Source: Minisyncoccia bacterium (GTDB lineage: Bacteria > Patescibacteriota > Minisyncoccia > Phycocordibacterales > XYD1-FULL-46-19). Taken from it: a stretch of DNA of 47,544 nt. Below are positions 1-47,544 of this stretch, piece after piece. The stretch is taken from positions 1 through 47,544 of the forward strand of contig JBFIHK010000002.1 of assembly GCA_041601795.1 (NCBI GenBank), read 5' to 3'. The notes beneath the pieces are model-generated. The model was not told the origin of the DNA. It searched no databases and saw only the letters and a program-made list of their open reading frames with translations. Numbering within the stretch: position 1 is the first letter of the stretch; the number at the start of each line of letters is the position of its first letter. Both the position numbers and the translations under genes were made by a program.

Positions 1-128
1 ATGTAGGGTGGCGGATAGATTATTTTTATATTTCAGATTCATTAAAAAATAAAATTAAAAAGGCCGATATTCTGACCGATATTTATAATTCCGATCATGC
101 TCCTGTTTTACTAGAATTAAATTTGTAG
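1..128 (+). CDS. xth: Exodeoxyribonuclease III / EEP-family nuclease, C-terminal fragment (5' end outside window)
   Basis: Frame 3 reads [47 protein letters not shown] and SDHxPV are the C-terminal motifs of ExoIII/APE1-type nucleases. Confidence 0.75.
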
Positions 129-131
129 TCA

Positions 132-848
132 ATGTTGTATTTAATTTGTGGTACCGATAGTAAAAAAATAGAGGCCAAAGTGTCAGAGCTGGTGGAGAAG
201 ATGGTGGTTAAAAAGCCAACAGCCGAGATTTTTGTAATTGATGAAGATAATTTCTCTGAAAGCTATGTTGAAGAATTGTTGGTTTCTCGAGGTTTATTTT
301 CTAATCAATATTTGGTTAAGTGTCAAAACTTATTAACAAGCACCACTAGTGCTAGTTGGGTGCTAGAAAAAATAGAGGATATTGCTAACTCTGGTAATAT
401 TTTTCTCTTTAAAGAGAAAGAAATAGATAAAAAAAGTTTTAAAAAATTAGAATCTACAGCTGTTAAGACTTGGGTTTTCGATCAAACAGACAAAAAAGTT
501 TTTAATGATAAATTCATTTTTTCTATTGGTGAAGCTTTTACAGCGAGAGATCGAAAAAAAATGTGGTTGGCGGTAGCTCGCGCTCGGGCTAAAAATATGC
601 CGGCTGAAATAGTGTTTTGGCAAATTGTAAATTCGATTCGTAATATAAATTTTTTATTACTTGGCGGGGACTTGGCTGAGTTAAAACTCCACCCTTTTGT
701 TATTAGTAAAACAAAAAAAGAGGCTCAAAATTTTACCTTAGCCGAAATTCAAGATTTTCTAAATGAGCTTTTTGTGCTTTATCATGAAAGTAGGCGAGGG
801 GGTTTAGATTTGTATGACAGATTAGAGCGGTTTAGTTTAGGGGTTTAA
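132..848 (+). CDS. holA: DNA polymerase III delta subunit-like protein
   Basis: 238-aa ORF. The N-terminal LYLICG...start and overall size/charge pattern resemble short HolA proteins. No sharp motif, so this is a weak call. Confidence 0.45.
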   Translation: MLYLICGTDSKKIEAKVSELVEKMVVKKPTAEIFVIDEDNFSESYVEELLVSRGLFSNQYLVKCQNLLTSTTSASWVLEKIEDIANSGNIFLFKEKEIDKKSFKKLESTAVKTWVFDQTDKKVFNDKFIFSIGEAFTARDRKKMWLAVARARAKNMPAEIVFWQIVNSIRNINFLLLGGDLAELKLHPFVISKTKKEAQNFTLAEIQDFLNELFVLYHESRRGGLDLYDRLERFSLGV

Positions 849-851
849 GTT

Positions 852-1078
852 GTGCAGGATTCTCGAGCTACACTCGCTATGGTACCCCGCCATGCGTGCA
901 TGGCGGGGTCTTTCTAATTCGTGCAGGATTCTTTCATTACACAAACAGTATACCTTTGCGATTTTCTCTCGGCCAAGCCGCTCGAAAATAACGCAAAGCT
1001 TTTCGAATCCTGACATAACCCAAGCAGTTGGCTTATTCACGGGTCACATATAAATACTTTTCAGTATTTATAATTTTG
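852..1078 (-). repeat. tRNA-Lys-linked trailing element, two stacked modules (proximal 921-1078, distal 852-920)
   Basis: Sense remnants gtgcaggattc at 852-862 and 921-931 equal tRNA gene 1085-1095. Antisense box ttcgaatcctg at 1002-1012 is the reverse complement of 1088-1098. CTGC-loop hairpin at 1015-1036. Perfect 11-bp GC hairpin at 885-908. Confidence 0.7.
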
Positions 1079-1151
1079 TGCCCCGTGCAGGATTCGAACC
1101 TGCGACCGTTCGCTTAAAAGGCGACTGCTCTACCAACTGAGCTAACGGGGC
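1079..1151 (-). tRNA. tRNA-Lys (anticodon UUU)
   Basis: The reverse complement folds as a cloverleaf: acceptor GCCCCGT/ACGGGGC, D-arm TAGCTCAGTTGGTAGAGC, anticodon loop CTTTTAA, T-arm GCAGGTTCGAATCCTGC. No encoded CCA. Confidence 0.9.
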
Positions 1152-1226
1152 TTACAAAAACTGTTTACGGCATTATCTTACCTAAAAAACCTTGTTTTGT
1201 CTACGTTTTTAATTTAGTATAGCGGA

Positions 1227-1700
1227 ATGATTGAGGAACAAAAATACTTAGTTTTAGACAATATTCGTTCTAGTTATAACGTAGGAGCTATTTTTAGGAC
1301 AGCTGATGCTGTGGGGATAAATAAAATATTTTTAACTGGAGTCACTCCTTGTCCGGTTGATAAGTTTAACCGCGTTAGTAGTCGGATTGCTAAATCAGCT
1401 TTGGGGTCAGAACAAACGGTTAGTTGGGAATACAAAAAAAACATTAGTTCTGTTTTAAAAAAATTAGTTGAGTCTAGGGTCCAAATTATAGCTTTAGAAC
1501 AAGCACCTAAATCTGTAAACTATAAAAAAATAAAACTTGCTAAAAATTGGGCCTTAGTTTTAGGCGAAGAAACCAAAGGTTTACCAAGGGCTGTTCTTGG
1601 TAAATGTGATGTGATTGCTGAAATACCAATGAAAGGAAAAAAAGAATCTCTTAACGTATCGGTAGCTACAGGAGTGGCTTTGTTTGAATTTACTAAATAA
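1227..1700 (+). CDS. SpoU/TrmH-family RNA 2'-O-methyltransferase
   Basis: LDNIRSSYNVGAIFRTADAVG and LVLGEETKGL...IPMKGKKESLNVSVATG match SPOUT (SpoU) motifs. Confidence 0.8.
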   Translation: MIEEQKYLVLDNIRSSYNVGAIFRTADAVGINKIFLTGVTPCPVDKFNRVSSRIAKSALGSEQTVSWEYKKNISSVLKKLVESRVQIIALEQAPKSVNYKKIKLAKNWALVLGEETKGLPRAVLGKCDVIAEIPMKGKKESLNVSVATGVALFEFTK

Positions 1701-1706
1701 ACGTTT

Positions 1707-2582
1707 TTACTTTTGACATTTAGGACAAAAGTGAGTGCCTCGACCAGCGTGTTTTATTTTTAAAATTGTAGTGCCACAAGTTTTGCAAGGTTTTTTTTCT
1801 AAGCCATAAACATTTAAATGTTTAACAAAACCTCCAGGGGTGCCAAGGGCGGTTAAATAATTTTTAGCTGAAGTTCCTCTATTTTTAATTGATAGTTTCA
1901 AGACGGTGATAATATTGTTTCTTAGTTTTTCAATTTCTTTTTTGTTTAAAGTGGATACAATTTTGTCTGGTTTTAAACCACTTAAAAAACAAGCTTCATC
2001 AATGTAAATATTACCTAAGCCTGCAATGTGATGTTGGTCAAATAAAGCTTTTTTAATAGACCTTCTAGGAAAGCGCCTAAAAATATTTTCCAGTTTTAGA
2101 GGAGTGAAATCTTTAGTTAAAGGTTCCACGCCATATTTGTTTAAAGTATTTTCTTTTTCAGTGAAACTAACTAGTCTCATCCAACCAAATTTTCTCATGT
2201 CATTAAAATATAAAGTGTCGCCGTTTTTTAAGTCAAAAACAAGACGAGTAAAATTGTTGGGTAAATAGGTGGCCCCATTTTTTTGAGGATGACCACCAAT
2301 AACTAAGGAGCCAGCTTGAGGTTTTAAAATAAGCTGACCTGTCATTTTAAGATGACACAGAAGGTGAAATTCTTTTTCATTTTTATTTAAAGTTAGGTTG
2401 ATTATTTTGGCTCGGCGCGAGACATTTAAAATGGTGGCGTCTTTAGTTTGGTTAATAAAAACTTTAACCTCTAAAGGGGCGACTGTTTTAGGATTTAAAA
2501 CAGTCGTTTTTTTAATAGTTTGTCCAACTAATTTTTTTTGCAAGTCTCGAACAATAGTTTCAACTTCGGGTAATTCAGGCAT
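1707..2582 (-). CDS. mutM: Formamidopyrimidine-DNA glycosylase
   Basis: N-terminal MPELPEVE catalytic motif. C-terminal zinc finger CKTCGT...HFCPKCQ. Confidence 0.92.
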   Translation of the reverse strand: MPELPEVETIVRDLQKKLVGQTIKKTTVLNPKTVAPLEVKVFINQTKDATILNVSRRAKIINLTLNKNEKEFHLLCHLKMTGQLILKPQAGSLVIGGHPQKNGATYLPNNFTRLVFDLKNGDTLYFNDMRKFGWMRLVSFTEKENTLNKYGVEPLTKDFTPLKLENIFRRFPRRSIKKALFDQHHIAGLGNIYIDEACFLSGLKPDKIVSTLNKKEIEKLRNNIITVLKLSIKNRGTSAKNYLTALGTPGGFVKHLNVYGLEKKPCKTCGTTILKIKHAGRGTHFCPKCQK

Positions 2583-2634
2583 ATATTTTATATAACAGAA
2601 AATGACTTTAAAAGCACTTTTTAGTTTTTATGTC

Positions 2635-3927
2635 TTATTCTTTTTTCGTATTGTTGTTTTTTCGTTGGGTCAGAATTTTTTCTAATTCTTCTTCTGCCAC
2701 CTTAGCATCACTCCAAGGCTCTTTGGCACCATTTTGGCGCATAATATAGGGGTCGGTACCCTTACCAGTGATGATAACCACTCCTTTAGAGGTAACTTTT
2801 GTTAAAGCTTCTTTAATGGCTAACCGTCTATCCATTTCGATTGTTTTAGGGGTAGAACTAATACCTTCTGCTATCATGTTTACTATTTGTTTTGGATCTT
2901 CATCATAAGGATCCTCATCGGTTAAAATAATGTGTTGGCAATGTTTGTCGGCCACTTTACCCATAGCAACTCTTTTTTGAGTGTCGCGCCCACCACCAGC
3001 TGATCCTAAGACGCAAACTTTTTTATAGTCTTTATAGAGGGAATATATTTTATCTAAAGAGTCGGCAGTATGAGCATAGTCAACAATTACATCAAAATCT
3101 TGATAAGGGGTTAAATTTTTGTTTTGGGGGTAAATTTTTTCTACGCGTCCAGGAATGCCGTTAAAATTTTCTAAACCTTTTTTAATTGTTGGTAAATCAA
3201 TATCTAAATGCTCAGCTATTTTAATAGCTGATAAGATATTGTACAGATTAAAAATACCAGCTAAATGACTTTGAATTTTTGTATTTTTGTAGGTAAAAAA
3301 TAAACCGTCGATAGTAGAAGTGTAGGGTTCGGCCTCTGTGAGGTGAGTTTGAATAATTTTTTCTAAAGGGGGTAGTTTTAATTTAAGACTTTCTTCGTCG
3401 TCGCCATTGGTAACTAAAATTTTATTTTTTTTAGGAGAATTTTTTAAAGTTTTAACTATTTTTAACTTAGCTTTAGTATATTTTTCATAAGAACCGTGAG
3501 ACTCTATGTGTTCTGGTGAAAGATTGGTGAAGATTAAACCATTTAAATAAATAAATTTATGTCGCCACTGCTTAGTGCCTTCTGAGGTCATTTCGATAAT
3601 GGCACAAGTGGAGCCTTTATGAACGGCTTCGTATAAAAACTTTTGCAAGAAAGCCCGTCCAGGCATTGTCATTTTTAATAAATTTGGTTTAGTGTCAGAA
3701 TTAATTTTAAAACGTAATGTCGAAGCAATGGTAGTTTTGTGACCAGCAGCCTCTAAAATAGAATTCAAAATTTCCACTGTACTAGTTTTGCCTTTAGTAC
3801 CAGTAATACCAATAGTTATTATTTTTTTAGTCGGAAAACGGTAATAAATAGCTCCACCTAAAGCAATTAGAAAATGATAAATAGAGACGATAAAATTAGG
3901 GGTTATTTTTTTTATTTTATTTAGCAT
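2635..3927 (-). CDS. murE: Mur ligase, UDP-N-acetylmuramoyl-tripeptide synthetase (MurE-like)
   Basis: P-loop GITGTKGKTST. C-terminal TDEDPYDEDP sits in the position of the MurE DNPR motif. Adjacent to a FemAB gene. Confidence 0.8.
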   Translation of the reverse strand: MLNKIKKITPNFIVSIYHFLIALGGAIYYRFPTKKIITIGITGTKGKTSTVEILNSILEAAGHKTTIASTLRFKINSDTKPNLLKMTMPGRAFLQKFLYEAVHKGSTCAIIEMTSEGTKQWRHKFIYLNGLIFTNLSPEHIESHGSYEKYTKAKLKIVKTLKNSPKKNKILVTNGDDEESLKLKLPPLEKIIQTHLTEAEPYTSTIDGLFFTYKNTKIQSHLAGIFNLYNILSAIKIAEHLDIDLPTIKKGLENFNGIPGRVEKIYPQNKNLTPYQDFDVIVDYAHTADSLDKIYSLYKDYKKVCVLGSAGGGRDTQKRVAMGKVADKHCQHIILTDEDPYDEDPKQIVNMIAEGISSTPKTIEMDRRLAIKEALTKVTSKGVVIITGKGTDPYIMRQNGAKEPWSDAKVAEEELEKILTQRKNNNTKKE

Positions 3928-3928
3928 A

Positions 3929-4957
3929 TTAAATATTTAATTTTTTTTTAATTATATAAAGATAATACCAAAAAGGTGATATAACCAAATCAAAAGTAGG
4001 GCCAAAATCTTTAATTAAGCCTGTAAACTGTTTTTTAAAATGACTCACATTTTGCCACGATAAATCTGTTCCATGGCTAACACCGCCAAAGCTATAATAT
4101 TTGGCTCCCAAGCGAGCACTTTCTAGAAAACCTATCCAATGAGCCAAATAAGTGGAAAATTGTTCTCTATAAGAACTACTAGAAGCTCCGAAAACAAATA
4201 AAGCTGTCCCACCATAAACTACTATTAAATTAATGGCTAATATTTCTTGTTTAAATTCTGATACAACTAAAAAACCATTCTTTTGATTATTGAGACTATT
4301 AAAAATATGTTGATAGTATTTTTTAGGGTGAAGTTTAAAATTTGCTCGATTAGCTGTTTCTTCCATTAAACGATAAAATTCAGGGAAATACTGACTTAAA
4401 TTATTAGAGATAATTTTAGTGGTGGTGCCTCTTTTTGTGGCCGTTCTAATAGAATAGCGAGTGTTTTTATTGAGTGAATTTAATAATTCCGTTTCAGGTT
4501 TTGATATGTCCACCACCCATTCATATCGAGGTTGGCTTAAAACAGAGTAATAACCTTTTTTAGGGGTGGGGTGAGTTTTTCTTTTAATGTTTCTTAAAGC
4601 CTCAGGAGTAAAGAATTGAGGATTAAAACGAATAAAGGCAATATTGTTTTTTTGACTATATTGTTTAAGGTAAAAAACTAAAGCTTCTACACTTTCTTGG
4701 TTTGTATTTTTTGTTAAAACAATAGGGCCATGGGGAATGAAAGCTTGTTTTTTACCTCCAGCTAGAGGGGTTGTTAAAATTTGTAAAAATATTTGAGGTT
4801 TTGTTTGTTTTTGTAAAATGAGCCTCTCTACTTTTACTCCAGGTCTTTCTTTTTGCCATAAGTTATATAAAAAACTTTGAGTTAGGTGGCCACCGATGGC
4901 GTTTATTGTTTCATCGTACATTGACGAATCTAGGGTAGTGAAAGTGAAATCTTTCAT
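3929..4957 (-). CDS. FemAB-family peptidoglycan interpeptide-bridge aminoacyltransferase
   Basis: 342 aa. Length and pattern (NKNTRYSIRTATKRG, FKLHPKKYY, YGGTALFVFGASS, YYSFGGV) are typical of FemX/FemAB proteins. Translationally coupled to murE. Confidence 0.7.
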   Translation of the reverse strand: MKDFTFTTLDSSMYDETINAIGGHLTQSFLYNLWQKERPGVKVERLILQKQTKPQIFLQILTTPLAGGKKQAFIPHGPIVLTKNTNQESVEALVFYLKQYSQKNNIAFIRFNPQFFTPEALRNIKRKTHPTPKKGYYSVLSQPRYEWVVDISKPETELLNSLNKNTRYSIRTATKRGTTTKIISNNLSQYFPEFYRLMEETANRANFKLHPKKYYQHIFNSLNNQKNGFLVVSEFKQEILAINLIVVYGGTALFVFGASSSSYREQFSTYLAHWIGFLESARLGAKYYSFGGVSHGTDLSWQNVSHFKKQFTGLIKDFGPTFDLVISPFWYYLYIIKKKLNI

Positions 4958-4959
4958 AT

Positions 4960-5532
4960 TTATTTTCGACCTAATTTTTTTATAGCTATTTTTATTTTTT
5001 CGTCGACCGTTGTGTCTTCGCCGGTAATTTGTTTGAAAATATTTCTAATATCAGAAATGTTATAACCAAGGGCGATTAAAGCATCGACAGCGTCATTATC
5101 ATTTTTAGAAATTTTACTTTGGTCATGGGGTAGAGTGCCAATTTTGTCTCTTAATTCTAAAATAATTTTTTCGGCACTTTTACGACCAATACCAGAAACT
5201 TTAGTTAAGTAACTAATGTTTTCCGATAAAATGGCTTGGCGCAGGGTCTCTGGGGGAGCGATAGACAAAATAGACAAGGCACTTTTAGGGCCAATACCAG
5301 AAATATTTACCAGAAGTTTAAAAAATATTAATTCTTCATTTTCTATGAAGCCGTACAAATCTAAAACATCTTCCCTGACTATTAGATGTGTTTTTAATTT
5401 AACTTCATCGCCGATGTTTAAACTAGATAAAGCGTGTTCTGTTAAATAAACAATATAACCAAGATCACTTGTTTTTATTAAAGCGGATCTATGTTGGAGG
5501 TCTATAATTTGTCCCTGGAGATAGCCTATCAT
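4960..5532 (-). CDS. ruvA: Holliday junction DNA helicase subunit RuvA
   Basis: MIGYLQG start and two helix-hairpin-helix motifs (ISGIGPKSA, VSGIGRKSAEKI). Confidence 0.9.
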   Translation of the reverse strand: MIGYLQGQIIDLQHRSALIKTSDLGYIVYLTEHALSSLNIGDEVKLKTHLIVREDVLDLYGFIENEELIFFKLLVNISGIGPKSALSILSIAPPETLRQAILSENISYLTKVSGIGRKSAEKIILELRDKIGTLPHDQSKISKNDNDAVDALIALGYNISDIRNIFKQITGEDTTVDEKIKIAIKKLGRK

Positions 5533-5601
5533 TAATATATATAATACATTTTGCTTTCGCCCCTTGCAATTTAAAGAAATATTATGTAATATTCTCCTCG
5601 T

Positions 5602-5874
5602 ATGCCAATAACTAAATCAGCTAAAAAAGCTTTGCGAGGAAGCGCTAAAAAACGCGTTTTTAATAATACTCGTAAGAAAAACATGAAAGACGCCGTTAAG
5701 AGGATAAAAAAGTCTTTAATGGTTAAAGATGTAGCCACAGCTGAAAGTAAGCTCAGTGAAGCTTATAAAGCCATAGACAAGGCTTTTAAGCGGGGGGTAA
5801 TCAAGAAAAATACAGCTGCTCGAAAAAAATCTCGCTTAACTAAAGCTATTATTAAAACTAAAAAAGCTAAGTAA
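5602..5874 (+). CDS. rpsT: 30S ribosomal protein S20
   Basis: Basic 90-aa protein. MPITKSAKKALR...start is typical of S20. Confidence 0.9.
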   Translation: MPITKSAKKALRGSAKKRVFNNTRKKNMKDAVKRIKKSLMVKDVATAESKLSEAYKAIDKAFKRGVIKKNTAARKKSRLTKAIIKTKKAK

Positions 5875-5891
5875 AAATAAAATTAAGCCTC

Positions 5892-5923
5892 AAAAAAAAC
5901 ACTTCAAGAGAAGTGTTTTTTTT
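5892..5923. terminator. Bidirectional intrinsic terminator (rpsT / tRNA-Arg)
   Basis: A-run, stem cacttc / gaagtg with loop aaga, then T8. Confidence 0.7.
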
Positions 5924-5968
5924 GATCTTATAAATTGAAATTGCTAATTTATTTTTTATCAAAAATTT

Positions 5969-6043
5969 TGGTGCTCTCACCAAGAGTCGAACTTGGATTA
6001 CGGGTTCCGCAAACCCGCGTTCTATCCATTGAACTATGAGAGC
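5969..6043 (-). tRNA. tRNA-Arg (anticodon GCG), CCA encoded
   Basis: Reverse complement GCTCTCA-TA-GTTCAATGGATAGAAC-G-CGGGT-TTGCGGA-ACCCG-TAAT-CCAAG-TTCGACT-CTTGG-TGAGAGC-A-CCA. Confidence 0.85.
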
Positions 6044-6076
6044 TTAAATTTCTTAGGCTAGATTATCATAAAAAAA

Positions 6077-6571
6077 TTAAAAGCCCAACTGCTCTGATAT
6101 TTTATCTACTAGTGATTCTTCAAAGTCTACCTCTGGTATAAAGTCAGCTAAAAAGTCGCGTACCTCTTCAGGGTCAATATGGCTTAGGGGTATGACAATA
6201 TGAGGGAAGATCATACGTCCAGTTTCTACCATTAATTTATAAGGTTTTTCATCGTCTTTAATGGCAAAAGAGTCTATTTCTTTTAAAGGGTATAAATTAT
6301 TTTTTATTTTTATACCTTGAGTGGAGATTGAAAAATTTATTAATTCTGGTTTCCTGTTAACTAAAGCCATGGCTGTACCCATGCCGATTAATAAAATGAG
6401 AGCCAGTAAAAAGTTTTTTAAAATAATAGCCAGTAAAATTCCTCCGGCGGTAACAGCTCCTACAACCCAAAACCAGTCTTGAGTTTTGTCTTCTTGTTGG
6501 GTGTATTCAAAATCTTGCCAGTCTATAGTTTGGCCTCGTCTATTTTTCCTAGGATTTAGAGTAGGGTTCAT
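6077..6571 (-). CDS. Hypothetical membrane protein
   Basis: 164-aa ORF with two adjacent hydrophobic helices (WFWVVGAVTAGGILLAIILKNFLLALILLIGMGTAMAL). No recognisable family. Confidence 0.6.
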   Translation of the reverse strand: MNPTLNPRKNRRGQTIDWQDFEYTQQEDKTQDWFWVVGAVTAGGILLAIILKNFLLALILLIGMGTAMALVNRKPELINFSISTQGIKIKNNLYPLKEIDSFAIKDDEKPYKLMVETGRMIFPHIVIPLSHIDPEEVRDFLADFIPEVDFEESLVDKISEQLGF

Positions 6572-6688
6572 TGTTCATATTGTAACAACGCTCATAGATT
6601 ACTTCAATTTTTTTACACACAAATTAAATAAAATTTATTTTGCCTTTAACATCATTTGTATTAACAGTATAATACTGAAGATACTTTT

Positions 6689-8146
6689 ATGTTTAATTTT
6701 GAAAAATGGCTTTTTAGTTTTGTTGTTTTCAGTAGTTTAAGTGCTATCTTGTCGATAGTAGTTTTTTCTCCTGTTTTAAATAAGGATAAGTGGCTGACAT
6801 TAGCAGAAGAAGCTTTAGTGGTGTTTGATTTAAAATCTAAAGCTGTTTTGTCGCAAGTAGAAGATATTAAAGTTTTTGAACCTGTAGATTGGGTCGAAGA
6901 AGGGGCAGTTCAAGTGATAGACGAAGGCAATCCTATGAATTTTAAAGTTTGGCGACCGCAGGTAGAAGTTAAAGATAATTTAATTAAAAATAAAATTGAT
7001 TTTTTAGAAATAAATTTTCCGACCGGTAAAATAATTAAACACAAATCGGGTCAGTCTGAACTAAAAAAAGATATTTTGGCGGCGGGTGATCCTCAAGGTT
7101 GGGGTGGAACACCAGCTGGACTTTATAATGTTTTGAGTAAAAATGAAAAATCTTTTTCCATGTCTAGTAGTGCTTATATGCCTTATGCTGTGCATTTTTA
7201 TGGTAAGTATTTTATTCATGGTGAGCCATATCTTACCACTGGAGATAAAATAGACTCTGTTTATTCTGGGGGCTGCATCAGAGTAGCTGACAAAGATGTT
7301 CAAAATATTTTTACCGCTAGTGATGTAGGGCTACCTGTTTTAGTTATTGATAAAAATTACATTGATCGCTCATTTATAGTCAAAGATTTACCTAAACCAT
7401 TAGTATCGGCTAAATCTTTTGCGGTGGTTGACTTAGAGTCGGGGGTGGTTTTAGCTGACAAAGAAGCCCAAACCAAAAGACCAATTGCTTCTATTACTAA
7501 ATTAATGACAGCGGTAGTGGTAGCTGAAAATATAGATTTACGTAAAGGGGTTTATGCTACCGATAATATGTTGGAAGCTTATGGGTCGACCGAAGGTTTA
7601 ACTAGTGGGGGTTTTTATAAGGCGGTGGAACTTTTTCATTTATTGTTAACAGAAAGTTCCAATGACGCAGCCGAGGTTTTAACTGGTTTTTTAGGACGTG
7701 AGGCTACTATTAATTTAATGACCGAAAAAGCTAAAAGTTTATTTATGGCAGACACTAGCTTTGCCGATCCGTCTGGGTTTGATAGGGACAATATTTCGAC
7801 CGCTAAAGATTTAACTTTTTTAGCTCGTTATATTTACAACAATCGAAAGCCTATTTTAGACATTACAGCTGGGAGAAAAGTCACCACTTTTGGACCCATG
7901 CAATTTGAGGTTAGCAATTTAGTTAATAAAAATAGTTTTAAAAATGGTATTGGTTTTATTGGTGGCAAAACTGGCTTTATTAACGATGCTCGTAACACCG
8001 GACTTTTTATTTTTAAGATGAAAAATAGTTTAGGCGAAGAGTTTCCAGTAGGGGTGACCGTTTTAGGGTCTGAAAGTTTAAAGCAAGATACTGAAAAATT
8101 GCTCGAGTGGGTAGAAGAGGAGTATGAGCTTGAAAGGGTGGGGTAG
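6689..8146 (+). CDS. Fusion protein: L,D-transpeptidase (YkuD) domain + D-alanyl-D-alanine carboxypeptidase (S11/PBP5-like) domain
   Basis: N-terminal anchor. YkuD motif HGEPY...SGGCIRV. Then SxxK (ASITKLM), SxN (ESSNDAA) and KTG (GGKTGF) motifs of class-A low-MW PBPs. Confidence 0.8.
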   Translation: MFNFEKWLFSFVVFSSLSAILSIVVFSPVLNKDKWLTLAEEALVVFDLKSKAVLSQVEDIKVFEPVDWVEEGAVQVIDEGNPMNFKVWRPQVEVKDNLIKNKIDFLEINFPTGKIIKHKSGQSELKKDILAAGDPQGWGGTPAGLYNVLSKNEKSFSMSSSAYMPYAVHFYGKYFIHGEPYLTTGDKIDSVYSGGCIRVADKDVQNIFTASDVGLPVLVIDKNYIDRSFIVKDLPKPLVSAKSFAVVDLESGVVLADKEAQTKRPIASITKLMTAVVVAENIDLRKGVYATDNMLEAYGSTEGLTSGGFYKAVELFHLLLTESSNDAAEVLTGFLGREATINLMTEKAKSLFMADTSFADPSGFDRDNISTAKDLTFLARYIYNNRKPILDITAGRKVTTFGPMQFEVSNLVNKNSFKNGIGFIGGKTGFINDARNTGLFIFKMKNSLGEEFPVGVTVLGSESLKQDTEKLLEWVEEEYELERVG

Positions 8147-8189
8147 GGTTGGTTTACTTGAAAAAAATTTGAGATTTAGGTAATGTTTT

Positions 8190-8405
8190 ACTTGGGTAAG
8201 TAACAACAGTTGTCATGGTGACATCTCTGTTGGTTGCTGGGTAGGCAACCAAATGAGTAGTCGGGTTCGATGCCCGAAACTGGACCGATAAGAGAGAAAT
8301 GGTTGTCTAGAATAAGTGGGAGCCGTTGAGACTTTTTCGCTAGAAAAAGAGGAGGCGTCGTTGGAATACCACTCTCCATTAATCAAATTGAGGTTTGTTA
8401 CCCTT
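8190..8405 (+). ncRNA. Unassigned structured RNA candidate (or long structured 3' UTR of the preceding gene)
   Basis: No credible ORF. Several hairpins: GTCAtggTGAC; GGTTGC-tgggtag-GCAACC; perfect T-arm-like TCGGG-TTCGATG-CCCGA at 8261-8277; CTTTTTC-gcta-GAAAAAG. Immediately followed by an intrinsic terminator. Confidence 0.35.
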
Positions 8406-8407
8406 CT

Positions 8408-8443
8408 GAGCTTGTCACTTTGTGTGGCAAGCTCTTATTTTTT
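8408..8443 (+). terminator. Intrinsic terminator
   Basis: Stem gagcttg...caagctc (8408-8434) followed by ttatttttt. Confidence 0.7.
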
Positions 8444-8451
8444 ATAGGTTT

Positions 8452-8621
8452 AGGGAGGGATTCGGTCACAAATAATTCTCTTGCCGTCGCTCGAGAATTT
8501 CCGCGACCCCGGCTCGGCTATTCACACTGCTGTGTTAATTATGCCTGCGCCTTTCGAATCCCTCACGCGACTGAAGCAGTTCAGTCGCTCCTCTCCTTGT
8601 CAAAATTTTCAATTTTGCCTG
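8452..8621 (-). repeat. tRNA-Ser-linked trailing element
   Basis: Sense remnant 8452-8464 equals tRNA gene 8627-8639 (13 nt). Antisense box 8553-8564 ttcgaatccctc. 9-bp hairpin with CTGC loop at 8567-8588. Confidence 0.7.
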
Positions 8622-8708
8622 CGGAGAGGGAGGGATTCGAACCCTCGGTGCCCTTGCGGACACTCCGGTTTTCAAGACCGGTGCGATCAACCACTCTGCC
8701 ACCTCTCC
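8622..8708 (-). tRNA. tRNA-Ser (anticodon UGA), class II
   Basis: Reverse complement GGAGAGG-TG-GCAGAGTGGTTGATCGC-A-CCGGT-CTTGAAA-ACCGG-(long variable arm)-GAGGGTTCGAATCCCTC-CCTCTCC-G. Confidence 0.9.
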
Positions 8709-8740
8709 AAAAGTAAGCCCTAGGGCTTACTGGTTGTTAT

Positions 8741-9187
8741 TTATTTGTTGTTGTCACCACTATGATCTGTTGTCATAGGGGTGTAGTCTTCAGCTGTTGT
8801 CGGCATTGGATTTGGGTTTGTTGTCGGTACAGTGCTAGCTTCAGATTCTGAAGACATAGTTTCTGGAACGTTTTCTTTGGTGCTGTTTTCTGTTTTTGGA
8901 GCTTTTGATTTAAGACTCTGGGTTTGGGGTGGGGTTTTAGGTTTAGTATCTGCAATAAAAGATCCAGTTGGACGATTTAAGCTTTTGGAAATAAAAAGGA
9001 TATAGATAATTTCTAAAATACCTAAAGTGTTAATCAAGATTAAGGCAATAAACCATAATTTATGATTGTTGCGAGCTGCTTGCCAGAGGGCAATAGCTTT
9101 CCAAACTATAGACCAGACGATAATAAAGATCAGTATCGACCAAAAAATAAAAACGACACTATCAGAAAAATTCAATGTTTGTTCCAT
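8741..9187 (-). CDS. Small membrane protein with Pro/Thr/Ser-rich C-terminal tail
   Basis: Two TM helices (IFWSILIFIIVWSIVW; LWFIALILINTLGILEIIYILF) followed by a low-complexity tail. Confidence 0.6.
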   Translation of the reverse strand: MEQTLNFSDSVVFIFWSILIFIIVWSIVWKAIALWQAARNNHKLWFIALILINTLGILEIIYILFISKSLNRPTGSFIADTKPKTPPQTQSLKSKAPKTENSTKENVPETMSSESEASTVPTTNPNPMPTTAEDYTPMTTDHSGDNNK

Positions 9188-9260
9188 AATTGTTATAGTA
9201 CAATAATATTATTAAAAATCAACCACGACTTAAAAGGTCTATATAGTATATAATAAGAAA

Positions 9261-9656
9261 ATGAAAATTGCAGGCAAAGTTTTGGGTATAGATTTTGGAA
9301 CTAAAAAAATAGGCCTAGCTTTGTCGAATGAGCTTAGAAGTGTGGCTTTTCCTTATGATGTAATACCAGTAAGCAAAGAACTTGTGGAAAAGGTGGTCGA
9401 CATCTGTCGCCGAGAAGAAGTTGAACTAATAGTGGTGGGTGAGTCTAAAAATAATAATGGACTATATAATGAAGTCCATGAACTAGCGGTTAAGTTTATA
9501 GTTGAGTTAAAAAAAGTTTTAGATATTGAAGTTGTTTTTCAGCCAGAAATGTTTTCGACTCAAGAGGCTACAAGAACCGCTCCAAAAGACAAAGACACTG
9601 ATGCTAGAGCGGCAGCTATTATTTTACAAAGTTATTTAGAGAATTATAATTTATAG
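9261..9656 (+). CDS. ruvX: Holliday junction resolvase-like / pre-16S rRNA nuclease YqgF (RuvX)
   Basis: VLGIDFGTKKIGLALSN N-terminal RNase H-fold motif. 131 aa. Confidence 0.85.
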   Translation: MKIAGKVLGIDFGTKKIGLALSNELRSVAFPYDVIPVSKELVEKVVDICRREEVELIVVGESKNNNGLYNEVHELAVKFIVELKKVLDIEVVFQPEMFSTQEATRTAPKDKDTDARAAAIILQSYLENYNL

Positions 9657-9658
9657 TC

Positions 9659-10258
9659 ATGAACTGGCCAAAAAAATTATCTCGTGACTACCTGCACTTA
9701 TGGTTGAAAAATCAAGCTACTAGAAAAGAAGCTTCTTGGGTTTTAGGGGTAATTTCGTTTACTGAAAGCTCTTTTTTTTTAATTCCACCCGACTTTTTCT
9801 TAATTAGTATTTTGTTGGCCGATAATAAACGTTGGTGGCATTATACTTTAATCACCATTGTTGGCTCCGTACTCGGAGGTATTTTTGGCTATTTAATTGG
9901 ATTGCTTTTTTTTGATACAGTGGGAGTTTGGGTTATTGAGACTTATAATCTGACCACTGAAGTTCAATTGGTAGGACAAAAATTTAATGACAATGCTATG
10001 TGGGCTATTTTTGTGTCTGCTTTTACGCCTATTCCATATAAGGTGTTCACCATTTCAGCTGGGTTTTTTAAAGTAAATTTATTTATTTTTGTTTTAATGT
10101 CTTCTTTAGGGCGAGGTTTAAGATTTTTAATCATTGGTTATATTATGCGTTTATATGGTCCGATGGCAGGGAAGTTGATGTATAAATATTTTAATGGCAT
10201 ATCTTTGTTTTTAGCTTTAGTTATTTTAACCTTAGTTTTTTATTCATATATTTTTTAA
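9659..10258 (+). CDS. YqaA/DedA-type (VTT/SNARE-associated domain) membrane protein
   Basis: TESSFFLIPPDFFLISI motif and four or more TM segments. Confidence 0.65.
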   Translation: MNWPKKLSRDYLHLWLKNQATRKEASWVLGVISFTESSFFLIPPDFFLISILLADNKRWWHYTLITIVGSVLGGIFGYLIGLLFFDTVGVWVIETYNLTTEVQLVGQKFNDNAMWAIFVSAFTPIPYKVFTISAGFFKVNLFIFVLMSSLGRGLRFLIIGYIMRLYGPMAGKLMYKYFNGISLFLALVILTLVFYSYIF

Positions 10259-10309
10259 CTTGCTCTAGAGAAAAAATAATAGTAATCTAAAAATTGTAAA
10301 TTAAAGTTT

Positions 10310-10381
10310 GCCCCGGTAGTTCAATGGATAGAACTGCGGACTTCTAAGCCGTTAATGGGGGTTCGATTCCCTCCCGGGGCA
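10310..10381 (+). tRNA. tRNA-Arg (anticodon UCU)
   Basis: GCCCCGG-TA-GTTCAATGGATAGAAC-T-GCGGA-CTTCTAA-GCCGT-TAAT-GGGGG-TTCGATT-CCCTC-CCGGGGC-A. One A.G mismatch closes the anticodon stem. Confidence 0.85.
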
Positions 10382-10543
10382 CAAAGAAAAAAGACGCTAT
10401 CAAGCGTTTTTTTTATTTGTGTTTCGGAGAAACTAAACTGCTTTAGTTTCGTGAGGTAATCGAAAAGGTTCTTCCTTACCGTCTCGCCGAATAGAGCGAG
10501 ACGGTGGAAAACCTGTACTGTTCCTGTAAGGAAAGATTCCCTC
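10382..10543 (+). repeat. tRNA-Arg(UCU)-linked trailing element
   Basis: 9-bp hairpin with CTGC loop at 10429-10450. Antisense box gaggtaatcgaa at 10453-10464 (11/12 to the complement of the tRNA T-arm). Nested hairpin at 10479-10504. Sense remnant gattccctc at 10535-10543. Confidence 0.7.
10386..10414 (+). terminator. Intrinsic terminator directly after tRNA-Arg(UCU)
   Basis: aaaaaagacgct-atca-agcgtttttttt. Confidence 0.55.
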
Positions 10544-10678
10544 TTGGTATTCTAAAACAAAACGTAAGTTTTGGCTGATTATATTTTAGTAGCCCCGGGA
10601 AGGAATCGAATTAGTAAGAAAATTTTATTTAAAACGTTATACAGTATAGTAAATAATTATTACTTAACTATCTTGTAC

Positions 10679-11245
10679 ATGTTAACCAAAATCATTGTTA
10701 TTTTAATTGTTGGTGTAATTGGTGTAGGAGGTTATTTGGTCATTTCTAGTGAGGGTGAAGTTTATGATACCGATTTATCAAACAGTACATCAACTGCAAC
10801 TACAACAACATCTAATATTAGTGAATCAAAAGAAGACAACTTTATTGAGGAAGATTTGTCTATCAAGTGGAAACAAATAGATGCTCCTAATTTTACTTTA
10901 TTTATTCCGACTGATTGGAAATTTAATCAGCTACAAGGTATAGATTCATATTTAGGGGAGTTGGTGGGGCCTGAAGCTAAATTAACTTTTGACTTTGGTT
11001 TATATTCTGATTCACTGGTGGCAGACGACGATCCTAATTATGTGATTACATATGAAAATATAGATGGTTACAAAGCTAAAATAATTAAACCTAAAACAAT
11101 TGGTCTGGGTACAGTTGGTGTTTATTTCGATAATGTTGGTGGAGGTGGCTTTCAAACTACTAAATTACAGATATCTGGCCAAGATTTATCTAAGAAAAAT
11201 CAAGAAATAGCTCTACAAATATTTAGATCTATAGAGTTTAAATAA
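10679..11245 (+). CDS. Hypothetical N-terminally anchored secreted protein
   Basis: The track ORF 10571-11245 starts at TTG inside the tRNA-linked region. The first ATG (10679) gives MLTKIIVILIVGVIGVGGYLV signal anchor, then a Thr/Ser linker. Confidence 0.6.
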   Translation: MLTKIIVILIVGVIGVGGYLVISSEGEVYDTDLSNSTSTATTTTSNISESKEDNFIEEDLSIKWKQIDAPNFTLFIPTDWKFNQLQGIDSYLGELVGPEAKLTFDFGLYSDSLVADDDPNYVITYENIDGYKAKIIKPKTIGLGTVGVYFDNVGGGGFQTTKLQISGQDLSKKNQEIALQIFRSIEFK

Positions 11246-11369
11246 TTAATTGTAAAGAAAGCTTCAGCTTAATATTTTTTAACAGATATTTAATAACAAA
11301 ATCTTTTCTAGTCCCTTAGTGTGTTGCTACAAAATCAACAGCCCCGAAGCTTTTACTGAAACATAAAAA

Positions 11370-11645
11370 CTGAGGGACTCTCGAGCTACACTCACTGGTA
11401 CTTTTCGATTAAATATTCTTAATCAGATATTTAATAACGAAAAGTCTTTCGAGATACCCGTACTTTTTTTGGGACTCGGTCACAACTCTTCTGTTTCGAT
11501 AAATCTACACAACGAAGGTCGCGACCCCGTCTCAGCGACAAGTACTCACTTGGTTCGTCTTGTATACCGCTTCCGACCTTCGAGTCCCTCAGCGCCTACA
11601 AAACAAAAATATTCTAAAGCAATACTTTAGAATCTAATGTTTTTG
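11370..11645 (-). repeat. tRNA-Val-linked trailing elements, stacked modules (proximal 11471-11645, distal 11370-11470; older decayed copy likely 11246-11369)
   Basis: 17-nt antisense box at 11579-11595 is the exact reverse complement of tRNA gene 11649-11665. Sense remnants gggactcg at 11471-11478 and ctgagggactc at 11370-11380. Confidence 0.75.
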
Positions 11646-11719
11646 TGCGCGCTGAGGGACTCGAACCCCCGGCCTACCCGGTGTAAACGGGTTGCTCTAG
11701 CCAACTGAGCTAAGCGCGC
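11646..11719 (-). tRNA. tRNA-Val (anticodon UAC)
   Basis: Reverse complement GCGCGCT-TA-GCTCAGTTGGCTAGAGC-A-ACCCG-TTTACAC-CGGGT-AGGCC-GGGGG-TTCGAGT-CCCTC-AGCGCGC-A. Confidence 0.9.
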
Positions 11720-11758
11720 AATATTGCTACAATACCTTATTTGTATTACTTTATCAAG

Positions 11759-12490
11759 ATGGGTTTTGAACCAAAAATTATATTTGAAGATGAAAATGTT
11801 CTAGTTTTAGACAAGCCAGCGGGCTTGTCTGTTCATGGTGACGGTTTTAAAAAAGAAATTACTTTAGCTGACTGGTTGGTAGGCAGGTGGCCTAGTATTG
11901 TAAATGTAGGGGAATCAACTATTAAAAACGGTCAAGAGATTTTGCGGCCAGGAATAGTTCATCGTTTAGATAGAGATACTAGCGGAGTGATGGTGGTGGC
12001 TAAAAATGAAACAACTTTTAAATATTTAAAAGAGCAATTTAAAAATAGACAAGTTCAAAAAACTTATAGAGCTTTGGTTAAAGGAGTTTTTTCGAAGCCA
12101 GAAGTAGAAAAAATAGTTTATCTACCTATTGGCCGAAGCGATAAAGATCCTAGGAAAAGGGTCGCCAGTCTTAAAGCTGCTGGTAAGTTAAGGTCAGCCG
12201 AAACTAGGTTTAAAGTTTTGGCAACTTCAGGTGAAGGGTATTCTTATATTGAAGCTTATCCGAAGACGGGCCGGACTCATCAAATTAGGGTTCACTTAAA
12301 AGCCATTCAACACCCTATAGTAGGAGATAAGTTGTATGCCGGGGAGTTATTTAATTTATCAGATTTAAATAGACAAGCTCTCCATGCTTATAAATTAACC
12401 CTTTCTTTACCTGGAGGTATAAAAAAAGAGTTCACAGCTCCCATTCCAGCTGATATGGCTTTAGCCCTTGATAAGCTTAAATTATCGTGA
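11759..12490 (+). CDS. rluD: RluA/RluD-family 23S rRNA pseudouridine synthase
   Basis: HRLDRDTSGVMVVAK catalytic motif. Start moved to ATG 11759 (the track start 11741 is TTG, adjacent to tRNA-Val). Confidence 0.85.
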   Translation: MGFEPKIIFEDENVLVLDKPAGLSVHGDGFKKEITLADWLVGRWPSIVNVGESTIKNGQEILRPGIVHRLDRDTSGVMVVAKNETTFKYLKEQFKNRQVQKTYRALVKGVFSKPEVEKIVYLPIGRSDKDPRKRVASLKAAGKLRSAETRFKVLATSGEGYSYIEAYPKTGRTHQIRVHLKAIQHPIVGDKLYAGELFNLSDLNRQALHAYKLTLSLPGGIKKEFTAPIPADMALALDKLKLS

Positions 12491-12506
12491 TAAACTACCT
12501 CTCGTT

Positions 12507-13004
12507 ATGAATACTATGACACTTGCCATCTCACCGGTGGATATCGCTAAAAGAAAAAAAATAGATTTGACCCCAGGTAATACTGTTCGGGTGTTTTTAA
12601 AGATTGAAGAAAAAGGTAAAACTCGATTGCAGATGTTTGAAGGTTTAATCATTTCTCGTAAACACGGCACTGAAGCTGGCGCCACTTTTACTGTCCGTAA
12701 AGTAGCCTCAGGGGTAGGGTTAGAAAAAACTTTTCCTTTATATTCTCCAGTAATTGATAAAATAGAAGTAGTTAAAAAATCTAAAGTTCGTCGATCTAAA
12801 CTTTATTATATTCGTGATAAAGCTGCTAAAGAAATTCGTCGTCGTATGAAGCAAATCATTGGAGGAAAACAAGATGACAACTTAAATGACGAGGAAGAAA
12901 CAGAAGAGGTGGTGGAAGTTTTAGACAGTCCAGATGTTAACCCCGAAGAGGTGGTTGCAACTGAAGCAGAAACACCAGAAACAAAACCAGAAGAAAACAA
13001 ATAA
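12507..13004 (+). CDS. rplS: 50S ribosomal protein L19 with acidic C-terminal extension
   Basis: GNTVRVFLKIEEKGKTRLQMFEGLIISRKHGTEAGATFTVRK...FPLYSPVIDKIEVV is canonical L19. The ATG 12507 start is preferred over the overlapping track start 12468. Confidence 0.9.
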   Translation: MNTMTLAISPVDIAKRKKIDLTPGNTVRVFLKIEEKGKTRLQMFEGLIISRKHGTEAGATFTVRKVASGVGLEKTFPLYSPVIDKIEVVKKSKVRRSKLYYIRDKAAKEIRRRMKQIIGGKQDDNLNDEEETEEVVEVLDSPDVNPEEVVATEAETPETKPEENK

Positions 13005-13014
13005 ATTTAAAAAA

Positions 13015-13042
13015 ACAAACCCTGAATCAGGGTTTGTTTTTT
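13015..13042 (+). terminator. Intrinsic terminator after rplS
   Basis: acaaaccctg-aat-cagggtttgt followed by ttttt. Confidence 0.8.
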
Positions 13043-13077
13043 AAATGACTTTTCTTTACAATTTTAAATATAAAATT

Positions 13078-13161
13078 GCGCGAGTGCTGAAACTGGTAGA
13101 CAGGCACGCTTGAGGGGCGTGTGCTCGTAAGAGCGTGGAGGTTCAAGTCCTCTCTCGCGCA
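13078..13161 (+). tRNA. tRNA-Leu (anticodon GAG), class II
   Basis: GCGCGAG-TG-CTGAAACTGGTAGACAG-G-CACGC-TTGAGGG-GCGTG-(variable arm GCTCgtaaGAGC)-GGAGG-TTCAAGT-CCTCT-CTCGCGC-A. Confidence 0.9.
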
Positions 13162-13304
13162 CAATTGAACAAAGTTTAAAATTGTACGCGAGAGGCGCAT
13201 CTGTTTTTTATAAAATAAAAAACAGGAGCAGGACTTGAAAAGACCCCGCCCTTCTAGAAGGGCGGGGTTGATGTGAGTTGACCCCAAGCCCCCTCGTTAC
13301 GCAC
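13162..13304 (+). repeat. tRNA-Leu-linked trailing element
   Basis: Antisense pieces cgcgagag(g) at 13187-13195 and aggacttgaa at 13230-13239, separated by an AT hairpin. GC hairpin at 13244-13267. TTGACCCC end. Decayed sense remnant aagccccctcgttacgcac at 13286-13304. Confidence 0.65.
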
Positions 13305-13379
13305 CCTTTACTTTTATTTTTAATATGATATAATAAAAATAGTTAGATTCATAAAATACTACCAGAGGAGAATACAGTC

Positions 13380-13586
13380 ATGGCTCGACAGTTTTTCCAA
13401 GTATTTTTTTATGATGAATTAGGACGTTGTTTGTGCCAATGTCCTAAAGTGTGGGGTCTTAATTTAGACCATGCCATTAGGCGTGTTCGAGACAAAAGAC
13501 CAGACCTTGAGGAAACTTATGTTTACGGCAAGAGATTACCCAAAAAATCTCGCACCCAAATGATGGGTGGCAGAGAGATTCATTGA
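13380..13586 (+). CDS. Small hypothetical protein (68 aa, Cys-containing)
   Basis: Strong RBS ggaggag 7 nt upstream of the ATG. A strong terminator follows. No recognisable family. Confidence 0.55.
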   Translation: MARQFFQVFFYDELGRCLCQCPKVWGLNLDHAIRRVRDKRPDLEETYVYGKRLPKKSRTQMMGGREIH

Positions 13587-13600
13587 TAAGTGGATCTCGC

Positions 13601-13634
13601 ACGGGCCCGACTTTTAGTCGGTGCCCGTTTTTTC
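13601..13634 (+). terminator. Intrinsic terminator
   Basis: acgggcccgac-tttta-gtcgg(t)gcccgt followed by tttttt. Confidence 0.8.
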
Positions 13635-13665
13635 TTTTTGTTAAAGATTTTGCTAAAATACTCTG

Positions 13666-14223
13666 ATGGCATTATTTACAGGTAAAGGCGACGGGGGTAC
13701 AACTAAAACTTTCGGCTGTAATCAAAGAGTATCTAAAAGCTCTAACGTGGCTGAAGCACTAGGCACTTTAGATGAGGTGAATTCTTTTTTAGGTGTTTGT
13801 AAGGAAAAAGCTCGAGCGAGTTTTTCTGTACCACCTTACGATATGCCTTTGTCACAATTATTACATCAAACTCAAGGCAATTTGTTTATTGTACAAGCTG
13901 AACTAGCTGGAGCTGAAAAAACAATCACTAAAGTCAAAGTGGTTGAAACTGAAAATATAATCAATGAAGTTGAAAAAATGATGCCACCCATTACTACTTT
14001 TTTTATTTCTGGTGGCACAGAATTAGCGGCTCATTTAGATTTTGCTCGAACGCTGGCCAGAAGAGCTGAGCGTCAGGTGGTGGGAGTTAAAGATGAGGGA
14101 GTACAAAAAATTGGGGCTGACACCCTGGCTTATTTAAACCGTCTATCTAGTTTATTGTACGCCCTGGCTAGACTTACTAACCATTTATCTGGTATAAAGG
14201 AGGAGTCGCCTAGATATAAGTAG
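13666..14223 (+). CDS. PduO-type ATP:cob(I)alamin adenosyltransferase family protein
   Basis: N-terminal TGKGDGGTT motif plus helical-bundle-length protein (185 aa). Confidence 0.8.
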   Translation: MALFTGKGDGGTTKTFGCNQRVSKSSNVAEALGTLDEVNSFLGVCKEKARASFSVPPYDMPLSQLLHQTQGNLFIVQAELAGAEKTITKVKVVETENIINEVEKMMPPITTFFISGGTELAAHLDFARTLARRAERQVVGVKDEGVQKIGADTLAYLNRLSSLLYALARLTNHLSGIKEESPRYK

Positions 14224-14235
14224 GCGATAATAGAT

Positions 14236-14308
14236 GGTGCCTATGGTGTAACGGTTAACACTGAGGTTTGTGGAACCTTCGATTCGGGTTCGATTCCCGA
14301 TAGGCACC
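14236..14308 (+). tRNA. tRNA-His (anticodon GUG) with encoded G-1
   Basis: G(-1)-GTGCCTA...GAGGT-TTGTGGA-ACCTT...CGGGTTCGATTCCCG-TAGGCAC-C. G-1 pairs with C73. Confidence 0.9.
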
Positions 14309-14519
14309 CAAAAATAATAAGTTTAAACTGAAAGTTTGAACGATTGTATTTTTGGTGTTGATCTATCCGGAATCGAAAGACGGAGGCGGTACACAAGACG
14401 AGGAGAAAAACGACGAGTGCTTGTCGCCGAGTCCGGGGAGGAAGCACTTAGTGAACGAAGACCGGAGGGATGAGTGAACTTAGTGACTTGACCCCGATTC
14501 CCGATAGGCACCCAAAAAT
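14309..14519 (+). repeat. tRNA-His-linked trailing element bounded by a perfect 24-nt direct repeat of the tRNA 3' end
   Basis: gattcccgataggcacccaaaaat at 14292-14315 and again at 14496-14519. Antisense box ccggaatcgaa at 14367-14377 (10/11). Confidence 0.8.
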
Positions 14520-14727
14520 TAAAGATAGGCATTTTTACTTATCCACAAGTTGTTGGTTTTAAAAAATATGATATTTGTTAGGCTAATAAGTGAGGTAGGA
14601 TAGTTTGAAAGATTATGCTGTAAGGTTATAATCACTCGTTTTTTAAACGAATCGATAGAACTATTTTACCTCATTAAAGAAACCGGCTTTGAAGCGGGTT
14701 TTTTTAATGTTTGGTATAATAAATATT

Positions 14728-15405
14728 ATGATGAAAAATATTTTTATTACAGGTATAGATAAAGGAATAGGGTTGGCGCTAGCTGAGAAGTTTTTAGACC
14801 AAGGTCATTTTGTTTTTGGGACCGTTTTAACTAAAAAACCTAATCTCCCTCTAGAGAATTTACAAATTTTTACTTTAGATTTGTCCTCGACCGAAAGTGT
14901 TGGAAATTGTAGTCGGGAAATTTTAGCTGCTAGTAAAAAGATTGATATTTTTATTAATAATGCTGGTGTTTTAATAGATAAAGAAGAAGAGGGGGTAGTA
15001 ATCGAAAAACTTCGTCAGACTCTAGAAGTAAATTTAATTGGTACGATAGATATTACAGAGAAATTATTATCGGCCATTAATACCGACGGCCATATAATAA
15101 ATATTTCTTCATCGGCCGGGTCTCTTACTTTAACGGGTTCGGGCACTAGTCATTATCCGGGCCACTACCCAGCTTATAAAATATCTAAAACTGCGCTCAA
15201 TATGTATACTCGGACTTTGGCTGAGAGATTAAAAGATTGGGGTATTATAGTGTCAGCAGTTAATCCAGGTTGGGTTAAAACCGATATGGGTACAGAAAGG
15301 GCAAACTTAGAACCACAAGAAGTAGCCACTAATATATTTAATTTTGCTTTATCTAAACCTGAAACGGGCCACTTCTGGTTTAAGGCAGAAAAAATGCCTT
15401 GGTAA
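14728..15405 (+). CDS. Short-chain dehydrogenase/reductase (SDR)
   Basis: ITGIDKGIGLA cofactor motif, NNAG, and catalytic YKISK. ATG 14728 preferred over the TTG 14689 track start. Confidence 0.85.
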   Translation: MMKNIFITGIDKGIGLALAEKFLDQGHFVFGTVLTKKPNLPLENLQIFTLDLSSTESVGNCSREILAASKKIDIFINNAGVLIDKEEEGVVIEKLRQTLEVNLIGTIDITEKLLSAINTDGHIINISSSAGSLTLTGSGTSHYPGHYPAYKISKTALNMYTRTLAERLKDWGIIVSAVNPGWVKTDMGTERANLEPQEVATNIFNFALSKPETGHFWFKAEKMPW

Positions 15406-15472
15406 AATGTTACAAGTTAAAAACAAGTGTTATAATAAGTAATAAGGTATTAAAAGTTTAATTTTTAATTTT

Positions 15473-15589
15473 ATGATGAACGTATATGGACAATTGTTCG
15501 GTTTAGTTAATAGTTTAGTAGCTTTAGTGGTGTTGGTGGATTTAATTTTGGTTGGCATTTGGTTGTGGCAGAAAATTTCTAAGAAATAA
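15473..15589 (+). CDS. Possible 38-aa hydrophobic micro-protein
   Basis: ATG...TAA ORF read by eye: MMNVYGQLFGLVNSLVALVVLVDLILVGIWLWQKISKK. One TM helix. Not in the ORF track (below the length cutoff). Confidence 0.3.
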   Translation: MMNVYGQLFGLVNSLVALVVLVDLILVGIWLWQKISKK

Positions 15590-15706
15590 GTTAAATAAAA
15601 AGTCTCGGAAAGTTATGAAGATTTGCCGTCTTTATATTTTTTAATTGACCTATAAAGGTTATTTTTATAGCTGTTTTTAAATTTTAAATTTGATATTATA
15701 AAATAA

Positions 15707-16141
15707 ATGTCGACGTCTCTGAAATTTTTTTTGTTGTCACGCTCTTATGAGCAATTTTTGGTTACAGCTTTACGGCTAGGCTTAGGCCTTATCTTTATTT
15801 GGTTTGGTCTTTTGAAAGTTTTTGGATTTAATCCTGTTTTTGATCTTATTTATCACTCGCTTATGCCGTGGCTGGCGGCTGATGTTGGTCTTATTGTCCT
15901 AGGAGTAGGCGAATTTATTATTGGGTTACTTCTGTGTGTAAATCGTTTTTTAGTTTTTACCCATAGTCTTGTGTTTTTGCATTTAGTAGGTACTTTTTCA
16001 ACTTTTATTTTTGGATGGACTATTATTTTTGACCCTTATTTTCCAGTTTTATCTATAGACGGGGAGTTTGTAATAAAAAATATTATTTTAGCTTTGTCTG
16101 GGCTTGTGGTTTTAACTTATGAATTAAGGAAAAAGAGTTAA
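15707..16141 (+). CDS. Hypothetical integral membrane protein (4 TM)
   Basis: 144-aa hydrophobic ORF. Resembles DoxX/YkgB-like small membrane proteins, but no firm motif. Confidence 0.6.
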   Translation: MSTSLKFFLLSRSYEQFLVTALRLGLGLIFIWFGLLKVFGFNPVFDLIYHSLMPWLAADVGLIVLGVGEFIIGLLLCVNRFLVFTHSLVFLHLVGTFSTFIFGWTIIFDPYFPVLSIDGEFVIKNIILALSGLVVLTYELRKKS

Positions 16142-16205
16142 TATTTTTTGTTGGTCAAAAACAAAAGACCTTATTATGAGAAAAAATACAATATTGGTAT
16201 AAGTT

Positions 16206-16245
16206 AAAAACCACTTACTTTACAGGTAAATGGTTTTTGTTTTTG
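16206..16245. terminator. Hairpin terminator between convergent genes
   Basis: aaccacttac...gtaaatggtt stem (one mismatch) flanked by an A-run and a T-run. Confidence 0.55.
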
Positions 16246-16258
16246 GGTGTTGTTTTGT

Positions 16259-19200
16259 TTATTTGTTTTGAGCTTGTTTAATAATGTTTAAGGCTTTACT
16301 CAGAGCACCTTCAAAAGTGTTTTCATTGAGTGAGTAGCTAAAGAAGCGAGCACTGTCTGTTTTCCAGCCGTCTTGGCTTAAGAGTCTACCAACAGAAACT
16401 TTTTTGGTGGCAAAGTCTATCATGAGTGAACCTTGGAAACCACCTATTTTATGTAAGGACAGTTTAGTGCCGTCTATTTTAACTTTAATATTATCGGGGA
16501 CAATATCTTTTCCTAAAAGGGCTTGCCACAGAGCTGGCCGGTCTGGGTTAACTAAAGCTTGAGCCAGTTTTAGTTCGCCGTCCGGAGTCCAATTTAAACT
16601 TCGAGTAATATCTAGAGCGGATAAAATAGCTTGAGGGTTATTGCTGTTTTCAACTAAATTGTTGAAAATCACTAATTGATTGGTATCTAAATTGCCTTTA
16701 GCGTCTGTTAAAAGAATAGACCTTTCTCCATTTAACAAATTAACTAAAACATCAAATTTGCTACCTGGTTTTATGTCACCATTTTCAGCTAAACCGGTAA
16801 TATTAAAATCTTTTTCATAATGAGAAATAGAGTTCGCCAGACCTTGGGGGAAGTTGTATTTTTCATGCAGAATAGAAGCGGTGTGGTTTAAGTTGGTATC
16901 TACTTCGGTCTTAATAGATTCTAGAGGTGTTTTTGCTTCCATTTGTTTTTCTAAGACAGAAATGTCTTTGGGGGTTCTTTCAGTGGGGGCTTCTGGAGAG
17001 ATTTGTGTTTCTTGATGATGAAAATTAGGCTCAATTACAGATTCTTTGCTTTCATATTTATCGGCTAGCATTTGTTGCCAAGTTCCTTCGCCGGTGGCTT
17101 GAGCGTATTTTATAATAGGTGAGTCTTGATCTATTTTTTCAGTAGCCCTGTCTAAGAGGGGTTTAAAAACATCGCGGTTAAATTTGTCATAATCGGAAAT
17201 AATTAATTGGCCGTCAGAAAATTTTACATATTCTCCAACTGTATTGGGATTAAGACCAGCAATAGCATGTTTATTGATTATAACTTCTCTAATATTAGCT
17301 AAAACATTTTCTAAGCGTGCGGCTTCCACTTTATCAAAAAATTCTGGTGTTTTATCGTCGTAAGCTTGCATGACTACTCGACGCAAGGTTTGGTCTAGAG
17401 TTTTAAAATCACCATTTTGACCGACTTCATAAACAACAGAAACCTTACCATAAGGATCGGTGATAACATTAGCCCCTGTGTTTTCAAATAGAGCCAAGCG
17501 CGAATAAGGTTTCCTGTTGATGTCTTCTAAGTTTATATCCGGGCGGTAGGGAATAGGGGGAATATCATCATTACTTTCTTGGTCGGTGATACTTTTAAAG
17601 ATATCACCAAGAGGGTTCGATTCTGCATCTTTTTCAGCTGAGTAACGTATAGGGCCTTCAGGTAGGATGTCAGGTTCTAAATCGTCGGGAGTGTTTTTAT
17701 CTTGTGTTAAAATACTTTCAAAATACTCGCTTTTGTCTAGAGCTAGGTTGTAAACATGGGTGGCAGCTTTGTATAAAGTGTCGGCCATCATGGCAAGCAC
17801 CACCCCTTTAGAAGCTGTTTCCACATTTTTGGCAGTCATCGCTAGAACATCAATAGTGCCGTAGCCACTGATCATACGTTCCATTTCTGTAAGCTTATTT
17901 TCATAAGAGGCAAATAACTTTTGCTTTTTAAGTTCTTTTTTAGAGCTTGCCAGTTTATCGTCGTTTTCAATTTTATTTAACTTTTTTTCTACTCGGCTTA
18001 ACCAAAATTTATTTTGCCATTGGGCTACTCCTTGAGACATACCAGCAAGCATTAAGCGAGCTTCGTCTAATTTGTTGATATTTTTTTTCTTACCCTTAGA
18101 AATACTACGAGCAACCCTTTGTAATCGTTGCCGGCTTTCTTTTAATTCATCATAGCTCCTCATTTTACGAGTTAGTGAACCGTAAAGAGTATTGTCTAAG
18201 TTGTTTGCTGTTTCTCTGGCTGTTTCTTGAATTGATATTTCTTCTTCAATTTCCTCGATAGTTTTTCCTTCTTTTTGACCTTTTTTTATAATAGCTTCTT
18301 TTTCATGCCATTTTAAGCTTGTATTTCTTTCTGCTTTTTTCCGAAGAACATCATCACCAGAAAGGCGAGCTTCTTTGGTTCCTCTGGATATTTCTTCTAC
18401 TCCACTGGCGATTAACATAACAGAGCGCAAAGGGGCTCCAGCTCCAACGTCGCTTAAGATGCGACTAATTTTAAGAGCGGTACCAATTGGCCGGCCAATG
18501 TTGCCAGCTGAAGTTAAAAAACCACCTTGTTTGTTTTGGGTATTGTTTATAATGTTTTCTACTTGTTCTGCTTTACCACGACGACCAGAGGCTAATCCAT
18601 GTAGAAATCTAGTTAAAGTATCTTGGTCGCGTAAATCTTGATTATTTTCATTAGGATTTTTAAATTTTGTGGCTGACTTTTCTAATATGTTAGCAATTTT
18701 TTCATTTTTCCATTTATCAATTCGATAACCTAAAGTATTTAAGCCGTATTTAACTTTTTCTTTTTTATCGTCGGGTAGAGATTCTATTTCTGCCATCACT
18801 TCTTCAGCTCTAGAGGCCACTTTTTCTATATTTTCTATTAAACCGTCAGAAGCTAAATTCTCTTTTATTTCTTTAATAGTTTCTGGAGGTAGAAGTTCTT
18901 TTTTACTGCCCTCGACTTCTATGTGGTCAGATAAATCTAAATTTTCTTTAAATGCAGGGTCAATATTTTTATCTAAATCAGCCTCGTTGAAAGGCGTTTC
19001 TGTATTTTCTTTGGCCGTTTTGTTCCTGGTCTCTAGGGTTTCTTTTATATCAGCAACAGCTTTTTTATAAGTAGGGGGGTAATCCGGATTGGGGTTGTTT
19101 TCTCTGTCGTAAGCCGCTTGCAAGATTTCTTTATTTGGAAGGTCTTTTGGTTGATTTCTATCTGTAGTATCAAATTTAGGCACTAAAGTATTGTCTTTTA

Positions 19201-19738
19201 GTCTATTTGTCTGATTGGTTATTAGTTTTGTTTCTTCGCCGGTCGAATCATTTTTTTGTCTAGTTTTTAAAATATCTTCCAAGGCTGTTTTGTAGGATTG
19301 GGGGTAAGATTTTCCAAGTTCATTTTTGGGGTCATTAGTTTCATTCGGAGAAGTAGCCTCAACATTTGGTTTTGAGGTATCAGAAGGTAGATCTGATTCT
19401 GAGTTTTCTAAAGGTGGAGTTTTGATTTCTGAAATGTTTTCTTGAAGTGTCTTTTTTGGGGCTTGAGTTTCTTCTTCGTGTTTTAATTTTTTATATAATG
19501 GTTCTAATTTGTCTGCTAAATTCACCCCAATTGTTTCTTCGGGAGTGTTTACTTGATTGTTAAAAGGAGTTCTTTCTTGAGGCGTTTCTTTTGTTTCAAG
19601 TTTTAAATTTATTTCTGTGTGGTCATTGAAATTTCGTTTCAATTCTTCCATCGTTTCTTGGTCTCTAAGGTCTGGTTTTCGGGTGATTCTAGAGCCTTCC
19701 TTAGGTTCATTTTTATTGAAAGAATATTCTTGATTCAT
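16259..19738 (-). CDS. Large orphan protein (1159 aa), charged low-complexity N-terminal third
   Basis: Long uninterrupted ORF. No signal peptide, TM segment or enzymatic motif recognised. Internal repeated motif YPxxYKxAxxDIxxT occurs twice. Confidence 0.75.
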   Translation of the reverse strand: MNQEYSFNKNEPKEGSRITRKPDLRDQETMEELKRNFNDHTEINLKLETKETPQERTPFNNQVNTPEETIGVNLADKLEPLYKKLKHEEETQAPKKTLQENISEIKTPPLENSESDLPSDTSKPNVEATSPNETNDPKNELGKSYPQSYKTALEDILKTRQKNDSTGEETKLITNQTNRLKDNTLVPKFDTTDRNQPKDLPNKEILQAAYDRENNPNPDYPPTYKKAVADIKETLETRNKTAKENTETPFNEADLDKNIDPAFKENLDLSDHIEVEGSKKELLPPETIKEIKENLASDGLIENIEKVASRAEEVMAEIESLPDDKKEKVKYGLNTLGYRIDKWKNEKIANILEKSATKFKNPNENNQDLRDQDTLTRFLHGLASGRRGKAEQVENIINNTQNKQGGFLTSAGNIGRPIGTALKISRILSDVGAGAPLRSVMLIASGVEEISRGTKEARLSGDDVLRKKAERNTSLKWHEKEAIIKKGQKEGKTIEEIEEEISIQETARETANNLDNTLYGSLTRKMRSYDELKESRQRLQRVARSISKGKKKNINKLDEARLMLAGMSQGVAQWQNKFWLSRVEKKLNKIENDDKLASSKKELKKQKLFASYENKLTEMERMISGYGTIDVLAMTAKNVETASKGVVLAMMADTLYKAATHVYNLALDKSEYFESILTQDKNTPDDLEPDILPEGPIRYSAEKDAESNPLGDIFKSITDQESNDDIPPIPYRPDINLEDINRKPYSRLALFENTGANVITDPYGKVSVVYEVGQNGDFKTLDQTLRRVVMQAYDDKTPEFFDKVEAARLENVLANIREVIINKHAIAGLNPNTVGEYVKFSDGQLIISDYDKFNRDVFKPLLDRATEKIDQDSPIIKYAQATGEGTWQQMLADKYESKESVIEPNFHHQETQISPEAPTERTPKDISVLEKQMEAKTPLESIKTEVDTNLNHTASILHEKYNFPQGLANSISHYEKDFNITGLAENGDIKPGSKFDVLVNLLNGERSILLTDAKGNLDTNQLVIFNNLVENSNNPQAILSALDITRSLNWTPDGELKLAQALVNPDRPALWQALLGKDIVPDNIKVKIDGTKLSLHKIGGFQGSLMIDFATKKVSVGRLLSQDGWKTDSARFFSYSLNENTFEGALSKALNIIKQAQNK

Positions 19739-19840
19739 AAGTTAAGTATAAAGGTAATTTTTTTTTAAAAAAAGGTTTAAAATTATATTTTGTTGATAAA
19801 GCGACAGACAAAATTTAAAACGGAGACTATACTTTTACAT

Positions 19841-20320
19841 ATGAATAAAGTACTAGAAAAAGTTGGTTTCGCTGGAGGGTGTTTTTGGGGTGTTCAACAA
19901 ATTTTTGACCACTTGGTGGGGGTAAAGAAAACACAGGCCGGTTATATGGGGGGCGATAAAGATAATCCAACTTATGAAGAAGTATGTACTGGCCGGACAG
20001 GTCACGCGGAGGTGGTAGAGGTTATCTATGATCCTAATATAATTTCTTTTAATGATTTATTGGAAAAATTTTGGAGCCTGCACGATCCTACAACAAAAAA
20101 CCGTCAAGGGCCTGATGTGGGCACTCAATATCGTTCGGTTATTTTTTATTATACGGCAGACCAAAAAGTGCTAGCAGAATCTGCCAAAGAAAAATTAAAT
20201 CAATCAGGTAAATTTTTCAATCCTGTAGTGACGGAAATAGTACCCGCGACACATTTTTGGCCAGCCGAAGATTATCATCAAAAATACAATGAGAAAAATG
20301 GACGAACTTGCCATATATAA
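19841..20320 (+). CDS. msrA: Peptide methionine (S)-S-oxide reductase
   Basis: GGCFWGVQ active-site motif. Start set at ATG 19841. Confidence 0.9.
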   Translation: MNKVLEKVGFAGGCFWGVQQIFDHLVGVKKTQAGYMGGDKDNPTYEEVCTGRTGHAEVVEVIYDPNIISFNDLLEKFWSLHDPTTKNRQGPDVGTQYRSVIFYYTADQKVLAESAKEKLNQSGKFFNPVVTEIVPATHFWPAEDYHQKYNEKNGRTCHI

Positions 20321-20912
20321 AAAATATATTTACCCGATAATATTTTCATTACTTTATATCTGTGGTTTTAGTATTTACTATTTGCTAATCGGAGACTGGG
20401 AATTTTTGTGGTATGTGGTGGTAATGATATTTTTTCTATGTTTAATTATTGGAACTATTAAATATACTAAACTTAGTTTGCTGGCGGTATGGGGTTTGTG
20501 TTTGTGGGGGTTGCTTCATATGGCTGGAGGAGGTTTGGTGGTAGGAGGAGAAGTTTTGTACGCTTATAAAATATTTCCTTTTCTAGACTTAGGCGGTGAG
20601 TTTTATATTTTAAAATTTGATCAAGTAGTACATGTTTTTGGTTTTGCAGTGGCTACTTTAGTTATGTATGAAATTATGACGTCTAGATGGACTGGTAGTC
20701 GAAACTTGTTAATTTTTGTGGTTGTTTTAACTGGTATGGGGTTGGGGGTAATTAATGAAATCGTAGAATTTGTGGCAGTGATTATTTTTCCAGAAACTGG
20801 AGTTGGGGGGTATCACAATACTTTATTGGATTTAATTTTTAACACCCTAGGTTCTATTATGGTGGCTACTTATATTTATTTCCAACGTGGGGTAAGAGAA
20901 GTGAGAAAGTAA
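20289..20912 (+). CDS. Hypothetical integral membrane protein
   Basis: 207-aa ORF with five or more hydrophobic helices. Overlaps the msrA stop by 32 nt. Confidence 0.6.
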   Translation: MRKMDELAIYKKYIYPIIFSLLYICGFSIYYLLIGDWEFLWYVVVMIFFLCLIIGTIKYTKLSLLAVWGLCLWGLLHMAGGGLVVGGEVLYAYKIFPFLDLGGEFYILKFDQVVHVFGFAVATLVMYEIMTSRWTGSRNLLIFVVVLTGMGLGVINEIVEFVAVIIFPETGVGGYHNTLLDLIFNTLGSIMVATYIYFQRGVREVRK

Positions 20913-21012
20913 TTTTTCTTACTTACGAGCTTAAAAAGGGGAGCAGGGGTTTGATTTGACCTTATATATAGACAGCTATTTTTTATTTTAAAAAACATAT
21001 ATAGTATTAAAT

Positions 21013-22014
21013 ATGTTGACTACTGATGAAAAAAAGATAGGCCAAGAAATTTTGTTAGAAATAAAGCAAGCCAAAAGTATTTTATTACACTTGCATCCTA
21101 ACCCCGACCCCGATTCAATCGGTTCAGCTCTAGCTATGGCCGAAGCTTGTCAGAATTTGGGTAAAAAAGCCACCATTATAAGTGGTGACTCAGCTTTACC
21201 AAAGTCTCTTGTTTTTTTACCTGGATTTAATGATATTTTAGTTCAATCTTGGACAGATATAGATTTAACAACCTTTGATTTATTTATTGCTGGTGACAGT
21301 GGTTCACCCGAAATGGTAAGTAAGGAGGTAGATGTTACTCAAGTTGATAGTTTAAAAATAATAGTTATAGACCATCACGCTACGAATACTTTTTATGGAG
21401 ACATTAATTTTGTTATAGATGCTCCGGCTACAACTCAAGTTTTGTTTGAACTTTTTTCTTTGTGGGGAATAGAAATTTCTTCAACTATGGCTACTAATAT
21501 GTTTGTTGGGCTGTATGCTGATACGGGAGGTTTTAAATACGACTACACTCAACCAGAAACTTTTGCTATTGCAGGTAGGTTGATTGCTAAAAACCCAAAA
21601 GCTCTAAAGATGGTACGAATGATGCAAATGCAAAATACTCCTAAAAGTCTAGATTATAAAATGTTGGCTTATCAAAATATAAATATTTGTGCCAATGGTA
21701 GGGCTGCTGTGTCGGCTATGTCTTTTTCAGATTTGGAAGCTAAAAAAATAAAAACAGAAGATGTTGAAAGTGTGTCTTTGGGCAATGACTTATTATCTGT
21801 AGCTAAGTGGCAAGTTGTGGCTACTTTGGTTGAAAAAAGGCCAGGAGAAATAAAGTTAAGTTTACGATCTAAAGATGAAAATTTATATAATGTGGCTAAA
21901 GTGGCTCAAATTTTTGGTGGTGGTGGCCACAAAGCAGCCGCTGGGGCTAAACTAGAAACCACCTTAGAGGAAGCTTTAATTAAGGTTGTTTCAGCTATTG
22001 AGAATATTTTTTAA
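21013..22014 (+). CDS. nrnA: DHH-family phosphoesterase (NrnA-like oligoribonuclease/pAp phosphatase)
   Basis: HPNPDPDSIGS, DHH (VIDHHATN) and DHHA1 GGGHKAAAG motifs. Confidence 0.85.
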   Translation: MLTTDEKKIGQEILLEIKQAKSILLHLHPNPDPDSIGSALAMAEACQNLGKKATIISGDSALPKSLVFLPGFNDILVQSWTDIDLTTFDLFIAGDSGSPEMVSKEVDVTQVDSLKIIVIDHHATNTFYGDINFVIDAPATTQVLFELFSLWGIEISSTMATNMFVGLYADTGGFKYDYTQPETFAIAGRLIAKNPKALKMVRMMQMQNTPKSLDYKMLAYQNINICANGRAAVSAMSFSDLEAKKIKTEDVESVSLGNDLLSVAKWQVVATLVEKRPGEIKLSLRSKDENLYNVAKVAQIFGGGGHKAAAGAKLETTLEEALIKVVSAIENIF

Positions 22015-22104
22015 ATTGGACTTTAACAAAATTACATGCTTTTATTTTAGGGAAACGAGGTCTTTAACTTTAAGTTAGACAAAGAAAAAGGAAAGGAGGA
22101 AGTT

Positions 22105-22299
22105 ATGTCTGAGTCTCGGTTGGAAGTTCCAGTCAAAAAAGTCGTCATTTTTGGCGACAAGGAAAATAGAAAAGCAGCTAGAATTTTTTTAGTTAATCAC
22201 AAAGGGCTCAAATCTGAAATAGTGACGGAAGAAGATCGTCCTCGGGATTTTCGTCAAGATGAAATTCCAATTAACGCAGACGCCTTTCTTTTTGGTTGA
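22105..22299 (+). CDS. Small hypothetical protein (64 aa)
   Basis: Strong RBS aaggaggaag upstream. A 12-bp terminator follows directly. Confidence 0.5.
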   Translation: MSESRLEVPVKKVVIFGDKENRKAARIFLVNHKGLKSEIVTEEDRPRDFRQDEIPINADAFLFG

Positions 22300-22305
22300 C
22301 TGGTA

Positions 22306-22346
22306 AAGCTGGTGCGCAACTTGGGTGCGCACCAGCTTTTCTTTTT
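22306..22346 (+). terminator. Intrinsic terminator
   Basis: aagctggtgcgc...gcgcaccagctt 12-bp stem, then ttctttt. Confidence 0.85.
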
Positions 22347-22392
22347 AAAAATTTATGGTATAAATAAAATATATAAGATAATTTATATATTT

Positions 22393-22593
22393 ATGACTCA
22401 CAAAAAACTCTACCGCAGTAATAAAGATAAGATAATTTCTGGCTTTTTGGGCGGAATAGCAGAATATTCTGATGTTGATGCCACTATTTTAAGATTGATT
22501 TATGTCGCCTTGTGTTTGGTTACAGGCGGAGTACCTTTTGTTATTTTGTATTTACTAGCCATAGTGATTGTTCCTAAAAACCCTAAAGATTAG
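22393..22593 (+). CDS. PspC-domain membrane protein
   Basis: LYRSNKDKIISGFLGGIAEYSDVDATILRLIYV is the PspC N-terminal domain. The track start 22312 lies inside the upstream terminator, so ATG 22393 is used. Confidence 0.8.
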   Translation: MTHKKLYRSNKDKIISGFLGGIAEYSDVDATILRLIYVALCLVTGGVPFVILYLLAIVIVPKNPKD

Positions 22594-22622
22594 ATTTAAG
22601 GTTTAAATTAGGGCTTCTTTTA

Positions 22623-22651
22623 TTGACTTTACTTATTTATTGACGTAGTAT
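22623..22651 (+). promoter_or_regulatory. Candidate sigma70-type promoter for secE-nusG-rplK
   Basis: TTGACT - 17 nt - TAGTAT. Confidence 0.3.
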
Positions 22652-22705
22652 AAAAGAGCCCTGCGGGGTTTTTTTATTAGCGTCTACTCGCTTATTATAA
22701 AATAA

Positions 22706-22885
22706 ATGTCTTTTTTAAATTATTTACAATCAACTAAAGCTGAGTTGAAACATGTTAACTGGCCAACTCAAAAACAAGCCATTATTTATACTGCTATAGT
22801 TATAGTAATCGCTCTTGGAGTGGGAGCATATTTGGGTGCTCTTGATTTTATTTTTATTACATTATTAGAACAGTTTATTTTATAA
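22706..22885 (+). CDS. secE: Preprotein translocase subunit SecE
   Basis: 59-aa ORF read by eye: MSFLNYLQSTKAELKHVNWPTQKQAIIYTAIVIVIALGVGAYLGALDFIFITLLEQFIL. Position immediately upstream of nusG. Confidence 0.85.
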   Translation: MSFLNYLQSTKAELKHVNWPTQKQAIIYTAIVIVIALGVGAYLGALDFIFITLLEQFIL

Positions 22886-22890
22886 AAATT

Positions 22891-23436
22891 ATGGCTAAAC
22901 AAGAATTAGATCAAGGTCGTAATTGGTATGCTATTCATACTTATGCTGGTTATGAAAATGCGGTTACTCGTAACTTGAAACAACGTATAGAGTCTTTAGG
23001 AATGGAAGATAAAATTTTTAATGTTTTAGTCCCAACAGAAAAAAAGGTTAAAATTAAAGCTGGGAAAAGAGTAGAGGAAGAAGAAAAGATCTATCCTGGT
23101 TATGTTTTGGTAGACATGATAGTAAATGATGATTCTTGGTATGTGGTTAGAAACACTCCGCGGGTGACTGGTTTTATTGGCTCTGGAGTAGTACCAGTAC
23201 CACTAGAAAAAGGAGAAGTAGATGAACTATTTCGTCGCATGAACTCAGATAATACTACTCATACTATAGATTTAACCCTAGATGAGGCTGTAACTATTGT
23301 TGATGGTCCGTTTAAAGATTTTGAAGGTAAAGTCAGTGAGGTGGATAATGCTAGAGGTAAAGTAAAAGTTTTAGTCACCATGTTTGGACGAGAAACACCA
23401 GTAGAGTTAGATTTTTTGCAGGTCAAAAAGATTTAA
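22891..23436 (+). CDS. nusG: Transcription termination/antitermination factor NusG
   Basis: WYAIHTYAGYENAV NGN start and a C-terminal KOW region. Confidence 0.92.
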   Translation: MAKQELDQGRNWYAIHTYAGYENAVTRNLKQRIESLGMEDKIFNVLVPTEKKVKIKAGKRVEEEEKIYPGYVLVDMIVNDDSWYVVRNTPRVTGFIGSGVVPVPLEKGEVDELFRRMNSDNTTHTIDLTLDEAVTIVDGPFKDFEGKVSEVDNARGKVKVLVTMFGRETPVELDFLQVKKI

Positions 23437-23482
23437 CTTGCGATTATATGAAAAATCAGTATAGTAAAACAGTTATAAAAAC

Positions 23483-23905
23483 ATGGCTAAAAAAATAATA
23501 AAAAAATTAAAGTTACAAATTCAAGGTGGAGCCGCTAATCCAGCCCCTCCTGTAGGACCAGCTTTAGGACAAGCGGGTATTAATATTGGTGAATTTGTTA
23601 ATCAATTTAACTCGGCCACAGCTGAAATGAGGGGGGATGTGATCCCGGTAGAGATTTCAGTTTTTGAGGATAGAAGTTTTAGTTTTGTTTTAAAAACTCC
23701 TCCTGCTTCTCGCCTCATATTAAAAGCTGCTGGTATAGCTAAGGGTTCTGGTAAGAATTTAGTTAAGAAGGCTGGCAAAATTTCTATGGATCAAGTGAGA
23801 GAAATTGCTGAAAAGAAATTGGTTGATTTAAATGCTAGAGACATAGACGCAGCCGCTAAAACTATTGCTGGCACTGCTCGCTCTATGGGGGTGGAAGTGA
23901 AATAA
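23483..23905 (+). CDS. rplK: 50S ribosomal protein L11
   Basis: [16 protein letters not shown] motif. Confidence 0.95.
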
Positions 23906-23993
23906 GATACTTCCACTAGCCGGAACGCGACGGCGTGAGGCGGGCCTGCGCAATTTTTCAGCAGAAAAATATGTGTGAGTGGAAGTGAAATAA
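23906..23993 (+). repeat. Short element after rplK with sense-antisense-sense copies of the rplK 3' end
   Basis: gtggaagtgaaataa at 23891-23905 is repeated at 23979-23993. The antisense acttccac is at 23909-23916. Confidence 0.65.
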
Positions 23994-24018
23994 TTACTGT
24001 TACGAATAAATAAATTTA

Positions 24019-24055
24019 AAAAACAAAAATCCACCTAAGTGGATTTTTGTTTTTT
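24019..24055 (+). terminator. Intrinsic terminator of the secE-nusG-rplK operon
   Basis: aaaaatccac-ctaa-gtggattttt followed by gtttttt. Confidence 0.85.
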
Positions 24056-24120
24056 AACCAGTTTGTGGTAGTAATAAGTCTAGATTCTTTCACAATTAAA
24101 CACTAGAGGAGAAATAGGTT

Positions 24121-24786
24121 ATGTCTGATAATGGAGAACTGAAAAGCAAAATTAGAAGACTTAGTGTTGAAGCTTCTAATGCAAGCTCTTTGTCTTTTGA
24201 GGATCGTTACATCCAAGATTTGGAGGAAGCTAAAACAATAGTTGAAGCCATTCGTGTAGGAGGGTGTCGAATTGTGCTTACTTCAGGAACCTTTGATTTG
24301 GTGCATATAGGGCATGCTCGGTATGTATCTGAAGCTAAGAGAAGCGGCGATTTTTTGGTTGTTGGTGTCGACGATGACAAGAAAGCTAGAGGTCGCAAGG
24401 GCGAAAATAGACCCGTAGTGCCTGAGCTGGAAAGAGTCGAGATGTTGACTCATTTGCGTTGGGTGGACCTGGTTGTCCTCAAACGGCATGACGAGGAAAA
24501 ATGGGGTCTAATTAAACTGTTAGTCCCCGATGTTTTAATTATCGTTGAGGGGACTTATAAGCAGGAAGAAATCGATCAATTGGAGCGGTTTGTAGGTGAA
24601 GTCGTAGTTCTACCTCGTCAGGCGGATACAAGTACTAGTGCCAACGTCAGAAAAATGATGCTTGGCGGAGCGGATGATATGGTTAGACGCATTTTAGAAA
24701 TCTTACCTGTTAAACTGGCTGAACTGTTGAATGAACATGTTTCAAGTATTGTTCGTTCTACGTACGACGCCATGAAAAAGGATTGA
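24121..24786 (+). CDS. Cytidylyltransferase-superfamily nucleotidyltransferase, RfaE domain II / TagD-like
   Basis: IVLTSGTFDLVHIGHARYVSEAK...LVVGVDDD...RPVVPELERVEML...STSANVRKM parallels the HldE C-terminal adenylyltransferase (HxGH and ISSTxxR-like motifs). Confidence 0.75.
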   Translation: MSDNGELKSKIRRLSVEASNASSLSFEDRYIQDLEEAKTIVEAIRVGGCRIVLTSGTFDLVHIGHARYVSEAKRSGDFLVVGVDDDKKARGRKGENRPVVPELERVEMLTHLRWVDLVVLKRHDEEKWGLIKLLVPDVLIIVEGTYKQEEIDQLERFVGEVVVLPRQADTSTSANVRKMMLGGADDMVRRILEILPVKLAELLNEHVSSIVRSTYDAMKKD

Positions 24787-24790
24787 CCCC

Positions 24791-25642
24791 ATGACGAAAA
24801 AAAGAGTGGTTGTAGTGTATGTGCCAGTGATTCATCAAGGGTACATTAATTTTATTCGAAGTATGGAGGATAAAATAGAAGAAGTCTTACTTTTAGGGTC
24901 AGAAATCATAAGCATTTTCGACCATTTGGCTCGAAAAGATCTTAGAGCTATTGATCCGTTTTTGGCTCTTTTGACTCTGAAAGAATGTGGTTTTTCTATT
25001 CCAATTAGTTTGTGTACAAAGTCTACTCTACTTAGCATTGCCAACAATAAGATGGTGCAAGTAATAATGCCCGACGAACATGAGTGTCGTGAGGTGGCGA
25101 AAATGTTTGCGTTAACTGATGTTGAGTATGAAAAAGTTTTTCTGCGTTGGCATCAAGGTAACATTTTGGCTCAAAACAAAGTGATACCAGATGAGAAAAT
25201 TGCTATAGACGATTTTAATCAACAAATGATGATGTCAGTGGCTAAAATTCAATCCGAAAAAAGTCTTGATTGGTGGCGTCAGGTGGGTGCTGTATTGGTT
25301 CGAGGCGAAGAGATTGTTTTGAGTACATACAACCAACACGTACCAGATGAACGTATTCCGTATGTTGTGGGTGATCCTAGGGCGTGTTTCAAGAAAGGAT
25401 TAACTATAGAACTGTCGACAGCGGTGCATGCTGAAGCCGGATTAATTGCCGAAGCAGCTAGACGAGGAATATGTACAGAAGGGTGCTCTCTCTACGTCAC
25501 TACATTTCCTTGTCCTCCTTGTGCAAAGTTGGTAGCCTATTCTGGTGTTAAAAAAGTTTACTTCCAGGATGGTTATTCAATGCTTGATGGTGAAAACATT
25601 CTTCGTCATCAGGGTGTGGAAATAGTACAAGTTTTGAGCTGA
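24791..25642 (+). CDS. dCMP deaminase (ComEB-type) with about 150-aa N-terminal extension
   Basis: C-terminal HAEAGLI...TTFPCPPCAKL zinc-binding deaminase motifs. The N-terminal VVVVYVPVIHQGYINFI resembles a degenerate HxGH nucleotidyltransferase start. Confidence 0.8.
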   Translation: MTKKRVVVVYVPVIHQGYINFIRSMEDKIEEVLLLGSEIISIFDHLARKDLRAIDPFLALLTLKECGFSIPISLCTKSTLLSIANNKMVQVIMPDEHECREVAKMFALTDVEYEKVFLRWHQGNILAQNKVIPDEKIAIDDFNQQMMMSVAKIQSEKSLDWWRQVGAVLVRGEEIVLSTYNQHVPDERIPYVVGDPRACFKKGLTIELSTAVHAEAGLIAEAARRGICTEGCSLYVTTFPCPPCAKLVAYSGVKKVYFQDGYSMLDGENILRHQGVEIVQVLS

Positions 25643-25665
25643 CCCTTTTAGGGTCAGCTTTTTTT
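25638..25665 (+). terminator. Intrinsic terminator
   Basis: gctgaccc-tttta-gggtcagc followed by T7. Confidence 0.85.
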
Positions 25666-25666
25666 A

Positions 25667-25697
25667 TATAAAAACCCGGTAACTTGCGTTACCGGGG
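25667..25697 (-). terminator. Intrinsic terminator for the convergent folA-HIT/thyA unit
   Basis: cccggtaac-ttgc-gttaccggg. A T-run follows on the minus strand. Confidence 0.8.
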
Positions 25698-25724
25698 TCT
25701 TAAGGTTCTGCCTTATTTTATCCT

Positions 25725-26684
25725 TCAACCAAAACCCAATTTAACCTTGATGGGTTGACCTTCTCCATCTTCGTTTTGACCAGACAGTAAGTGAAAATGT
25801 AGGTGGGCAACAGTAGCGCCTGTTTGCTTCATATTACCAGAGCGACAAAACAATGAGTACCCAGTAAGACTATGGTCAGTGACCAATTTTTTTATTATTG
25901 ATCCTAGGTCTAACCATTCTATTTGGGAAATTTGTGTCAAATCTGTCAGGTGTCTTTTAGGTATAACAAGTAGATGGATACTGGTGCCTTTGTAGGGCCA
26001 ACCGTTATTAACTACTTGCCAGTTAGTATTTTGGGTCACAATTCCACCAGTGTGAAATCGAGGTAAATATTGAGGGCAAAACGAACAAATCCCTTTACTG
26101 GAAATAATCAACATTTTTACTAATTGATCCAGATGGCGAGCACTGTTTAGGTAAAAGGTTTCTGGTGGAGGATGGTCTTCTCGATCCCAGACTTCTAAGT
26201 TGAAATCGTGCTCATTCTTTACATCTTTAGGATGAGAAAGAGATGCTGTTTTGTGCCAAGGTGTAGTTAAGGCGACCATTTCTGGTATAAAAGTATCGCC
26301 ATTGGCTATTATGGTTTGAACCGAGGTTTTGATAATTCGACTAGCTTGAGGTAAGGCTAAGCGAAAAATATCGGCTCCTCCAATGACAAAAACATATTTG
26401 TTCGTTGTTGACTCTAAGGCTTGGTTCCATGAATTAACTACGGTAACTTGGTTGCCGTAGTTTAAACTACTTTCTCTGGTGATGACGATATTTTGTCTTT
26501 CTGGTAAAGGTCTGAATTGGGGTGGTAAGGAATTGTAAGTCTTACGTCCCATAATTACTGATTGACCTATTGTGAGTTTACGAAAGATTTCCATGTCTGC
26601 TGCTAATCGCCAAGGTATTTGGCCTTTTTTACCAATACAACCTTTAAGATCGCAAGCGACAATGAGGGTAATGAGTTTTTCCAT
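25725..26684 (-). CDS. folA: Fusion protein: dihydrofolate reductase + HIT (histidine triad) domain
   Basis: N-terminal LIVACDLKGCIGKKGQIPW...VIMGRKTYNSLP...VIGGADIF is DHFR. C-terminal CSFCP...HLLVIPKRH...HLHFHLL is a HIT domain. Confidence 0.85.
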   Translation of the reverse strand: MEKLITLIVACDLKGCIGKKGQIPWRLAADMEIFRKLTIGQSVIMGRKTYNSLPPQFRPLPERQNIVITRESSLNYGNQVTVVNSWNQALESTTNKYVFVIGGADIFRLALPQASRIIKTSVQTIIANGDTFIPEMVALTTPWHKTASLSHPKDVKNEHDFNLEVWDREDHPPPETFYLNSARHLDQLVKMLIISSKGICSFCPQYLPRFHTGGIVTQNTNWQVVNNGWPYKGTSIHLLVIPKRHLTDLTQISQIEWLDLGSIIKKLVTDHSLTGYSLFCRSGNMKQTGATVAHLHFHLLSGQNEDGEGQPIKVKLGFG

Positions 26685-26695
26685 AATCCTTCCCT

Positions 26696-27610
26696 TTAGA
26701 TGGCTACCGGAATATTTTTAATACCCGGATGCGGATAGTAGTCGGATAGAGTGAAATGTTCCCGTCTGAAATCGAACAAGTTATTGATGTCTTGATCGAG
26801 GGTCATGGTGGGAAACAGACGAGGTTTACGTTTTAAGATTGTTTCCACTGCTGGTATTTGCTTCACATAAATGTGAGCATCTGAAAAGCTGTGGCAATAA
26901 TAACCCGGGGTATAACCAAGTACTTGAGCCAAAGCCATAGTCAGGGCAGCATACTGGACAATATTAGAAGGAACTCCTATTGGTACGTCGGCGCTGCGTT
27001 GAAACATGTGTAAATCTAAACGTCCATTTATGATCCTAATATGGACCCATCCATGACAGGGGGCTACCACTACTTGCTGAACTTTTCCTGGTCTGCGAGC
27101 GATACCGTAGGGTATCCACGGGGTAACAAAATGTGTTCTCAATTGAGGATTAATCCTAATTTCGCTAATCAGGTCCTCAAATTGATTAAAGGGACCGTCC
27201 TTACTTGGAAAATCATGGAAGGCTCCCCCGTAAGAACAGGGACCGTTACTACCAGGGGGCAGATTACGTTTCTGACATTTTTTGTCAGTCAACCAGTATT
27301 TCCACCATAGACAGCCGAATTTTTCCAGCTCTTCTAGAGTGGTGGCTCCATTAATAAAAGCCAGTATTTCACCGATGGCTTGCTGCCAAATAGTGATTGG
27401 TAATTTCTCACTCGTTGCTGGGTTCAAGTTGCGCTCGGTTAACATGGGAAAACCATTTTGCAGGTTGTAGCGCAAGTTAATCGGGGGAGCAAAGAGGGTT
27501 AAAGCATATTCGTCTTGCTGGACATACACTTTTTCTCCTTTATCCAAGATAAGCCGAAGTAAATTTTGGTACTGTTCGTCGGGGGTCCTTTCTTCATATG
27601 GATTCATCAT
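26696..27610 (-). CDS. thyA: Thymidylate synthase (ThyA family), divergent N-terminal half
   Basis: APCHGW (catalytic Cys), FQRSADVPIGVPSNIVQYA (Asn retained), SDAHIY, and C-terminal YYPHPGIKNIPVAI almost identical to E. coli ThyA. Confidence 0.85.
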   Translation of the reverse strand: MMNPYEERTPDEQYQNLLRLILDKGEKVYVQQDEYALTLFAPPINLRYNLQNGFPMLTERNLNPATSEKLPITIWQQAIGEILAFINGATTLEELEKFGCLWWKYWLTDKKCQKRNLPPGSNGPCSYGGAFHDFPSKDGPFNQFEDLISEIRINPQLRTHFVTPWIPYGIARRPGKVQQVVVAPCHGWVHIRIINGRLDLHMFQRSADVPIGVPSNIVQYAALTMALAQVLGYTPGYYCHSFSDAHIYVKQIPAVETILKRKPRLFPTMTLDQDINNLFDFRREHFTLSDYYPHPGIKNIPVAI

Positions 27611-27716
27611 TATCTTACCTTTCTTTAGGGTTGAAGGGTTGGTTTTTATTTATTGTTAAGGTGTCTGGTTAAACTTCTAGCATAAAATAATAGTTTGTGC
27701 GAGTATAAGAAGTAAT

Positions 27717-28880
27717 ATGAAAGACAAACAAATAGAAAGTTTAATAAAAGATGAAAAAAAGCGTCAGCAGAAGGGGATAAATCTAATAGCATCGGAAAAC
27801 TATGTTTCAGATGATGTGTTAAAGGCTTTAGGTTCAGAACTAGTCAATAAATATGCCGAAGGTTACCCAGAAGCCCGTTATTATGGTGGTAATAGTGTGG
27901 TCGATAAAATAGAGAAGTTGTGTCAGAAAAGAGCTTTGAAGGCTTTTAAATTGTCTGAAAAAGATTGGAGTGTGAATGTGCAACCCCTGTCTGGTTCGCC
28001 GGCTAACCTTGCTGTTTATACCGCTTTAGTGCCTCAAGGGGGAAAAATTATGGGCCTTGATTTAGTCGATGGGGGGCATTTAACTCATGGCTATAAAGTT
28101 TCAGTAACTGGTAAGTTTTGGACTCAAGTGGCCTATGGAGTAGATCCAGAGACAGAAGTTTTAGATTATGAAGAGATAAAAAAAATTGCTCACCAAGAAA
28201 AACCAGCTCTGATTGTGGCTGGATTCACAGCTTATCCGCGAAAAATAGATTGGCAGAAATTTAGAGCTATCGCAGATAGCAGTGGAGCAATTTTAATGGT
28301 GGATATGTCGCATGTGGCAGGACTTATAGCAGGTGGAGTTTATCCCACGCCTTTCTCTTATGCTGATGTAGTGACCACCACAGTTCATAAAACCTTACGG
28401 GGTCCTAGGGCAGCGATGATTTTTTCCCGTCTTGAGTATGCTCAAAAAATAGACAAAGCTGTTTTCCCAGGTTTACAAGGTGGGCCTCATGTAAATCAAA
28501 TAGCTGCTACTGCTGTGGCTTTAGAAGAAACAATGGCGCCAGAGTTTAAAATTTATGTGGAGCAGGTGATTAGAAACGCCAATGTTCTAGCTGAAGAATT
28601 AACTAAACTTGGCTGGCGGCTGGTAACAGGTGGCACTGACTCGCATTTAATTTTAGTTGATACTTGGCTGAACGGGCAAGGTATTTCCGGCGGAGAAGCA
28701 AGTAAAAAGTTAGAACAAGCTGGTATTATTGTAAATAAAAATACTATTCCGGGGGACAAAAGAAGTCCCACTGATCCATCGGGTATTCGTTTAGGGGTGG
28801 CCGCCGAAACTACTAGAGGTAAAAAAGAAGTTGATATGGTATCTATTGCGGGGGAAATAGATCAGATTTTACGCTCTTAA
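27717..28880 (+). CDS. glyA: Serine hydroxymethyltransferase
   Basis: INLIASENY, SGSPANLAVY and the PLP-lysine motif TTTVHKTLRGPR. Confidence 0.95.
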   Translation: MKDKQIESLIKDEKKRQQKGINLIASENYVSDDVLKALGSELVNKYAEGYPEARYYGGNSVVDKIEKLCQKRALKAFKLSEKDWSVNVQPLSGSPANLAVYTALVPQGGKIMGLDLVDGGHLTHGYKVSVTGKFWTQVAYGVDPETEVLDYEEIKKIAHQEKPALIVAGFTAYPRKIDWQKFRAIADSSGAILMVDMSHVAGLIAGGVYPTPFSYADVVTTTVHKTLRGPRAAMIFSRLEYAQKIDKAVFPGLQGGPHVNQIAATAVALEETMAPEFKIYVEQVIRNANVLAEELTKLGWRLVTGGTDSHLILVDTWLNGQGISGGEASKKLEQAGIIVNKNTIPGDKRSPTDPSGIRLGVAAETTRGKKEVDMVSIAGEIDQILRS

Positions 28881-28881
28881 T

Positions 28882-29304
28882 ATGATTCTTAAAATAAAAA
28901 AATTAAATTCTTTGGCTAAAGTTCCACATTATGCACATTCAACTGATGCTGGGCTTGATTTATGTACGGTCGAAAAAAAGGTGGTGCCGGCCGGTGGGCG
29001 AGCCTCTATTTCTACAGGGCTCGCTTTTGAAATTCCAGATGGTTTTGTGGGCTTAGTATGGGATAAAAGTGGTTTAGCTTTTAAACAAGGGTTAACCTCA
29101 CTGTCGGGAGTCCTTGATTCTGGCTACCGAGGGGAACTTTTATTGTGCTTATTTAATACTACAACAGAAGATTATGTTTTTAATGTTGGTGATAAAGTCG
29201 CTCAATTATTAATTCAGCCAGTGGTTCAGGTGAAAATAGAAGAGGTTGTCACACTGACTGATTCAAGCCGAGAAGAAGGTGGTTTTGGTTCAACGGGTAA
29301 GTAA
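28882..29304 (+). CDS. dut: dUTP diphosphatase
   Basis: DAGLDL, VLDSGYRGEL and C-terminal GGFGSTG motifs. Confidence 0.92.
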   Translation: MILKIKKLNSLAKVPHYAHSTDAGLDLCTVEKKVVPAGGRASISTGLAFEIPDGFVGLVWDKSGLAFKQGLTSLSGVLDSGYRGELLLCLFNTTTEDYVFNVGDKVAQLLIQPVVQVKIEEVVTLTDSSREEGGFGSTGK

Positions 29305-29371
29305 TTAAAAAGTGGCCAAAACAGATAAATGGCTCTAGTCAAGGGTCTTTTTTGTGATATAGTGAACATAA

Positions 29372-31087
29372 ATGGTAAAAAGTAACTTAGAAAAAGCAAT
29401 TAAAGAAGAATTGCGTCATTTGGGCGTTAAAAGTCCTAAATTTGACTTAGAGCATCCACAGGATTTGGCTAGAGGTGATTATTCTACTAACGTGGCTATG
29501 GTTTACGCTAAAGTTTTAGGTCGGGACCCAATCGAGCTAGCCGGTGATATTGTTCAAAATCTAAAAGATAAAAATTTAGATTATGTGGAGAAAATCACAG
29601 TAGCTGGTTTTGGGTTTATTAATTTTTACCTTACTCCCCAATTTTTTGCTGATCAAACTAAACAAATTTTAGCCGACAAAAAATTTGGCCAGAATAGAGT
29701 TTTTAAAAAACATAAAACTATTATTGAGTATACCGATCCTAATTTATTTAAAGTTTTTCATATTGGCCATTTAATGAGTAATACTATTGGTGAAGCTTTA
29801 TCACGGTTATTGGAGTGGAATGGAGCTGAAGTCAAGCGGGCTAACTATCAAGGAGATGTTGGTATGCATGTAGCCAAAGCGGTTTATGGTATGCGTGGGA
29901 AACCTTGGACTGTTTTGAAATTAAAATTATTTGGTCGGACTAGAACTAGAGTAGAGTTTTTAGGTCAGGTTTATGCTGAGGGGGCTAAGGTTTTTGAGGA
30001 AGACAAAAAATTAGCTGAAGATATTAAAGTTATTAATAAAAAAATATATGAAGGGAGTGATAAAACTATTTCCTATTTATATCATTTAGGACGAGCGTGG
30101 AGCTTGGACTACTTTGAAACTATTTATAAACGCTTGGGGACTAAATTTGATTTTTATTTTTTTGAAAGCGAGGCTGGTCCGGTGGGGAAGAGTTTAATTG
30201 AAAAAAATCTTAAAAACCAAGTTTTTGAAAAAAGTGATGGAGCAATTGTTTATAAGGGTGAGGCCGAAGGACTGCACACTCGAGTTTTTATGAATTCTGA
30301 AGGGTTGCCTACTTATGAAGCTAAAGAATTAGGAGTAGCTAAATTGAAAGAGTCTAAATATAAGTTCACTCATTCTGTTGTTATAACCGGCAGTGAGCAA
30401 TTAGATTATTTTAAAGTGGTATTAAAAGCTATGACTTTAGTGTTGCCAGATATTGCTAAAAAAATAACTCATATTACCCATGGTTTTTTAATGTTGCCAA
30501 CAGGTAAAATGTCTTCTCGTACCGGTGATGTGGTACCAGCTGAAACCCTCCTTGCTCAAATTGAAACTAAAATAGCCGCCAAGACAGTAGATAGAAGTTG
30601 GCCGAAAAAAGAAAAAAATATTATAGTTGAACAAATAGCTATTGGAGCTTTGAAGTTTTCTATTTTAAAACAGTCTCCGGGTAAGGATATAATTTTTGAT
30701 TTTGATAAGTCTTTGTCGCTAGAGGGAGACTCAGGGCCTTATCTTCAATATACAGCTGTTAGGGCTGGGTCTATTTTAACTAAAGCTAAAGAAATGAATT
30801 TAAGTTTAAGTGAAATTAAGCCCACAGCGGATATTTTAGATTTAGAGCGAAACCTTTATCTATTACCAGAAATAATAGAGCGGGCTGGCAGAGAAAATAG
30901 CCCCCAGTTGGTGGTGACTTATTTGCTCGAATTAGCCTCCGTTTTTAATGGTTTTTATGCTTCCACTAAAGTTTTAGATGCTGATAATATTTTAACTCCT
31001 TATCATTTAGCTTTAACTAAAGCCACTAGAAGAGTGCTTAAAAATGGTTTATCTGTTTTAGGAATTAAGGTGCCAGCAAAAATGTAA
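29372..31087 (+). CDS. argS: Arginine--tRNA ligase
   Basis: HIGH-type motif FHIGHLMSN, MSSRTG, and a C-terminal DALR anticodon-binding-like region. Confidence 0.92.
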   Translation: MVKSNLEKAIKEELRHLGVKSPKFDLEHPQDLARGDYSTNVAMVYAKVLGRDPIELAGDIVQNLKDKNLDYVEKITVAGFGFINFYLTPQFFADQTKQILADKKFGQNRVFKKHKTIIEYTDPNLFKVFHIGHLMSNTIGEALSRLLEWNGAEVKRANYQGDVGMHVAKAVYGMRGKPWTVLKLKLFGRTRTRVEFLGQVYAEGAKVFEEDKKLAEDIKVINKKIYEGSDKTISYLYHLGRAWSLDYFETIYKRLGTKFDFYFFESEAGPVGKSLIEKNLKNQVFEKSDGAIVYKGEAEGLHTRVFMNSEGLPTYEAKELGVAKLKESKYKFTHSVVITGSEQLDYFKVVLKAMTLVLPDIAKKITHITHGFLMLPTGKMSSRTGDVVPAETLLAQIETKIAAKTVDRSWPKKEKNIIVEQIAIGALKFSILKQSPGKDIIFDFDKSLSLEGDSGPYLQYTAVRAGSILTKAKEMNLSLSEIKPTADILDLERNLYLLPEIIERAGRENSPQLVVTYLLELASVFNGFYASTKVLDADNILTPYHLALTKATRRVLKNGLSVLGIKVPAKM

Positions 31088-31092
31088 TATAT

Positions 31093-34000
31093 ATGACAGA
31101 CAACAAAAATTCATCAAACAATAAAAGTGATTTGGCTAAAAACGAGGAAGAGGTGCTAAAGTTTTGGACAACTAACAAAATTTTTGAGCAATCCATGGCT
31201 AAGGAGTCTACTGGTGGTGATTTTGTTTTTTACGAAGGCCCACCAACCGCTAATGCTAAACCCGCTCTACACCACTTAGAAGCTAGAGCTTTTAAGGATG
31301 TTATTCCTCGTTATAAAACTATGAGAGGTTTCAAAGTAAGAAGAAAAGCCGGTTGGGATACTCACGGTCTACCAGTAGAACTTCAAGTTGAAAAAGCTTT
31401 AGGTTTAAAATCAAAAAAAGAAATAGAGGCTTATGGGATAGAAAAATTCAATCAACAGTGTCGGGCTGACGTGTGGAAGTTTTTGAACCTGTGGAGCGAT
31501 TTTACAAATAGAATAGGTTATTGGTTGGATCGTACTGACGAATATATTACATATAACAATTCTTATATTGAATCGGTGTGGAATATTTTAAAGACCACTA
31601 ACGACAAAGAATTGCTTTATAAGGATTATAAAGTTGTGCCCTGGTGTCCACGCTGTGGAACTGGGTTATCTAGTCATGAACTCGCTCAAGGCTATGCTGA
31701 AATTAAAGACTTATCTGTTTATGTAAAGTTTAAAATCGCAGGTCAAGACAATACTTATTTACTAGCTTGGACTACTACCCCTTGGACTTTGCCAGGCAAT
31801 GTGGCCTTAGCAGTGGGTAAGAATATAGCTTATGTTGAAATAGAGTTGGATAATAAAGACAGATTAATTTTAGCTAAGAGTAGATTAGAGGACGTTTTGG
31901 GGGAAAATAAATACACCGTGGAAAGAGAAATGAAGGGGAGCGATTTGGTAGGTCAAAATTATGAGCCTGCTTACTCTTATTTAACTGATAAATTTAAAGC
32001 TAAGGATGAAACAGCTTTTGCTAAAAGTTTTAAAGTCTATACAGCTGATTTTGTTACCACCGAAGATGGAACTGGTATTGTTCATACAGCAGTCATGTAT
32101 GGACAAGACGACTTTGAATTGGGTACCAAAGAAGGTTTACCCAAATTCCATTTAGTAAATGAAGACGGAACTTTTATTGAAGGTTGTGATTTTTTGTCAG
32201 GCAAATTTGTTCGCAGTGAAGAAGTGGCTATAGATATTATAAAAGATTTAGCTCATCGGGGTTTGTTGTTTAAAAAAGAAAAATACGCTCACACTTATCC
32301 GCATTGTTGGCGTTGTAAAACTCCTCTTATTTATTATGCTCGCGACTCTTGGTATATCAGAATGTCGAAGCTTAGAGATCAATTGGTGGCTGGTAATGAA
32401 AAAATTAACTGGGAACCAAGTCATATTAAGGAAGGCCGATTTGGTGAATGGTTGCGTGAGGTAAAAGATTGGGCTATTTCTCGTGAACGTTACTGGGGGA
32501 CTCCACTACCTATTTGGCAAGACGCTCAAGGTCAAATCACTGTTATTGGAAGCATAGATGAATTAAAACAAAAAACTAAAAAATCTGGTAATAGTTATAC
32601 TGTTATGCGCCACGGGCAGGCAGAAAACAATGTTAAAAATATAGTTAATTCCGATAACTCTACTCCAGTTTCTTTAACTGAAGTAGGTAAAGAACAAGTT
32701 GGGGCTCAAATAAAAAATTTACAAACTAAAAAAATAGATTTAATTTTTACTTCACCCCTTAAAAGAACAAAAGACACAGCCGATATGGTAGCGACCGCTT
32801 TAGGGGTGTCAGAAGTGGTTACAGATGATAGGTTGCAAGAAATAAATACGGGTGAATTTAGTGGACGTCCTGTGGCCGATTATCATAATTTTTTTGACAA
32901 GCCTGAAGATTATTTTTCTAAAACTCCAGCCGGAGGCGAAAATTTATTGGATGTTAAAAAAAGAGTAGGGGATTTTATTTATGAATTAGAACAAAAATAT
33001 CAAAATAAAAATATTTTAATCATTGGCCATGAATATCCTTTGTGGATGTTATTTGGAGTGGAGGTTGGGGCTGATGTTAAAAAATTAATTAATATGAAGG
33101 AGGATGAATTTATTCAAAATGCCGAAATTAGAGATTTAGATTTTGCACCTCTACCTCATAATGATATTTATGAACTTGATTTGCATAGGCCATATATAGA
33201 TCAGGTGGAAATTTTAAATGAACAAGGCGAAACTTTGACTAGAGTAAAAGAGGTGGCTGATGTGTGGCTTGATTCTGGCGCTATGCCGTTTGCTCAGGAC
33301 AATTATCCTTTTTCCATTTCTGACGAAGAGCTTTTGTATCCGGCTGATTTTATTTCAGAAGCCATCGATCAAACTCGGGGTTGGTTTTATACTCTGCATG
33401 CGGTGGGGATTTTAATGAGTAAAGGGCCGGCTTATAAAAATGTTATTTGTCTGGGACATATTTTAGATGCCGAAGGTAAAAAAATGTCTAAGTCTATTGG
33501 TAATATCATAGAACCTGATTTACTAATCAATAAATATGGTGTTGATGCCCTCCGTTTATGGATGTATTCAGTTAATCAACCAGGAGACTCTAAAAATTTT
33601 GATGAAAAAACCGTTGATGAAATAGTTAAAAAAGTCTTTAACTTATTAAATAATGTTTATGCTTTTTATGATCTTTATCAAGATAAATCTGTTTTGCCTC
33701 ATGCGGGTAATACCAACGTTCTTGATGTGTGGATCATCAACCGGTTAAACGAACTCCTTTCTAAGGGTACTTCTTATTTGGATGATTATAAAATCTTTGA
33801 AGCTAGTCGATTGATTCGTGATTTTGTAAATGATTTTTCTACTTGGTATGTCAGGCGATCGCGTGATCGGTTTAAAGAAGAGGGGACAGATAAAAAAGAA
33901 GCTTTAGCTACGACCAGATTTGTTTTATTGGAGCTAGCTAAATACATGGCTCCGTTCACACCATTTTTTGCTGAGAATTTATATTTAAAATTAAAACAAG

Positions 34001-34542
34001 AAGGTGGTCCTTCTAGCGTTCATTTGTCTGATTGGGCGACCGTTTCTACTCCTGACGAAAAGGTGCTTAATTTAATGGCTCAAACTAGAGAATTAGTGTC
34101 AGTGGGGTTAGAAAAAAGAGCTTCAAGTGGAGTTAAGGTTCGACAAGTTTTGGCTAGTATGAGTATTAATATAGAATTACCTGTTGAATATTTAGCTTTA
34201 ATTAGAGATGAAATCAATGTGAAAGAGGTGACAGTAAAAAAAGATCAAAAAGAGATGGTGGTGCTTGATTTTAATCTTACTCCCGAATTACAACAAGAAG
34301 GTTATGCTAGAGAGTTGATTCGTTTTATCCAAAACTTACGCAAAACCAAGAATTTGTTGCCAGCCGATAAAATTAAATTAAATATTAAAACAGCCTCAGA
34401 CGGGCAGGACCTAATTGATAAATTTAATGATGAAATAAAAAAAGCCGTCGGAGCTACTACTATTTTTGTTACACCTTTAGAATTAAAGGGAGAAAAAATA
34501 TCAGTAGATGGTATGGATTTTATTATCGCTTTAGAATTATAA
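31093..34542 (+). CDS. ileS: Isoleucine--tRNA ligase (type 2) with an inserted histidine-phosphatase (PGAM-like) domain
   Basis: PPTANAKPALHH, editing-domain TTTPWTLPGN, WAISRERYWGTPLPIW and KMSKS. About 200 aa between WGTPLPIW... and DLHRPYID carry RHGQAENN, SPLKRTKDTA and IIGHE motifs. Confidence 0.9.
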   Translation: MTDNKNSSNNKSDLAKNEEEVLKFWTTNKIFEQSMAKESTGGDFVFYEGPPTANAKPALHHLEARAFKDVIPRYKTMRGFKVRRKAGWDTHGLPVELQVEKALGLKSKKEIEAYGIEKFNQQCRADVWKFLNLWSDFTNRIGYWLDRTDEYITYNNSYIESVWNILKTTNDKELLYKDYKVVPWCPRCGTGLSSHELAQGYAEIKDLSVYVKFKIAGQDNTYLLAWTTTPWTLPGNVALAVGKNIAYVEIELDNKDRLILAKSRLEDVLGENKYTVEREMKGSDLVGQNYEPAYSYLTDKFKAKDETAFAKSFKVYTADFVTTEDGTGIVHTAVMYGQDDFELGTKEGLPKFHLVNEDGTFIEGCDFLSGKFVRSEEVAIDIIKDLAHRGLLFKKEKYAHTYPHCWRCKTPLIYYARDSWYIRMSKLRDQLVAGNEKINWEPSHIKEGRFGEWLREVKDWAISRERYWGTPLPIWQDAQGQITVIGSIDELKQKTKKSGNSYTVMRHGQAENNVKNIVNSDNSTPVSLTEVGKEQVGAQIKNLQTKKIDLIFTSPLKRTKDTADMVATALGVSEVVTDDRLQEINTGEFSGRPVADYHNFFDKPEDYFSKTPAGGENLLDVKKRVGDFIYELEQKYQNKNILIIGHEYPLWMLFGVEVGADVKKLINMKEDEFIQNAEIRDLDFAPLPHNDIYELDLHRPYIDQVEILNEQGETLTRVKEVADVWLDSGAMPFAQDNYPFSISDEELLYPADFISEAIDQTRGWFYTLHAVGILMSKGPAYKNVICLGHILDAEGKKMSKSIGNIIEPDLLINKYGVDALRLWMYSVNQPGDSKNFDEKTVDEIVKKVFNLLNNVYAFYDLYQDKSVLPHAGNTNVLDVWIINRLNELLSKGTSYLDDYKIFEASRLIRDFVNDFSTWYVRRSRDRFKEEGTDKKEALATTRFVLLELAKYMAPFTPFFAENLYLKLKQEGGPSSVHLSDWATVSTPDEKVLNLMAQTRELVSVGLEKRASSGVKVRQVLASMSINIELPVEYLALIRDEINVKEVTVKKDQKEMVVLDFNLTPELQQEGYARELIRFIQNLRKTKNLLPADKIKLNIKTASDGQDLIDKFNDEIKKAVGATTIFVTPLELKGEKISVDGMDFIIALEL

Positions 34543-34580
34543 AACTTTGTTTTTTGGATTAATACCTTTACTATTTATAG

Positions 34581-35186
34581 ATGAGTCATCAGCACTATCA
34601 CACTGAGGGTTTTATTTTAAAACAAACACCAGTTGGGGAAAAAGATTTATTGCTCGCTATTTTTACTCGAGATTTTGGTTTAGTCAGAGCTAAATTAAAA
34701 GCCGGTCGAAGCCTAGCTTCTAAAATGAGATTTCATGCTTCTTTGTTTTCTTGGGTGGAGGTATCTTTAATTAAAACTAAAGGGGACGCTTGGAAAATTG
34801 TCGGGTTAGATTCTAAGTCTTCTTTATTTGATTTAAAACAAAAACCTCATCAATATAAAATTGTCGACAATGTGATTTCAATGTTGTCTCGTATGGTGGT
34901 GGGTGAAAATCCTCAAGAAGAAATATTTACTGATTTAGTTGATTTTTTTTCAGTTATTAAGCAAGAAGTTGGAGTGGAAAAAGAAGAAGGGTCAAAATTA
35001 TTGACTAGTTTAGAGGTAATAATAGTTTTTAGAATTTTATATTATTTGGGGTATATTTCTCCAACTACAGAAATGCAAGATTTATTGCAGACTAAAATAG
35101 ATAACAGATTAATGTCTGTCGTTGCCAAACAAAGAAGACAAGTGATAGGAGTAATTAATCAAGCTTTTTATGCTTCAGGGATGTAA
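34581..35186 (+). CDS. recO: DNA repair protein RecO-like
   Basis: N-terminal OB-fold pattern TEGFILKQTPVGEKDLLLAIFTRDFGLVRAKLKAGRS. Short form (201 aa). Confidence 0.6.
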   Translation: MSHQHYHTEGFILKQTPVGEKDLLLAIFTRDFGLVRAKLKAGRSLASKMRFHASLFSWVEVSLIKTKGDAWKIVGLDSKSSLFDLKQKPHQYKIVDNVISMLSRMVVGENPQEEIFTDLVDFFSVIKQEVGVEKEEGSKLLTSLEVIIVFRILYYLGYISPTTEMQDLLQTKIDNRLMSVVAKQRRQVIGVINQAFYASGM

Positions 35187-35240
35187 GTTTTCCAATAAGT
35201 TATATTCTAGCTCTGTTTGGTCTATGGTATAATTTAATTT

Positions 35241-37139
35241 ATGTCAGATGAAAAAAAGAGCCCTATTGGGGAATTAGAAAAAACTTTATATAGCAAAACC
35301 ATAGAACCGGCACCACTTGTTCGGAGTAGGCTTAAGCCTAAGATGACATATGGTAAAAGAGCTCACCAGGTAAGCCCAGCTACAATTACTGGTGAAAAAG
35401 AGCAGACTTCTAATTCTTTTTTAACTAAACTTTTATTAATTACTTTTTCTTTTTTTATCGTTACTGTTGGGGTGGCTGGGTTTGTTTTGTGGCAAGGAGG
35501 AAACTCTGTCTCAGGGCAAAATATAAATTTTGATATCAAGGGTCCGGTAGCGGTGTCGGCTGGTGATGAAACTACTTTTCAAGTGCTAATGTCAAACAGT
35601 AATACTGTTCAATTGCAAAACGTTGTTTTAAACGTTGAGTTTCCAGCTGGGACTAAAATGGCTAGTACCACAGGTAGCACCAACACCAATCGTATTAGTG
35701 AAAATATTGGAGCTGTTGATCCAGGGTCTTTAGTTAATAAAAGTGTGAAAGCGATTTTTTTTGGTAACAAAGGTGAGGTTCAAGAAGTTAAGGCTACTAT
35801 AGAGTACAACATACCTGGGTCTCAGTCTTTGTATACTAAAAATGCTAATATTTCTTTTTCTATTGATTCTCCACCTGTAAATTTATCAGTTGAAGTACCA
35901 GATGAAATTACTTCAGGACAAGAAATGGCTTTAACTATAAATATGACTCCTCAATCAGAAGATAGTTTAGAGCCTATGCTGATTACCGTTTTATATCCAT
36001 CAGGTTTTAGTTTTTCTAGGTCAAGTCGCGAACCTACTTATGGGCAAAACACTTGGCTTGTTTCTAGTCCTAAAGCTGGTCAAACTGAAAACATTATTAT
36101 TTACGGGGTAATAGAAGGTGTAAGTGGGGCAGAAAAAATATTTCAAGTCACAGCTGGGGCTCAAGATTTAGTGTTAGAAGATGTGGTGGAATTGGTTTTT
36201 AATCAAACTTCAATCACTACAGTTTTAGCTTCAGCTTTTGTTGATTTAGGTTTAATTGTTAATGAAAAAGTTGGTTCTCAGGTGGTGGTATCAAGTGGAG
36301 ACAAAGTGACTGTGTCTTTGCCTTATAAAAATAATTTAGATACGGTTTTAAATGATGTTGAAATTAAGTTAAGTTTAGACAGTAATATTGATATTGCTGA
36401 GAGTATATCGGTTAGTAATGGGTTTTATAGTTCAACCAATAATCAAATTACTTGGAATAAAACTACCACCGATGCTTTTACCTCCTTAGCCCCCAATTCT
36501 TCGGGGAGGGTTAATTTTTCTTTTAGAGTGCCAGATTTAAGCTCGGGGCAAGTAGCCAATCCAACCATAGCTTTAAAGGCTAATTTTGTGGGTGTGAGAG
36601 AGGGAACTGGTTTTACTGGCCGTCAAATTACTGCTGACATAGAAACTAAAATTCAAGTAGCTTCAGCTGCCACAGTTACCAATCAGGCTTTTTACACTGG
36701 TGGACCTTTGCAAAACACTGGCCCCTTACCACCTAAGGTGGGCGAGGCAACTACTTATACTGTCACTTGGACAATAAATAATCCTTCCAATAATTTGCGC
36801 GATGTTTTGGTTAAAACCACTTTACCTGTCTATGTGGATTGGGAAAATAGATACTTGCCATTAAGTGAAGCTATATCTTTTAATGCCACTAGTCGCGAGG
36901 TGGTGTGGCAAGTAGGCCAATTAGAAGCTGGTGCGCGTGAAAAAAAGGTTTCTTTTCAGGTTGAACTAAACCCTAGTCTCTCTCAAGAGGGTACATCGCC
37001 TAACTTGACAAGTGAGGTTAGATTGTCTGGATTTGATACTTTTACTGATACGGTATTGAATAATACTGCTCGAGCAGTTAATATCAGGACATTAGCAGAT
37101 AGTAATTTTAATAATAGAGACGGTGTCGTGACCCCGTAA
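35241..37139 (+). CDS. Hypothetical membrane-anchored surface protein, beta-rich repeats
   Basis: One N-terminal TM (FLTKLLLITFSFFIVTVGVAGFVLW), then about 540 aa of Ser/Thr/Val/Asn-rich sequence resembling DUF11/CARDB-like Ig-fold repeats. Confidence 0.7.
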   Translation: MSDEKKSPIGELEKTLYSKTIEPAPLVRSRLKPKMTYGKRAHQVSPATITGEKEQTSNSFLTKLLLITFSFFIVTVGVAGFVLWQGGNSVSGQNINFDIKGPVAVSAGDETTFQVLMSNSNTVQLQNVVLNVEFPAGTKMASTTGSTNTNRISENIGAVDPGSLVNKSVKAIFFGNKGEVQEVKATIEYNIPGSQSLYTKNANISFSIDSPPVNLSVEVPDEITSGQEMALTINMTPQSEDSLEPMLITVLYPSGFSFSRSSREPTYGQNTWLVSSPKAGQTENIIIYGVIEGVSGAEKIFQVTAGAQDLVLEDVVELVFNQTSITTVLASAFVDLGLIVNEKVGSQVVVSSGDKVTVSLPYKNNLDTVLNDVEIKLSLDSNIDIAESISVSNGFYSSTNNQITWNKTTTDAFTSLAPNSSGRVNFSFRVPDLSSGQVANPTIALKANFVGVREGTGFTGRQITADIETKIQVASAATVTNQAFYTGGPLQNTGPLPPKVGEATTYTVTWTINNPSNNLRDVLVKTTLPVYVDWENRYLPLSEAISFNATSREVVWQVGQLEAGAREKKVSFQVELNPSLSQEGTSPNLTSEVRLSGFDTFTDTVLNNTARAVNIRTLADSNFNNRDGVVTP

Positions 37140-37144
37140 AATAT

Positions 37145-38503
37145 ATGACAAATACCGACACAATGAAATCTTTAGTGGCCCTAGCTAAAAGGCGGGGGTT
37201 TATTTATCAGGGTTCAGACATTTATCAAGGTTTGGCTGGAACTTATGATTACGGTCCTTTAGGAGTGTTATTAAAAAATAATATCAAAAATTCTTGGTGG
37301 CAAACTTTTGTGGTTGACCGAGAAGACATTTTTGGCTTAGACGCTGCCATTTTAATGAACTCTAAGGTCTGGGCTGCTAGTGGTCACGTGGACGGTTTTT
37401 CCGATCCTTTAGTTGAAGATCTAACAACTAAAAAAAGATACAGAGCTGACCATTTATTGGAAGAGGCGGGGGTAAAAACAGAAGGTTTAAATCTAGATCA
37501 AATGTCTAAAGCCATAGAGAAAAATAATATTACCAGCCCTGATGGTAATAAGGTTTCTAATGTGAGGCAGTTTAATATGATGTTTGAAACAAAAGTAGGT
37601 GCGACCGGTGGCGATGTGTCTTATTTGCGTCCAGAAACAGCTCAGGGAATTTTTGTCAATTTTAAAAATGTTATAGATTCTTTTCACCCTAAAATTCCTT
37701 TTGGTATTGGTCAAATTGGTAAAGCTTTTCGCAATGAAATTACTCCACGGGATTTCCTATTTCGAGTTAGAGAATTTGAACAAATGGAAGTAGAATATTT
37801 TGTTAGACCCGATGATTGGGAAAGTCATTTTGACGCTTGGCAAAAAGACATTAGCTCCTGGGCTTGTAGTATTGGTATTGATAAAGAAAAAATTCATGCT
37901 AAGGAAATTGGCCCCGAAGACAGAGCTCATTATTCTAAAAAAACTATTGATTTTGAGTTTGATTATCCGTTTGGCCGAAAAGAGCTTTTTGGTTTAGCTT
38001 ATAGAGGAGACTATGATTTGTCTTGTCACAGTAAATCAAGCGGGGTGAGTTTAGATTATTTAGATCAAGAGACGAATACTAAATATATACCTCATGTCAT
38101 TGAACCGTCTTTAGGGGTAGATAGAGCTGTTTTAGCGGTGCTAGTTTCAGCTTATCGGGAAGATGTTTTAGGAGAAGAGCCCCGTACTTTTTTAGCCCTA
38201 CCTTATTTGGTGGCACCAATTAAAGTAGCTGTTTTTCCACTTCTTAAAAACAAACCACAGTTGGTGGAAAAAGCCAGAAGTATTTTTAAAGATTTAAAGT
38301 CTGAGTTGTCTTTTGTGATGTGGGATGACAATGGCAATATTGGTAAGCGTTATCGTCGACAAGATGAAATTGGCACTCCTTTTTGTGTGACAGTAGACTT
38401 CGATACCATGGAAGATGGTACCGTTACCGTTCGTGATCGAGATACTGGAGGGCAGGTGAGGGTGGCTATAGATGACTTATTAAATCACATTAAACAACAG
38501 TAA
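37145..38503 (+). CDS. glyQS: Glycine--tRNA ligase (alpha2 type)
   Basis: Class II motifs: YLRPETAQGIFVNF, FRNEITPR, GVDRAV. C-terminal anticodon-binding domain. Confidence 0.92.
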   Translation: MTNTDTMKSLVALAKRRGFIYQGSDIYQGLAGTYDYGPLGVLLKNNIKNSWWQTFVVDREDIFGLDAAILMNSKVWAASGHVDGFSDPLVEDLTTKKRYRADHLLEEAGVKTEGLNLDQMSKAIEKNNITSPDGNKVSNVRQFNMMFETKVGATGGDVSYLRPETAQGIFVNFKNVIDSFHPKIPFGIGQIGKAFRNEITPRDFLFRVREFEQMEVEYFVRPDDWESHFDAWQKDISSWACSIGIDKEKIHAKEIGPEDRAHYSKKTIDFEFDYPFGRKELFGLAYRGDYDLSCHSKSSGVSLDYLDQETNTKYIPHVIEPSLGVDRAVLAVLVSAYREDVLGEEPRTFLALPYLVAPIKVAVFPLLKNKPQLVEKARSIFKDLKSELSFVMWDDNGNIGKRYRRQDEIGTPFCVTVDFDTMEDGTVTVRDRDTGGQVRVAIDDLLNHIKQQ

Positions 38504-38521
38504 AATTTTAACAAAAATATT

Positions 38522-39577
38522 ATGAGTTCAATCGATAAACAAACATTAGTTATTAGCACCGGCACCATTGTTAGAACTATTTTAGTGTTAGCAGTCGCTT
38601 TTTTGATGTACTTGTTGCTTGATTTAATGTTTATTATTTTAACTTCAGTGGTGATCGCTTCTGCTGTAGAGCCAGCTACTAGATGGCTTTTGACTTACAA
38701 AATTCCTCGTGTTTGGTCGGTACTTGGTATTTATGCTTTGTCTTTTGTGGTTATTTTAGGCTTTTTATATTTCTTTATTCCACCACTTTTTGTCGATATT
38801 TCTCGTTTAGCTGAAACTCTACCCGAAAAAATAGAAGCCATTAGTTTATTTGATCAAATTGGTCCGCTGGCTGAATTTACAGGAGGGCCTTCATCTAGTT
38901 TGTCTTTAGAAAACATGTTACGCGACTTACAAATACTTTTAGCTGATTTATCGGCAGGAAGTTTTTCTACTGCCACTACTGTTTTTGGTGGAGCTTTTAG
39001 TTTTATTTTAATTATGGTGCTGTCTTTCTATTTAGCGGTTCAAGAAAGGGGAATAGAAAACTTTTTACGTATTATTGTACCTGTTCAATACGAAGCCTAT
39101 GTTATAGACCTATGGAATAGATCTCAATATAAAATTGGTCAGTGGATGAAAGGGCAATTACTTTTAGCTTTAATTGTGGGAGTGTTAGTTTATTTAGGTT
39201 TAACTATTTTAGGCGTTAAATATGCTTTAACCTTAGCTATCCTAGCGGCTATGTTTGAGCTTATTCCTATTTTCGGTCCAATTCTATCAGCTATTCCAGC
39301 CGTGCTACTTGCTTTTATAGACAATACTACCTTAGGTTTAATGACAATTGGCTTATATATTATTATTCAGCAATTTGAAAATCATCTTATTTATCCTTTG
39401 GTGGTTAAAAGTATAGTTGGAGTGCCAGCTATTATTGTGATTATTGCTTTGGTTGTTGGAGGACAATTGGCTGGCTTTTTGGGTATTATTTTGGCCGTAC
39501 CGGTAGCGACGGTGTTTATGGAGATGGCCCGTGATGCCGAAAAAAGAAAACTCAAAAGTTTATCTCAAAATGTTTAA
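38522..39577 (+). CDS. AI-2E/PerM (UPF0118) family transporter
   Basis: Eight-TM pattern with a conserved ELIPIFGP-like segment. Confidence 0.75.
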   Translation: MSSIDKQTLVISTGTIVRTILVLAVAFLMYLLLDLMFIILTSVVIASAVEPATRWLLTYKIPRVWSVLGIYALSFVVILGFLYFFIPPLFVDISRLAETLPEKIEAISLFDQIGPLAEFTGGPSSSLSLENMLRDLQILLADLSAGSFSTATTVFGGAFSFILIMVLSFYLAVQERGIENFLRIIVPVQYEAYVIDLWNRSQYKIGQWMKGQLLLALIVGVLVYLGLTILGVKYALTLAILAAMFELIPIFGPILSAIPAVLLAFIDNTTLGLMTIGLYIIIQQFENHLIYPLVVKSIVGVPAIIVIIALVVGGQLAGFLGIILAVPVATVFMEMARDAEKRKLKSLSQNV

Positions 39578-39595
39578 GTAGAAAACTGTATTATT

Positions 39596-41032
39596 ATGCC
39601 AAACAAGACATTTTACATTACTACCACTTTGCCTTATGTTAATTCTGATCCTCATATAGGTTTTGCTATGGAATTGGTTCGAGCTGATATTATTGCTCGT
39701 TATAAAAAATTATTAGGGCAAGAAGTGTTTTTTAACACGGGTACTGATGAACATGGGCAAAAAATTTACGATGGAGCTAAAAAGGCCGGGTTAGACACTA
39801 AAACTTATGTCGATAATTTTGCGGCTAAGTTTAAAAATTTAATTCCACTTTTAAATATCGACCCCGAAGTAAATTTTATTCGCACCACTGACAAGTCTCA
39901 TATAAAATCAGCCCAAACTTTTTGGCAGAGATGTGATGCTGGTGGTTTTATTTATAAAAAAAACTATCAAGTTAAATATTGTGTTGGTTGTGAGTTAGAA
40001 AAGACAGATTCTGATTTAGTGGACGGTCATTGTCCGCTTCACCCTAAAATTGATTTAGAGCTAAGAGATGAAGAAAATTATTTTTTTAAGTTTTCGGCTT
40101 TTGGAGATAAATTGTTAGATTTTTATGATAAAGAGTCGGGGTTTGTGGTTCCTAGTTGGCGCCTGAAAGAAATTAGAAATTTTGTTCAAGGGGGGTTGCA
40201 AGATTTTAGTATTTCTAGATTGAAAACTAAAATGCCTTGGGGAATACCGGTTCCTGGTGATGACAGTCAGGTGATGTATGTTTGGTTTGATGCTTTAGTC
40301 AATTATATTTCAGCTTTAGGCTGGCCAGATAATGTTGATTCTTTTAATAAATGGTGGCCAGCGGTTCAATATGCTGGCAAAGACAATTTACGCCAACAGT
40401 CGGCCATGTGGCAGGCTATGTTAATGTCGGTGGGGCTTACTCCTTCTAGGCGGGTGGTTATTAACGGTTTTATAAATGGTCCCGATGGTAGCAAAATGAG
40501 TAAAAGTTTAGGTAATGTGGTTGCCCCTGAAGATTTAGTAGGCGAGTTTGGTGCTGAAGCAGTGCGCTATTATATTGCTCGTCATTTTCAAAATTTTGAA
40601 GATTCAGATTTTTCACTCATTAGGTTTAAAGAAGCTTATAATGCCAACTTAGCCAATGGGTTGGGTAATTTGGTGTCACGGATTATGAAAATGGCTACCA
40701 CTTACAATGTGTCTATTGCAGATAAGGGCAAAGAAGAAAACTTTTTTACAGTCGAGAACCTAGAGTTAGAAAACTATAACATCAATAAATTTGTCGATGA
40801 TATTTGGGTCGATATTAGTAAACTCGATGAATATATTCAAAAAGAAGAGCCATTTAAAAAAATAAAGGTAGATAAAACCGGTGCTGAAAAAGATGTAGCC
40901 TATTTGTTGGCTTCTTTGTTTAAGGTGGCTTGTAAATTGGAACCTGTGATGCCTGACACAGCTCAAAAAATAAAAACACTTATTTTAGATAATAAAATGC
41001 CAACCGAGGCTTTGTTTTTGCGCAAAGATTAA
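39596..41032 (+). CDS. metG: Methionine--tRNA ligase (short form, no C-terminal tRNA-binding domain)
   Basis: TTTLPYVNSDPHIGFA, zinc knuckle CVGCE...CPLH, and KMSKSLGN. Confidence 0.92.
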   Translation: MPNKTFYITTTLPYVNSDPHIGFAMELVRADIIARYKKLLGQEVFFNTGTDEHGQKIYDGAKKAGLDTKTYVDNFAAKFKNLIPLLNIDPEVNFIRTTDKSHIKSAQTFWQRCDAGGFIYKKNYQVKYCVGCELEKTDSDLVDGHCPLHPKIDLELRDEENYFFKFSAFGDKLLDFYDKESGFVVPSWRLKEIRNFVQGGLQDFSISRLKTKMPWGIPVPGDDSQVMYVWFDALVNYISALGWPDNVDSFNKWWPAVQYAGKDNLRQQSAMWQAMLMSVGLTPSRRVVINGFINGPDGSKMSKSLGNVVAPEDLVGEFGAEAVRYYIARHFQNFEDSDFSLIRFKEAYNANLANGLGNLVSRIMKMATTYNVSIADKGKEENFFTVENLELENYNINKFVDDIWVDISKLDEYIQKEEPFKKIKVDKTGAEKDVAYLLASLFKVACKLEPVMPDTAQKIKTLILDNKMPTEALFLRKD

Positions 41033-41037
41033 TTTAA

Positions 41038-41895
41038 ATGATAAACAAACCTTATTTAATAGATGCTCACTCCCATATCAATTTTGATCGTTTTGACGAT
41101 GACAGGCAGGAGGTGATAGATAGAGCGCTTGCAAAAAATATTTGGCAAGTTAATGTCGGTACTAGTAGAAAAACATCTACTCAAGCAGTGGCTTTGGCTC
41201 AAAAATACAATCAAGGAGTTTATGCTATTGTTGGTTTACATCCGGTGCACACTAGTAGTTCTCATCTAGATCAAGCAGAATTAAGTCCAGAAAAAGCCGA
41301 GCAGTTGTTTACAGAGGGTGAGCAATTTGATTTAGATTTTTATACTTCTTTAGCTAAAGAGCGAGGAGTCGTTGGTGTAGGGGAATGTGGCTTGGACTAT
41401 TTTCGAGCTGATGCTAGCCAGAAAGAACTTCAGATTAAAAATTTTGTCGATCAGATTCATTTAGCTAACACTGTAGATAAACCTCTGATGCTTCACTTGC
41501 GTTCTGGACAAACAGATTCGGCCTATTTAGATGCAATAGATATCTTAAAACAAGAATCTAAAGTGGTAGGGGACGTTCATTTTTTTGCCGGTAGTGTAGC
41601 TGAAGCTCAAAAATTTTTAGATTTAGGATTTTACATTTCTTTTACTGGTGTCATTACTTTTGCTCGTGATTATGAAGAGTTGGTTAAATATGTTCCTTTA
41701 GATAGATTGCTTATAGAAACAGATTGTCCATATGTAGCCCCTGTGCCATATAGGGGTCGTCGTAATGAACCAGCGTATGTTGAAGAAGTAGCCAAAAAAG
41801 TAGCCGAGTTAAAAAAAATAAGCCTAGAGGTAGTAGCGGAGAAAACAACTGACAATTGGTTAAAGCTTTTTGGGGGTCATTTAAATAATAATTAA
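41038..41895 (+). CDS. tatD: TatD-family metal-dependent hydrolase/DNase
   Basis: IDAHSHINF, GECGLDY and IETDCPY motifs. Confidence 0.88.
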   Translation: MINKPYLIDAHSHINFDRFDDDRQEVIDRALAKNIWQVNVGTSRKTSTQAVALAQKYNQGVYAIVGLHPVHTSSSHLDQAELSPEKAEQLFTEGEQFDLDFYTSLAKERGVVGVGECGLDYFRADASQKELQIKNFVDQIHLANTVDKPLMLHLRSGQTDSAYLDAIDILKQESKVVGDVHFFAGSVAEAQKFLDLGFYISFTGVITFARDYEELVKYVPLDRLLIETDCPYVAPVPYRGRRNEPAYVEEVAKKVAELKKISLEVVAEKTTDNWLKLFGGHLNNN

Positions 41896-41985
41896 AACTT
41901 TTTTTAGCTAAATTTCGCAACCACTTGTCCGGAAAGGTGACTTTGTCTTTATTTATTTTATGCCGTCTATCCGTGTGGGGAGGTT

Positions 41986-42014
41986 TTGACAGCGACAAAT
42001 ATATCTGATAGTAT
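41986..42014 (+). promoter_or_regulatory. Candidate promoter of the rpsF-ssb-rpsR operon
   Basis: TTGACA (41986-41991) - 17 nt - TAGTAT (42009-42014), 10 nt before the ATG region. Confidence 0.35.
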
Positions 42015-42024
42015 CTAGACACAT

Positions 42025-42564
42025 ATGGTAGACACAAATACAACTGAAGACAATTTAGATTTAAAAGACCCCAAGGTATATGAAATTGGTTATCTTTTGG
42101 TGCCTCTAGTGCCAGAAGCTGATAAATTGAGTATTGTAGATGAGGTTATTACAAGTAATATTAAAAGTAAGGGGGGGGTTGTTATTACTGATATGGCTCC
42201 AGAAATGAGGAAACTGGAATACACCATCAGAAAAATGATGAATAATAAGTATGCTAAGTTTTCCGATGCCTATTTTGGAGCTATTAAATTTGAATTAAAC
42301 CCAGCTGATGTAGCTAGTATTAATGAAGTGGTTAAAAAATCAGATCATATTTTACGCTATATTTTAATTGAAAGTTCTAGAAATAATGAAGCCAAACCTG
42401 CCAAACAAGTAGAAGGGGTCAAAAAAATTGCCTCTAAAACTAAAACAGAAAGTAAGTCCGCATCAACTACTACGGAGAGTGTGAGTGCAGATGATGTAAA
42501 AAGTGTCGACCCAGAGTCTAAAAAAGTTATTGATAAAGAAATTGAAGACTTATTAACCTCTTAG
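42025..42564 (+). CDS. rpsF: 30S ribosomal protein S6 with long C-terminal tail
   Basis: YEIGYLLVP...start and the conserved rpsF-ssb-rpsR gene order. Confidence 0.8.
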   Translation: MVDTNTTEDNLDLKDPKVYEIGYLLVPLVPEADKLSIVDEVITSNIKSKGGVVITDMAPEMRKLEYTIRKMMNNKYAKFSDAYFGAIKFELNPADVASINEVVKKSDHILRYILIESSRNNEAKPAKQVEGVKKIASKTKTESKSASTTTESVSADDVKSVDPESKKVIDKEIEDLLTS

Positions 42565-42573
42565 TTTTAAAAT

Positions 42574-43035
42574 ATGTATTTAAATAAAGCTTTAATTATT
42601 GGTAATTTAACTAGAGATCCCGAAGAACGCCAAATGCCTTCTGGAGTATCAGTGGTCAATTTTTCTGTTGCTACTAATAGGTATTGGAAAGATAAAAATG
42701 GAGCCAGACAAGAAGATACTCAATATCATAATGTAGTTGTTTTTGGTGCTCAAGCTGCTAATTGCGCTCAATATTTAAAAAAGGGGAGTTCAGTTCTAGT
42801 TGAAGGTCGAATGCAAACTAGAAGTTGGGACGATGCCGATGGCAACAAAAAATACCGGACTGAAATAGTGGCCGACAGAGTTCAATTTGGGACCAGAAGT
42901 GATGCCTCTGGCTCTTCTAATTATAATTCTGGAGCTAATAACAACAAAGCTGAAGAGGGTAATAAGGCGCCAGCAGATGATAATCAAATAGATTATCCCG
43001 ACGAAGATATTAACCCGGAAGACATTCCTTTTTAA
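42574..43035 (+). CDS. ssb: Single-stranded DNA-binding protein
   Basis: OB fold MYLNKALIIGNLTRDPE and acidic tail ending DIPF. Confidence 0.93.
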   Translation: MYLNKALIIGNLTRDPEERQMPSGVSVVNFSVATNRYWKDKNGARQEDTQYHNVVVFGAQAANCAQYLKKGSSVLVEGRMQTRSWDDADGNKKYRTEIVADRVQFGTRSDASGSSNYNSGANNNKAEEGNKAPADDNQIDYPDEDINPEDIPF

Positions 43036-43057
43036 GTAATTTAAAGAAAAAAATATC

Positions 43058-43258
43058 ATGAAACAATGTTACTTTTGTACAAATAATATTAAAGATGTTG
43101 ACTACAAAGAAGTTGAGATATTGAAAAATTATCTTGACACTCATAGTCGAATTTTGCGTCACAGCCGTACTGGTACTTGTGCCAAACATCAACGCCGTTT
43201 AGGAACAGCTGTTAAGCGAGCTCGTTTTATGGCTCTTCTTCCTTTTGTTCAAGGTTAG
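43058..43258 (+). CDS. rpsR: 30S ribosomal protein S18
   Basis: CYFC...IDYKEV...RILRHSRTGTCAKHQRRLGTAVKRARFMALLPF. Confidence 0.93.
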   Translation: MKQCYFCTNNIKDVDYKEVEILKNYLDTHSRILRHSRTGTCAKHQRRLGTAVKRARFMALLPFVQG

Positions 43259-43278
43259 ACTCTAAATTTACTCTCTAT

Positions 43279-43839
43279 ATGTTAAGTTATAACGAAATAA
43301 AACCCAGAAAGTTTATTATTTTTAATGGTGATCCTTGCGAAGTCTTAGATTCGCATGTTTTTCGTAAACAACAAAGAAAACCAGTCAATCAAACTAAATT
43401 AAAAAACCTTATCACTGGTAAGGTAGTTGAAAATTCCTTTCATCAAAGTGAGCAAGTAGCTGAAGCTGATATAGAAAAAAGACCTATTAAATATTTATAT
43501 ACTAATAAAGGTGAGTATTGGTTTTGTGAAAAAGATGACCCTAGTAAGCGTTTTACTATTCCTCATGATTCTGTTGCCAGTAAAATTATTTATGTTAAAC
43601 CAAACGATATTGTAGACTTTTTATCTTTTGACGATAAGCCAATTAGTATTGATATTCCAATTAAAGTGACTTTAAAGGTAACCGAAGCCCCGCCGTCTAT
43701 TAAGGGTAATACTGCTCAAGGGGGCAATAAACAAGTAACAGTAGAAACTGGAGCCGTTGTTACCACTCCAATGTTTATAGAAGTAGGTGATACTATTGAA
43801 ATTAATACCGATACTGGCGAATATACTAGTCGAGTTTAG
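43279..43839 (+). CDS. efp: Elongation factor P
   Basis: Three-domain length. C-terminal VETGAVVTTPMFIEVGDTIEINTDTGEYTSRV matches EF-P. Confidence 0.9.
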   Translation: MLSYNEIKPRKFIIFNGDPCEVLDSHVFRKQQRKPVNQTKLKNLITGKVVENSFHQSEQVAEADIEKRPIKYLYTNKGEYWFCEKDDPSKRFTIPHDSVASKIIYVKPNDIVDFLSFDDKPISIDIPIKVTLKVTEAPPSIKGNTAQGGNKQVTVETGAVVTTPMFIEVGDTIEINTDTGEYTSRV

Positions 43840-43842
43840 TTT

Positions 43843-44862
43843 TTATACTTCTTCTAAACTTTTCTTCACCTTCTTTACTATTTCAGCCATAGTTTTAGGG
43901 TTATCTTTTAAGAAGGTTCTAGTGGCGTCATAACCTTGACCTAGTTTTATTTTTTCGTCTTTACTGTCGGTGTAAGAGTAGAAAGCCCCTGATTTTTTAA
44001 TGATGTCATATTTTTCGGCTAGGGCAATAATTTCACCTTCTGGAGAAATGCCTTCGTTATATAAAATATCAAATTCAGCCACTTTAAATGGTGCCGCGAC
44101 TTTGTTTTTAACTACTTTTACTCGAACTCGGCCTCCAACAATTTCTTCGCCTTTTTTAATTTGGGCAATTCGGCGCACGTCTAAGCGAACAGAAGAGTAA
44201 AACTTAAGGGCTTTACCACCAGGGGTGGTTTCGGGGTTGCCAAACATGACCCCAATTTGCATTCTAATTTGATTAATAAAAATAACAGTTGTTTTAGATT
44301 TGGCGGTAATAGCTGTCATTTTACGCAAAGCTTGACTCATCAGTCGAGCTTGCTTGCCTACATGGTGAGCACCGACATCACCCTCTATTTCATCTTTAGG
44401 GGTTAGGGCAGCCACCGAGTCGACAACAATCACATCTATTTTACCTGAGCGAACTAGGCTTTCAGTAATTTCTAGGGCTTGCTCACCATAATCTGGTTGT
44501 GAAATTAACAAATCATCTATTTTAACTCCTAATTTTTTGGAGTATTCAGGGTCCATGGCATGTTCAGCGTCAATAAAAGCACAAACGCCACCTTTTTTTT
44601 GAGCTTCAGCAATAATATGTAAAGCGAGGGTGGTTTTACCAGAAGACTCAGGGCCGTAAATTTCTATCACTCGGCCTCGAGGTACTCCACCTATACCAAG
44701 AGCTAAATCAAGCCCCAAGGAGCCAGTGGGAATAGCGTTAACATTAACTTTAGGTTTTTCGCCTAGTTTCATTAGGGCTTCATCGCCAAAACGAGATTGA
44801 ATTGATTTAATAGTATCTTCAATGCTGTCACCAGTTTCTTTTTTAACATTTTTCTTAGGCAT
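43843..44862 (-). CDS. recA: Recombinase RecA
   Basis: GPESSGKTT Walker A, and the [14 protein letters not shown] and [22 protein letters not shown] motifs. Confidence 0.97.
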
Positions 44863-44890
44863 AAGTCGTTATTCTAAAATTAAATAGTTG

Positions 44891-45340
44891 CTAAATCGTA
44901 TCTATACTAGGGGAAGTGGTTGCTAGAGCTTGGCTAGTGGTGGAAGTGTAGTTTTGAATAAAAGTCGGAAGTCCTTCTTGGGGGCTGTGGACTATATGAA
45001 GTTTTTTTATCACTTGACGGCCAAATTTATCTTCGGCTCTTAGAGTTAGTATATTATAGCCAGGGAAGAGGAGCAATGGCTCTCTAAAAATGCCCTCTTT
45101 GTCGGTAAAGATTTGTCTATTGTTTAAATATATTTTAGCTATTCGTTTAGCCGAACCTTTTATTTCTATAAAATTGTCTTGATAGGTGGTGGCATTGGTG
45201 GGGGAAATAATATCTATAGAGGGCCCACTAACCAAATTAGCTGTTTTAAAATAAGCAAAGATTAAAATTATAGCTAATACAGTGAGCATTAAGAAAATTT
45301 TAATCACTAAGTGTTTATTGTAAATCAGTAAATTTTTCAT
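44891..45340 (-). CDS. Hypothetical N-terminally anchored protein
   Basis: 149 aa with one TM (VIKIFLMLTVLAIILIFAYF), then a beta-rich Ig-like region. No family recognised. Confidence 0.55.
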   Translation of the reverse strand: MKNLLIYNKHLVIKIFLMLTVLAIILIFAYFKTANLVSGPSIDIISPTNATTYQDNFIEIKGSAKRIAKIYLNNRQIFTDKEGIFREPLLLFPGYNILTLRAEDKFGRQVIKKLHIVHSPQEGLPTFIQNYTSTTSQALATTSPSIDTI

Positions 45341-45406
45341 AAATAGTTTCTATTGGAAGTCTAATACTTCACAGCTCTGCTGCGGGGATTGGACGGGAGG
45401 ATTGTT

Positions 45407-47544
45407 TTATTCTTCATAGTCATTTTTGGGGTTATTATCATAAACATCGCGTGGCTTAGCCCCATCGGCTGGGCCCACTACACCTCGTTCTTCTAACATG
45501 TCCAACAGGCGGGCTGCTCTGGCATAACCTACACGTAGCTTCCGTTGTAGGTAGGAGGCTGAAGCTTTGCTGGCCTCAAGTACAGCTTGCCTAGCATCTT
45601 CATACAAGTCATCATCATCGTCACCCCCGTCTATACCAGAACTAAAAATGGCATTACCGCTAGAAGAGCTGTCGGCTTCTAAAATAATTTGATCTGGGGG
45701 CGGGGTGTCGCCTTGCTCTTCTATTATGTGCTTCACTACATTTTTGACTTCATTTTCAGAAATAAAAGCCGATTGTAGACGGATAGCTTTAGACATTTCA
45801 CCCGACAGATAGAGCATATCTCCAGCCCCTAACAATTTTTCAGCTCCAGGCGAGTCTAAAATAGTTCGAGAGTCTATTTGACTGGCTACTTGAAGGGCAA
45901 TTCGACATGGAATGTTGGCTTTAATCAAACCAGTAATGACTTCAACTGAAGGTCTTTGGGTTGATAGTACTAAGTGAATACCTACTGCCCGTGACATTTG
46001 AGCTAGGCGAACTACGGCTGCTTCTAGTTCTCTAGGGTAAGTCGACATAATGTCGGCTAGTTCGTCTATAATAATAACTATATAAGGCATCAACTCTATA
46101 TCTTCTCCGTCACCCGTTTGTTTTTTTAAGGCCGGCTCTAAAACGTTGGTATGATAAGACTGAATATCTCGCACTGTTTCTTCTTCCAAAAGAGCGTAGC
46201 GTCGTTCCATTTCTTTAGTGGCCCAGCGTAAGGCCATAATAGCTTTTTTAGGGTCAGTAATAACTGGTGATAATAGATGGGGGGTTTTGTTGTATAAAGT
46301 TAACTCAACTCGTTTAGGGTCTATCATTAAAAACCGTAATCGTTCTGGTGGATTGCGATATAACAGGGAAGTTACCAAAGTATGAATAGTAACCGATTTT
46401 CCAGAACCCGTTGCTCCGGCTATTAACATATGGGGGGCTTTAGCAATGTTGGCAAAATGTGATTCCCCTGAAATACCTCGTCCAAGGCCAATTAAAAGTG
46501 GTAAGTTGGAATTAGAAAATTCTTTGCTACTTAAAATGGATCCTAAGCCGACGGTGGTTTTAGTAGTATTTGGAATTTCTATACCCACTAGCGACCGGCC
46601 AGGAATTGGCGCTTCTATTCTAAGAGGGTGAGCTGCCAAGGCCAGCGACAAGTCGTTTTGAAGATTTAAAATTCGTGACAGTTTAACTCCTTCGGCAGGC
46701 TTTAAGGCATAGCGAGTAATAGAGGGGCCAATAGATATTTCATCCATCTCCACATTAATATTAAAGTTAGCCAAAGTTCTTTTAATAATATTACTATTGG
46801 CTTTAATGTCACCAACTCCAGGTTTACCTTTATCGCGAGAGAGAAGTGATAGTGGGGGTTGAGTAAAAGGTTTACCACCGCTTTTTTTAGTAAAACTCAT
46901 GACCCCAGACAAAAAACCACCCGCTTCTTCTGTGTTGCCACTTGCTTGTGCCGGTCTATTTTTTTCAGGTTGTTTCTGATTTCCATTTTCTTTTTCCGTA
47001 TCTTCGTCTTCTTCGTTTGAGCTGTTATTGATGATTAAAGCTTCAGCCTCATTTTCTAAATCTTCTTCTGTTTCTTTTTTACCAAAACGGAAACCAAAAA
47101 TAGAATTGTCAAAAGATAGCCTAGTGTCAAAAATGACAAACACCGCTATTAGTCCAGCCGAAATTAAAACCACCAAACTGACATAAAAATCAAAAAAAGT
47201 TAATAAAGGTCCAGCAATGGCTCGGCCAATTAAACCTCCAGCTGTGTCGTCGTTTAAAACAATATTAAAAATACCTAAAGTAGAAATAAACAGTAGTGAC
47301 CCACCAATTATTCTATGAAGTAAAAAGTTTGTTTTAACAGCGAGGAAAAAAGACACCCCAATAATAATTAGGATTAAAGGTAGTATCAAGTAGCCCGCAC
47401 CAAGTAAAAAGTCTAAACCTTGATAAGTGTATTTACCGGCCATACCAGCGTAGTCAAATTTAGCCAAAAGGAAAAATATACTAACTGTAATAAAGAGAAC
47501 TCCAAATATGGCGTGTTTAGTGTCTTCTTTTAAACCAGGTAAAA
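45407..47544 (-). CDS. ftsK: DNA translocase FtsK/SpoIIIE (N-terminus outside window)
   Basis: Walker A GATGSGKS, Walker B IIIDELAD, and C-terminal gamma winged helix YLQRKLRVGYARAARLLDMLEERGVVG. The frame stays open upstream of the track TTG start to the window edge. Confidence 0.93.
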   Translation of the reverse strand, partial: LPGLKEDTKHAIFGVLFITVSIFFLLAKFDYAGMAGKYTYQGLDFLLGAGYLILPLILIIIGVSFFLAVKTNFLLHRIIGGSLLFISTLGIFNIVLNDDTAGGLIGRAIAGPLLTFFDFYVSLVVLISAGLIAVFVIFDTRLSFDNSIFGFRFGKKETEEDLENEAEALIINNSSNEEDEDTEKENGNQKQPEKNRPAQASGNTEEAGGFLSGVMSFTKKSGGKPFTQPPLSLLSRDKGKPGVGDIKANSNIIKRTLANFNINVEMDEISIGPSITRYALKPAEGVKLSRILNLQNDLSLALAAHPLRIEAPIPGRSLVGIEIPNTTKTTVGLGSILSSKEFSNSNLPLLIGLGRGISGESHFANIAKAPHMLIAGATGSGKSVTIHTLVTSLLYRNPPERLRFLMIDPKRVELTLYNKTPHLLSPVITDPKKAIMALRWATKEMERRYALLEEETVRDIQSYHTNVLEPALKKQTGDGEDIELMPYIVIIIDELADIMSTYPRELEAAVVRLAQMSRAVGIHLVLSTQRPSVEVITGLIKANIPCRIALQVASQIDSRTILDSPGAEKLLGAGDMLYLSGEMSKAIRLQSAFISENEVKNVVKHIIEEQGDTPPPDQIILEADSSSSGNAIFSSGIDGGDDDDDLYEDARQAVLEASKASASYLQRKLRVGYARAARLLDMLEERGVVGPADGAKPRDVYDNNPKNDYEE

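Follow-up and report, generated by a model that had tools for sequence, protein, structure and literature searches.

Protein-less insertion modules of an apparently undescribed family at the 3' ends of Patescibacteria tRNA and tmRNA genes

tRNA genes and trailing elements of the window

The window, i.e. the whole 47.5-kb stretch of DNA analysed, contains seven tRNA genes (ARAGORN and Rfam), six of which (Lys, Ser, Arg(UCU), Val, Leu and His) are trailed by element copies. The trailers belong to a large family of insertion modules that encode no protein, measure ~90–250 nt and are located at Patescibacteria tRNA and tmRNA 3' ends. Read in the direction of the tRNA, a unit has the order a, t, a', GAAAG, module and displaced older a, where a is a copy of tRNA nt 57–74/75 that finishes the gene, t is a frequently terminator-like hairpin, and a' is the antisense of nt 54–74, either contiguous or, as is often the case, interrupted exactly at the T-stem/acceptor boundary (65/66). 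The interrupting sequence is a conserved CUGC-loop hairpin of 9 bp, and a 25-nt hairpin of this kind breaks a' in the Lys, Ser and Arg units. The displaced older a adjoins the module end without a gap.

tRNA-Lys locus
1078–1151, minus: tRNA-Lys(UUU), host gene (tRNA search); nt 57–74 serve as proximal copy of a, the repeated 3' segment
1049–1073, minus: AT-rich hairpin t, TTATAAATACT GAAA AGTATTTATA
1038–1047, minus: antisense of acceptor 3' strand, N73 and C74, GTGACCCGTG, 9/10
1013–1037, minus: conserved 9-bp hairpin with CUGC loop, set into the antisense segment at 65/66
1002–1012, minus: antisense box, complement of nt 54–64, 11/11
932–1001, minus: module A, type 2, P2 and P3 of the three-way junction, end TGTAATGAAA (covariance-model match 920–1013, 44.5 bits, E 8.5e-10)
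920–931, minus: remnant 1, tRNA nt 57–68, 12 exact
863–919, minus: module B, older stacked copy with decayed box, GC hairpin and end GAGTGTAGCTCGA (covariance-model match 859–918, 19.5 bits, E 0.008)
852–862, minus: remnant 2, nt 57–67, 11 exact

tRNA-Arg(GCG) locus
5969–6043, minus: tRNA-Arg(GCG), unoccupied comparison site, CCA encoded (tRNA search)

tRNA-Ser locus
8621–8708, minus: tRNA-Ser(UGA), host gene (tRNA search)
8565–8617, minus: hairpin t (8601–8617), anti-acceptor GGAGAGG (8590–8596) and CUGC-loop hairpin (8565–8589)
8553–8564, minus: antisense box, 12/12
8465–8552, minus: module, type 1-like, end TGTGAC (three-way-junction fold, z -5.5)
8452–8464, minus: remnant, nt 56–68, 13 exact

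tRNA-Arg(UCU) locus
10310–10382, plus: tRNA-Arg(UCU), host gene (tRNA search)
10387–10452, plus: terminator-like t (10387–10414), decayed anti-acceptor (10419–10427) and CUGC-loop hairpin (10428–10452)
10453–10464, plus: antisense box, 11/12
10465–10534, plus: module, type 2, end TGTAAGGAAA (covariance-model match 10453–10546, 34.3 bits, E 6e-7; fold z -5.4)
10535–10543, plus: remnant, nt 57–65
10556–10611, plus: relic of an older unit, hairpin t2 and contiguous antisense of nt 54–74, GTAGCCCCGGGAAGGAATCGAA, module lost

tRNA-Val locus
11645–11719, minus: tRNA-Val(UAC), host gene (tRNA search)
11579–11633, minus: t (11611–11633), T-run and GTAG, contiguous antisense box (11579–11597; 17 exact at 11579–11595)
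11479–11578, minus: module A, type 1, GCGGTATACAAGACGA...GTACTTGTCGC...TGTGAC (fits the type-1 consensus three-way junction)
11471–11478, minus: remnant 1, CGAGTCCC
11381–11461, minus: unit B, decayed box (11450–11461) and type-S module (covariance-model match 11369–11461, 70.2 bits, E 6e-17)
11370–11380, minus: remnant 2, nt 57–67, 11 exact

tRNA-Leu locus
13078–13162, plus: tRNA-Leu(GAG), host gene (tRNA search)
13184–13239, plus: anti-acceptor (13184–13195), AT hairpin (13201–13225) and antisense box (13230–13239, 10/10)
13240–13285, plus: module, short deletion derivative of the tRNA-Leu module of the relative L002, end GAGTTGACCCC
13286–13304, plus: remnant, degenerate match only

tRNA-His locus
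14237–14309, plus: tRNA-His(GUG), host gene (tRNA search)
14321–14377, plus: t (14321–14341) and contiguous antisense segment (14353–14377) ending in the box
14378–14494, plus: module, type 1, end CTTGACCC (fold z -4.9; fits the type-1 consensus)
14495–14519, plus: remnant, nt 56–73 and AAAAAT, 19 exact plus trailer, the displaced old 3' end

All six antisense boxes proposed in a sequence-only reading of the window were recovered (11, 12, 17 and 10 exact, 11/12 and, for His at 14367–14377 against its own tRNA, 10/11), and each match begins at T54 of the T-loop, 50–68 nt downstream of the tRNA. The antisense part is longer than in that reading: a' is also complementary to the acceptor 3' strand, N73 and C74. 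The proposed sense remnants, which begin at nt 56/57, are likewise all present, except that the Leu one is the degenerate match listed above. Other 9–10-mers in common with the tRNAs are spread randomly across the window, but only the box and remnant matches agree in position, orientation and register, and the interior motifs tested, except the short end motif T[GT]TGACC, are absent elsewhere in the window. The remark that the element-free tRNA is the only one with an encoded CCA holds for the window but not for related genomes, where N73-CA(A) follows 76/95 element-bearing vs 52/69 element-free tRNA genes.

Single-strand fold of the units

The module and a' together form a covarying three-way junction (P1, P2 and P3), with compensatory changes at 16/25 consensus pairs in type S and 19/31 in type 1, and fold z-scores of the units range from -2.5 to -8.5. 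The type-S covariance model also picks up the type-2 and short modules of the window, and these three are one family; the view of the trailers as homologous elements with shared interiors and a target-matched part is upheld. The motifs previously regarded as a conserved 3' end of the elements are instead the 3' strands of the last helix, which differ by module subtype. Type-1 units carry a conserved GTAG immediately 5' of the antisense arm.

The stems of the hairpin and of P3 contain 15 G:T pairs and no A:C pair, which means that only the tRNA-sense strand is read as structure. Among the options first raised (an integrative element, a trailer RNA or an ssDNA-hairpin element), this one-strand reading speaks for a single-stranded form, RNA or ssDNA, rather than for an attachment site that is double-stranded only. 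The GNRA and UUCG loops in t, the k-turn-like tandem G-A pairs in P2 and the tRNA-like layout, as judged from sequence, may point to RNA; the counterpoint is that insertion must finish in DNA.

One account of such a fold, considered rather unlikely, would be an intron-like element that acts at the RNA level, is co-transcribed with the tRNA and supplies a spare 3' exon. In this account, a' would be internal-guide-like, with its GAA pairing the 5' exon end (T54–C56) and its remainder switching between two partners, the unit's own 5' copy of nt 57–74 (P1-like) and the downstream remnant (P10-like). The three-way junction would be a small catalytic or protein-recruiting core, and spread would proceed through reverse insertion, either into tRNA transcripts or into the DNA of tRNA genes, with subsequent reverse transcription. 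It is consistent with the contiguous complementarity of a' to the junction between nt 54–56 and 57–74, the two mutually exclusive partners, the invariant GAA of a' although the remnant is without TTC, the direct stacking of the module 3' end on P1, the lack of a terminator between tRNA and a' in many units, the strand-specific wobble pairs, the GNRA and UUCG loops, and the modules being GC-rich islands in a genome of 35% GC. Known group I introns occupy tmRNA T-loops at several subsites (PMC11915505), and reverse transcriptases are present in these communities, e.g. the DGR reverse transcriptase of the L315 prophage. However, the Rfam ribozyme and intron models give no match even at E <= 5, the modules go down to ~45 nt with almost no invariant core common to the subtypes except GAAAG, and the junction follows C56 and modules terminate in C or A, whereas the group I rule is U at -1 and a terminal G. 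Many remnants are also too decayed for a functional spliced tRNA, and a terminator-like hairpin precedes the module in most units.

Match between the antisense segment and its own tRNA

In independent genomes, the type-S box matches its cognate tRNA at a mean of 11.1/12 positions vs 8.3/12 for non-cognate tRNAs, and reaches 11 or more in 53/64 cognate pairs vs 4.6% of non-cognate pairs, while the type-1 means are 10.7 for the own tRNA and 8.1 for other tRNAs. This match far exceeds what the near-palindromic T-arm alone accounts for. One module subtype is found at different tRNAs within one genome, with a' matching each time.

Where remnant and tRNA disagree, a' agrees with the live tRNA (29:3). 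A lineage-specific G opposite A58 is kept across five different tRNAs, which argues that a' is not simply recopied from the target at each insertion. Mismatches of a' per 9 nt are 1.41 with an intact remnant vs 0.80 with a decayed one (p = 0.004, pooled); matching may therefore improve after insertion, in which case a' is not a strict guide.

Abundance, host range and sites

Covariance-model and pattern searches recover hundreds of copies, which nearly always lie 3' of tRNA or tmRNA genes, two specific patterns alone giving 94 genome loci and >120 metagenome loci. A same-strand tRNA or tmRNA lies immediately upstream in 75/94 type-S and 91/123 type-1 matches, and the host tRNAs cover at least 31 anticodons. 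The other matches are at contig edges, are distal array members, follow tmRNA or group-I-intron tRNAs or, in at least two loci (L315 and L293), are separated from the gene by an inserted prophage or defence island, with several unplaced. Group I introns co-occur with the elements in the same genomes (L206, L325). All 94 genome matches are from Patescibacteria, and in the genome pattern searches the family is found only there. No Rfam model matches the elements, in line with the earlier failure to recognise a described family, and the family is apparently undescribed.

Alternatively, the units could stem from tyrosine integrases of the T-loop class, either as mini-elements made of a bare duplex attachment site or as scars. 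A unit would then approximate an attP region of 150–250 bp, mobilised by the integrases of resident prophages or islands or left after deletion of such elements. This is regarded as improbable. A direct repeat that runs from the T-loop to the tRNA 3' end classically marks integrases directed at tRNA genes, as Williams reportedly described in 2002, and the unit size resembles attP. In at least two loci (L315 and L293), the module sits beyond an inserted prophage or defence island at the same site, and in L009 the Ser and Arg genes have larger tRNA-half duplications without an antisense box. However, duplex arm sites predict neither compensatory changes in stems nor the 15:0 preference of G:T over A:C, a single family occupies >30 tRNAs and tmRNA, unlike single-tRNA integrases, and no integrase gene adjoins any of ~220 copies. 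The attP/attB overlap would comprise nt 57–60 only of the 7-bp T-loop overlap region. Viral contigs contain no match to three specific module patterns, and a loose hairpin pattern gives chance matches only.

Insertion, stacking and turnover in relatives

Comparison with relatives bears out the earlier idea that the elements insert non-autonomously, restore the 3' end of the tRNA, and leave stacked, decaying remnants. In L002 (~88–91% DNA identity), tRNA-Ser has one additional unit, a clean insertion flanked by 20 nt of repeated tRNA 3' end; downstream of this unit lie the displaced old Ser 3' end and trailer of the window type. Orthologous tRNAs carry differing module types or no unit, and the tRNA-Arg(GCG) site, empty in the window and L002, is filled in L006, where the displaced remnant retains CCA. 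Tandem and stacked units are seen. Units insert beside the gene and push older units and remnants distally, there to decay or be deleted. The Arg(UCU) trailers of the window and L002 are orthologous in t, anti-acceptor and hairpin (1 mismatch in ~70 nt) and only the subsequent module differs, so module swapping by gene conversion also occurs.

These observations bear on a non-mobile reading, in which the host would select the units as 3' trailers of its tRNAs, with a role in termination or 3' processing or as decoy RNA. Local duplication and gene conversion would diversify them, and the antisense would regulate folding or processing of the tRNA 3' half. This reading is the least probable of the alternatives. 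In its favour, the streamlined genomes have very high occupancy (5–6/7 tRNA genes in the window), remnants decay while a' keeps its match to the live tRNA, t resembles a terminator, and the layout of acceptor-like helix, side hairpin and T-like helix might recruit RNase P, RNase Z or the CCA-adding enzyme. Against it stand the new L002 unit, the presence/absence and type turnover at orthologous loci, the insertion hallmarks (stacked decaying copies and displaced old 3' ends), and the existence of unit-free tRNAs (Arg-GCG in the window and Val in L009); moreover, a long perfect hairpin sequestering the tRNA 3' half would hinder rather than help tRNA folding.

Autonomy and proposed mechanism

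No ORF lies within the units, and the window encodes no recombinase, transposase or reverse transcriptase, which agrees with the earlier statement that it has no integrase or transposase. No ORF-carrying version occurs among 108 loci. The elements are mobile and non-autonomous, and it is very probable that they constitute a family of this kind whose sites are specifically the 3' ends of tRNA and tmRNA genes and whose fold is strand-specific. Elements lie on genes of both replication orientations under uniformly positive GC skew, which argues against a lagging-strand-restricted mechanism of the IS200/IS605 style.

A mobile family combined with a single-strand mechanism is the best explanation when taken as a blended whole, and is given an even chance. 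The specific mechanism, a single-stranded hairpin with strand transfer, is less probable than not and is proposed tentatively, as an inference only. The unit would travel as a single-stranded intermediate of tRNA sense, in which a, t and a' may fold into one long hairpin and thereby restore, next to the three-way junction, the T-loop/3'-end target in duplex form. Strand exchange would then take place between C56 and R57, i.e. after GTTC, by an enzyme encoded elsewhere, the candidates being an HUH-type nuclease or a recombinase that uses folded single strands as its substrate. Since the unit carries its own nt 57–74, each insertion regenerates an intact tRNA and an intact target, and with the target regenerated, insertion could recur until the tRNA genes are nearly saturated. 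Insertion of t, a' and module, guided by a' and with an 18–19-nt target duplication, would be an equivalent reading.

Comparison with known systems

Like IS200/IS605, PATEs and the REP/BIME sequences mobilised by RAYT, the elements are small, protein-less and multicopy, function in one-strand hairpins and would have a left cleavage site outside the element after a short conserved sequence (GTTC in the elements) that is recognised by base pairing with element DNA. The GTAG of type-1 units, adjacent to the antisense arm on its 5' side, is a feature of REPs as well. Unlike these systems, the elements have yielded no TnpA or RAYT gene and show no lagging-strand orientation bias, their pairing segment is 21 nt vs 4, 18–19 nt of target-identical sequence are duplicated, and they are strictly confined to tRNA/tmRNA 3' ends. 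IS91-family rolling-circle elements insert directly after GTTC, make no classical short duplication and pass through a single-stranded intermediate, as the elements would, but the elements are far smaller, are limited to the T-loop GTTC, and are without Y2 transposase and ori/ter ends.

Group I introns use tRNA anticodon loops and the tmRNA T-loop as sites (PMC11915505). They share with the elements the occupation of T-loop subsites of a tRNA-like gene and a guide that complements both sides of the insertion point, with P1/P10-type alternative pairings. Unlike them, the elements have no P3–P9 core and no match to Rfam Intron_gpI, do not follow the U(-1)/terminal-G rule, and leave the host tRNA complete without splicing.

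Genomic islands and CIMEs in tRNA genes (tyrosine integrases, T-loop sublocation) resemble the elements in T-loop insertion, in a direct repeat of the tRNA 3' end that restores the gene, and in tandem accretion and non-autonomous derivatives; the elements differ in measuring 100–250 nt rather than kilobases, lacking an integrase, serving >30 tRNAs with one family, and carrying an antisense copy and a covarying single-strand fold. Integron attC, CTX-phage attP(+) and Xer-exploiting IMEX arrays differ from the elements, which have no R/L boxes (GTTRRRY), dif-like site or cargo and use the host tRNA's own 3' end as one hairpin arm, but are alike in that folding of an inverted repeat restores a recombination site in duplex form, conservation lies in the structure and not in the sequence, the fold belongs to one strand and has extra-helical features, and the target is regenerated at each integration, so that arrays grow with the newest copy proximal.

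tRNA genes and matched sequences in the window

All seven tRNA genes of the window (ARAGORN and Rfam) are located in its first 14.5 kb. The sequence downstream of each tRNA was laid out in that tRNA's own orientation, and all exact matches of at least 9 nt between each tRNA and the whole window were listed. Behind tRNA-Lys, Ser, Arg(UCU), Val, Leu and His, an antisense match starts exactly at T54 of the T-loop, 50-68 nt beyond the gene, while one or two sense copies per gene, starting from nt 56/57, lie 147-265 nt downstream. The boxes (antisense) and remnants (sense) that the sequence-only reading had placed at these six tRNAs agree with this listing, every part having been re-extracted, and tRNA-Arg(GCG) carries no element in the window layout, as had also been claimed. 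Chance 9-10-mers common to the tRNAs are scattered over the window, and only the element matches have position, register and strand in common. The specific interior motifs that were tested have no other occurrence in the 47.5-kb window, and the short end motif T[GT]TGACC alone recurs, by chance. Two-layer arrays are found at Lys and at Val, and a relic is found at Arg:

10556-10611, Arg relic, a hairpin with a contiguous antisense copy

A fragment resembling a tRNA 3' half (8225-8290, + strand, within 8148-8452) comprises the anticodon-arm-like GTTGCTGGGTAGGCAAC, then the T-arm TCGGGTTCGATGCCCGA and then AACTGGACC. It is called by neither ARAGORN nor Rfam, the stretch of about 300 nt that holds it is missing from the close relative L002, and it may represent the scar of an old integration. 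Four stretches (837-1053, 8420-8723, 13027-13287 and 14241-14532) give mechanical ORFs of 53-98 aa that overlap elements and tRNAs and are for that part probably spurious. Gene callers annotate such ORFs on relatives, e.g. the pair behind the tRNA-Arg array of L002, at 5789-6169 (126 aa) and 6178-6420 (80 aa), to which the verdict of spurious does not extend.

Anatomy of the unit

Read in the direction of the tRNA, a unit consists of a copy of the tRNA 3' end (a), a hairpin (t) between the gene and the antisense segment, the antisense segment (a'), GAAAG, a module and the displaced old 3' end (remnant). Units measure about 100-250 nt with a folded core of 60-130 nt, and no ORF lies inside them. 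The antisense segment spans the entire tRNA 3' end, from T54 to C74, which equals the flanking repeat plus TTC. It is contiguous in Val and His, and is divided in Lys, Ser and Arg by a 25-nt insert, A-GC-N7-CUGC-N7'-GC-GU, into an anti-acceptor segment (Lys GTGACCCGTG, Ser GGAGAGG) and an anti-T-arm segment, the latter being the box. Dozens of copies from other genomes have the insert precisely at the acceptor/T-stem boundary, where the complement of nt 66 adjoins that of nt 65. Together with a flanking A-run and T-run, the tRNA 3' end, t and the antisense segment form one long near-perfect palindrome.

On its 3' side the antisense segment is followed by an invariant GAA (complement of T54-C56), by A/G-G and then by the module. 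The module, the antisense T-part and the downstream remnant fold into a three-way junction (fold z-scores -2.5 to -8.5), where P1 is the antisense:remnant pairing, P2 is a long hairpin in two parts, and P3 is a short hairpin with a loop that is often GUA and a 3' strand flush with the remnant. Conserved 3' ends had been described for the elements; these motifs are P3 3' strands of differing subtypes, and modules end in ...GAC(C), ...GGGGGA, ...GAAA or ...CTCGA.

Many type-S P2 tips (e.g. at loci L155, L176, L198, L200 and L225 from other genomes) contain a k-turn- or loop E-like tandem G-A motif, UGAAUGAG...GCGAAAUGA. In type-1 units, hairpin t terminates in TGCGAAAGCA, and a conserved TTTTGTAG stands just before the antisense arm. 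A hammerhead-like reading of GAAA...GUA|C was rejected on inspection, since the stretch from P3 to P1 lacks a CUGANGA strand.

Distribution of the family

The window is placed near Candidatus Vogelbacteria by a neighbouring protein. The family extends beyond it, with most copies located 3' of tRNA or tmRNA genes. A pattern specific for type S (the subtype of the second Val unit, Val B) matches 94 loci in GTDB representative genomes, all of them Patescibacteria (Vogel-, Nomura-, Taylor- and Paceibacteria, Saccharibacteria-labelled MAGs and Peribacteria), with up to eight or more matches in a single MAG. A same-strand tRNA lies no more than 600 nt upstream in 75 of the 94, at 37-104 nt in 64 of these, and the tRNA hosts cover 31 anticodons; the other 19 include contig edges, tmRNA 3' ends and one tRNA containing a group I intron. 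The pattern of type 1 (the His and Val A subtype) matches at least 120 metagenome contigs from many environments. Among the 123 type-1 matches listed, 91 stand behind a tRNA or tmRNA and 13 at contig edges, while the resolved subset of the remaining 19 consists of distal array members, a group-I-intron tRNA and units cut off by a prophage or defence island.

A covariance model, whose construction had been suggested, was built for type S and also detects four modules of the window, all on the tRNA's strand and beside the tRNA.

Scores of the type-S covariance model on window modules
Val B: 70 bits
Lys A: 44.5 bits
Arg: 34.3 bits
Lys B: 19.5 bits

Rfam 15, applied to the window and 20 related loci, returned only tRNA, tmRNA and group I intron matches, all outside the modules, and nothing relevant at E <= 5 for window positions 700-14800. 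No description of such elements was found in the literature searched (full text), in line with the initial impression that the family had not been described. Three specific module patterns gave 0 matches in viral contigs (IMG/VR), and the matches of a loose CUGC-hairpin pattern there are chance ones lacking the hairpin; a phage origin was thus rejected.

Insertion and turnover

The units insert site-specifically at tRNA and tmRNA 3' ends, regenerate the gene, stack proximally, fold in a strand-specific manner and have no coding capacity. Insertion is always after GTTC (G53-C56), and an 18-19-nt repeat, either carried by the element or arising as a target duplication, flanks the unit. Since the repeat at the borders of the unit comprises nt 57-74/75, two readings are equivalent, namely insertion of a-t-a'-module between C56 and R57, or insertion of t-a'-module with an 18-19-nt target duplication.

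Empty and filled orthologous sites are both found. In L002, whose DNA is about 88-91% identical to the window, tRNA-Ser carries one additional unit of a different subtype, bounded by the 20-nt repeat CGAATCCCTCCCTCTCCGCA, with the window-type old 3' end and old trailer directly downstream. The tRNA-Arg(GCG) site, empty in the window and L002, is filled in the further relative L006, where the insertion replaced an encoded CCA end and the displaced remnant still ends in CCA. The earlier suggestion that an encoded CCA goes with the absence of an element is not general: tRNA genes continue N73-C-A-(A) in 128 of 164 distinct genes from the related loci and the window, and encode CCA in only 11. Since N73-CA(A) is the usual gene end in related genomes with or without a unit, the link is a coincidence of the window.

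At tRNA-Arg(UCU), the window and L002 have t, the anti-acceptor segment and the hairpin in common (1 mismatch in about 70 nt), whereas the modules between the conserved P1 arms are of type 2 in the window and type S in L002; modules can therefore also be exchanged alone. Within one MAG a module subtype is common to different tRNAs, while a sister MAG has a different subtype at the same tRNA. Arrays are frequent, made up of identical units in tandem or of stacked units in decay. Extra contigs of the relatives, compared for strain polymorphisms, are 99.9-100% identical and hence uninformative. The L002 insertion, the arrays and the cross-detection by the covariance model bear out the proposal of homologous elements with a target-matched part, present as stacked and decaying copies. 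Behind the corresponding tRNAs, syntenic contigs from four relatives have trailers of this kind. Given the extra L002 unit and the turnover between orthologous sites, a trailer selected by the host is a less likely account.

In L009, another relative, larger duplications of tRNA 3' halves from the variable arm or anticodon loop occur at 3560-3652 (tRNA-Ser) and 5684-5760 (tRNA-Arg UCU). They contain no antisense box, do not belong to the element family and resemble the scars of classical integrases.

Match between the antisense segment and the tRNA

The match of the box to its tRNA exceeds what the near-palindromic T-arm alone provides. Over 64 distinct type-S copies, the box fits its own tRNA at 11.1 of 12 positions and other tRNAs at 8.3, with at least 11/12 reached in 53 of the 64 own pairs versus 4.6% of other pairs; over 64 distinct type-1 copies the values are 10.7 and 8.1, and 3.4% of other-tRNA pairs reach at least 11. 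At positions that differ between remnant and live tRNA, the antisense segment fits the live tRNA 29:3. Its mismatches do not rise with decay of the remnant, being 0.80 per 9 nt with a decayed remnant versus 1.41 otherwise (pooled p = 0.004; type 1 alone p = 0.03; type S not significant), and a G opposite A58 recurs, lineage-specifically, in related modules at five different tRNAs. The antisense segment is thus maintained in, or brought into, register with the functional gene and is not copied afresh at each event. Recopying of a' from the target by fold-back at each insertion is likewise contradicted by the conserved hairpin exactly at 65/66, by the same G at five tRNAs and by the imperfect a' of young units. 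Mismatches between a' and tRNA (G:T 30, A:C 21, transversions 77) reveal no wobble bias, so selection for a':tRNA wobble pairing was rejected.

Covariation and strand of the fold

RNAalifold predicts the same three-way junction for both subtypes, with compensatory double changes at 16 of 25 pairs in type S (37 sequences) and 19 of 31 pairs in type 1 (24 sequences, including His and Val A of the window). The pair made by the nucleotide after GAAAG is A:U in 14 cases, G:C in 6, C:G in 3 and U:A in 1. P1 covaries by construction, as both of its strands come from the tRNA, and P2, P3 and the CUGC hairpin provide independent covariation evidence. The CUGC hairpin (25 distinct arms) and P3 contain 15 G:T pairs and 0 A:C pairs, so that only the tRNA-sense strand is under selection for the fold. 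Such strand specificity points to RNA or top-strand ssDNA and not to a duplex site; a bare duplex attP or integrase scar, to which the flanking direct repeat bears a likeness, is thus a less likely explanation.

Helper genes and units without a tRNA

The scanned window ORFs of at least 100 aa are all housekeeping genes (holA-like, SpoU methylase, Fpg, Mur ligase, FemAB, RuvA, PBP, aminoacyl-tRNA synthetases, thymidylate and folate enzymes, RecO, RecA, FtsK and others). No recombinase, transposase, reverse transcriptase or HUH protein occurs among them, consistent with the sequence-only reading that the window has no integrase or transposase, and neither a Y1 HUH transposase nor a RAYT is encoded in the 47.5 kb. 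The isoleucyl-tRNA synthetase (31093-34542, + strand) has a His_Phos_1 (histidine-phosphatase) domain inserted at about aa 504-669, with parts of the catalytic domain on either side.

No ORF-bearing version of the unit was found in 108 loci, and autonomous copies were rejected after a search for distant remnants with the 198 tRNAs of these loci, the sole far match being a second tRNA-Ser gene. No element-specific gene was found at units lacking a tRNA. The resolved ones among them (not L245, L255, L308, L236/L295 and similar loci) were rejected as autonomous elements, being distal array members or units with a prophage or defence island between them and their tRNA. Contig L315 (13.4 kb) contains, upstream of an old unit, a prophage with terminase, DGR (bAvd and reverse transcriptase), CBASS (SMODS and SAVED) and a methylase, and contig L293 contains a STAND-NTPase island in the same position. 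Both occupy the place where the tRNA gene would normally be, no tRNA was found on either contig, and the direct repeat GTCACTTTTGTCACTTTT just upstream of the unit is common to both.

Small ORFs of 80-83 aa encoding only GIY-YIG appear mobile in these genomes. One (L002 18895-19146) lies between nusG and rplK and is missing from the window (23436-23482), another (L009 3777-4019) adjoins tRNA-Ser, and protein P0008 has GIY-YIG fused to a PduO-type adenosyltransferase. The small GIY-YIG ORFs are candidates for a helper nuclease.

Proposed mechanism and implications

The best guess, a tentative one, is a specific mechanism of single-strand hairpin and strand transferase, which borrows the logic of the CTX-phage attP(+), integron attC and IS608/REP systems. 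The intermediate would be single-stranded and tRNA-sense, its tRNA-end copy and antisense segment folding into a hairpin that would rebuild a duplex T-loop/3'-end site beside the three-way junction, and a strand transferase encoded elsewhere would act at C56|R57. GC skew is positive over the whole window and the occupied tRNAs number three per strand, so they lie on both leading and lagging strands; this lack of replication-strand bias, together with the 18-nt repeat, argues against an IS200/IS605-type enzyme. The main rival is an RNA-level intron-like element, whose antisense segment would act as an internal guide, pairing alternatively in the manner of P1 and P10. The group I introns known from the T-loop of tmRNA make this an intron-prone site (PMC11915505), but a catalytic core is not recognisable in the units and the boundary rules do not hold.

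A wider reading, which we consider rather doubtful, is that of a guided mobile element, a structured RNA or folded ssDNA whose 21-nt complement (T-loop to acceptor) would programme insertion into any tRNA or tmRNA gene, at C56|R57, and which would supply a spare 3' end, using either its own catalytic three-way-junction core or a novel guide-dependent strand transferase. As the spare end is supplied, the host gene would never lose function, and such an element, if real, would be a 'harmless intron' with the capacity to saturate tRNA genes in streamlined CPR genomes. Guide, regenerated target, spare gene end and folded core make a compact design, which can apparently be retargeted to more than 30 different genes. 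Knowledge of the responsible enzyme or ribozyme could reveal new guide-directed insertion chemistry, and the same work could explain spread without harm to essential single-copy genes.

If the family is as it appears, small parasites (or symbionts) are attached to most tRNA genes across much of the candidate phyla radiation, where annotation pipelines and RNA libraries do not recognise them and where they add 1-2% to very small genomes. The elements can cause wrong calls of tRNA 3' ends, terminators and ORFs, as with the several spurious ORFs that overlap them here, and they mark sites also used by prophages and defence islands.

Comparison with known systems

The general kind, a non-autonomous site-specific element restoring a tRNA 3' end, is already known; no described counterpart was found that has a pan-tRNA range and combines a 21-nt antisense segment, divided where acceptor and T-stem meet, with a covarying three-way junction, the small size and near-saturation of CPR tRNA genes.

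Group I introns contain a conserved P3-P9 catalytic core, whereas the modules have only two hairpins and the units give no Intron_gpI match, a model which does recover the genuine introns at loci L206 (4811-5056) and L325 (2657-2932). These introns lie just upstream of the T-arm of stable RNA genes, apparently tRNAs missed by ARAGORN, which also carry the 3' element. In a group I intron, a U stands at -1 and pairs with G, and the 3'-terminal nucleotide is G; the units depart from this rule, with a junction after C56 and the module ends given above. The internal guide of such an intron pairs with both exon ends, and a' likewise is a contiguous complement of 54-56|57-74, a likeness in logic only. 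In a tRNA-primed retroelement (PBS type, e.g. retrozymes), the site is complementary to the mature 3' terminus including CCA, whereas a' complements nt 54-74 and then the genomic trailer.

Like islands and CIMEs of tyrosine integrases, the units are flanked by a direct repeat of the tRNA 3' end; unlike these, which have an integrase or cognate helper, they contain no ORF, with no integrase in the window. Integron attC sites have R''/L''-L'/R' boxes and the core GTTRRRY, while the units have the T-loop GTTCRAN and a palindrome that stops at T54, with no inverse core. IS200/IS605, PATE and REP-RAYT elements share with the units sub-terminal hairpins on one strand, which covary near both unit ends, but have a lagging-strand orientation bias, whereas the units occupy both strands under a uniform GC skew. 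Such elements insert 3' of a fixed tetra- or pentanucleotide and make no target duplication; the units always follow GTTC, and their 18-19-nt repeat may be such a duplication or may belong to the element. A MITE has terminal inverted repeats and a short fixed target duplication made by a DDE transposase; the units lack the short duplication, and their MITE-like inverted repeats (a' and remnant) are target-derived and different at each tRNA.

Follow-up and report, generated by a model that had tools for sequence, protein, structure and literature searches.

The tRNA genes of the window and the units behind them

The window, that is, the whole 47,544-nt stretch of DNA analysed here, belongs to a housekeeping region of a Patescibacteria chromosome, and its G+C content is 36%. 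ARAGORN and Rfam placed seven tRNA genes within its first 14.3 kb. When 450 nt behind every tRNA gene was read, structured units were found on the 3′ side of six of the seven, namely those for Lys, Ser, Arg(UCU), Val, Leu, and His; the gene for Arg(GCG) had no unit. A Pfam scan of 40 ORFs of the 47.5-kb window revealed no integrase, transposase, reverse transcriptase, nuclease, or HUH protein. An exact-protein lookup for strain variants returned one identical contig with zero variation. Elsewhere in the window, an isoleucyl-tRNA synthetase (31093–34542, + strand) carries a histidine-phosphatase (His_Phos_1) domain inserted at residues 504–669, a dihydrofolate reductase is fused to a HIT-family domain (25725–26684, − strand), and an ORF of 1159 aa (16259–19738, − strand) has zero Pfam match.

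The units are non-coding and approximately 130–220 bases long (Table 1). Read in the tRNA sense, each begins with a trailer hairpin. A stretch complementary to the acceptor 3′ strand, extending through N73-C74, comes next and is followed, in some units after an insert, by one complementary to the T loop and the T-stem 3′ strand; a core and a terminal copy of the tRNA 3′ end complete the unit. The terminal copy covers tRNA positions ~54–74, with a start that varies between ~54 and 57, and the core of ~45–120 nt contains one or two hairpins and occurs in several subtypes. The point at which the complement is divided, exactly between its acceptor and T-stem parts, is occupied by a variable insert: a 9-bp hairpin with a CTGC loop in the Ser, Arg, and Lys units, the tetranucleotide GATC in the His unit, an A+T-rich hairpin in the Leu unit, and nothing in the Val unit. 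Read on the opposite strand, the C-type units have G+C-rich hairpins (GACCCCGCC...GGCGGGGT; 884–909, + strand, and 13226–13251, − strand) that score as intrinsic terminators, and the one at 884–909 lies just beyond the convergent ORF 132–848.

Table 1. Units behind the tRNA genes of the window and their parts
Feature	Position	Strand	Description
tRNA-Ser(UGA)	8621–8708	−	Host/target gene
Ser trailer	8597–8620	−	Unit start, directly after the tRNA-Ser 3′ end; small hairpin CAAAATT GAAA AATTTTG
Ser acceptor complement	8590–8596	−	GGAGAGG, complement of the acceptor 3′ strand; 1 nt (A) ahead of the hairpin
Ser CTGC hairpin	8567–8588	−	GCGACTGAA CTGC TTCAGTCGC; starting point of this analysis
Ser spacer	8565–8566	−	GT
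Ser box	8553–8564	−	GAGGGATTCGAA; complement of tRNA-Ser 54–65 (T loop and T-stem 3′ strand), perfect 12/12
Ser core	8465–8552	−	Subtype B; three-way junction closed by box and terminal copy; helix P3 GGTCGCG.../...GTGAC
Ser terminal copy	8452–8464	−	CGAATCCCTCCCT; positions 56–68
Arg(UCU) unit	10383–10543	+	Subtype A
Arg trailer	10383–10418	+	Terminator-like
Arg acceptor complement	10419–10427	+	GTGTTTCGG
Arg CTGC hairpin	10429–10450	+	Followed by GT
Arg box	10453–10464	+	GAGGTAATCGAA
Arg core	10465–10533	+	
Arg terminal copy	10535–10543	+	GATTCCCTC
Second complement of tRNA-Arg 3′ end	10588–10610	+	GTAGCCCCGGGAAGGAATCGAA; hairpin-less, remnant of an older unit
Lys units	852–1077	−	Two in tandem, subtypes A then C
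Lys A trailer	1048–1077	−	
Lys A acceptor complement	1038–1047	−	
Lys A CTGC hairpin	1015–1036	−	One G.G mismatch; followed by GT
Lys A box	1002–1012	−	CAGGATTCGAA
Lys A core	933–1001	−	
Lys A terminal copy	921–931	−	
Lys C unit	864–921	−	
Lys C terminal copy	852–862	−	Second copy
Val units	11368–11644	−	Two in tandem, subtypes B then C
Val B complement	11579–11599	−	Uninterrupted 21 nt, without hairpin
Val B core	11479–11578	−	
Val B terminal copy	11471–11478	−	
Val C terminal copy	~11368–11381	−	Second copy
Leu(GAG) unit	13163–13305	+	Subtype C
Leu acceptor complement	13184–13195	+	
Leu insert	13196–13229	+	A+T-rich hairpin
Leu T complement	13230–13239	+	
Leu core	13240–13284	+	
Leu terminal copy	13285–13305	+	Decayed
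His unit	14310–14519	+	Subtype B
His complement	14354–14377	+	4-nt GATC insert replaces the hairpin
His core	14378–14494	+	
His terminal copy	14495–14519	+	25 nt exact; tRNA 3′ end and 6 nt of trailer

Covariation of the CTGC hairpin

The initial annotation had described the CTGC hairpin, a following GT, and an antisense T-arm box at three tRNAs, and all three sequences and their coordinates were found exactly as claimed. The motifs lie 33–47 nt 3′ of tRNA-Ser(UGA), tRNA-Arg(UCU), and tRNA-Lys(UUU) on the tRNA's own strand. A pattern of loop, GT, and box gave two exact matches in the window against 0.15 expected by chance, and all three AACTGCTT octamers of the window are the loops of these hairpins. 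None of the CTGC hairpins was called in a terminator scan; they are followed by GT and the box and have no T run. The separate trailer hairpin of the Arg unit was called by the same scan.

Further copies were collected from metagenomes with a pattern that fixed the loop, two closing A-T pairs, part of the box or flank, and the loop of a 3′ hairpin, leaving the seven outer pairs of the stem free. Over 34 distinct stems from other genomes and metagenomes, these free pairs comprised 224 Watson-Crick, 10 G.U, 1 A.C, and 3 other combinations (n = 238). The compensatory change first seen in three stems thus holds on independent data, with 234 of the 238 positions paired, compared with 159 of 238 when the arms were shuffled. 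The result was the same in an expanded alignment of 40 hairpins, in which 99.2% of the cells pair, double changes occur in seven of seven variable pairs, and 76 cells are compensatory; the score was equalled by none of 500 shuffles, and sliding the partner by one to three columns reduced pairing to 23–51%. Therefore, we concluded that the CTGC hairpin is a selected single-strand structure and not a product of chance. Since G.U exceeds A.C by 10:1 in the stems, the fold was assigned to the tRNA-sense strand.

The loop and the GT spacer had been taken as invariant; they are conserved within one unit lineage only. In the metagenome set, the base after the hairpin is invariably G, and the next base is mostly T, with C or A in some copies, giving GC and GA spacers. 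The CTGC loop is not universal: at this point, related units may have a CTTC hairpin, some other hairpin, a 4-nt bulge, or no insert at all. The hairpin is also dispensable, as many units lack it. Selection on structure, the central claim made for this motif, was borne out by the covariation; the hairpin and box are not the whole feature, however, since the hairpin is an optional insert in a larger element. With its fixed loop and free stem, it is probably a handle for a protein.

A bipartite complement specific to the adjacent tRNA

The antisense box proved to be just the 3′ half of a complement of ~21 nt, the other half being the 9–10 nt directly 5′ of the hairpin. Its specificity was examined in 29 non-redundant A-type copies with a called tRNA, scoring positions not fixed by the search pattern. 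In the T-stem part (five T-stem positions and position 60), 166 of 174 positions were Watson-Crick to the adjacent tRNA. The acceptor part (nine positions ahead of the hairpin against tRNA positions 66–74) gave 214 of 255, usually with pairing through C74, and a one-nucleotide spacer (A) separated it from the hairpin in 27 of the 29 copies. As both parts match the adjacent tRNA, they are read as one bipartite complement that ends at C74.

The complement:tRNA pairs of the A-type copies showed no G.U excess. An RNA guide that pairs with the tRNA, as argued from such an excess, was accordingly rejected: under symmetric scoring, there was none either in these pairs or in the long palindrome described below. 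We also rejected a tRNA-derived pseudogene in which the complement is a copy of the tRNA 5′ strands, because the units carry the true complement where the tRNA has a G.U pair or a non-palindromic T loop (Val, Glu).

Structure and strand of the core

Covariation is seen in three hairpins of the A-type units, namely the CTGC hairpin, a long P2, and a short P3 whose loop is UGUAA. These are joined by the conserved single-stranded linkers UCGAAAAG and GGURUACUG. B-type units, which include the Ser, Val, and His units of the window, form a three-way junction closed through box:copy pairing, with a P2 that has a GAG/AGG internal loop and a P3 of the form GGUCGCG.../...UGUGACC; two G.U pairs of this P3 are conserved in 12 and 7 of 13 sequences, respectively. 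In 33 of 35 units, the box-to-copy region has its better fold on the sense strand, with a mean difference of 8.3 kcal/mol and better z-scores. Because the G.U pairs of the core are conserved, we lean towards RNA over single-stranded DNA as the active form.

In a second, longer pairing, one arm comprises the tRNA 3′ end and trailer and the other the trailer and complement, giving a palindrome with arms of 35–45 nt and ~85% pairing. It shows no asymmetry between G.U and A.C (92 and 108, respectively) and could be an inverted duplication at the DNA level rather than selected pairing.

Several known structures were considered for the units and discarded. The conserved TATACT of the A-type linkers is not convincing as a −10 box, because TGTACT stands in its place in many copies and no −35 is conserved. 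Hammerhead and other small ribozyme cores were rejected on misfitting junction sequences and the lack of an Rfam hit, and retron, tmRNA, T-box, and C/D guide on misfitting anatomy.

Distribution of the units

GTDB species representatives were scanned with ribosomal protein L19, which gave 80 Patescibacteria loci (1.1 Mb; all sampled loci are designated by L numbers below). A unit was flagged by a complement of positions 54–65 at most 150 nt from the tRNA end and/or a copy 80–400 nt downstream. Approximately 50 of ~300 tRNAs were flagged in these loci, namely those for Ser, Arg(UCU), Arg(GCG), Val, Leu, and His. The AACTGCTT hairpin recurred with other stems in five flagged units; at the acceptor/T-stem boundary, which was the site in every case, the remaining ones had another type of hairpin, a 4-nt bulge, or no insert. 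One metagenome scan yielded 65 A-type copies in 58 contigs. They lie behind at least 12 tRNA species: Ser (three isoacceptors), Val, Lys (two), Arg (three), Glu (two), Tyr, Gly, Gln, and Leu (two).

In IMG/VR, three core and left-end patterns gave only chance matches in coding DNA and revealed neither units nor a gene-carrying version. Against Rfam 15, only tRNAs reached the gathering score, and at E ≤ 5 on positions 600–14800 there were merely weak chance matches overlapping tRNAs. A literature search of weak coverage found no comparable element. To the left of an A-type unit in L231 and L238, a 41-nt stretch with tRNA-His-like acceptor ends (GGTGTCT...TAGGCACC) and almost no body sits where a full tRNA is expected; ARAGORN calls nothing there.

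Insertion behaviour

Filled and empty sites were found at two tRNA genes. The tRNA-His genes of L178 and L191 are identical at 71 of 73 positions, and the trailer that stands after the terminal copy of the 213-nt unit in L178 directly follows the tRNA in L191. L162 and L192 show the same contrast at tRNA-Ser. Identical units also occur with either a tRNA or unrelated DNA on their left (L267 copies at 894 and 5378; L229 compared with L244), and the identity between copies begins at the first base past the tRNA end. Two or three identical units are arrayed in L149, L165, L220, L253, L258, and L268, and units of different subtypes are arrayed behind the Lys and Val tRNAs of the window and in L268 (A, A, and a decayed B). 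The presence of units at orthologous tRNAs is sporadic. Given the filled and empty sites, the tandem arrays, and the same unit with different left flanks, the units behave, as judged from these sequence comparisons, as insertions at one exact point, immediately 3′ of C74. An apparently empty site could also result from precise loss of a unit through the 20-nt direct repeats.

In many A-type copies, the same 14-nt insert (AAGCGTACTCGCGG or a variant) lies between the T-loop and T-stem parts of the terminal copy. It was seen behind Glu, Gly, Gln, Arg, and Lys tRNAs, and because it is conserved at different tRNAs, we regard the terminal copy as part of the element and not as a displaced tRNA end.

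C is present at position 74 in ~93% of 376 tRNA genes (window, L139–L218, and L220–L277), CCA is encoded in only ~16%, and the commonest sequence at positions 74–76 is CAA. The proposal that the insertion splits an encoded CCA is uninformative, because C74 is normally followed by A and only ~16% of the tRNA genes without a unit encode CCA.

Two larger islands were observed beside units. In L229 (470–6634), a defence island with HaeIII restriction-modification, a SIR2-like protein plus HerA helicase, and a truncated large serine recombinase starts exactly after the terminal copy of an A-type unit; in L268, which is related, this position is taken by a second unit. In L267, 249-nt direct repeats (860–1108 and 5344–5592; 99.6% identical), each consisting of a unit and 95 nt, lie on either side of a 4.2-kb island that carries XRE-type regulators and a restriction-modification system.

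Discussion

We propose that the units form a family of non-autonomous insertion elements specific to the 3′ ends of tRNA genes, whose ends are recognised through base pairing, and give this reading an even chance of being correct. On a single strand in the tRNA sense, the complement has two possible partners. Pairing with the terminal copy of the same element would close the core as a multi-way junction; the alternative partner is the 3′ end of the tRNA just upstream. Either pairing would put both element boundaries in the same defined helix, presenting one common substrate to an enzyme. The complement:terminal-copy pairing would define the right end and, after excision, the joined junction, and the complement:tRNA-end pairing the left junction. 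We infer that a putative trans-acting enzyme recognises both the ends and the target by this pairing, with hairpins of conserved loop sequence as its handles (CTGC and, at the opposite end of A-type units, CCTGTAAGG). The hairpin stands between the complement halves, at the point where, in a tRNA, the 5′ strand departs from the coaxial stack of acceptor and T stems. Complement and copy might be re-specified at another tRNA by, for example, recombination between tandem units that differ in subtype.

A more specific form of this proposal is a nucleic-acid-guided insertion system of a new class in Patescibacteria, in which an element of ~150 nt carries a programmable bipartite guide of 21 nt and folds as a structured RNA or ssDNA, a putative trans-acting enzyme inserts it exactly after C74, and the target is regenerated at the element's 3′ end. 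More than 12 tRNA species have units in which the same scaffolds come with different complements, which points to this form; we put it forward tentatively, as a possibility with less than even prospects.

As for the partner enzyme, a phmmer search with an approximate IS608 TnpA query, which is a weak search, gave no hit to an IS200/IS605 TnpA-like ORF among 9734 ORFs in 1.56 Mb of sampled loci, and no autonomous, gene-carrying version of a unit was seen in the data sets, including IMG/VR. An HNH endonuclease was rejected as the partner: it is tRNA-linked in 15 loci, a unit is present in just one of them, and there is none in the window.

These HNH genes are an observation in their own right. 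Small HNH ORFs (PF01844/PF13392) lie 5–15 nt upstream of, and co-oriented with, tRNA-Ser(UGA) or tRNA-His in 15 of the 80 Patescibacteria loci (for example, L192:3243–3725, L173:955–1515, L203:2286–3125, and L165:16523–17068). L192 combines such a gene with a very different tRNA-Ser body and a unit, and its close relative L162 has a plain tRNA-Ser; the arrangement in L192 looks like a homing cassette. HNH-linked tRNA-His genes have non-canonical T loops (GGAGCGTAACC compared with GGTTCGAnnCC; L173:15313–15386, L209:3505–3578, and L183:6314–6386) and may be cleavage-resistant alleles.

Small site-specific mobile elements and element-borne guides are already known, and the units are read as a variant of these. 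IS200/IS605 and PATE elements are small, strand-specific, and without terminal inverted repeats; they have subterminal hairpins and are moved by a Y1 HUH transposase through 'peel and paste'. In IS200/IS605, the left flank is recognised by pairing with a sequence just 5′ of the element hairpin, and insertion occurs directly 3′ of this flank. The units are similar in that a single nucleotide separates the acceptor complement from the hairpin on its 3′ side (27 of 29) and in that this complement pairs with the last 9 nt before the boundary. Their pairing, however, is tRNA-specific and extends over ~21 nt (9 + 12), some fivefold the fixed 4–5 nt of those elements; in addition, the units end in a copy of the target, and their hairpin is optional. 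IS110/IS1111 elements with bridge (seek) RNAs, like other guides, share with the units an element-borne complement of the target that varies with the target from copy to copy. Unlike these, the units have no DEDD/RuvC-like recombinase ORF in the window, their complement forms a closing helix rather than internal-loop guides, and complement and identical copy both cover one target segment. An RNA form, favoured by the conserved G.U pairs, would place the units nearer in principle to element-encoded guide RNAs.

In integron attC sites and CTX-phage attP(+), as in the units, two inverted copies ~100 nt apart fold to imitate a double-stranded target, and arrays form at one site; the units differ in targeting a tRNA end rather than dif or attI and in having a conserved structure between the copies. 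The primer-binding site of LTR retroelements is likewise complementary to the 3′-terminal ~18–21 nt of a specific tRNA, whereas the complement of the units stops at C74 without CCA and is split by an insert, and no LTR or reverse transcriptase accompanies it. Unlike those of MITE and REP-type repeats, the ends of the units (trailer and tRNA copy) are not inverted repeats, and their sequence is tRNA-specific.

The units might instead be resident, immobile non-coding RNAs linked to tRNAs and transcribed by read-through from the tRNA or from a promoter of their own. Complement and copy would then form a helix like the top half of a tRNA, bearing a functional core with a role in tRNA metabolism, such as sensing, the control of processing, or service as a decoy or sponge, and the match to the tRNA would be kept by gene conversion between the direct repeats and by compensatory change. 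Conserved G.U pairs, covariation, and single-stranded linkers are features of functional RNAs, and the sense-strand folding bias, the branch point exactly where the tRNA 5′ strand leaves the acceptor/T stack, and the high density of units in streamlined genomes are consistent with this; several trailers are without a U-run, which makes read-through plausible. We nevertheless consider a resident RNA rather unlikely. It leaves unexplained why at least 12 tRNA species have units matched to their own 3′ ends and why units of different subtypes stand in tandem, and it fits poorly with their sporadic presence at orthologous tRNAs. Moreover, pairing of the complement includes N73-C74 and in this differs from a tRNA acceptor end, strong terminators are common among the trailers, and Rfam contains no such family.

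Islands and prophages that target tRNA genes through tyrosine or serine integrases resemble the units in more than one respect: the target is the 3′ part of a tRNA, a direct repeat stands at both borders, insertions are stacked, and real islands occur at the same point (L229 and L267). The units could thus be scars of integrase-mediated integration, with the direct repeat as the att identity block and the rest as arms of decayed islands or prophages. The tRNA 3′-end repeats and tandem accretion are typical of such islands, and both the truncated recombinase island of L229, which abuts the terminal copy of a unit, and the island of L267, flanked by unit-containing repeats, agree with this origin. 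The units themselves argue against it. They are uniformly small (130–220 nt) without an integrase gene, and their covarying structure recurs across distant genomes; the internal inverted complement of the target is foreign to known att sites, the terminal copy has a conserved insert, no integrase lies in or beside the units of the window, and units are absent from IMG/VR. We judge this origin improbable. Finally, replication template switching at the palindromic terminator and T arm, leaving functionless inverted and direct duplications, would suit the long quasi-palindrome without strand asymmetry and the palindromic TTCGAA, but is already disfavoured because of the covariation and is most improbable, as it cannot yield conserved cores, one hairpin loop with 34 different compensated stems, or the conserved insert of the terminal copy.

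If pairing directs insertion, the elements would represent a compact natural system in which ~21 nt of complementarity picks the site and the recognition module is ~150 nt, and their interest would be on a par with that of bridge RNAs or OMEGA guides. If they are merely RNA genes, they would be an abundant, unannotated family of structured RNAs associated with tRNAs, in a bacterial radiation that is very large and poorly understood. Much of what passes for 'intergenic' DNA downstream of the tRNA genes of these small genomes consists of such units, which should be masked or annotated in genome analyses.

Follow-up and report, generated by a model that had tools for sequence, protein, structure and literature searches.

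What are the repeats that lie behind the tRNA-Val gene of this Minisyncoccia bacterium, and why does one of them carry a perfect inverted copy of the tRNA 3' end? In the window, i.e., the whole stretch of 47,544 nucleotides that was analyzed, tRNA-Val(TAC) occupies positions 11645-11719 on the minus strand (ARAGORN; Rfam tRNA score of 69 bits). An earlier note had described a 17-nt inverted repeat with the tRNA and three stacked modules downstream, which it read as an age gradient left by repeated insertion at one point of the T-loop. The inverted repeat is real: TTCGAGTCCCTCAGCGC is found at 11579-11595 (plus strand) and 11649-11665 (minus strand), which are its only two matches in 47.5 kb with up to three mismatches, while shuffles have a mean of 0.02 and 0/100 of them reach two. 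The remnants and boxes also lie where they had been placed, with ctgagggactc at 11370-11380, gggactcg at 11471-11478, and ttctagtcccttag at 11306-11319. The same is true of the hairpin attctaaag/ctttagaat between the tRNA and the 17-nt box, on which a consensus terminator scan made no call because its stem is AT-only; by its sequence, it may keep the box out of the tRNA transcript, as the earlier note had argued. The three modules proved to be a complete type-1 module, a type-2 module, and the 5' half of another. They are copies of a small folded DNA/RNA module that is common in Paceibacteria (CPR bacteria) and that seems to be undescribed.

The segment copied by the Val modules, which we refer to as X, corresponds to the last 21 nt of tRNA-Val (11645-11665, minus strand), from the T-loop to the discriminator plus C. 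It is followed on the same strand by hairpin L1 (11596-11644), consisting of an A-tract, a ATTCTAAAG/CTTTAGAAT stem, and a T-tract. Next comes X', the 5' arm of the type-1 module (T1), which reads GCGCTGAGGGACTCGAA on the minus strand (11579-11595). This is the 17-nt box, and it perfectly complements tRNA-Val from T54 to the acceptor 3' strand. Together, L1, X, and X' form one long hairpin (11579-11665) with an MFE of -51.5 kcal/mol, and this entire segment is a palindrome with 41-nt arms showing 83% complementarity. The T1 core is a three-way junction (11479-11578, minus strand), which is matched by covariance model (CM) R1 at 11469-11590 with 85 bits (E about 1e-22). Its order is P2 (GTC-GGA-[hairpin]-GA-GAC), then GG, then P3 (GGTCGCGAC...GTTGTGACC), and a single-sequence fold gives the same three helices. 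The 3' arm, i.e., the copy of X, is truncated to CGAGTCCC (11471-11478, minus strand), which pairs with GGGACTCG of X', and the same truncation is found in the relative L277.

Further out on the minus strand lies the type-2 module (T2, about 11370-11459), which was delineated by hand alignment to L075, L026, and the Lys copy of the window, the match to CM R2 being weak (12.5 bits, E 0.68, filters off). It comprises X' GGGTATCTCGAA (11448-11459), P2 ACTTTTCG...CGAAAAGT, J23 ACCAG, P3 GAG-TGTAG-CTC, a GAGA bulge, and the 3' arm GTCCCTCAG (11370-11378), and it is missing at the corresponding position of L277. The outermost remnant (11271-11319, minus strand) consists of X' CTAAGGGACTAGAA (11306-11319) followed by AAG and the 5' half of P2 (11271-11305), and it is cut off beside the stop codon of ORF 10571-11245. 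This remnant is similar to the second Val module of L277, and a 31-nt direct repeat with 87% identity links 11271-11301 to 11412-11442.

Of the seven tRNA genes that the window contains, six have the same design downstream, on the strand of each gene, as does the ribosomal protein gene rplK, so the arrangement is neither specific to tRNA-Val nor even specific to tRNAs. Behind tRNA-Ser(TGA), the block at 8455-8620 (minus strand, CM R1 91.6 bits) shows in order a hairpin, X'a (GGAGAGG), a 25-nt hairpin H, X'b (GAGGGATTCGAA), a T1 core, and an X copy (CGAATCCCTCCCT). The tRNA-His block (14310-14515, plus strand) has a T1 core (CM R1 80 bits) and a perfect direct copy of 25 nt, CGATTCCCGATAGGCACCCAAAAAT, and is 93% identical in L277. 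A T2 module is found behind both tRNA-Arg(TCT) (10383-10604, plus strand, CM R2 55 bits) and tRNA-Lys (860-1077, minus strand, CM R2 32 bits). In the former, a hairpin, X'a, and H precede the T2 module (10453-10543), after which there is a lone second X' (GTAGCCCCGGGAAGGAATCGAA), while in the latter the same three parts precede the T2 module (923-1013), after which a further T2 is represented by its 3' part and has an X copy of its own. The tRNA-Leu(GAG) block (13163-13300, plus strand), which gave weak CM matches and was compared with L277 and L281, consists of a hairpin, X'a GTACGCGAGAG, H, X'b AGGACTTGAA, a third type of core, and a decayed X copy. Finally, a T1 module starts straight after the rplK stop codon (23906-23996, plus strand, CM R1 36.6 bits, E about 5e-9), in the order GATA, X' CTTCCACT, core, and a 15-nt copy of the ORF end, GTGGAAGTGAAATAA.

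These copies define a common anatomy, which on the strand of the upstream gene reads hairpin L, X', three-way-junction core, and direct copy of X, where X is the last 8-25 nt of the upstream gene and X' its reverse complement. The modules, which we call tRNA-tail modules, are non-coding and about 90-170 nt in size, with a conserved core of two main types, T1 and T2, plus others. The core is closed by a stem between X' and the X copy; alternatively, X' pairs with the real gene end across L, which at Val corresponds to the 17-nt inverted repeat. X' is often split by a hairpin H of 24-26 nt exactly at the acceptor/T-stem boundary. This arrangement of X'a (7-11 nt), H, and X'b is seen in 34/70 first modules, and a hairpin H of 18-33 nt lies between the acceptor complement and the T-arm complement in 34 of the 36 copies that carry X'a. 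The direct repeats span 15-27 nt and the complementary segment 8-22 nt. Since the start of the copied segment varies (T54, C56, G57, or T60) and the copy often extends 1-11 nt beyond the tRNA, the fixed insertion point in the T-loop that had been proposed is not supported. When compared to the tRNA, the T-loop is replaced in the module by the junction, and the closing stem pairs past the discriminator, often into the trailer. The 5' arm agrees slightly better with the real tRNA (8.66/10 positions) than with its own 3' arm (7.68/10), and in the X copy the acceptor part has a bimodal distribution, being either perfect or decayed, with or without a pairing partner. A terminator-like hairpin separates the tRNA from the module in 38/70 cases, which agrees with the insulation suggested by the earlier note, and transcription of the module is therefore not assured.

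The core folds are backed by covariation. In the T1 consensus of 7 seeds, compensatory changes are found in 18/27 pairs; in the 20 CM matches, double changes are found in 25/27 pairs, and 92.5% of the cells are paired, compared to 65% in shuffles and 34-45% in slid controls. T2 behaves alike, with compensatory changes in 17/27 pairs and 92.6% of the cells paired vs. 66.6%. In these alignments, which were fitted to the structure, G:U pairs outnumber A:C pairs 73:20 in the cores and 36:13 in the closing stem, an excess indicating that the fold forms on the tRNA-sense strand. The conserved unpaired motifs are GGA/GA, an AGUA/GAA-like loop, a UGUAA pentaloop, and a 2-nt bulge in the 3' arm. GCGAAGC, which is known as a very stable DNA mini-hairpin, recurs at the tip of P2. 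The modules are not debris of repeated insertion in the T-loop, as had been suggested, but members of a conserved, covarying, structured family.

We searched for known RNAs that might correspond to this family. At the Rfam gathering threshold, only tRNAs were detected in the whole window, and permissive E-values at the Val locus, the tRNA-Ser region, and ten other module loci added only spurious miRNA and plastid hairpin matches to the tRNAs. Self-cleaving ribozymes (hammerhead, HDV/theta, twister, twister-sister, pistol, hatchet, and hairpin) had no match in 11100-11800 with a cutoff of E<=10, nor in ten loci with modules when the cutoff was E<=1. A literature search of incomplete coverage returned nothing relevant on such modules, so that an earlier description may exist. 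Several other identities were considered and rejected: 1) a tmRNA or a permuted/split tRNA, since none was called by ARAGORN, there are no D or anticodon arms, and the 5' arm is a complement of the T-loop rather than a copy, 2) a hammerhead-like GAAAG/CUGAcCGA (CUGANGA/GAAA mapped by hand), since the strand order at the junction is wrong and there is one extra nucleotide, 3) a box C/D or H/ACA guide RNA, since there are no C/D boxes or ACA and the pairing is unbroken across T54-C56, 4) a retroviral-type primer-binding site or a cDNA of mature tRNA, since CCA lies outside X' and the direct repeat often has 1-11 nt of trailer, and 5) a phage attP, since pattern matches in IMG/VR are due to chance and the covariance models find none in 100 viral loci.

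How tightly are the modules linked to gene ends? Among 110 tRNAs in Patescibacteria loci, 10-mer copies of the tRNA 3' end were found downstream in direct (17/110) and inverted (14/110) orientation, and upstream in none. All 21 good T2 matches sit 28-270 nt behind a tRNA on the same strand. In metagenomes, a same-strand tRNA lies upstream of 57/78 matches, while most of the others are found where a contig ends or follow a tRNA end that is decayed or tmRNA-like. A search with a 24-nt core tip as the pattern, which makes the tip identical by construction, retrieved copies whose cores are similar beyond it. Copies with a near-identical core tip were found behind at least 16 tRNA species, i.e., Ile, Leu (4 anticodons), Arg (2), Lys, Pro, Val, Ser, Gly, Trp, Tyr, Asp, and Gln (2), and each time the arms match the local tRNA. 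In this set, to which the search pattern lends a bias, how similar two cores are does not depend on the identity of their tRNAs, and we rejected the possibility of tRNA-specific module lineages since cores behind the same tRNA are no more alike than cores behind different tRNAs. The rplK copy extends this to a protein-coding gene: its arms are made from the rplK end and form a stem of 8 bp only, with nothing tRNA-like, yet it is conserved. We think it somewhat probable that the Val block represents three arrayed copies from one family of insertion modules, which are non-coding, structured, and target-templated.

We then looked at close relatives, which were reached via homologues of L11 and of the Cob-adenosyltransferase; population variants of the window in Logan amounted to identical contigs from one sample. 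In close relatives, units are gained, tandemly duplicated, swapped, and lost, and insertion duplicates the target end. At rplK, the window, L271, and L277 have a filled site, while L273, L274, L281, and L282 have an empty one, the difference being an exact 15-nt duplication, with the empty sites restored exactly. At tRNA-Ser, L277 has a new unit with a 20-nt duplication between the tRNA and the hairpin that directly follows it in the window, and the older module behind the new unit is truncated. L241 and L226 differ by one unit with a 26-nt duplication, L232 has one unit more than L238 with a flank identity of 98.5%, and identical tandem units are found in L004, L263, and L225. The copy-number polymorphism that the earlier note had proposed to look for is hence found, both in L232 vs. 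L238 and in tRNA-Leu arrays. The window and L281 have a common L/X'a/H frame with different cores, most relatives have no module in the Val-Arg spacer, and module similarity is incongruent with host relatedness, with other subfamilies replacing modules in close hosts.

For some copies, among them the proximal Val module, conservation is far higher than for the coding DNA next to them. In L277 and L281, L1 plus T1 at Val has an identity of 94-96%, with 96% where the adjacent rluA has 87% and 94% where it has 68%. Similarly, L226 and L239 show 3 differences in a 140-nt module vs. 231 differences in 2,250 nt of flank, and compensatory changes between the window and L277 are found in both the rplK and Val copies. 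Such strong conservation in situ of orthologues would be more readily expected of a host function than of an element that is purely selfish. The good preservation of the proximal Val module, which had been taken as a sign of youth, thus reflects a module that is old and conserved. The age gradient does not hold, and preservation does not fall steadily as the modules get farther from the tRNA (5' arms matching the tRNA at 17/17, 9/12, and 12/14 positions). As for stacking, it holds insofar as the modules are separate, each bounded by copies of the tRNA 3' segment, and stacks do grow by insertion beside such a copy, as exemplified by the tRNA-Ser unit of L277. However, since the Val T2 of the window lies between the proximal T1 and an outer remnant that is similar to the second module of L277, insertion is not always next to the tRNA.

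Could these units result from better-known forms of mobility? Direct repeats of the segment from T-loop to 3' end (15-27 nt) flank each of the stacked units, which is what would be left as att scars by tyrosine-integrase elements (prophages, ICEs, or integrase-less CIME-like derivatives) serially integrated at the T-loop/3' end, with the DNA between the repeats as a relic of these elements. Flanking tRNA 3' repeats and stacking are indeed a known signature of tRNA-targeted integration and accretion, as in the CIME accretion of streptococci, and Williams is said to have set out the integration signature in 2002. CIMEs and similar elements also leave the tRNA intact and form arrays at one tRNA. 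In contrast, our units are just 90-230 nt (about 100-200 nt when set against CIMEs), no integrase is found among the window ORFs or recurs within 2.5 kb of modules, and each core family has many targets, the same cores occurring at a minimum of 16 tRNA species as well as at rplK and a tmRNA-like end, which contrasts with the site specificity of an integrase. In addition, the cores are three-way junctions with RNA-like covariation and strand asymmetry, X' is always there although att scars have none, and there are no copies in the viral contigs checked. The att-scar reading is largely refuted by these data, and we regard it as highly improbable. The presence of X at both junctions, with X' complementary to both, also brings to mind a non-autonomous ssDNA element of the IS200/IS605 (PATE) or integron-attC type, which would be moved in trans by an HUH (Y1) transposase or a structure-specific tyrosine recombinase, with X' as an extended guide at both junctions and seamless insertion 3' of X. 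Structure conserved above sequence, bulged bases in the stem, a strand-specific fold with GCGAAGC at the P2 tip, exact restoration of empty sites, and a hairpin loop that is flipped in L226 relative to L239, suggesting hairpin dynamics at the level of DNA, are all in line with this. IS200/IS605 elements carry hairpins close to their ends, lack terminal inverted repeats, do not duplicate the target, and have a target of 4-5 nt on the 5' side of their left end. They and PATEs resemble the modules in base-pairing by a hairpin guide, seamless insertion 3' of the target, non-autonomous hairpin copies, and strand specificity. However, although the modules have hairpins, their right end repeats 15-27 nt of the target and their complement is 8-22 nt long, while known guides have 4-5 nt and known ends are not target copies. 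Moreover, no Y1 transposase (TnpA) or integron integrase is seen in the 47.5-kb window or near other copies, the modules sit on both replication strands under a uniform GC skew, and their conserved unpaired motifs resemble RNA modules. With attC sites, the modules share imperfect palindromes folded as a single strand, structure conserved over sequence, extrahelical bases, variable terminal structure, and arrays that new units enter beside the attachment site; they differ in having no GTTRRRY/RYYYAAC core, no cassette ORF, no IntI in the window or near modules, and arms that come from the upstream gene end and are different at every site. We therefore consider an ssDNA element quite unlikely.

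A host-functional cis RNA is a more serious alternative, which we view as possible if rather doubtful. The module would be a conserved part of the pre-tRNA 3' trailer that is not mobile, and its closing stem and H would mimic the upstream acceptor/T-arm minihelix. RNase P (at the 5' edge), RNase Z or the CCA-adding enzyme (at the 3' edge), or another tRNA-binding factor would recognize the mimic, e.g., so that read-through RNA is separated or insulated or the maturation of the tRNA is tuned, and gains and losses would be due to ordinary duplication, recombination, and decay. The coaxial helix of acceptor and T-stem with a branch at the 7/66 boundary, which a tRNA mimic should have, is present in the 34/70 first modules with X'a/H/X'b, H being placed exactly between the two complements in all but two of the 36 X'a copies. 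Orthologous copies are conserved like the tRNA itself, with compensatory changes, the unpaired motifs are conserved in a fold on the sense strand, and the 5' arm follows the real tRNA slightly better than its own 3' arm. On the other hand, the rplK copy is conserved despite its 8-bp stem and no tRNA likeness, the Val-Arg spacer module is missing in most relatives, and subfamilies replace each other in close hosts. The stem pairs through the discriminator into the trailer, leaving no free NCCA-like end, the module often lies beyond a terminator-like hairpin, and a mimic recognized by its shape would not need the sequence of its own neighbor. Viral tRNA-like structures and the theta (HDV-like) ribozymes behind phage tRNAs are comparable as structured RNAs that mimic tRNAs or directly follow them, the known ones engaging tRNA processing; the modules differ by having no Rfam match, a copy of the 3' strand of their neighbor, no free acceptor end, and a site at rplK.

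We thus favor reading the tRNA-tail module as a mobile, target-templated, structured element that is kept by selection after insertion, the writing of its arms and its function being the parts that we infer. The element would be single-stranded, most likely RNA and possibly ssDNA, which the sequence does not separate, and its guide-like X' would pair with X. Entry would take place immediately 3' of any copy of X, including that of an older module. Since the right end of the element is also X, a single guide could serve both junctions, and the upstream gene would stay intact. Spread between genomes might be aided by tRNAs that are near-identical across species and by recombination anchored in the tRNA and the X copy, while recombination between X copies would lengthen or shorten arrays and unselected copies would decay. 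No transposase, integrase, or reverse transcriptase is present among the window ORFs or recurs near modules, and clustering of the 217 ORFs within 2.5 kb of modules yielded only syntenic housekeeping genes. With no enzyme encoded in cis, any machinery would act in trans. The variable ends of the direct repeats do not suit a fixed staggered cut. The guide model accounts for how a module could home to one and the same gene across genomes, but does not cover a first move to a new target such as rplK. A bolder version, which we consider unlikely, is that the cores serve as scaffolds, made of RNA (or ssDNA) and of a new class, for a programmable guide-directed insertion system, in which an X' guide of up to about 22 nt, rewritten from the target, would direct insertion immediately 3' of its complement by a trans-acting enzyme of Patescibacteria. 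This natural and compact mechanism of sequence-programmable DNA insertion would differ from those of IS110 bridge RNAs, CASTs, group II introns, and OMEGA systems. REP/REPIN sequences with RAYT and bacterial MITEs are also short, abundant, non-coding hairpin repeats near gene ends or terminators, mobilized in trans and long-lived in genomes, but their terminal sequences are fixed and shared, whereas module arms are rewritten for each neighboring gene around a common, branched, conserved interior. The 5' HDV-like ribozyme of R2, whose P1 stem includes the 28S rRNA target, is likewise co-oriented with a highly expressed stable-RNA gene and has a stem that is partly target sequence, but R2 supplies a reverse transcriptase and an endonuclease of its own and keeps to a single target, whereas the modules have many targets and no Rfam ribozyme match.

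We know of no described bacterial repeat, mobile element, or RNA family with ends written from the upstream gene. If our reading is correct, reduced CPR genomes hold dozens of structured elements of this kind, which would represent a new principle of mobility or recombination based on target-templated arms, seamless tRNA-preserving insertion, and interchangeable cores. The natural set of retargeted copies, including the tmRNA-like end and rplK besides the tRNAs, could then reveal how arms are programmed. Our reading would also account for tRNA loci being hot spots of rearrangement, such as inversions of the Val/Arg pair, and of assembly breaks. Finally, two covariance models can annotate hundreds of unexplained GC-rich intergenic stretches in Patescibacteria.

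The 17-mer TTCGAGTCCCTCAGCGC at tRNA-Val(TAC), a gene encoded on the minus strand at 11645–11719, has one match per strand in the window, at 11579–11595 (plus) and 11649–11665 (minus). No further match was found in the window with up to three mismatches allowed, and shuffled windows gave a mean of 0.02 matches. The two form the outer parts of a palindrome with 41-nt arms, centred on a small hairpin (ATTCTAAAG/CTTTAGAAT). The other boxes listed in the earlier note (ctgagggactc, gggactcg, and ttctagtcccttag) and a 31-nt repeat at 11271 and 11412 were all recovered, and the three modules it had described behind tRNA-Val proved to be genuine units, with an anatomy that reads on the minus strand. 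Past the tRNA end at 11645 come a hairpin, L1 (11644–11596), the 17-nt box (11595–11579), which is the reverse complement (X′) of the end of the gene (X), a core of a first type, T1 (11578–11479), and a truncated direct repeat of X, CGAGTCCC (11478–11471). An A7GTAC spacer (11470–11460) leads to a unit of a second type, T2 (11459–11370), composed of X′ (GGGTATCTCGAA), helices P2 and P3, a 2-nt bulge, and an X copy (GTCCCTCAG). A 50-nt spacer (11369–11320) separates T2 from the outermost remnant (11319–11271), which retains only X′ and the 5′ half of a P2 and abuts the stop codon of an ORF at 10571–11245. Two related copies have the repeat cagatatttaataac as the 5′ strand of their P2. The 400-nt spacer as a whole folds strongly on both strands (z about −5 against shuffles), as expected of any set of inverted repeats.

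The window comes from a CPR bacterium of Paceibacteria type. In relatives fetched via the neighboring rluA gene, tRNA-Val and tRNA-Arg(TCT) were usually 2 to 20 nt apart, and the longer spacers contained units of 100 to 140 nt, each with a variable hairpin followed by the complement of the tRNA-Val 3′ end and finishing in a copy of that end. Two core types are recurrent, and both are three-way junctions. In T1, the closing stem P1, formed by X′ and the X copy, is followed by AAG, P2 (GNC-GGA-[hairpin]-GA-GN′C), GG, and P3 (GGU.GCNGA...UCNGU.ACC). RNAalifold on seven seeds found compensatory changes in 18 of 27 pairs, and a covariance model recovered 20 copies in 615 kb, in which 92.5% of cells pair (65% in shuffles and 34 to 45% with slid partners) and 25 of the 27 pairs show double changes. 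In T2, the order is P1, AAAAG, a long P2 with an AGUA/GAA-like internal loop, GUACNG, and a 5-bp P3 capped by UGUAA, with 17/27 compensatory pairs in the seeds, 23 covariance model matches at E ≤ 1 (convincing in about 21 cases), and 92.6% paired cells versus 66.6%. One P2 tip hairpin serves both scaffolds. G:U outnumbers A:C in paired columns of the cores (73:20) and of P1 (36:13), so the fold belongs to the tRNA-sense strand, with the caveat that the alignments were themselves fitted to the structure. No family in Rfam 15 matched the modules.

The arms of the modules follow the gene they stand behind. Scanning metagenomes with the 24-nt P2-tip sequence as a pattern yielded 47 loci, in which identity of the tip is by construction. 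The tip and a similar surrounding core were found behind tRNAs for Ile, Leu (four anticodons), Arg (two), Lys, Pro, Val, Ser, Gly, Trp, Tyr, Asp, and Gln (two), and in every case the arms matched the local tRNA. Mean core identity was 0.66 for the same upstream tRNA and 0.67 for different ones: core similarity is independent of the identity of the upstream tRNA. Within the window, the design lies behind six of the seven tRNA genes (Lys, Ser, Arg-TCT, Val, Leu, and His) and is absent behind Arg-GCG. It also occurs behind a protein-coding gene, with a T1 copy immediately past the rplK stop codon (23906–23989), in which the final 15 nt of the ORF recur as the 3′ arm and the first 8 of those are complemented by the 5′ arm. 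Across 110 Patescibacteria cases, 10-mers from the last 24 nt of the tRNA recurred downstream in direct (17) or inverted (14) orientation and never upstream. Further copies lie behind decayed or unidentified RNA genes. These findings show that there is a family of structured sense-strand modules whose closing stem is built from the end of the upstream gene.

In 34 of 70 first modules, the 5′ arm is fuller and consists of X′a (complement of the acceptor 3′ strand), a hairpin H of 18 to 33 nt, and X′b (complement of the T-stem 3′ strand and T-loop), H being invariably at the acceptor/T boundary. With this layout, the closing stem and H reproduce the acceptor/T-arm helix of the adjacent tRNA. Hairpin L is in many cases a perfect palindrome that starts at the base following the tRNA and extends as far as the initial base of X′a. 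A terminator-like hairpin separates tRNA and module in 38/70 cases (background, 5%). A tRNA-Ser unit in one genome (L277, about 3905–3950) and a tRNA-Val unit in another (L021, about 3540–3590) have the loop AGCGAATACTTGGAGCT in common in their hairpins L, so some hairpins L at least move with the unit and are not the native terminator of the tRNA.

Close relatives, found via L11 and Cob-adenosyltransferase homologues, revealed gain, loss, and exchange. Four have an empty rplK site (...GTGAAGTAA|TTACAG...), which in the window and in L271 and L277, its closest relatives, is filled by a 76-nt insert plus an exact 15-nt duplication, followed by common downstream sequence. At tRNA-Ser, an extra unit of L277 separates the tRNA from the hairpin/X′a/H that adjoin it in the window. 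This new unit has a hairpin of its own, another core, and a perfect 20-nt duplication, and the older module behind it is truncated. L281 keeps the L/X′a/H frame of the window at tRNA-Leu, with a T2 core instead. Between L241 and L226, the difference is a single unit, whose 26-nt duplication includes 10 nt of trailer, and tandem identical units occur in L004, L263, and L225. The copy-number polymorphism that the earlier note had proposed to look for was found: one tRNA-Leu module in the window and three in L277, and one more unit in L232 than in L238 (flanks 98.5% identical). Insertion of a module thus duplicates the end of the upstream gene, and arrays are formed and cores exchanged. The direct repeats span 15 to 27 nt, with variable ends often reaching past the tRNA, which implies that the template was DNA or precursor and not mature tRNA. 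In the X copy, the acceptor part is perfect in about 40% and decayed in about 45%, with or without a pairing partner; the X copy looks like a duplicate that drifts afterwards. Similarity among Val-site modules does not track host relatedness.

Some copies are well conserved. L1 plus T1 behind tRNA-Val is 96% identical between the window and L277 (rluA, 87%) and 94% identical in L281 (rluA, 68%), and the few changes in its P2 are compensatory. Since this exceeds the identity of the adjacent rluA, the proximal module is old and retained, not young. The His copy is 93% identical in L277 and the rplK copy 94.5% (rplK gene, 93.9%), with its innermost P1 pair changed from U-A to C-G, and L226 and L239 show 3 differences in 140 nt of module versus 231 in 2,250 nt of flank. 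Modules decay if unselected, and some copies are retained under constraint. In its distal part, the Val array of L277 differs from that of the window: T2 of the window sits between T1 and the outer remnant, which resembles the second module of L277, suggesting that T2 may have inserted at the X copy of T1, not at the tRNA itself. Of the serial insertion proposed in the earlier note, stacked units, tRNA-proximal gain (as at tRNA-Ser of L277), and arrays stand, while its age gradient is contradicted by the old proximal module, its fixed T-loop insertion point by the variable repeat ends, and its restriction to tRNA-Val by the other tRNAs and rplK.

The main rival explanation is a tRNA mimic within the pre-tRNA trailer that serves the host, for which the conservation of the modules and hairpin H speak; the rplK copy, the patchy distribution, and the paired 3′ end speak against it. 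Integrase scars are effectively excluded. Known systems resemble the modules in single features: tRNA-targeted integrative elements in the direct repeat and stacking, IS200/IS605 in seamless insertion and putative guide pairing, REPINs and MITEs in abundant noncoding hairpins, attC sites in a folded single strand with structure conserved over sequence, the R2 ribozyme in a target-derived stem, and viral tRNA-like structures in one feature. The first five each have a tested defining feature that the modules lack, and the stem of the modules pairs through the discriminator and often into the trailer. For the insertion of modules, we infer that X′ would be guide-like, pairing with X, and that a unit would enter 3′ of any X copy. 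As the unit itself ends in X, a single complementary segment could recognize both junctions, leaving the upstream gene undamaged. Identity of tRNAs across species may permit spread through recombination with the tRNA and the X copy as anchors, and recombination between X copies would add or remove units. No enzyme was found encoded near the modules among the ORFs of the window or those near other modules. The modules form a widespread and apparently undescribed class of target-templated, structured elements in Patescibacteria; Rfam and the literature, the latter covered in part, yielded no prior description, although an earlier one is possible.

Several other observations concern these loci. 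Behind the tRNA-Ser module of the window, a GC-rich stretch (8146–8450, minus) contains GGAGAG… and GGGCATCGAACCCGAC, the T-arm complement of a tRNA other than tRNA-Ser; with no Rfam or covariance model match, it looks like residues of older modules or a lost tRNA. Contigs from the same sample (Logan, SRR29257383) are identical to the window and break at 8621, exactly the tRNA-Ser 3′ end, and at about 12957, near the rplS end, consistent with short-read assembly broken by repeated arms. In L239 (about 60–170), a tRNA called by ARAGORN with anticodon TTA ("tRNA-Stop") precedes a T1 module with a matching 21-nt direct repeat. In L224 (about 9030–9231), a tmRNA-like 3′ end (…GCGGTTCGATTCCGCGCATCTCCACA), not called as tmRNA by ARAGORN, precedes a T1 module that has X′a, H, X′b, and a direct repeat of 16 nt. 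Modules in L234 (400–730) and L266 (12020–12320, minus) follow a shared, structured-looking RNA-like region (…GCCGARGTTTTGCG…CGCAAAACYGAGTCC…) with a T-loop-like end (GTTCGAG/…CACC), which has no tRNA or Rfam match in L234 and was covered by ARAGORN alone in L266.

Upstream of rluA (window 10310–11719), the tRNA-Val/tRNA-Arg(TCT) pair is tandem (on either strand), convergent, divergent, or 0.3 to 1.4 kb apart among the window and L003, L010, L012, L013, L017, L018, L021, L024–L026, L031, and L037. In the window, a solitary Arg-type X′ and a truncated Val-type module, oppositely oriented, flank an ORF (10679–11245). This setting and the arrangements suggest inversions or recombination between modules. 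In L226 (about 2440–2446), the 5-nt loop of the hairpin L after tRNA-Arg-GCG is reverse-complemented relative to L239 (TATGT versus ACATA), with both stems unchanged in genomes about 90% identical; such a flip of a palindrome spacer implies DNA-level hairpin or template-switch events. Directly behind tRNA-Val and its hairpin in L013 (about 3390–3900), where other genomes have modules, an ORF encodes a LAGLIDADG-like motif (…GAMLYLGEGGK…) and an HTH-like N-terminal part. An 83-aa GIY-YIG ORF lies between nusG and rplK in L271 (9718–9969) and L277 (18895–19146), is absent at the corresponding window site (23437–23482), and one Cob-adenosyltransferase homologue (P0248) carries a fused GIY-YIG domain; in this clade, small GIY-YIG genes seem to be mobile.

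Follow-up and report, generated by a model that had tools for sequence, protein, structure and literature searches.

A duplicated tRNA-His 3′ end and a probable family of structured elements with gene-matched arms in Patescibacteria

In the genome of a Minisyncoccia bacterium, the tRNA-His gene is followed at a distance of 180 nt by a second, perfect copy of its own 3′ end, and the question is what kind of event has placed it there. The window, i.e., the whole stretch of DNA analyzed here, is 47,544 nt of contig JBFIHK010000002.1. In the original prediction, the two copies were regarded as attL and attR of a site-specific recombinase crossing over in the T-loop, and the insert between them as probably the youngest of several such events at tRNA genes of the window.

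The tRNA-His locus

The repeated sequence, GATTCCCGATAGGCACCCAAAAAT, is found in exactly two copies when the window is searched, at 14292-14315 and 14496-14519 on the + strand, and there is no further match at up to three mismatches (expected by chance: 0 in 100 shuffles). From G57 in the T-loop, the repeat extends through the 3′ strand of the T-stem, the 3′ strand of the acceptor stem and the discriminator to C74 and six bases of the trailer. An exact duplication of 24 nt reaching 7 nt past the discriminator is therefore confirmed as predicted, and it is a direct repeat of the tRNA 3′ end flanking an insert, as in tRNA-integrating genomic islands. The locus is divided into the following parts.

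14237-14309, + strand: tRNA-His(GTG), found by ARAGORN and with 61.2 bits by the Rfam tRNA model; from G57 on it coincides with x copy 1
14292-14315, + strand: x copy 1, GATTCCCGATAGGCACCCAAAAAT, T-loop G57 to C74 plus 6 nt of the trailer; exact repeat
14316-14353, + strand: spacer S, comprising a hairpin high in AT (AGTTTAAAC/GTTTGAAC) and a run of T complementary to the trailer, assigned by sequence and fold
14354-14377, + strand: x′, GGTGTTGATCTATCCGGAATCGAA, repeating the tRNA-His 3′ end imperfectly and in inverted orientation; 5′ strand of the closing helix P1
14378-14495, + strand: core, a GC-rich three-way junction, divergent member of class A
A14378, + strand: joiner J of the core, preceding P2
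14379-14433, + strand: P2 of the core, with a GAC/GTC base, a GGAG/CGA internal loop and a hairpin
14434-14495, + strand: P3 of the core, after P2
14496-14519, + strand: x copy 2, identical to copy 1; 3′ strand of P1

The antisense box CCGGAATCGAA that had been pointed out inside the insert lies at 14367-14377 as claimed, and turns out to be part of the longer x′. Together, the tail of tRNA-His, S and x′ form a single long imperfect palindrome. In the predicted fold of the + strand, x′ pairs with the downstream x to give P1, which closes the three-way junction and, in this model, doubles as a mimic of the acceptor/T-arm helix of tRNA-His. The minimum free energy of the unit is -61 kcal/mol (z -4.7) on the + strand and -52 kcal/mol (z -3.7) on the opposite strand. 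The insert is GC-rich, as had been noticed (43-46% in 200-nt windows over the insert vs. roughly 30% just downstream), and open reading frames across its 180 nt are found on the opposite strand only, where they extend into the flanks. A tmRNA or a split or permuted tRNA was considered as well; ARAGORN found none of these, and the tRNA-His gene is intact. As for the empty-site allele, tRNA-His is expected to continue there directly with TAAAGATAGG.

Misassembly or chimera formation could in principle create such a repeat, and repeats are a general risk in metagenome assemblies; nothing else speaks for this explanation here, and its probability is negligible. A separately assembled contig, from the Logan assembly of run SRR29257383, shows no difference here, the same 24-nt duplication occurs in L203 and L204, two ENA assemblies of a related organism from other samples, and the architecture is reproduced at hundreds of loci. 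Exact-protein look-ups for strain variants of the genome of the window returned the same sample only. The repeat is thus real, neither a chance match nor an assembly artefact, and the corresponding doubt raised in the original prediction is removed.

A common plan behind tRNA and other conserved genes

The original prediction proposed that the insert be sought at other loci, and the same plan, i.e., gene end x, spacer hairpin, x′, core and x, was found behind five more tRNA genes of the window and behind rplK. With tRNA-His, six of the seven tRNA genes are followed by it. The units behind tRNA-Lys, tRNA-Ser, tRNA-Arg(TCT), tRNA-Val, and tRNA-Leu consist of a hairpin, an antisense acceptor/T arm, a core, and a sense T-loop/T-stem, and those behind tRNA-Lys and tRNA-Val are tandem pairs. 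tRNA-Arg(GCG) is the sole tRNA of the window lacking a unit and the sole one with an encoded CCA.

852-1047, − strand: two units behind tRNA-Lys(TTT)
8452-8596, − strand: unit behind tRNA-Ser(TGA), with x′, a CUGC-loop hairpin, an antisense T arm, a class-A core and x (GAATCCCTCCCT); 83 bits, E 4e-19, with covariance model R1 at 8459-8560
10419-10543, + strand: unit behind tRNA-Arg(TCT), with a class-C core carrying a UGUAA-loop hairpin; a second, core-less x′ follows at 10589-10610
11370-11599, − strand: two tandem units behind tRNA-Val(TAC), with inverted repeat I1; R1 47.9 bits
11471-11599, − strand: tRNA-Val unit 1, class-A core
11370-11470, − strand: tRNA-Val unit 2, core different from that of unit 1
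13184-13296, + strand: degenerate unit behind tRNA-Leu(GAG), with P2 missing relative to L203
23906-23993, + strand: unit behind rplK with no gap after the stop codon, made up of GATA, x′ (CTTCCAC), a class-A core and x; R1 44.5 bits, E 2e-9, model match at 23910-23985

In the rplK unit, x (GTGGAAGTGAAATAA, 23979-23993) repeats the 15-nt end of the coding sequence at 23891-23905. Cores share sequence blocks across different tRNAs of the window, and arms match the tRNA of each unit. The core of the tRNA-His unit shares blocks with that of tRNA-Val unit 1, and its P2 is homologous to those of cores behind tRNA-Gly, tRNA-Ser, and tRNA-Val elsewhere; as a divergent member of class A, it is scored weakly by R1.

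Class A, the commonest class, is made of P1 (x′/x), a 3-nt joiner, P2, GGG, and P3. The base of P2 is G-N-C/G-N′-C, its internal loop GGAG/CGA, and its bulge the two bases AU; the hairpin is variable. P3 is built on GUCGMG...YGUGAC; one of its pairs is an invariant G-U, two pairs covary, and an A is bulged. Further classes (C, D, and more) sit in the same position as class A. In the alignment, 91.8% of the cells are paired vs. 68.3% after shuffling (a value reached in 0 of 500 shuffles) and 33-47% with slid partners, and double-change cells number 273 vs. 84. The search pattern and the parser fixed some of the invariant columns in advance, as they did the complementarity of the middle pair of P2. 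Compensatory changes thus exceed both the shuffled and the slid controls, with some columns fixed by the pattern, and the core fold is shown to be maintained by covariation. There is no excess of G-U in the variable helices (19 G-U vs. 17 A-C pairs).

No Rfam 15 family was found on the units of the window, of the locus, or of 43 related loci, either at the gathering score or at E values up to 1-10; families that gave no unit match include group I and group II introns, hammerhead, twister-sister, hatchet, pistol, tmRNA, drum, and ROOL. The only Rfam matches in the scanned DNA are tRNA, rRNA, RNase P, and one unrelated group I intron. Searching the literature for a described element of this kind found none. 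Among individual candidates, the hammerhead was set aside by reasoning on the order of its junction strands and its conserved bases, which do not fit. For a remnant of a group II intron, covariation with the tRNA end accounts for the 5′ GUGCG (GTC pairing with GAC, and ATG with CAT), and domain V is missing. The published features of TIGR-Tas arrays and of the drum and ROOL motifs are not those of the units.

The fixed orientation of the units, the conserved G-U, a G-C/G-U position in P3, and the lower folding energy on the tRNA strand are indirect signs that the unit may act at the RNA level, and on the strand of tRNA polarity.

Occurrence in other genomes was surveyed as well. The nearest named relatives of the neighboring protein belong to Candidatus Vogelbacteria. 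Eighty rplS-anchored loci from GTDB species place the organism of the window in Patescibacteria (Paceibacteria). These loci, taken as unbiased, include many genomes with the architecture behind tRNA-His, tRNA-Leu, tRNA-Val, and tRNA-Arg, and many genomes lacking it. In several species, the sense copy reaches the full acceptor end and matches the tRNA-His variant of that very species. Scanning metagenomes for the core motif gave 128 matches, of which 60 are preceded by a tRNA on the same strand at a distance below 400 nt, with about 20 tRNA types represented; the others are mostly in high-GC contigs and chance-like. With a covariance model built from 40 cores, 33 of the 36 hits in the unbiased loci follow a tRNA of their own strand at a distance of 5-256 nt, vs. 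about 12% expected by chance, and no hit is in the opposite orientation.

The arms follow the gene. At least 11 of 12 bases agree between x and the unit's own tRNA in 25 of 57 units (0.4% for non-cognate tRNAs), and the same holds for x′ in 26 of 57 (2.6% for non-cognate tRNAs). Nor is a tRNA necessary: a unit downstream of rplL is bracketed by two copies of a 19-nt hairpin, another follows a tmRNA-like end, and units are present inside partial 5S duplicates flanking a 5S rRNA gene on both sides. The direct repeat varies in length (7, 15, 19 or 24 nt, or a whole hairpin). An origin of x′ as a copy of the 5′ strands of the tRNA is ruled out, since a G-U in the tRNA corresponds to A-U in x′, and also since complementarity extends into the trailer. 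It is shown that the arms carry no fixed sequence of the element but one that is taken from, or fits, the adjacent gene. The best reading is a large, undescribed family in bacteria of the candidate phyla radiation, residing behind tRNA and other conserved genes.

What, then, remains of an att site? Elements mobilized by tyrosine integrases at tRNA genes have a direct repeat that begins in the T-loop, leave the tRNA intact, and accumulate in tandem behind tRNA and tmRNA genes. The units resemble them in all three points: the repeat of tRNA-His begins in the T-loop and passes the tRNA end as in classical tRNA att sites, the gene is intact, and tandem accretion is reminiscent of island arrays. 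According to an explanation on this line, an island or prophage entered tRNA-His by T-loop crossover and was later deleted to 180 nt. The part of the original prediction that describes a direct, target-derived repeat from the T-loop around an insertion stands, while its agent and its tRNA specificity do not. A crossover restricted to tRNA T-loops is contradicted by rplK, rplL, 5S rRNA, and the tmRNA-like end, which carry the same architecture with repeats of those genes; rplK, rplL, and 5S rRNA likewise speak against targeting of tRNA and tmRNA genes alone through a fixed attP. The lengths of the arms, from 7 to more than 24 nt, also differ from those elements. A simple attL/attR pair does not predict the third, inverted copy x′ found in every unit. 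The insert is not what is left of a decayed island but a complete member of a conserved, covarying, structured family of 90-200 nt that is constrained and has an RNA-like core. No integrase or other island gene accompanies it, either here or at the equivalent loci of relatives, dozens of which were inspected; in the window, 30 of the 43 open reading frames of at least 130 aa were scanned with Pfam, and they belong to housekeeping families or to no family, with no integrase, transposase, recombinase, or reverse transcriptase among them. The integrase explanation is thus largely refuted and very improbable.

Insertion, exchange and constraint among relatives

Relatives of the locus were fetched through homologs of the neighboring protein (L203 at 94% identity, L207 and L208 at 83%, and L209 to L211 at 78%). 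At tRNA-Ser, L203 has an extra unit of about 190 nt between the tRNA and its trailer, with a 19-nt repeat (C56 to C74) at its borders, whereas the tRNA-Ser of the window abuts the trailer directly; the extra unit is thus in one of the two genomes only. Conversely, the class-A core behind tRNA-Ser of the window is deleted in L203. The site behind rplK is filled in the window and L203 and empty in L207 and L208, and this comparison assigns x′ to the insert. The existence of filled and empty sites shows that the unit is an insertion. The original prediction had proposed looking for a relative with a tRNA-His locus lacking the insert, and the tRNA-Ser and rplK sites provide equivalent filled/empty pairs.

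Exchange is seen at tRNA-Arg(TCT), where spacer, x′, hairpin, and x are kept and the core class differs between the window and L203; cores are probably exchangeable between arms like cassettes. At the orthologous tRNA-His site, L203 has the same unit, L207 a truncated one of another class, and L209 a class-C unit. It had been held that a conserved duplication in all relatives would speak for a fixed functional structure rather than an insertion; such a duplication is shared with L203, but not with more distant relatives, which have other units or none. Elsewhere, a 134-nt sequence is repeated more than three times in a perfect tandem array in L198, L066 also has a tandem array, and L194 and L170 have orphan copies with sharp borders.

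The shared units are strongly conserved. Between the window and L203, 68 of 235 four-fold degenerate sites differ (28.9%). In the tRNA-His unit, only 5 of 125 positions of the core differ (4.0%), where 36 are expected at the neutral rate (P about 8e-13), with 0 of 24 in x (P about 3e-4), 0 of 33 in S, and 6 of 28 in x′, where L203 has GGTGTTAGCCTATCGGGAATCGAA, a better complement than the x′ of the window. The rplK unit is 5.7% divergent vs. 29% in the adjacent non-element spacer, and the tRNA-Val unit is 6.5% divergent between the same two genomes. The shared units thus evolve 5-7 times slower than neutral sites, and accordingly they are either under selection or recently exchanged; the low divergence could reflect recent recombination between the lineages. 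Being common to the window and L203, the tRNA-His unit is older than their split. It is hence not the youngest copy, as had been supposed: across 29% four-fold divergence, none of the 24 positions of the repeat has changed.

Such constraint also fits a host function without mobility, and this leads to a rival explanation in which the unit is a cis-acting RNA owned by the host, a functional 3′ module of transcripts of tRNA, rRNA, and ribosomal proteins. Possible roles are those of a signal for processing or punctuation, of a structure protecting the 3′ end, of a partner in termination or antitermination, or of an acceptor/T-arm mimic titrating tRNA enzymes, and the unit would diversify by local duplication and recombination instead of transposition. 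Many observations agree with this. The units are strictly co-oriented with the upstream gene and immediately next to it, and in L152 they are located between tRNAs of one operon, just 3 nt past the CCA. Arms are kept while cores swap, purifying constraint is strong in comparison with four-fold sites and neighboring spacers, P1 of the tRNA-His unit reproduces the acceptor and T stems, and the x-S-x′ hairpin competes with P1 in a riboswitch-like logic. However, the distribution is patchy even among genomes whose neighboring proteins are 94% identical, and many tRNAs and many species have no unit. Clean insertions, one of them at a protein-gene end where tRNA mimicry is impossible, orphan copies, perfect tandem arrays, and several unrelated core classes in one and the same place are also hard to reconcile with a host-owned module. 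We regard this explanation as rather unlikely.

Probably, then, the unit is a non-autonomous, insertion-polymorphic, structured element of about 90-200 nt, non-coding and with arms derived from the host gene, that is carried by Patescibacteria. If this is true, hundreds of copies of the element reside in Patescibacteria, a group whose genomes are among the smallest and least understood of all bacteria, and many duplications of tRNA 3′ ends otherwise annotated as att sites or pseudogene fragments would be explained. The core would be a new conserved RNA fold with no Rfam match, and a candidate for catalysis or protein binding. Target-matched arms, instead of fixed terminal repeats, would set the insertion site, which would be relevant to programmable DNA insertion. 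The units would also serve as fast-evolving markers for strain tracking in uncultured lineages.

Possible modes of spread and known systems

A unit of this kind consists, in order, of spacer hairpin S, x′ as the inverted end of the host gene, the conserved GC-rich three-way-junction core, and x as the direct copy. Its place is directly behind the 3′ end of a conserved gene with high expression, in most cases a tRNA gene, on the same strand. The unit would be co-transcribed with the tRNA, and it may act or propagate as a folded single strand of tRNA polarity. Co-transcription is suggested by the fixed orientation, by units placed 3 nt after the CCA and by units between tRNAs of one operon. Spread would depend on an enzyme acting in trans, with the target sequence duplicated or required on both sides. 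The preference for the ends of tRNA, tmRNA, rRNA, and ribosomal protein genes fits homing to conserved sequences as well as hitch-hiking on strong transcription. Neither an autonomous relative nor a mobilizing enzyme was found.

One possible route is a retro-element. Here, reverse transcription of an RNA whose 3′ end is tRNA-like, with insertion through target-primed synthesis, would give target-site duplications of variable length and make x′ similar to a primer-binding site for the tRNA 3′ end. Direct repeats do vary from about 7 to 24 or more nt, the last 18-23 nt of the tRNA find their complement in x′, with CCA included wherever the gene encodes it, the orphan copy of L194 ends exactly at CCA, and units reside in highly expressed transcripts. 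If x were a copy of mature tRNA, CCA should be in excess; it is gained in 5 x copies and lost in 5, which is no excess. Moreover, the 6-nt trailer of the gene itself is present in 22 of 74 x copies. A mature tRNA as the source is thus rejected, and x is copied from DNA or from a precursor. There is also no reverse transcriptase among the scanned open reading frames of the window, and no poly-A tract or other hallmark of retro-elements. Retrotransposition is therefore a quite improbable route.

Other candidates are integration of a folded hairpin, as in CTX phage or integron attC, and insertion through long, variable staggered cuts. In the former, a small circle carrying a folded x-S-x′ hairpin would undergo single-strand exchange with the chromosomal site, and replication would then yield x, S, x′, core, and x, exactly as observed. 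This would explain the three copies and the arrays, but not how arms come to match new targets such as rplK, and it would leave unexplained an enzyme able to act on such diverse arms; the diversity of the arm sequences itself argues against a sequence-specific enzyme. The latter would explain the variable repeats but not x′. In attP of CTX phage, used by XerCD, and in integron attC, inverted target-like copies fold into a duplex mimic of the target. The units behind tRNA-His, tRNA-Ser of L203, and rplK are similar in having an inverted copy of the site inside, near one end, and direct repeats at both ends. Unlike these systems, arms differ with each host gene, which Xer or IntI cannot explain, and the core shows a conservation and covariation that integron cassettes lack in their content.

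More speculatively, the unit may be a programmable mobile RNA or DNA element of a class not recognized before, in which a conserved three-way-junction core lies between arms matching both strands of the target; this is a tentative reading, possible rather than favored. The core would be ribozyme-like or protein-binding, and the element would seek out the most conserved genes (tRNA, tmRNA, rRNA, and ribosomal proteins) at their 3′ ends, might receive new arms for other targets, and would be inserted by a guide-based process with no recombinase gene nearby. Or the units may be genomic copies of viroid-like circles of about 130-200 nt, in which a single x is paired with x′ as a rod. Conceptually, the two arms matching both DNA target strands recall the tigRNA of TIGR-Tas and the bridge RNA of IS110 (PMC12045711). 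TIGR systems are present in bacteria of the candidate phyla radiation, and tigRNAs are 36 nt long, have 9-nt spacers showing no mutual covariation, and are found in arrays with Tas genes (PMC12045711). By contrast, the arms of a unit are complementary to each other and 7-24 nt long, and no Tas or IS110 gene is present.

Returning to the reading as a non-autonomous element with host-derived arms, the units have much in common with MITEs, Correia, RPE, and REP/BIME sequences, being small, non-coding, multi-copy, and insertion-polymorphic with stable stem-loops. Bacterial miniature repeats are often co-transcribed with neighboring genes. The units are unlike MITEs in that the arms differ from locus to locus and are copied from the host gene instead of being terminal inverted repeats conserved in the family, and in that the duplication is long and variable instead of a target-site duplication of fixed length. 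Unlike miniature repeats in general, it is the internal structure that is conserved, not the termini.

Group IIC introns and other elements inserting behind terminator hairpins are similar in another way: the unit is placed just 3′ of a gene-end hairpin, is partly complementary to the upstream flank, and has a bulged A 8 nt before a 3′ end ...GUGAC. It differs from them in being far too small, in lacking domain V and any Rfam group II match, and in having a direct copy of the flank downstream. Finally, like the tRNA-like domain of tmRNA, YrlA, and viral TLS, long-form P1 reproduces the acceptor and T stems of one tRNA. Unlike in these RNAs, the T-loop is replaced by the core and CCA is not enriched; short-form units and those behind rplK and rplL show no mimicry, and the specificity of the units is for the neighboring gene, not for an amino acid.

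The stretch behind the tRNA-His unit

The unit inserted behind tRNA-HisGUG is followed by a stretch at 14520–14688, before the SDR gene, that differs from the close relative L203 at only 8 of 169 positions, compared with 29% at four-fold sites. This stretch contains an inverted repeat, GTGAGGTAGGATAG...CTATTTTACCTCA, which encloses a CUGUAAGG hairpin resembling the class-C cores of the units, and the repeat is followed by a clean terminator, AAACCGGCTTTGAAGCGGGTTTTTTT. A search against Rfam returned weak matches, all of them sub-threshold. The stretch may be a further unit or a small RNA gene.

Host tRNA ends, core-less hairpins and other settings of the cores

All six unit-carrying tRNA genes of the window (tRNA genes 1078–14309) end in N73-C-A-A, not in CCA; the sole CCA-encoding tRNA gene there, tRNA-ArgGCG (5969–6043), lacks a unit and is followed by a plain terminator. 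In two related loci, L053 and L057, the terminator hairpin downstream of tRNA-His takes the last tRNA bases into its outer stem, giving the gene end, the spacer hairpin and the inverted copy (x, S, x′) without a core. Such hairpins may represent either native targets or footprints left by excision.

Behind tRNA-ArgUCU in another compared locus (L198, 9575–9894, reverse strand), a 134-nt unit consisting of the spacer hairpin and a class-A core is present in more than three perfect tandem copies, whose arms are cut down to the final 3 nt of the tRNA plus the trailer. Class-A cores are also enclosed by partial 5S rRNA duplicates in three loci (L157, 10018–10337; L144, 1102–1163; L116, 263–324), one core preceding the 5S gene in the sense orientation and another following it in antisense. 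Contigs of 52–68% GC (L088, L091, L136, L140 and L187) host a variant that is GC-rich and bears a 5′ hairpin, GTGAGGCCCGGC...GCCGGGCCGCAAG.

Protein genes of the window and L203

Three coding features of the window are as follows.
10571–11245, forward strand: ORF of 224 aa with a TTG start, overlapping the core-less second x′ (10589–10610) behind tRNA-ArgUCU
25725–26684, reverse strand: single ORF fusing dihydrofolate reductase and a HIT domain
31093–34542, forward strand: class I tRNA synthetase ORF (Pfam tRNA-synt_1, Anticodon_1, DUF5915) with a histidine-phosphatase domain (His_Phos_1) inserted at residues 504–669

The 224-aa ORF has no Pfam family, and its L203 version is called at 191 aa; its true start probably lies further downstream. 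L203 harbors a small GIY-YIG ORF (18895–19146) between nusG and rplK; the window lacks this ORF, and its nusG (22891–23436) adjoins rplK (23483–23905).

A group I intron match and a possible 23S rRNA insertion in relatives

A group I intron match of 58.6 bits is found in L132 (4331–4534, forward strand). Rfam detects the 23S rRNA gene of L116 (926–3964, reverse strand) in two pieces with about 2.6 kb between them, pointing to a large insertion, as is typical of these lineages.

Follow-up and report, generated by a model that had tools for sequence, protein, structure and literature searches.

Six of the seven tRNA genes in a 47,544-nucleotide stretch of DNA from a Minisyncoccia bacterium (the whole stretch analyzed, called the window here) are followed by short units of a shared build, and interior blocks have very probably been exchanged between these units. 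Every module in the window lies 3' of one of these six tRNAs and on the tRNA strand; the tRNA gene without such a unit is tRNA-Arg(GCG). Whole units measure about 130-210 bp and are gene-less; the overlapping frames of at least 60 amino acids that are listed within them are not supportable as genes. On balance, and with confidence slightly better than even, we favor the view that the units are non-autonomous insertion cassettes that carry their own address and whose blocks recombine.

Anatomy of the units

The window is contig C2 of the studied genome, here called G000 (563,632 bases in 34 contigs, with a completeness score of 98%), and its seven tRNA genes, as predicted by ARAGORN, all fall in its first 14.3 kb. 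Each region 3' of a tRNA was examined in the orientation of that tRNA. Across G000, at least a recognizable 5' core block is found behind 21 of the 38 tRNAs, so that elements occupy over half of the tRNA loci. All core matches in the genome are near tRNAs, except those on contigs C9 and C27, the latter being a continuation of contig C10. The main genome used for comparison, G001, is a relative in the same genus whose flanking genes are about 80% identical.

Starting from the tRNA, a unit consists of a spacer or terminator, an antisense arm, a folded core and a direct copy of the end of the tRNA. The spacer is short and AT-rich, and often includes a terminator-like hairpin. The antisense arm is complementary to the acceptor 3' strand, the T-stem 3' strand and the T-loop of the unit's own tRNA, and it is followed by (G)AAA bases and then by a GC-rich core of 46-118 nt. 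The sense arm that closes the unit is a direct tRNA copy beginning at T-loop base G57, and a second terminator follows several elements. The individual features are as follows:

14237..14309, + strand: tRNA-His(GTG), host gene of the flagged element (ARAGORN; Rfam tRNA, 61.2 bits)
14310..14353, + strand: His spacer with a small hairpin, conserved with G001 (59/68 identity over spacer plus antisense arm)
14354..14377, + strand: His antisense arm ggtgttgatctatccggaatcgaa, against the T-loop, T-stem 3' strand and acceptor 3' strand of tRNA-His (anti-T part with 1 mismatch in 12)
14378..14495, + strand: His core, with a 5' block of class a (GACGGAG...GAGTCCGGG) and a 3' tail of class 7 (GTGACTTGACCCC); RNA fold z of the whole unit -4.8
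14496..14519, + strand: His sense arm, a direct repeat of 24 nt that starts at T-loop G57 of tRNA-His, includes CCA and extends over 6 flank bases (0 mismatches)
13184..13306, + strand: Leu(GAG) element, with antisense arm and AT-rich hairpin (13184-13239), core e7 (13240-13285) and decayed sense arm (13286-13306); z -7.1
11474..11601, - strand: Val(TAC) proximal element, with antisense arm lacking the hairpin (11601-11579), core a2 (11578-11481) and 7-nt sense arm (11480-11474)
11369..11473, - strand: Val distal module, with core c4 and sense arm gagtccctcagt (11380-11369); 94.7% identical over 76 nt to the Asn element
11271-11314: third, C-like remnant at Val
10421..10544, + strand: Arg(TCT) element, with antisense arm and CTGC hairpin (10421-10464), core b3 (10465-10534) and sense arm (10535-10544); z -4.6
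10560..10611, + strand: second, core-less Arg(TCT) module, its spacer 86.5% identical to that of the Arg(CCT) element (contig C4) and its antisense arm fitted to Arg(TCT)
8450..8596, - strand: Ser(TGA) element, with antisense arm and CTGC hairpin (8596-8553), core a2 (8552-8464) and sense arm (8463-8450); z -5.9
921..1047, - strand: Lys(TTT) proximal element, with antisense arm and CTGC hairpin (1047-1002), core b3 (1001-932) and sense arm (931-921); 97.9% identical over 145 nt to the Lys(CTT) element on contig C10
851..920, - strand: Lys distal module, with core e4 (920-862) and sense arm (861-851)

The span 14367-14496, flagged in a first-pass annotation made from the sequence, does hold the His core but covers that core only; the whole His unit runs from 14310 to 14519. 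Two modules are stacked at Lys and likewise at Val. The sense arms measure 24 nt at His, 14 at Ser, 11 at Lys, 10 at Arg, and 7 and 12 in the two Val modules; that of Leu is decayed.

The loop letters of the first arm match the antisense of the T-loop, which argues that this arm is truly antisense and not a sense copy of the 5' strands of the tRNA. The arm loop reads AATCGAA where the T-loop is TTCGATT (His and Arg), ACTTGAA where it is TTCAAGT (Leu), and ACTCGAA where it is TTCGAGT (Val). In the Lys, Ser and Arg elements, a hairpin whose 9-bp stem is capped by a CTGC loop splits the arm between its acceptor and T-stem parts. Throughout G000, 13 elements have exactly 25 nt between the anti-acceptor part and the anti-T part, and the 25-nt hairpin covaries: among 23 distinct sequences, 197 of 207 pair cells are Watson-Crick and 4 of 207 are G-T. 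Hairpins this close to pure Watson-Crick pairing fit a role at the DNA level, or on both strands, at least as well as a role in RNA, a point that does not decide between the two.

The window units fold far better than shuffled sequences, both as RNA and as DNA, with RNA fold z values of -4.4 to -7.1 in five of the six units and -1.4 in the Val-proximal unit. Only tRNA reached the Rfam gathering score in the window, and the elements matched no Rfam family, including introns, ribozymes and RtT, at E values up to 1 or 10. A sub-threshold match to sX4 (43 bits, with a cut-off of 70) covers tRNA-Ser itself and not an element.

These folds bring up one alternative, namely that the units are trailer RNAs that serve the host, like RtT and RrA/B/F of Escherichia coli, which would arise by read-through of the tRNA terminator and be processed to small RNAs, with the mosaic produced by gene conversion between paralogues. 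The closing helix copies the acceptor and T stems, and so the trailer could be excised by the tRNA-processing enzymes; the strong folding of five of the six units, the covarying hairpin and the second terminator behind several elements are all in line with this idea. Nevertheless, we consider it unlikely. Many sense arms are too short for an acceptor-like helix (7 nt at Val, 10 nt at Arg), and the G-T pairs in the hairpin are few for an RNA helix. Further evidence on both sides comes from the comparisons described below.

Exchange of blocks between units

The first-pass annotation held that interior blocks are shuffled among elements at different tRNAs, and the block matches that it cited were recounted. 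Positions 14373-14401 of His do match the reverse complement of Val 11555-11583 at 25 of 29 positions, and no other site on either strand of the 47.5-kb window reaches even 22 of 29. In a gapped alignment, the His/Val likeness continues through GAGT(G/A)CTTGTCGC(C/T)GAG..GGG. The block shared by Ser and Val (GCCGAGCCGGGGTCGCG versus GCTGAGACGGGGTCGCG, 15/17), the 3' tail TACTGTT..TGTAA.GAAA shared by Arg and Lys-proximal (16/19), and the CTGC hairpin common to Ser, Arg and Lys were likewise recovered. The block GTGA(C/G)TTGACCCC shared by His and Leu is present as well (12/13), but it is marginal when judged against shuffled sequences (z 2.6, with 8 of 200 shuffles reaching it).

Chance matches between GC-rich stretches would be the simplest source of such blocks, and the 13-nt His/Leu block, taken singly, could be one of them. 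As a general explanation, chance can be dismissed with near certainty. The interiors of eight modules, with the tRNA-derived arms removed, were compared in 28 pairs, each against 200 shuffles that preserve dinucleotide composition, and five of the 28 pairs were reached by only 0 or 1 of 200 shuffles. The z values for these pairs are 9.3 for Lys-distal/Val-distal, 7.2 for both Val-proximal/His and Lys-distal/Leu, 4.9 for Ser/Val-proximal and 4.7 for Lys-proximal/Arg. These five pairs, which exceed at least 199 of 200 shuffles, argue that the block similarity is not due to chance, as do the uniqueness of the 25/29 His/Val match and the other copies in the same genome, which show 95-98% identity over 82-145 nt.

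The segments shared by different pairs do not coincide, which bears out the claim that 5', core and 3' blocks are differently combined at different tRNAs. Positions 9-37 of Lys-distal match Leu in a hairpin whose middle differs by compensating changes, and positions 36-58 match the 3' tail of Val-distal; the 3' tail of Leu matches His and not the Lys-distal/Val-distal type. Similarly, Val-proximal matches His over positions 4-54 and Ser over positions 43-59. When the modules of G000 and G001 were classed by signature motifs, five 5' block classes and seven 3' classes were found in nine pairings, a{1,2,7}, b{3}, c{4,5}, e{4,7} and d{6}. Among members of classes a, b and c, the CTGC hairpin is sometimes present and sometimes absent, and the hairpins of the Ser(TGA) and Lys(CTT) elements are 92% alike over 38 nt even though the cores differ.

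The blocks are unrelated sequences, and therefore the occurrence of one tail on two different 5' blocks requires a replacement event. Independent origin of the similar blocks is excluded. The suggestion of recombination among family members or a common template, rather than independent origin, is thus supported by the swapped blocks, and also by the replaced cores described below. Recombination or cassette exchange among family members fits the data, and is not separable from copying of a common template.

Turnover, gene-end import and target range

Loci of G000 and G001 were compared where they could be paired by tRNA, using part of the 39 tRNA matches of G001. The latter assembly scores 94% complete with 4% contamination, and so part of its tRNAs may be foreign. 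The two genomes are syntenic around tRNA-His, with 80% identity over 731 bases that include the upstream gene and the tRNA. At this locus the spacer and antisense arm are kept in G001, and the core is of type D there versus a7 in G000. At Leu-gag the spacer and arm are likewise kept and the core type differs, and the core type also differs at Phe, Asp, Cys, Gly-tcc and Leu-taa. Met, Arg-cct, Asn and Ser-tga have an element in G000 and are empty in G001, and Gln-ttg and Ile-tat have one in G001 alone. The same core type is clearly present in both genomes only at Arg-tct. Presence and type thus vary at most loci between two congeners, which is hard to square with a fixed role for the units as trailer RNAs.

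DNA of related strains was obtained as contigs from four other metagenomes (runs including X2, X5 and X7) with at least 85% likeness to the window. Contigs from X2 and X5 bridge the Leu core: the 27 nt between 13240 and 13268 are replaced by 77 letters, with the Leu antisense arm and 3' tail retained. At His, contig pieces from the same two runs match up to 14377 and others match from 14499, with no bridging contig, and this gap in cover is not counted as a replacement. Replacement of the Arg core in X7 is weakly supported by a joint from 10467 to 10549 on one contig (depth 3.8, side 39). The Ser element is very similar between strains: an X2 contig differs from window positions 8457-8650, which include the element and the tRNA end, at 3 of 194 positions, and differs in the neighboring gene at 14 of 148.

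The Met locus (contig C15) indicates which gene end is the original. The flank 3' of the sense arm aligns with the flank of the empty site in G001 (78/96, score 51), whereas the flank directly 3' of the G000 tRNA scores only 10. These scores argue that the distal repeat is the original gene end and that the working 3' end of the tRNA came in with the insert. Among the Asn, Arg-cct, Ser-tga and Gln-ttg loci, three flank scores point weakly in the same direction (13-14 versus 8-9) and one is a tie.

Import of a gene end is also seen at the one copy in G000 that is not at a tRNA, which is located on contig C9, where a GT4 gene begins; the corresponding site in G001 is empty. The displaced copy of the gene start equals the native G001 sequence at 22 of 22 positions, and the upstream flank is also shared, whereas the copy within the gene has 5 synonymous-type differences in 18. 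These comparisons argue that the element brought the in-gene copy with it from another lineage and that this copy is not a target-site duplication.

Elements of this kind are found well beyond the two genomes. A 25-mer of core type D is found as an exact match at 31 loci, in records with Patescibacteria names (Patescibacteria, Paceibacterota, Saccharibacteria, Kaiserbacteria and Berkelbacteria in the titles), and in one further record titled Ectothiorhodospiraceae that is perhaps misbinned. ARAGORN places a tRNA no more than 200 nt upstream at 20 of the 31 loci, and at two more (L070 and L074) the flank looks by eye like a tRNA 3' end. Seven type D loci are at the ends of protein genes. Six of these are in first codons, of a translational GTPase (three loci), a MurD-like ligase (two) and a GT4 glycosyltransferase (one) as assigned by Pfam, and one is in the last codons of ribosomal protein L33, identified by reading the sequence and not by Pfam. 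Long type D variants with insertions occur at L057, L063 and L068, and that at L063 has an ORF of about 170 aa with no recognizable recombinase.

A 23-nt pattern for the type B tail, the Lys/Arg type of the window, occurs at 120 loci or more. Among 80 of these, 33 are behind tRNAs of 15 kinds, and others are behind a recurrent tmRNA-like 3' end, behind 5S rRNA or at protein genes; the type B loci also have other loop variants of the hairpin that splits the arm. A strict pattern that combines the CTGC hairpin with an anti-T-loop was found in 8 of 401 genomes of the phylum, against 3 matches of a reversed control, and is thus rare and partly a matter of chance.

The conservation of core motifs across Patescibacteria classes is what the trailer RNA explanation would expect, and high core conservation at this distance could also mean a host function. 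On the other hand, the same core also sits at the starts (5' ends) of protein genes; it lies there on the opposite strand, and processing of the tRNA type cannot apply.

The protein-gene loci of type D clarify the relationship between the arm and the insertion point. The gene end is duplicated there over about 28-32 nt. The arm, which immediately precedes the core, is complementary to target sequence lying to either side of the duplication's left edge. The order of the arm is 5'-[complement of the right side][complement of the left side]-3', adjoining the structured core. Its left part lies outside the repeat, and tracks both the T-loop variants GTTCGAT, GTTCGAA, GTTCGAG and GTCCGAT and the unrelated targets in protein genes. 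When scored automatically at the 31 type D loci, the reach of the arm to the left of the duplication is 5-9 nt in 19 (exactly 7 nt in 12); seven of the remaining 12 gave -2 to 2 nt and five gave no value. The distance between arm and junction is fixed for each core type: the part outside the repeat is about 7 nt in type D and only 3 nt (GAA), inside a near-palindrome, in types A-C. At the type B locus L095 the arm seems to lie left of the junction, off the spanning pattern. Whether the arm better matches the native or the imported target has opposite answers at C9 and L046.

These data also bear on the idea that no dedicated machinery exists, with the units being passengers that pass between strains when the conserved flanking gene undergoes ordinary homologous recombination, DNA uptake being one possible route, and the arm being a by-product of template switching when the first copy arose. 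The imported gene end at C9 fits the transfer of a donor fragment, and strains with a difference of about 9% in the flanks have nearly the same Ser element. In addition, G000 offers no transposase or integrase candidate besides Xer and one serine recombinase. We regard this idea as distinctly unlikely, since it does not account for how near-identical cores, every one with an arm that suits its target, came to occupy more than 20 different tRNAs as well as several protein genes, nor for the fixed geometry of arm and junction within a core type. Furthermore, the homology on the right-hand side would be only 7-32 nt.

A model for cassette insertion and its known relatives

The favored model of address-carrying cassettes builds on the observed anatomy, on the presence or absence of units and the replacement of cores between close relatives, on the import of gene ends and on the rule that the arm spans the junction. 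In this model, small gene-less cassettes of about 130-210 bp would target the final bases of conserved genes, which are mostly tRNA genes. The cassette would supply a replacement gene end together with its own spacer or terminator, so that the gene stays whole, and the displaced original end would stay behind the core as a direct repeat. The internal arm could pair with the target across the insertion point, with the folded core adjoining, and may be the address, or guide, for a site-specific joining reaction carried out by a trans-acting enzyme or by self-catalysis. Once integrated, the arm can base-pair both at the upstream junction and at the beginning of the distal repeat, which would bring the two junctions together. 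Co-resident copies would recombine at shared blocks and at locus-specific arms, and the resulting swaps of cores and hairpins would produce the mosaic seen in the window.

A candidate enzyme was sought in G000, where no match to RVT_1, Y1_Tnp, the IS110 DEDD domain (DEDD_Tnp_IS110) or the TNB domain of TnpB was found at 98% completeness. Its only recombinases are one Xer-type tyrosine recombinase and one large serine recombinase, on contigs C5 and C4, respectively. The tyrosine recombinase scores 241.5 bits with the XerA model (cut-off 220) and 116.5 with the integron-integrase model (cut-off 265). The serine-recombinase gene overlaps tRNA-Glu(ttc), and contig C4 has no second copy of the tRNA-Glu 3' end that would bound an island. 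No excised or circular form of a unit was seen, and the type D and type B core patterns gave no match in 2.9 million viral contigs.

A direct repeat of a tRNA 3' end starting from the T-loop is the classic signature of integrative islands that target tRNA genes. As in such islands and prophages, the tRNA is rebuilt by sequence borne on the element, the displaced 3' fragment from the T-loop forms a direct repeat, and stacks can be read as serial insertions; the ancestral flank follows the distal repeat at Met (78/96) and at C9. The window units differ in their size of 130-210 bp, in having an internal arm complementary to the target and no integrase gene, and in having more than 20 targets. They might instead be decayed attL/attR scars of integrase-borne islands or prophages that once occupied these tRNA genes, as the direct repeat and the overlap of a serine-recombinase gene with tRNA-Glu(ttc) would allow. 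This is very improbable: the interiors are conserved, structured cores with up to 98% identity between loci and exact 23-25-mers across classes, no integrase fragments were found inside the units, and att scars have neither a fixed architecture nor an antisense arm.

The nearest published system is the family of tRNA-linked repeats (TLRs) in E. coli, to which the 178-bp tyrT repeats (RtT, or rttR) belong, and the window units are TLR-like. To our knowledge, the TLRs have remained unexplained since 1978. One report counts 22 TLRs at 10 loci, most without known function, and states that they end in an 18-19 bp copy of the 3' end of the upstream gene (PMC8144298). Three of them, behind 5S rRNA (RrA/B/F), are reported there to be transcribed, processed and bound by Hfq and CsrA (PMC8144298). 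The TLRs immediately follow a tRNA or rRNA gene (PMC8144298), as the window units follow a tRNA gene. Both share the orientation of the host gene and copy its 3' end at their own 3' end, with lengths that vary more in the window units. This agreement in position and 3'-end identity, together with the processing of the 5S-linked TLRs, speaks for the trailer RNA explanation. Copies with the type B tail are also found behind 5S rRNA in a Patescibacteria record.

The two systems also share a two-arm build, despite unrelated sequences. All four tyrT/tyrV units of E. coli K-12 contain a 19-nt sense repeat that begins at A58. In every unit an imperfect antisense arm, GGGGAAGGATGAGA, which matches at 12 of 14 positions, lies about 100 nt ahead of this repeat. 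By our own arithmetic, about 5e-4 14-mers with at most two mismatches would be expected per 170-nt unit. Antisense and sense arms in the tyrT units likewise count in favor of trailer RNAs. The differences are that there is no sequence likeness, with no Rfam RtT match at E values up to 10, and that the window units form modular mosaics: their cores are of several types, a 25-nt hairpin serves as a further module, and the units turn over between congeners. Also, one core type of the Patescibacteria units targets protein genes as well. Mobility of TLRs is not mentioned in the accessible part of PMC8144298.

Several mobile elements have an internal segment complementary to both sides of a junction, as the cassettes do, including group I introns (P1/P10), group II introns (EBS/IBS), IS110/IS1111 (bridge or seek RNA) and IS200/IS605. 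The internal guide of group I introns even has the same arm order, with the complement of the right side first and that of the left side second. However, the host genes in the window are uninterrupted, the cores are only 46-118 nt, and no intron core, ribozyme family or reverse transcriptase was found; the likeness to IS110/IS1111 and IS200/IS605 is limited by the lack of a DEDD, Y1 or TnpB gene in G000. Integron cassettes, too, are small units stacked head to tail at one site; each is closed by an inverted repeat whose imperfect arms can form a hairpin, and cassettes move between arrays. In contrast to attC sites, the arms here are copies of the target that vary from target to target, with no R''/R' boxes, no IntI is present, and most units have no ORF.

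Two other kinds of element were considered and rejected. A palindrome derived from REP/RAYT or IS200/IS605 is contradicted by the lack of a Y1_Tnp match in G000 and by terminal arms that are derived from the target. A MITE of the DDE type does not agree with repeats of 7-55 nt, nor with the C9 copies, which differ synonymously and so were not made in situ. A further comparison is with TIGR-Tas of CPR bacteria and phages, whose arrays consist of paired 9-nt spacers, complementary to opposite strands of DNA, and lie next to a gene for a Nop-domain protein (PMC12045711). The likeness there is a hairpin-like repeat with short guides on its two sides, and an occurrence in the bacterial group to which G000 also belongs. 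The window units differ in being single, in having both halves of the arm pair with one strand, and in lacking an array or Tas gene.

A bolder version of the model, which we put forward tentatively, is that these are programmable mobile cassettes free of protein genes. The arm would be a nucleic-acid address, the core would either catalyze the joining or recruit a housekeeping enzyme, and the E. coli TLRs would be relics. Exchange of arms would then retarget a cassette and allow one core to serve dozens of tRNAs, tmRNA, 5S rRNA and protein genes. If the arm is indeed an address, the family would amount to a very small, naturally retargetable system for DNA insertion across a bacterial phylum of tiny genomes, and the TLRs of E. 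coli would be explained too.

The family is large and barely described; in a literature search mostly outside subscription journals, we found no description of such elements in Patescibacteria. The elements overwrite gene ends with foreign sequence, and their turnover between congeners makes them both useful strain markers and a source of annotation errors. They also break assemblies, as seen in contigs C10 and C27, each of which ends inside an element.

Elements and tRNA genes with encoded CCA

The gene-less elements lie mostly behind tRNA genes, and the only tRNA gene of the window that has none is an arginine tRNA gene with an encoded CCA end:

window 5969-6043: tRNA-Arg(GCG), CCA encoded, without element

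By raw count, a classified element was found at two of the eight tRNA genes of this genome that encode CCA (His and Leu-tag) and at 19 of the remaining 30; a third gene with encoded CCA, tRNA-Ala-tgc, is accompanied by a core remnant. Incomplete tRNA copies, 3' halves that start near position 49, are found 40-90 nt downstream of the intact genes in the following list; they lack cores of the classified kinds and are perhaps scars of other insertions.

contig C20: partial 3' half behind tRNA-Ile(gat)
contig C6: partial 3' half behind tRNA-Ile(tat)
contig C4: partial 3' half behind tRNA-Ser(gga)

Other features at tRNA genes

A gene for a large serine recombinase converges on a tRNA gene of contig C4, where its 3' end overlaps the last 39 bases of the tRNA gene on the opposite strand.

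C4:15190-16932 (1420-3162 of locus L044), strand opposite tRNA-Glu(ttc): large serine recombinase gene, 580 aa, Resolvase domain (61.6 bits)
C4:16894-16966: tRNA-Glu(ttc)

A second copy of the tRNA-Glu(ttc) end, as an island boundary, was not found on contig C4, and the sequence behind tRNA-Glu(ttc) in a same-genus relative (G001) is similar.

The window also holds a strain-variable spot, where 87 nt comprising the end of a short ORF and the terminator-like hairpin just downstream are exchanged for 126 other letters in contigs of related strains from metagenome runs X2 and X4.

window 13380-13586: 68-aa ORF
window 13525-13613: strain-variable segment between tRNA-Leu and tRNA-His

Contigs C10 and C27 both end in, and overlap inside, one stacked Lys(CTT) element, and the assembly seems to have been broken there by repeats.

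C10:21184-21354 and C27:5050-5260: contig ends in the stacked Lys(CTT) element

Type D cores and hairpin variants elsewhere

C9:5150-5650: type D element at the 5' end of a gene for a GT4 glycosyltransferase

At this protein gene, the first ~17 codons are now a foreign copy with synonymous differences, put there by the element, and the native gene start is left stranded downstream of the core.

A short likeness is found in the 178-bp repeat units of E. coli K-12 tyrT/tyrV, which carry near their 3' end the short motif GCGAAGCG common to type D cores; the sharing may be due to chance.

NC_000913 1285800-1288000: tyrT/tyrV repeat locus (L076)

Locus L063, on a contig that is titled Ectothiorhodospiraceae MAG but is probably a misbinned Patescibacteria piece, has a type D core behind tRNA-Met that ends early, after the first hairpin. 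Next comes AT-rich DNA that includes an uncharacterised ORF of ~170 aa; this DNA is either possible cargo or perhaps an insertion that has nothing to do with the element.

Units with type B tails at non-tRNA sites have a different conserved hairpin, GAAGTGATGTTATCACTTC, and those downstream of tRNA genes and tmRNA-like genes include a variant with the loop GTCTGGGAGAC (both variants from loci L080, L087, L104, L119, L121 and L141, in named Patescibacteria records), so the split-arm hairpin has several loop families.
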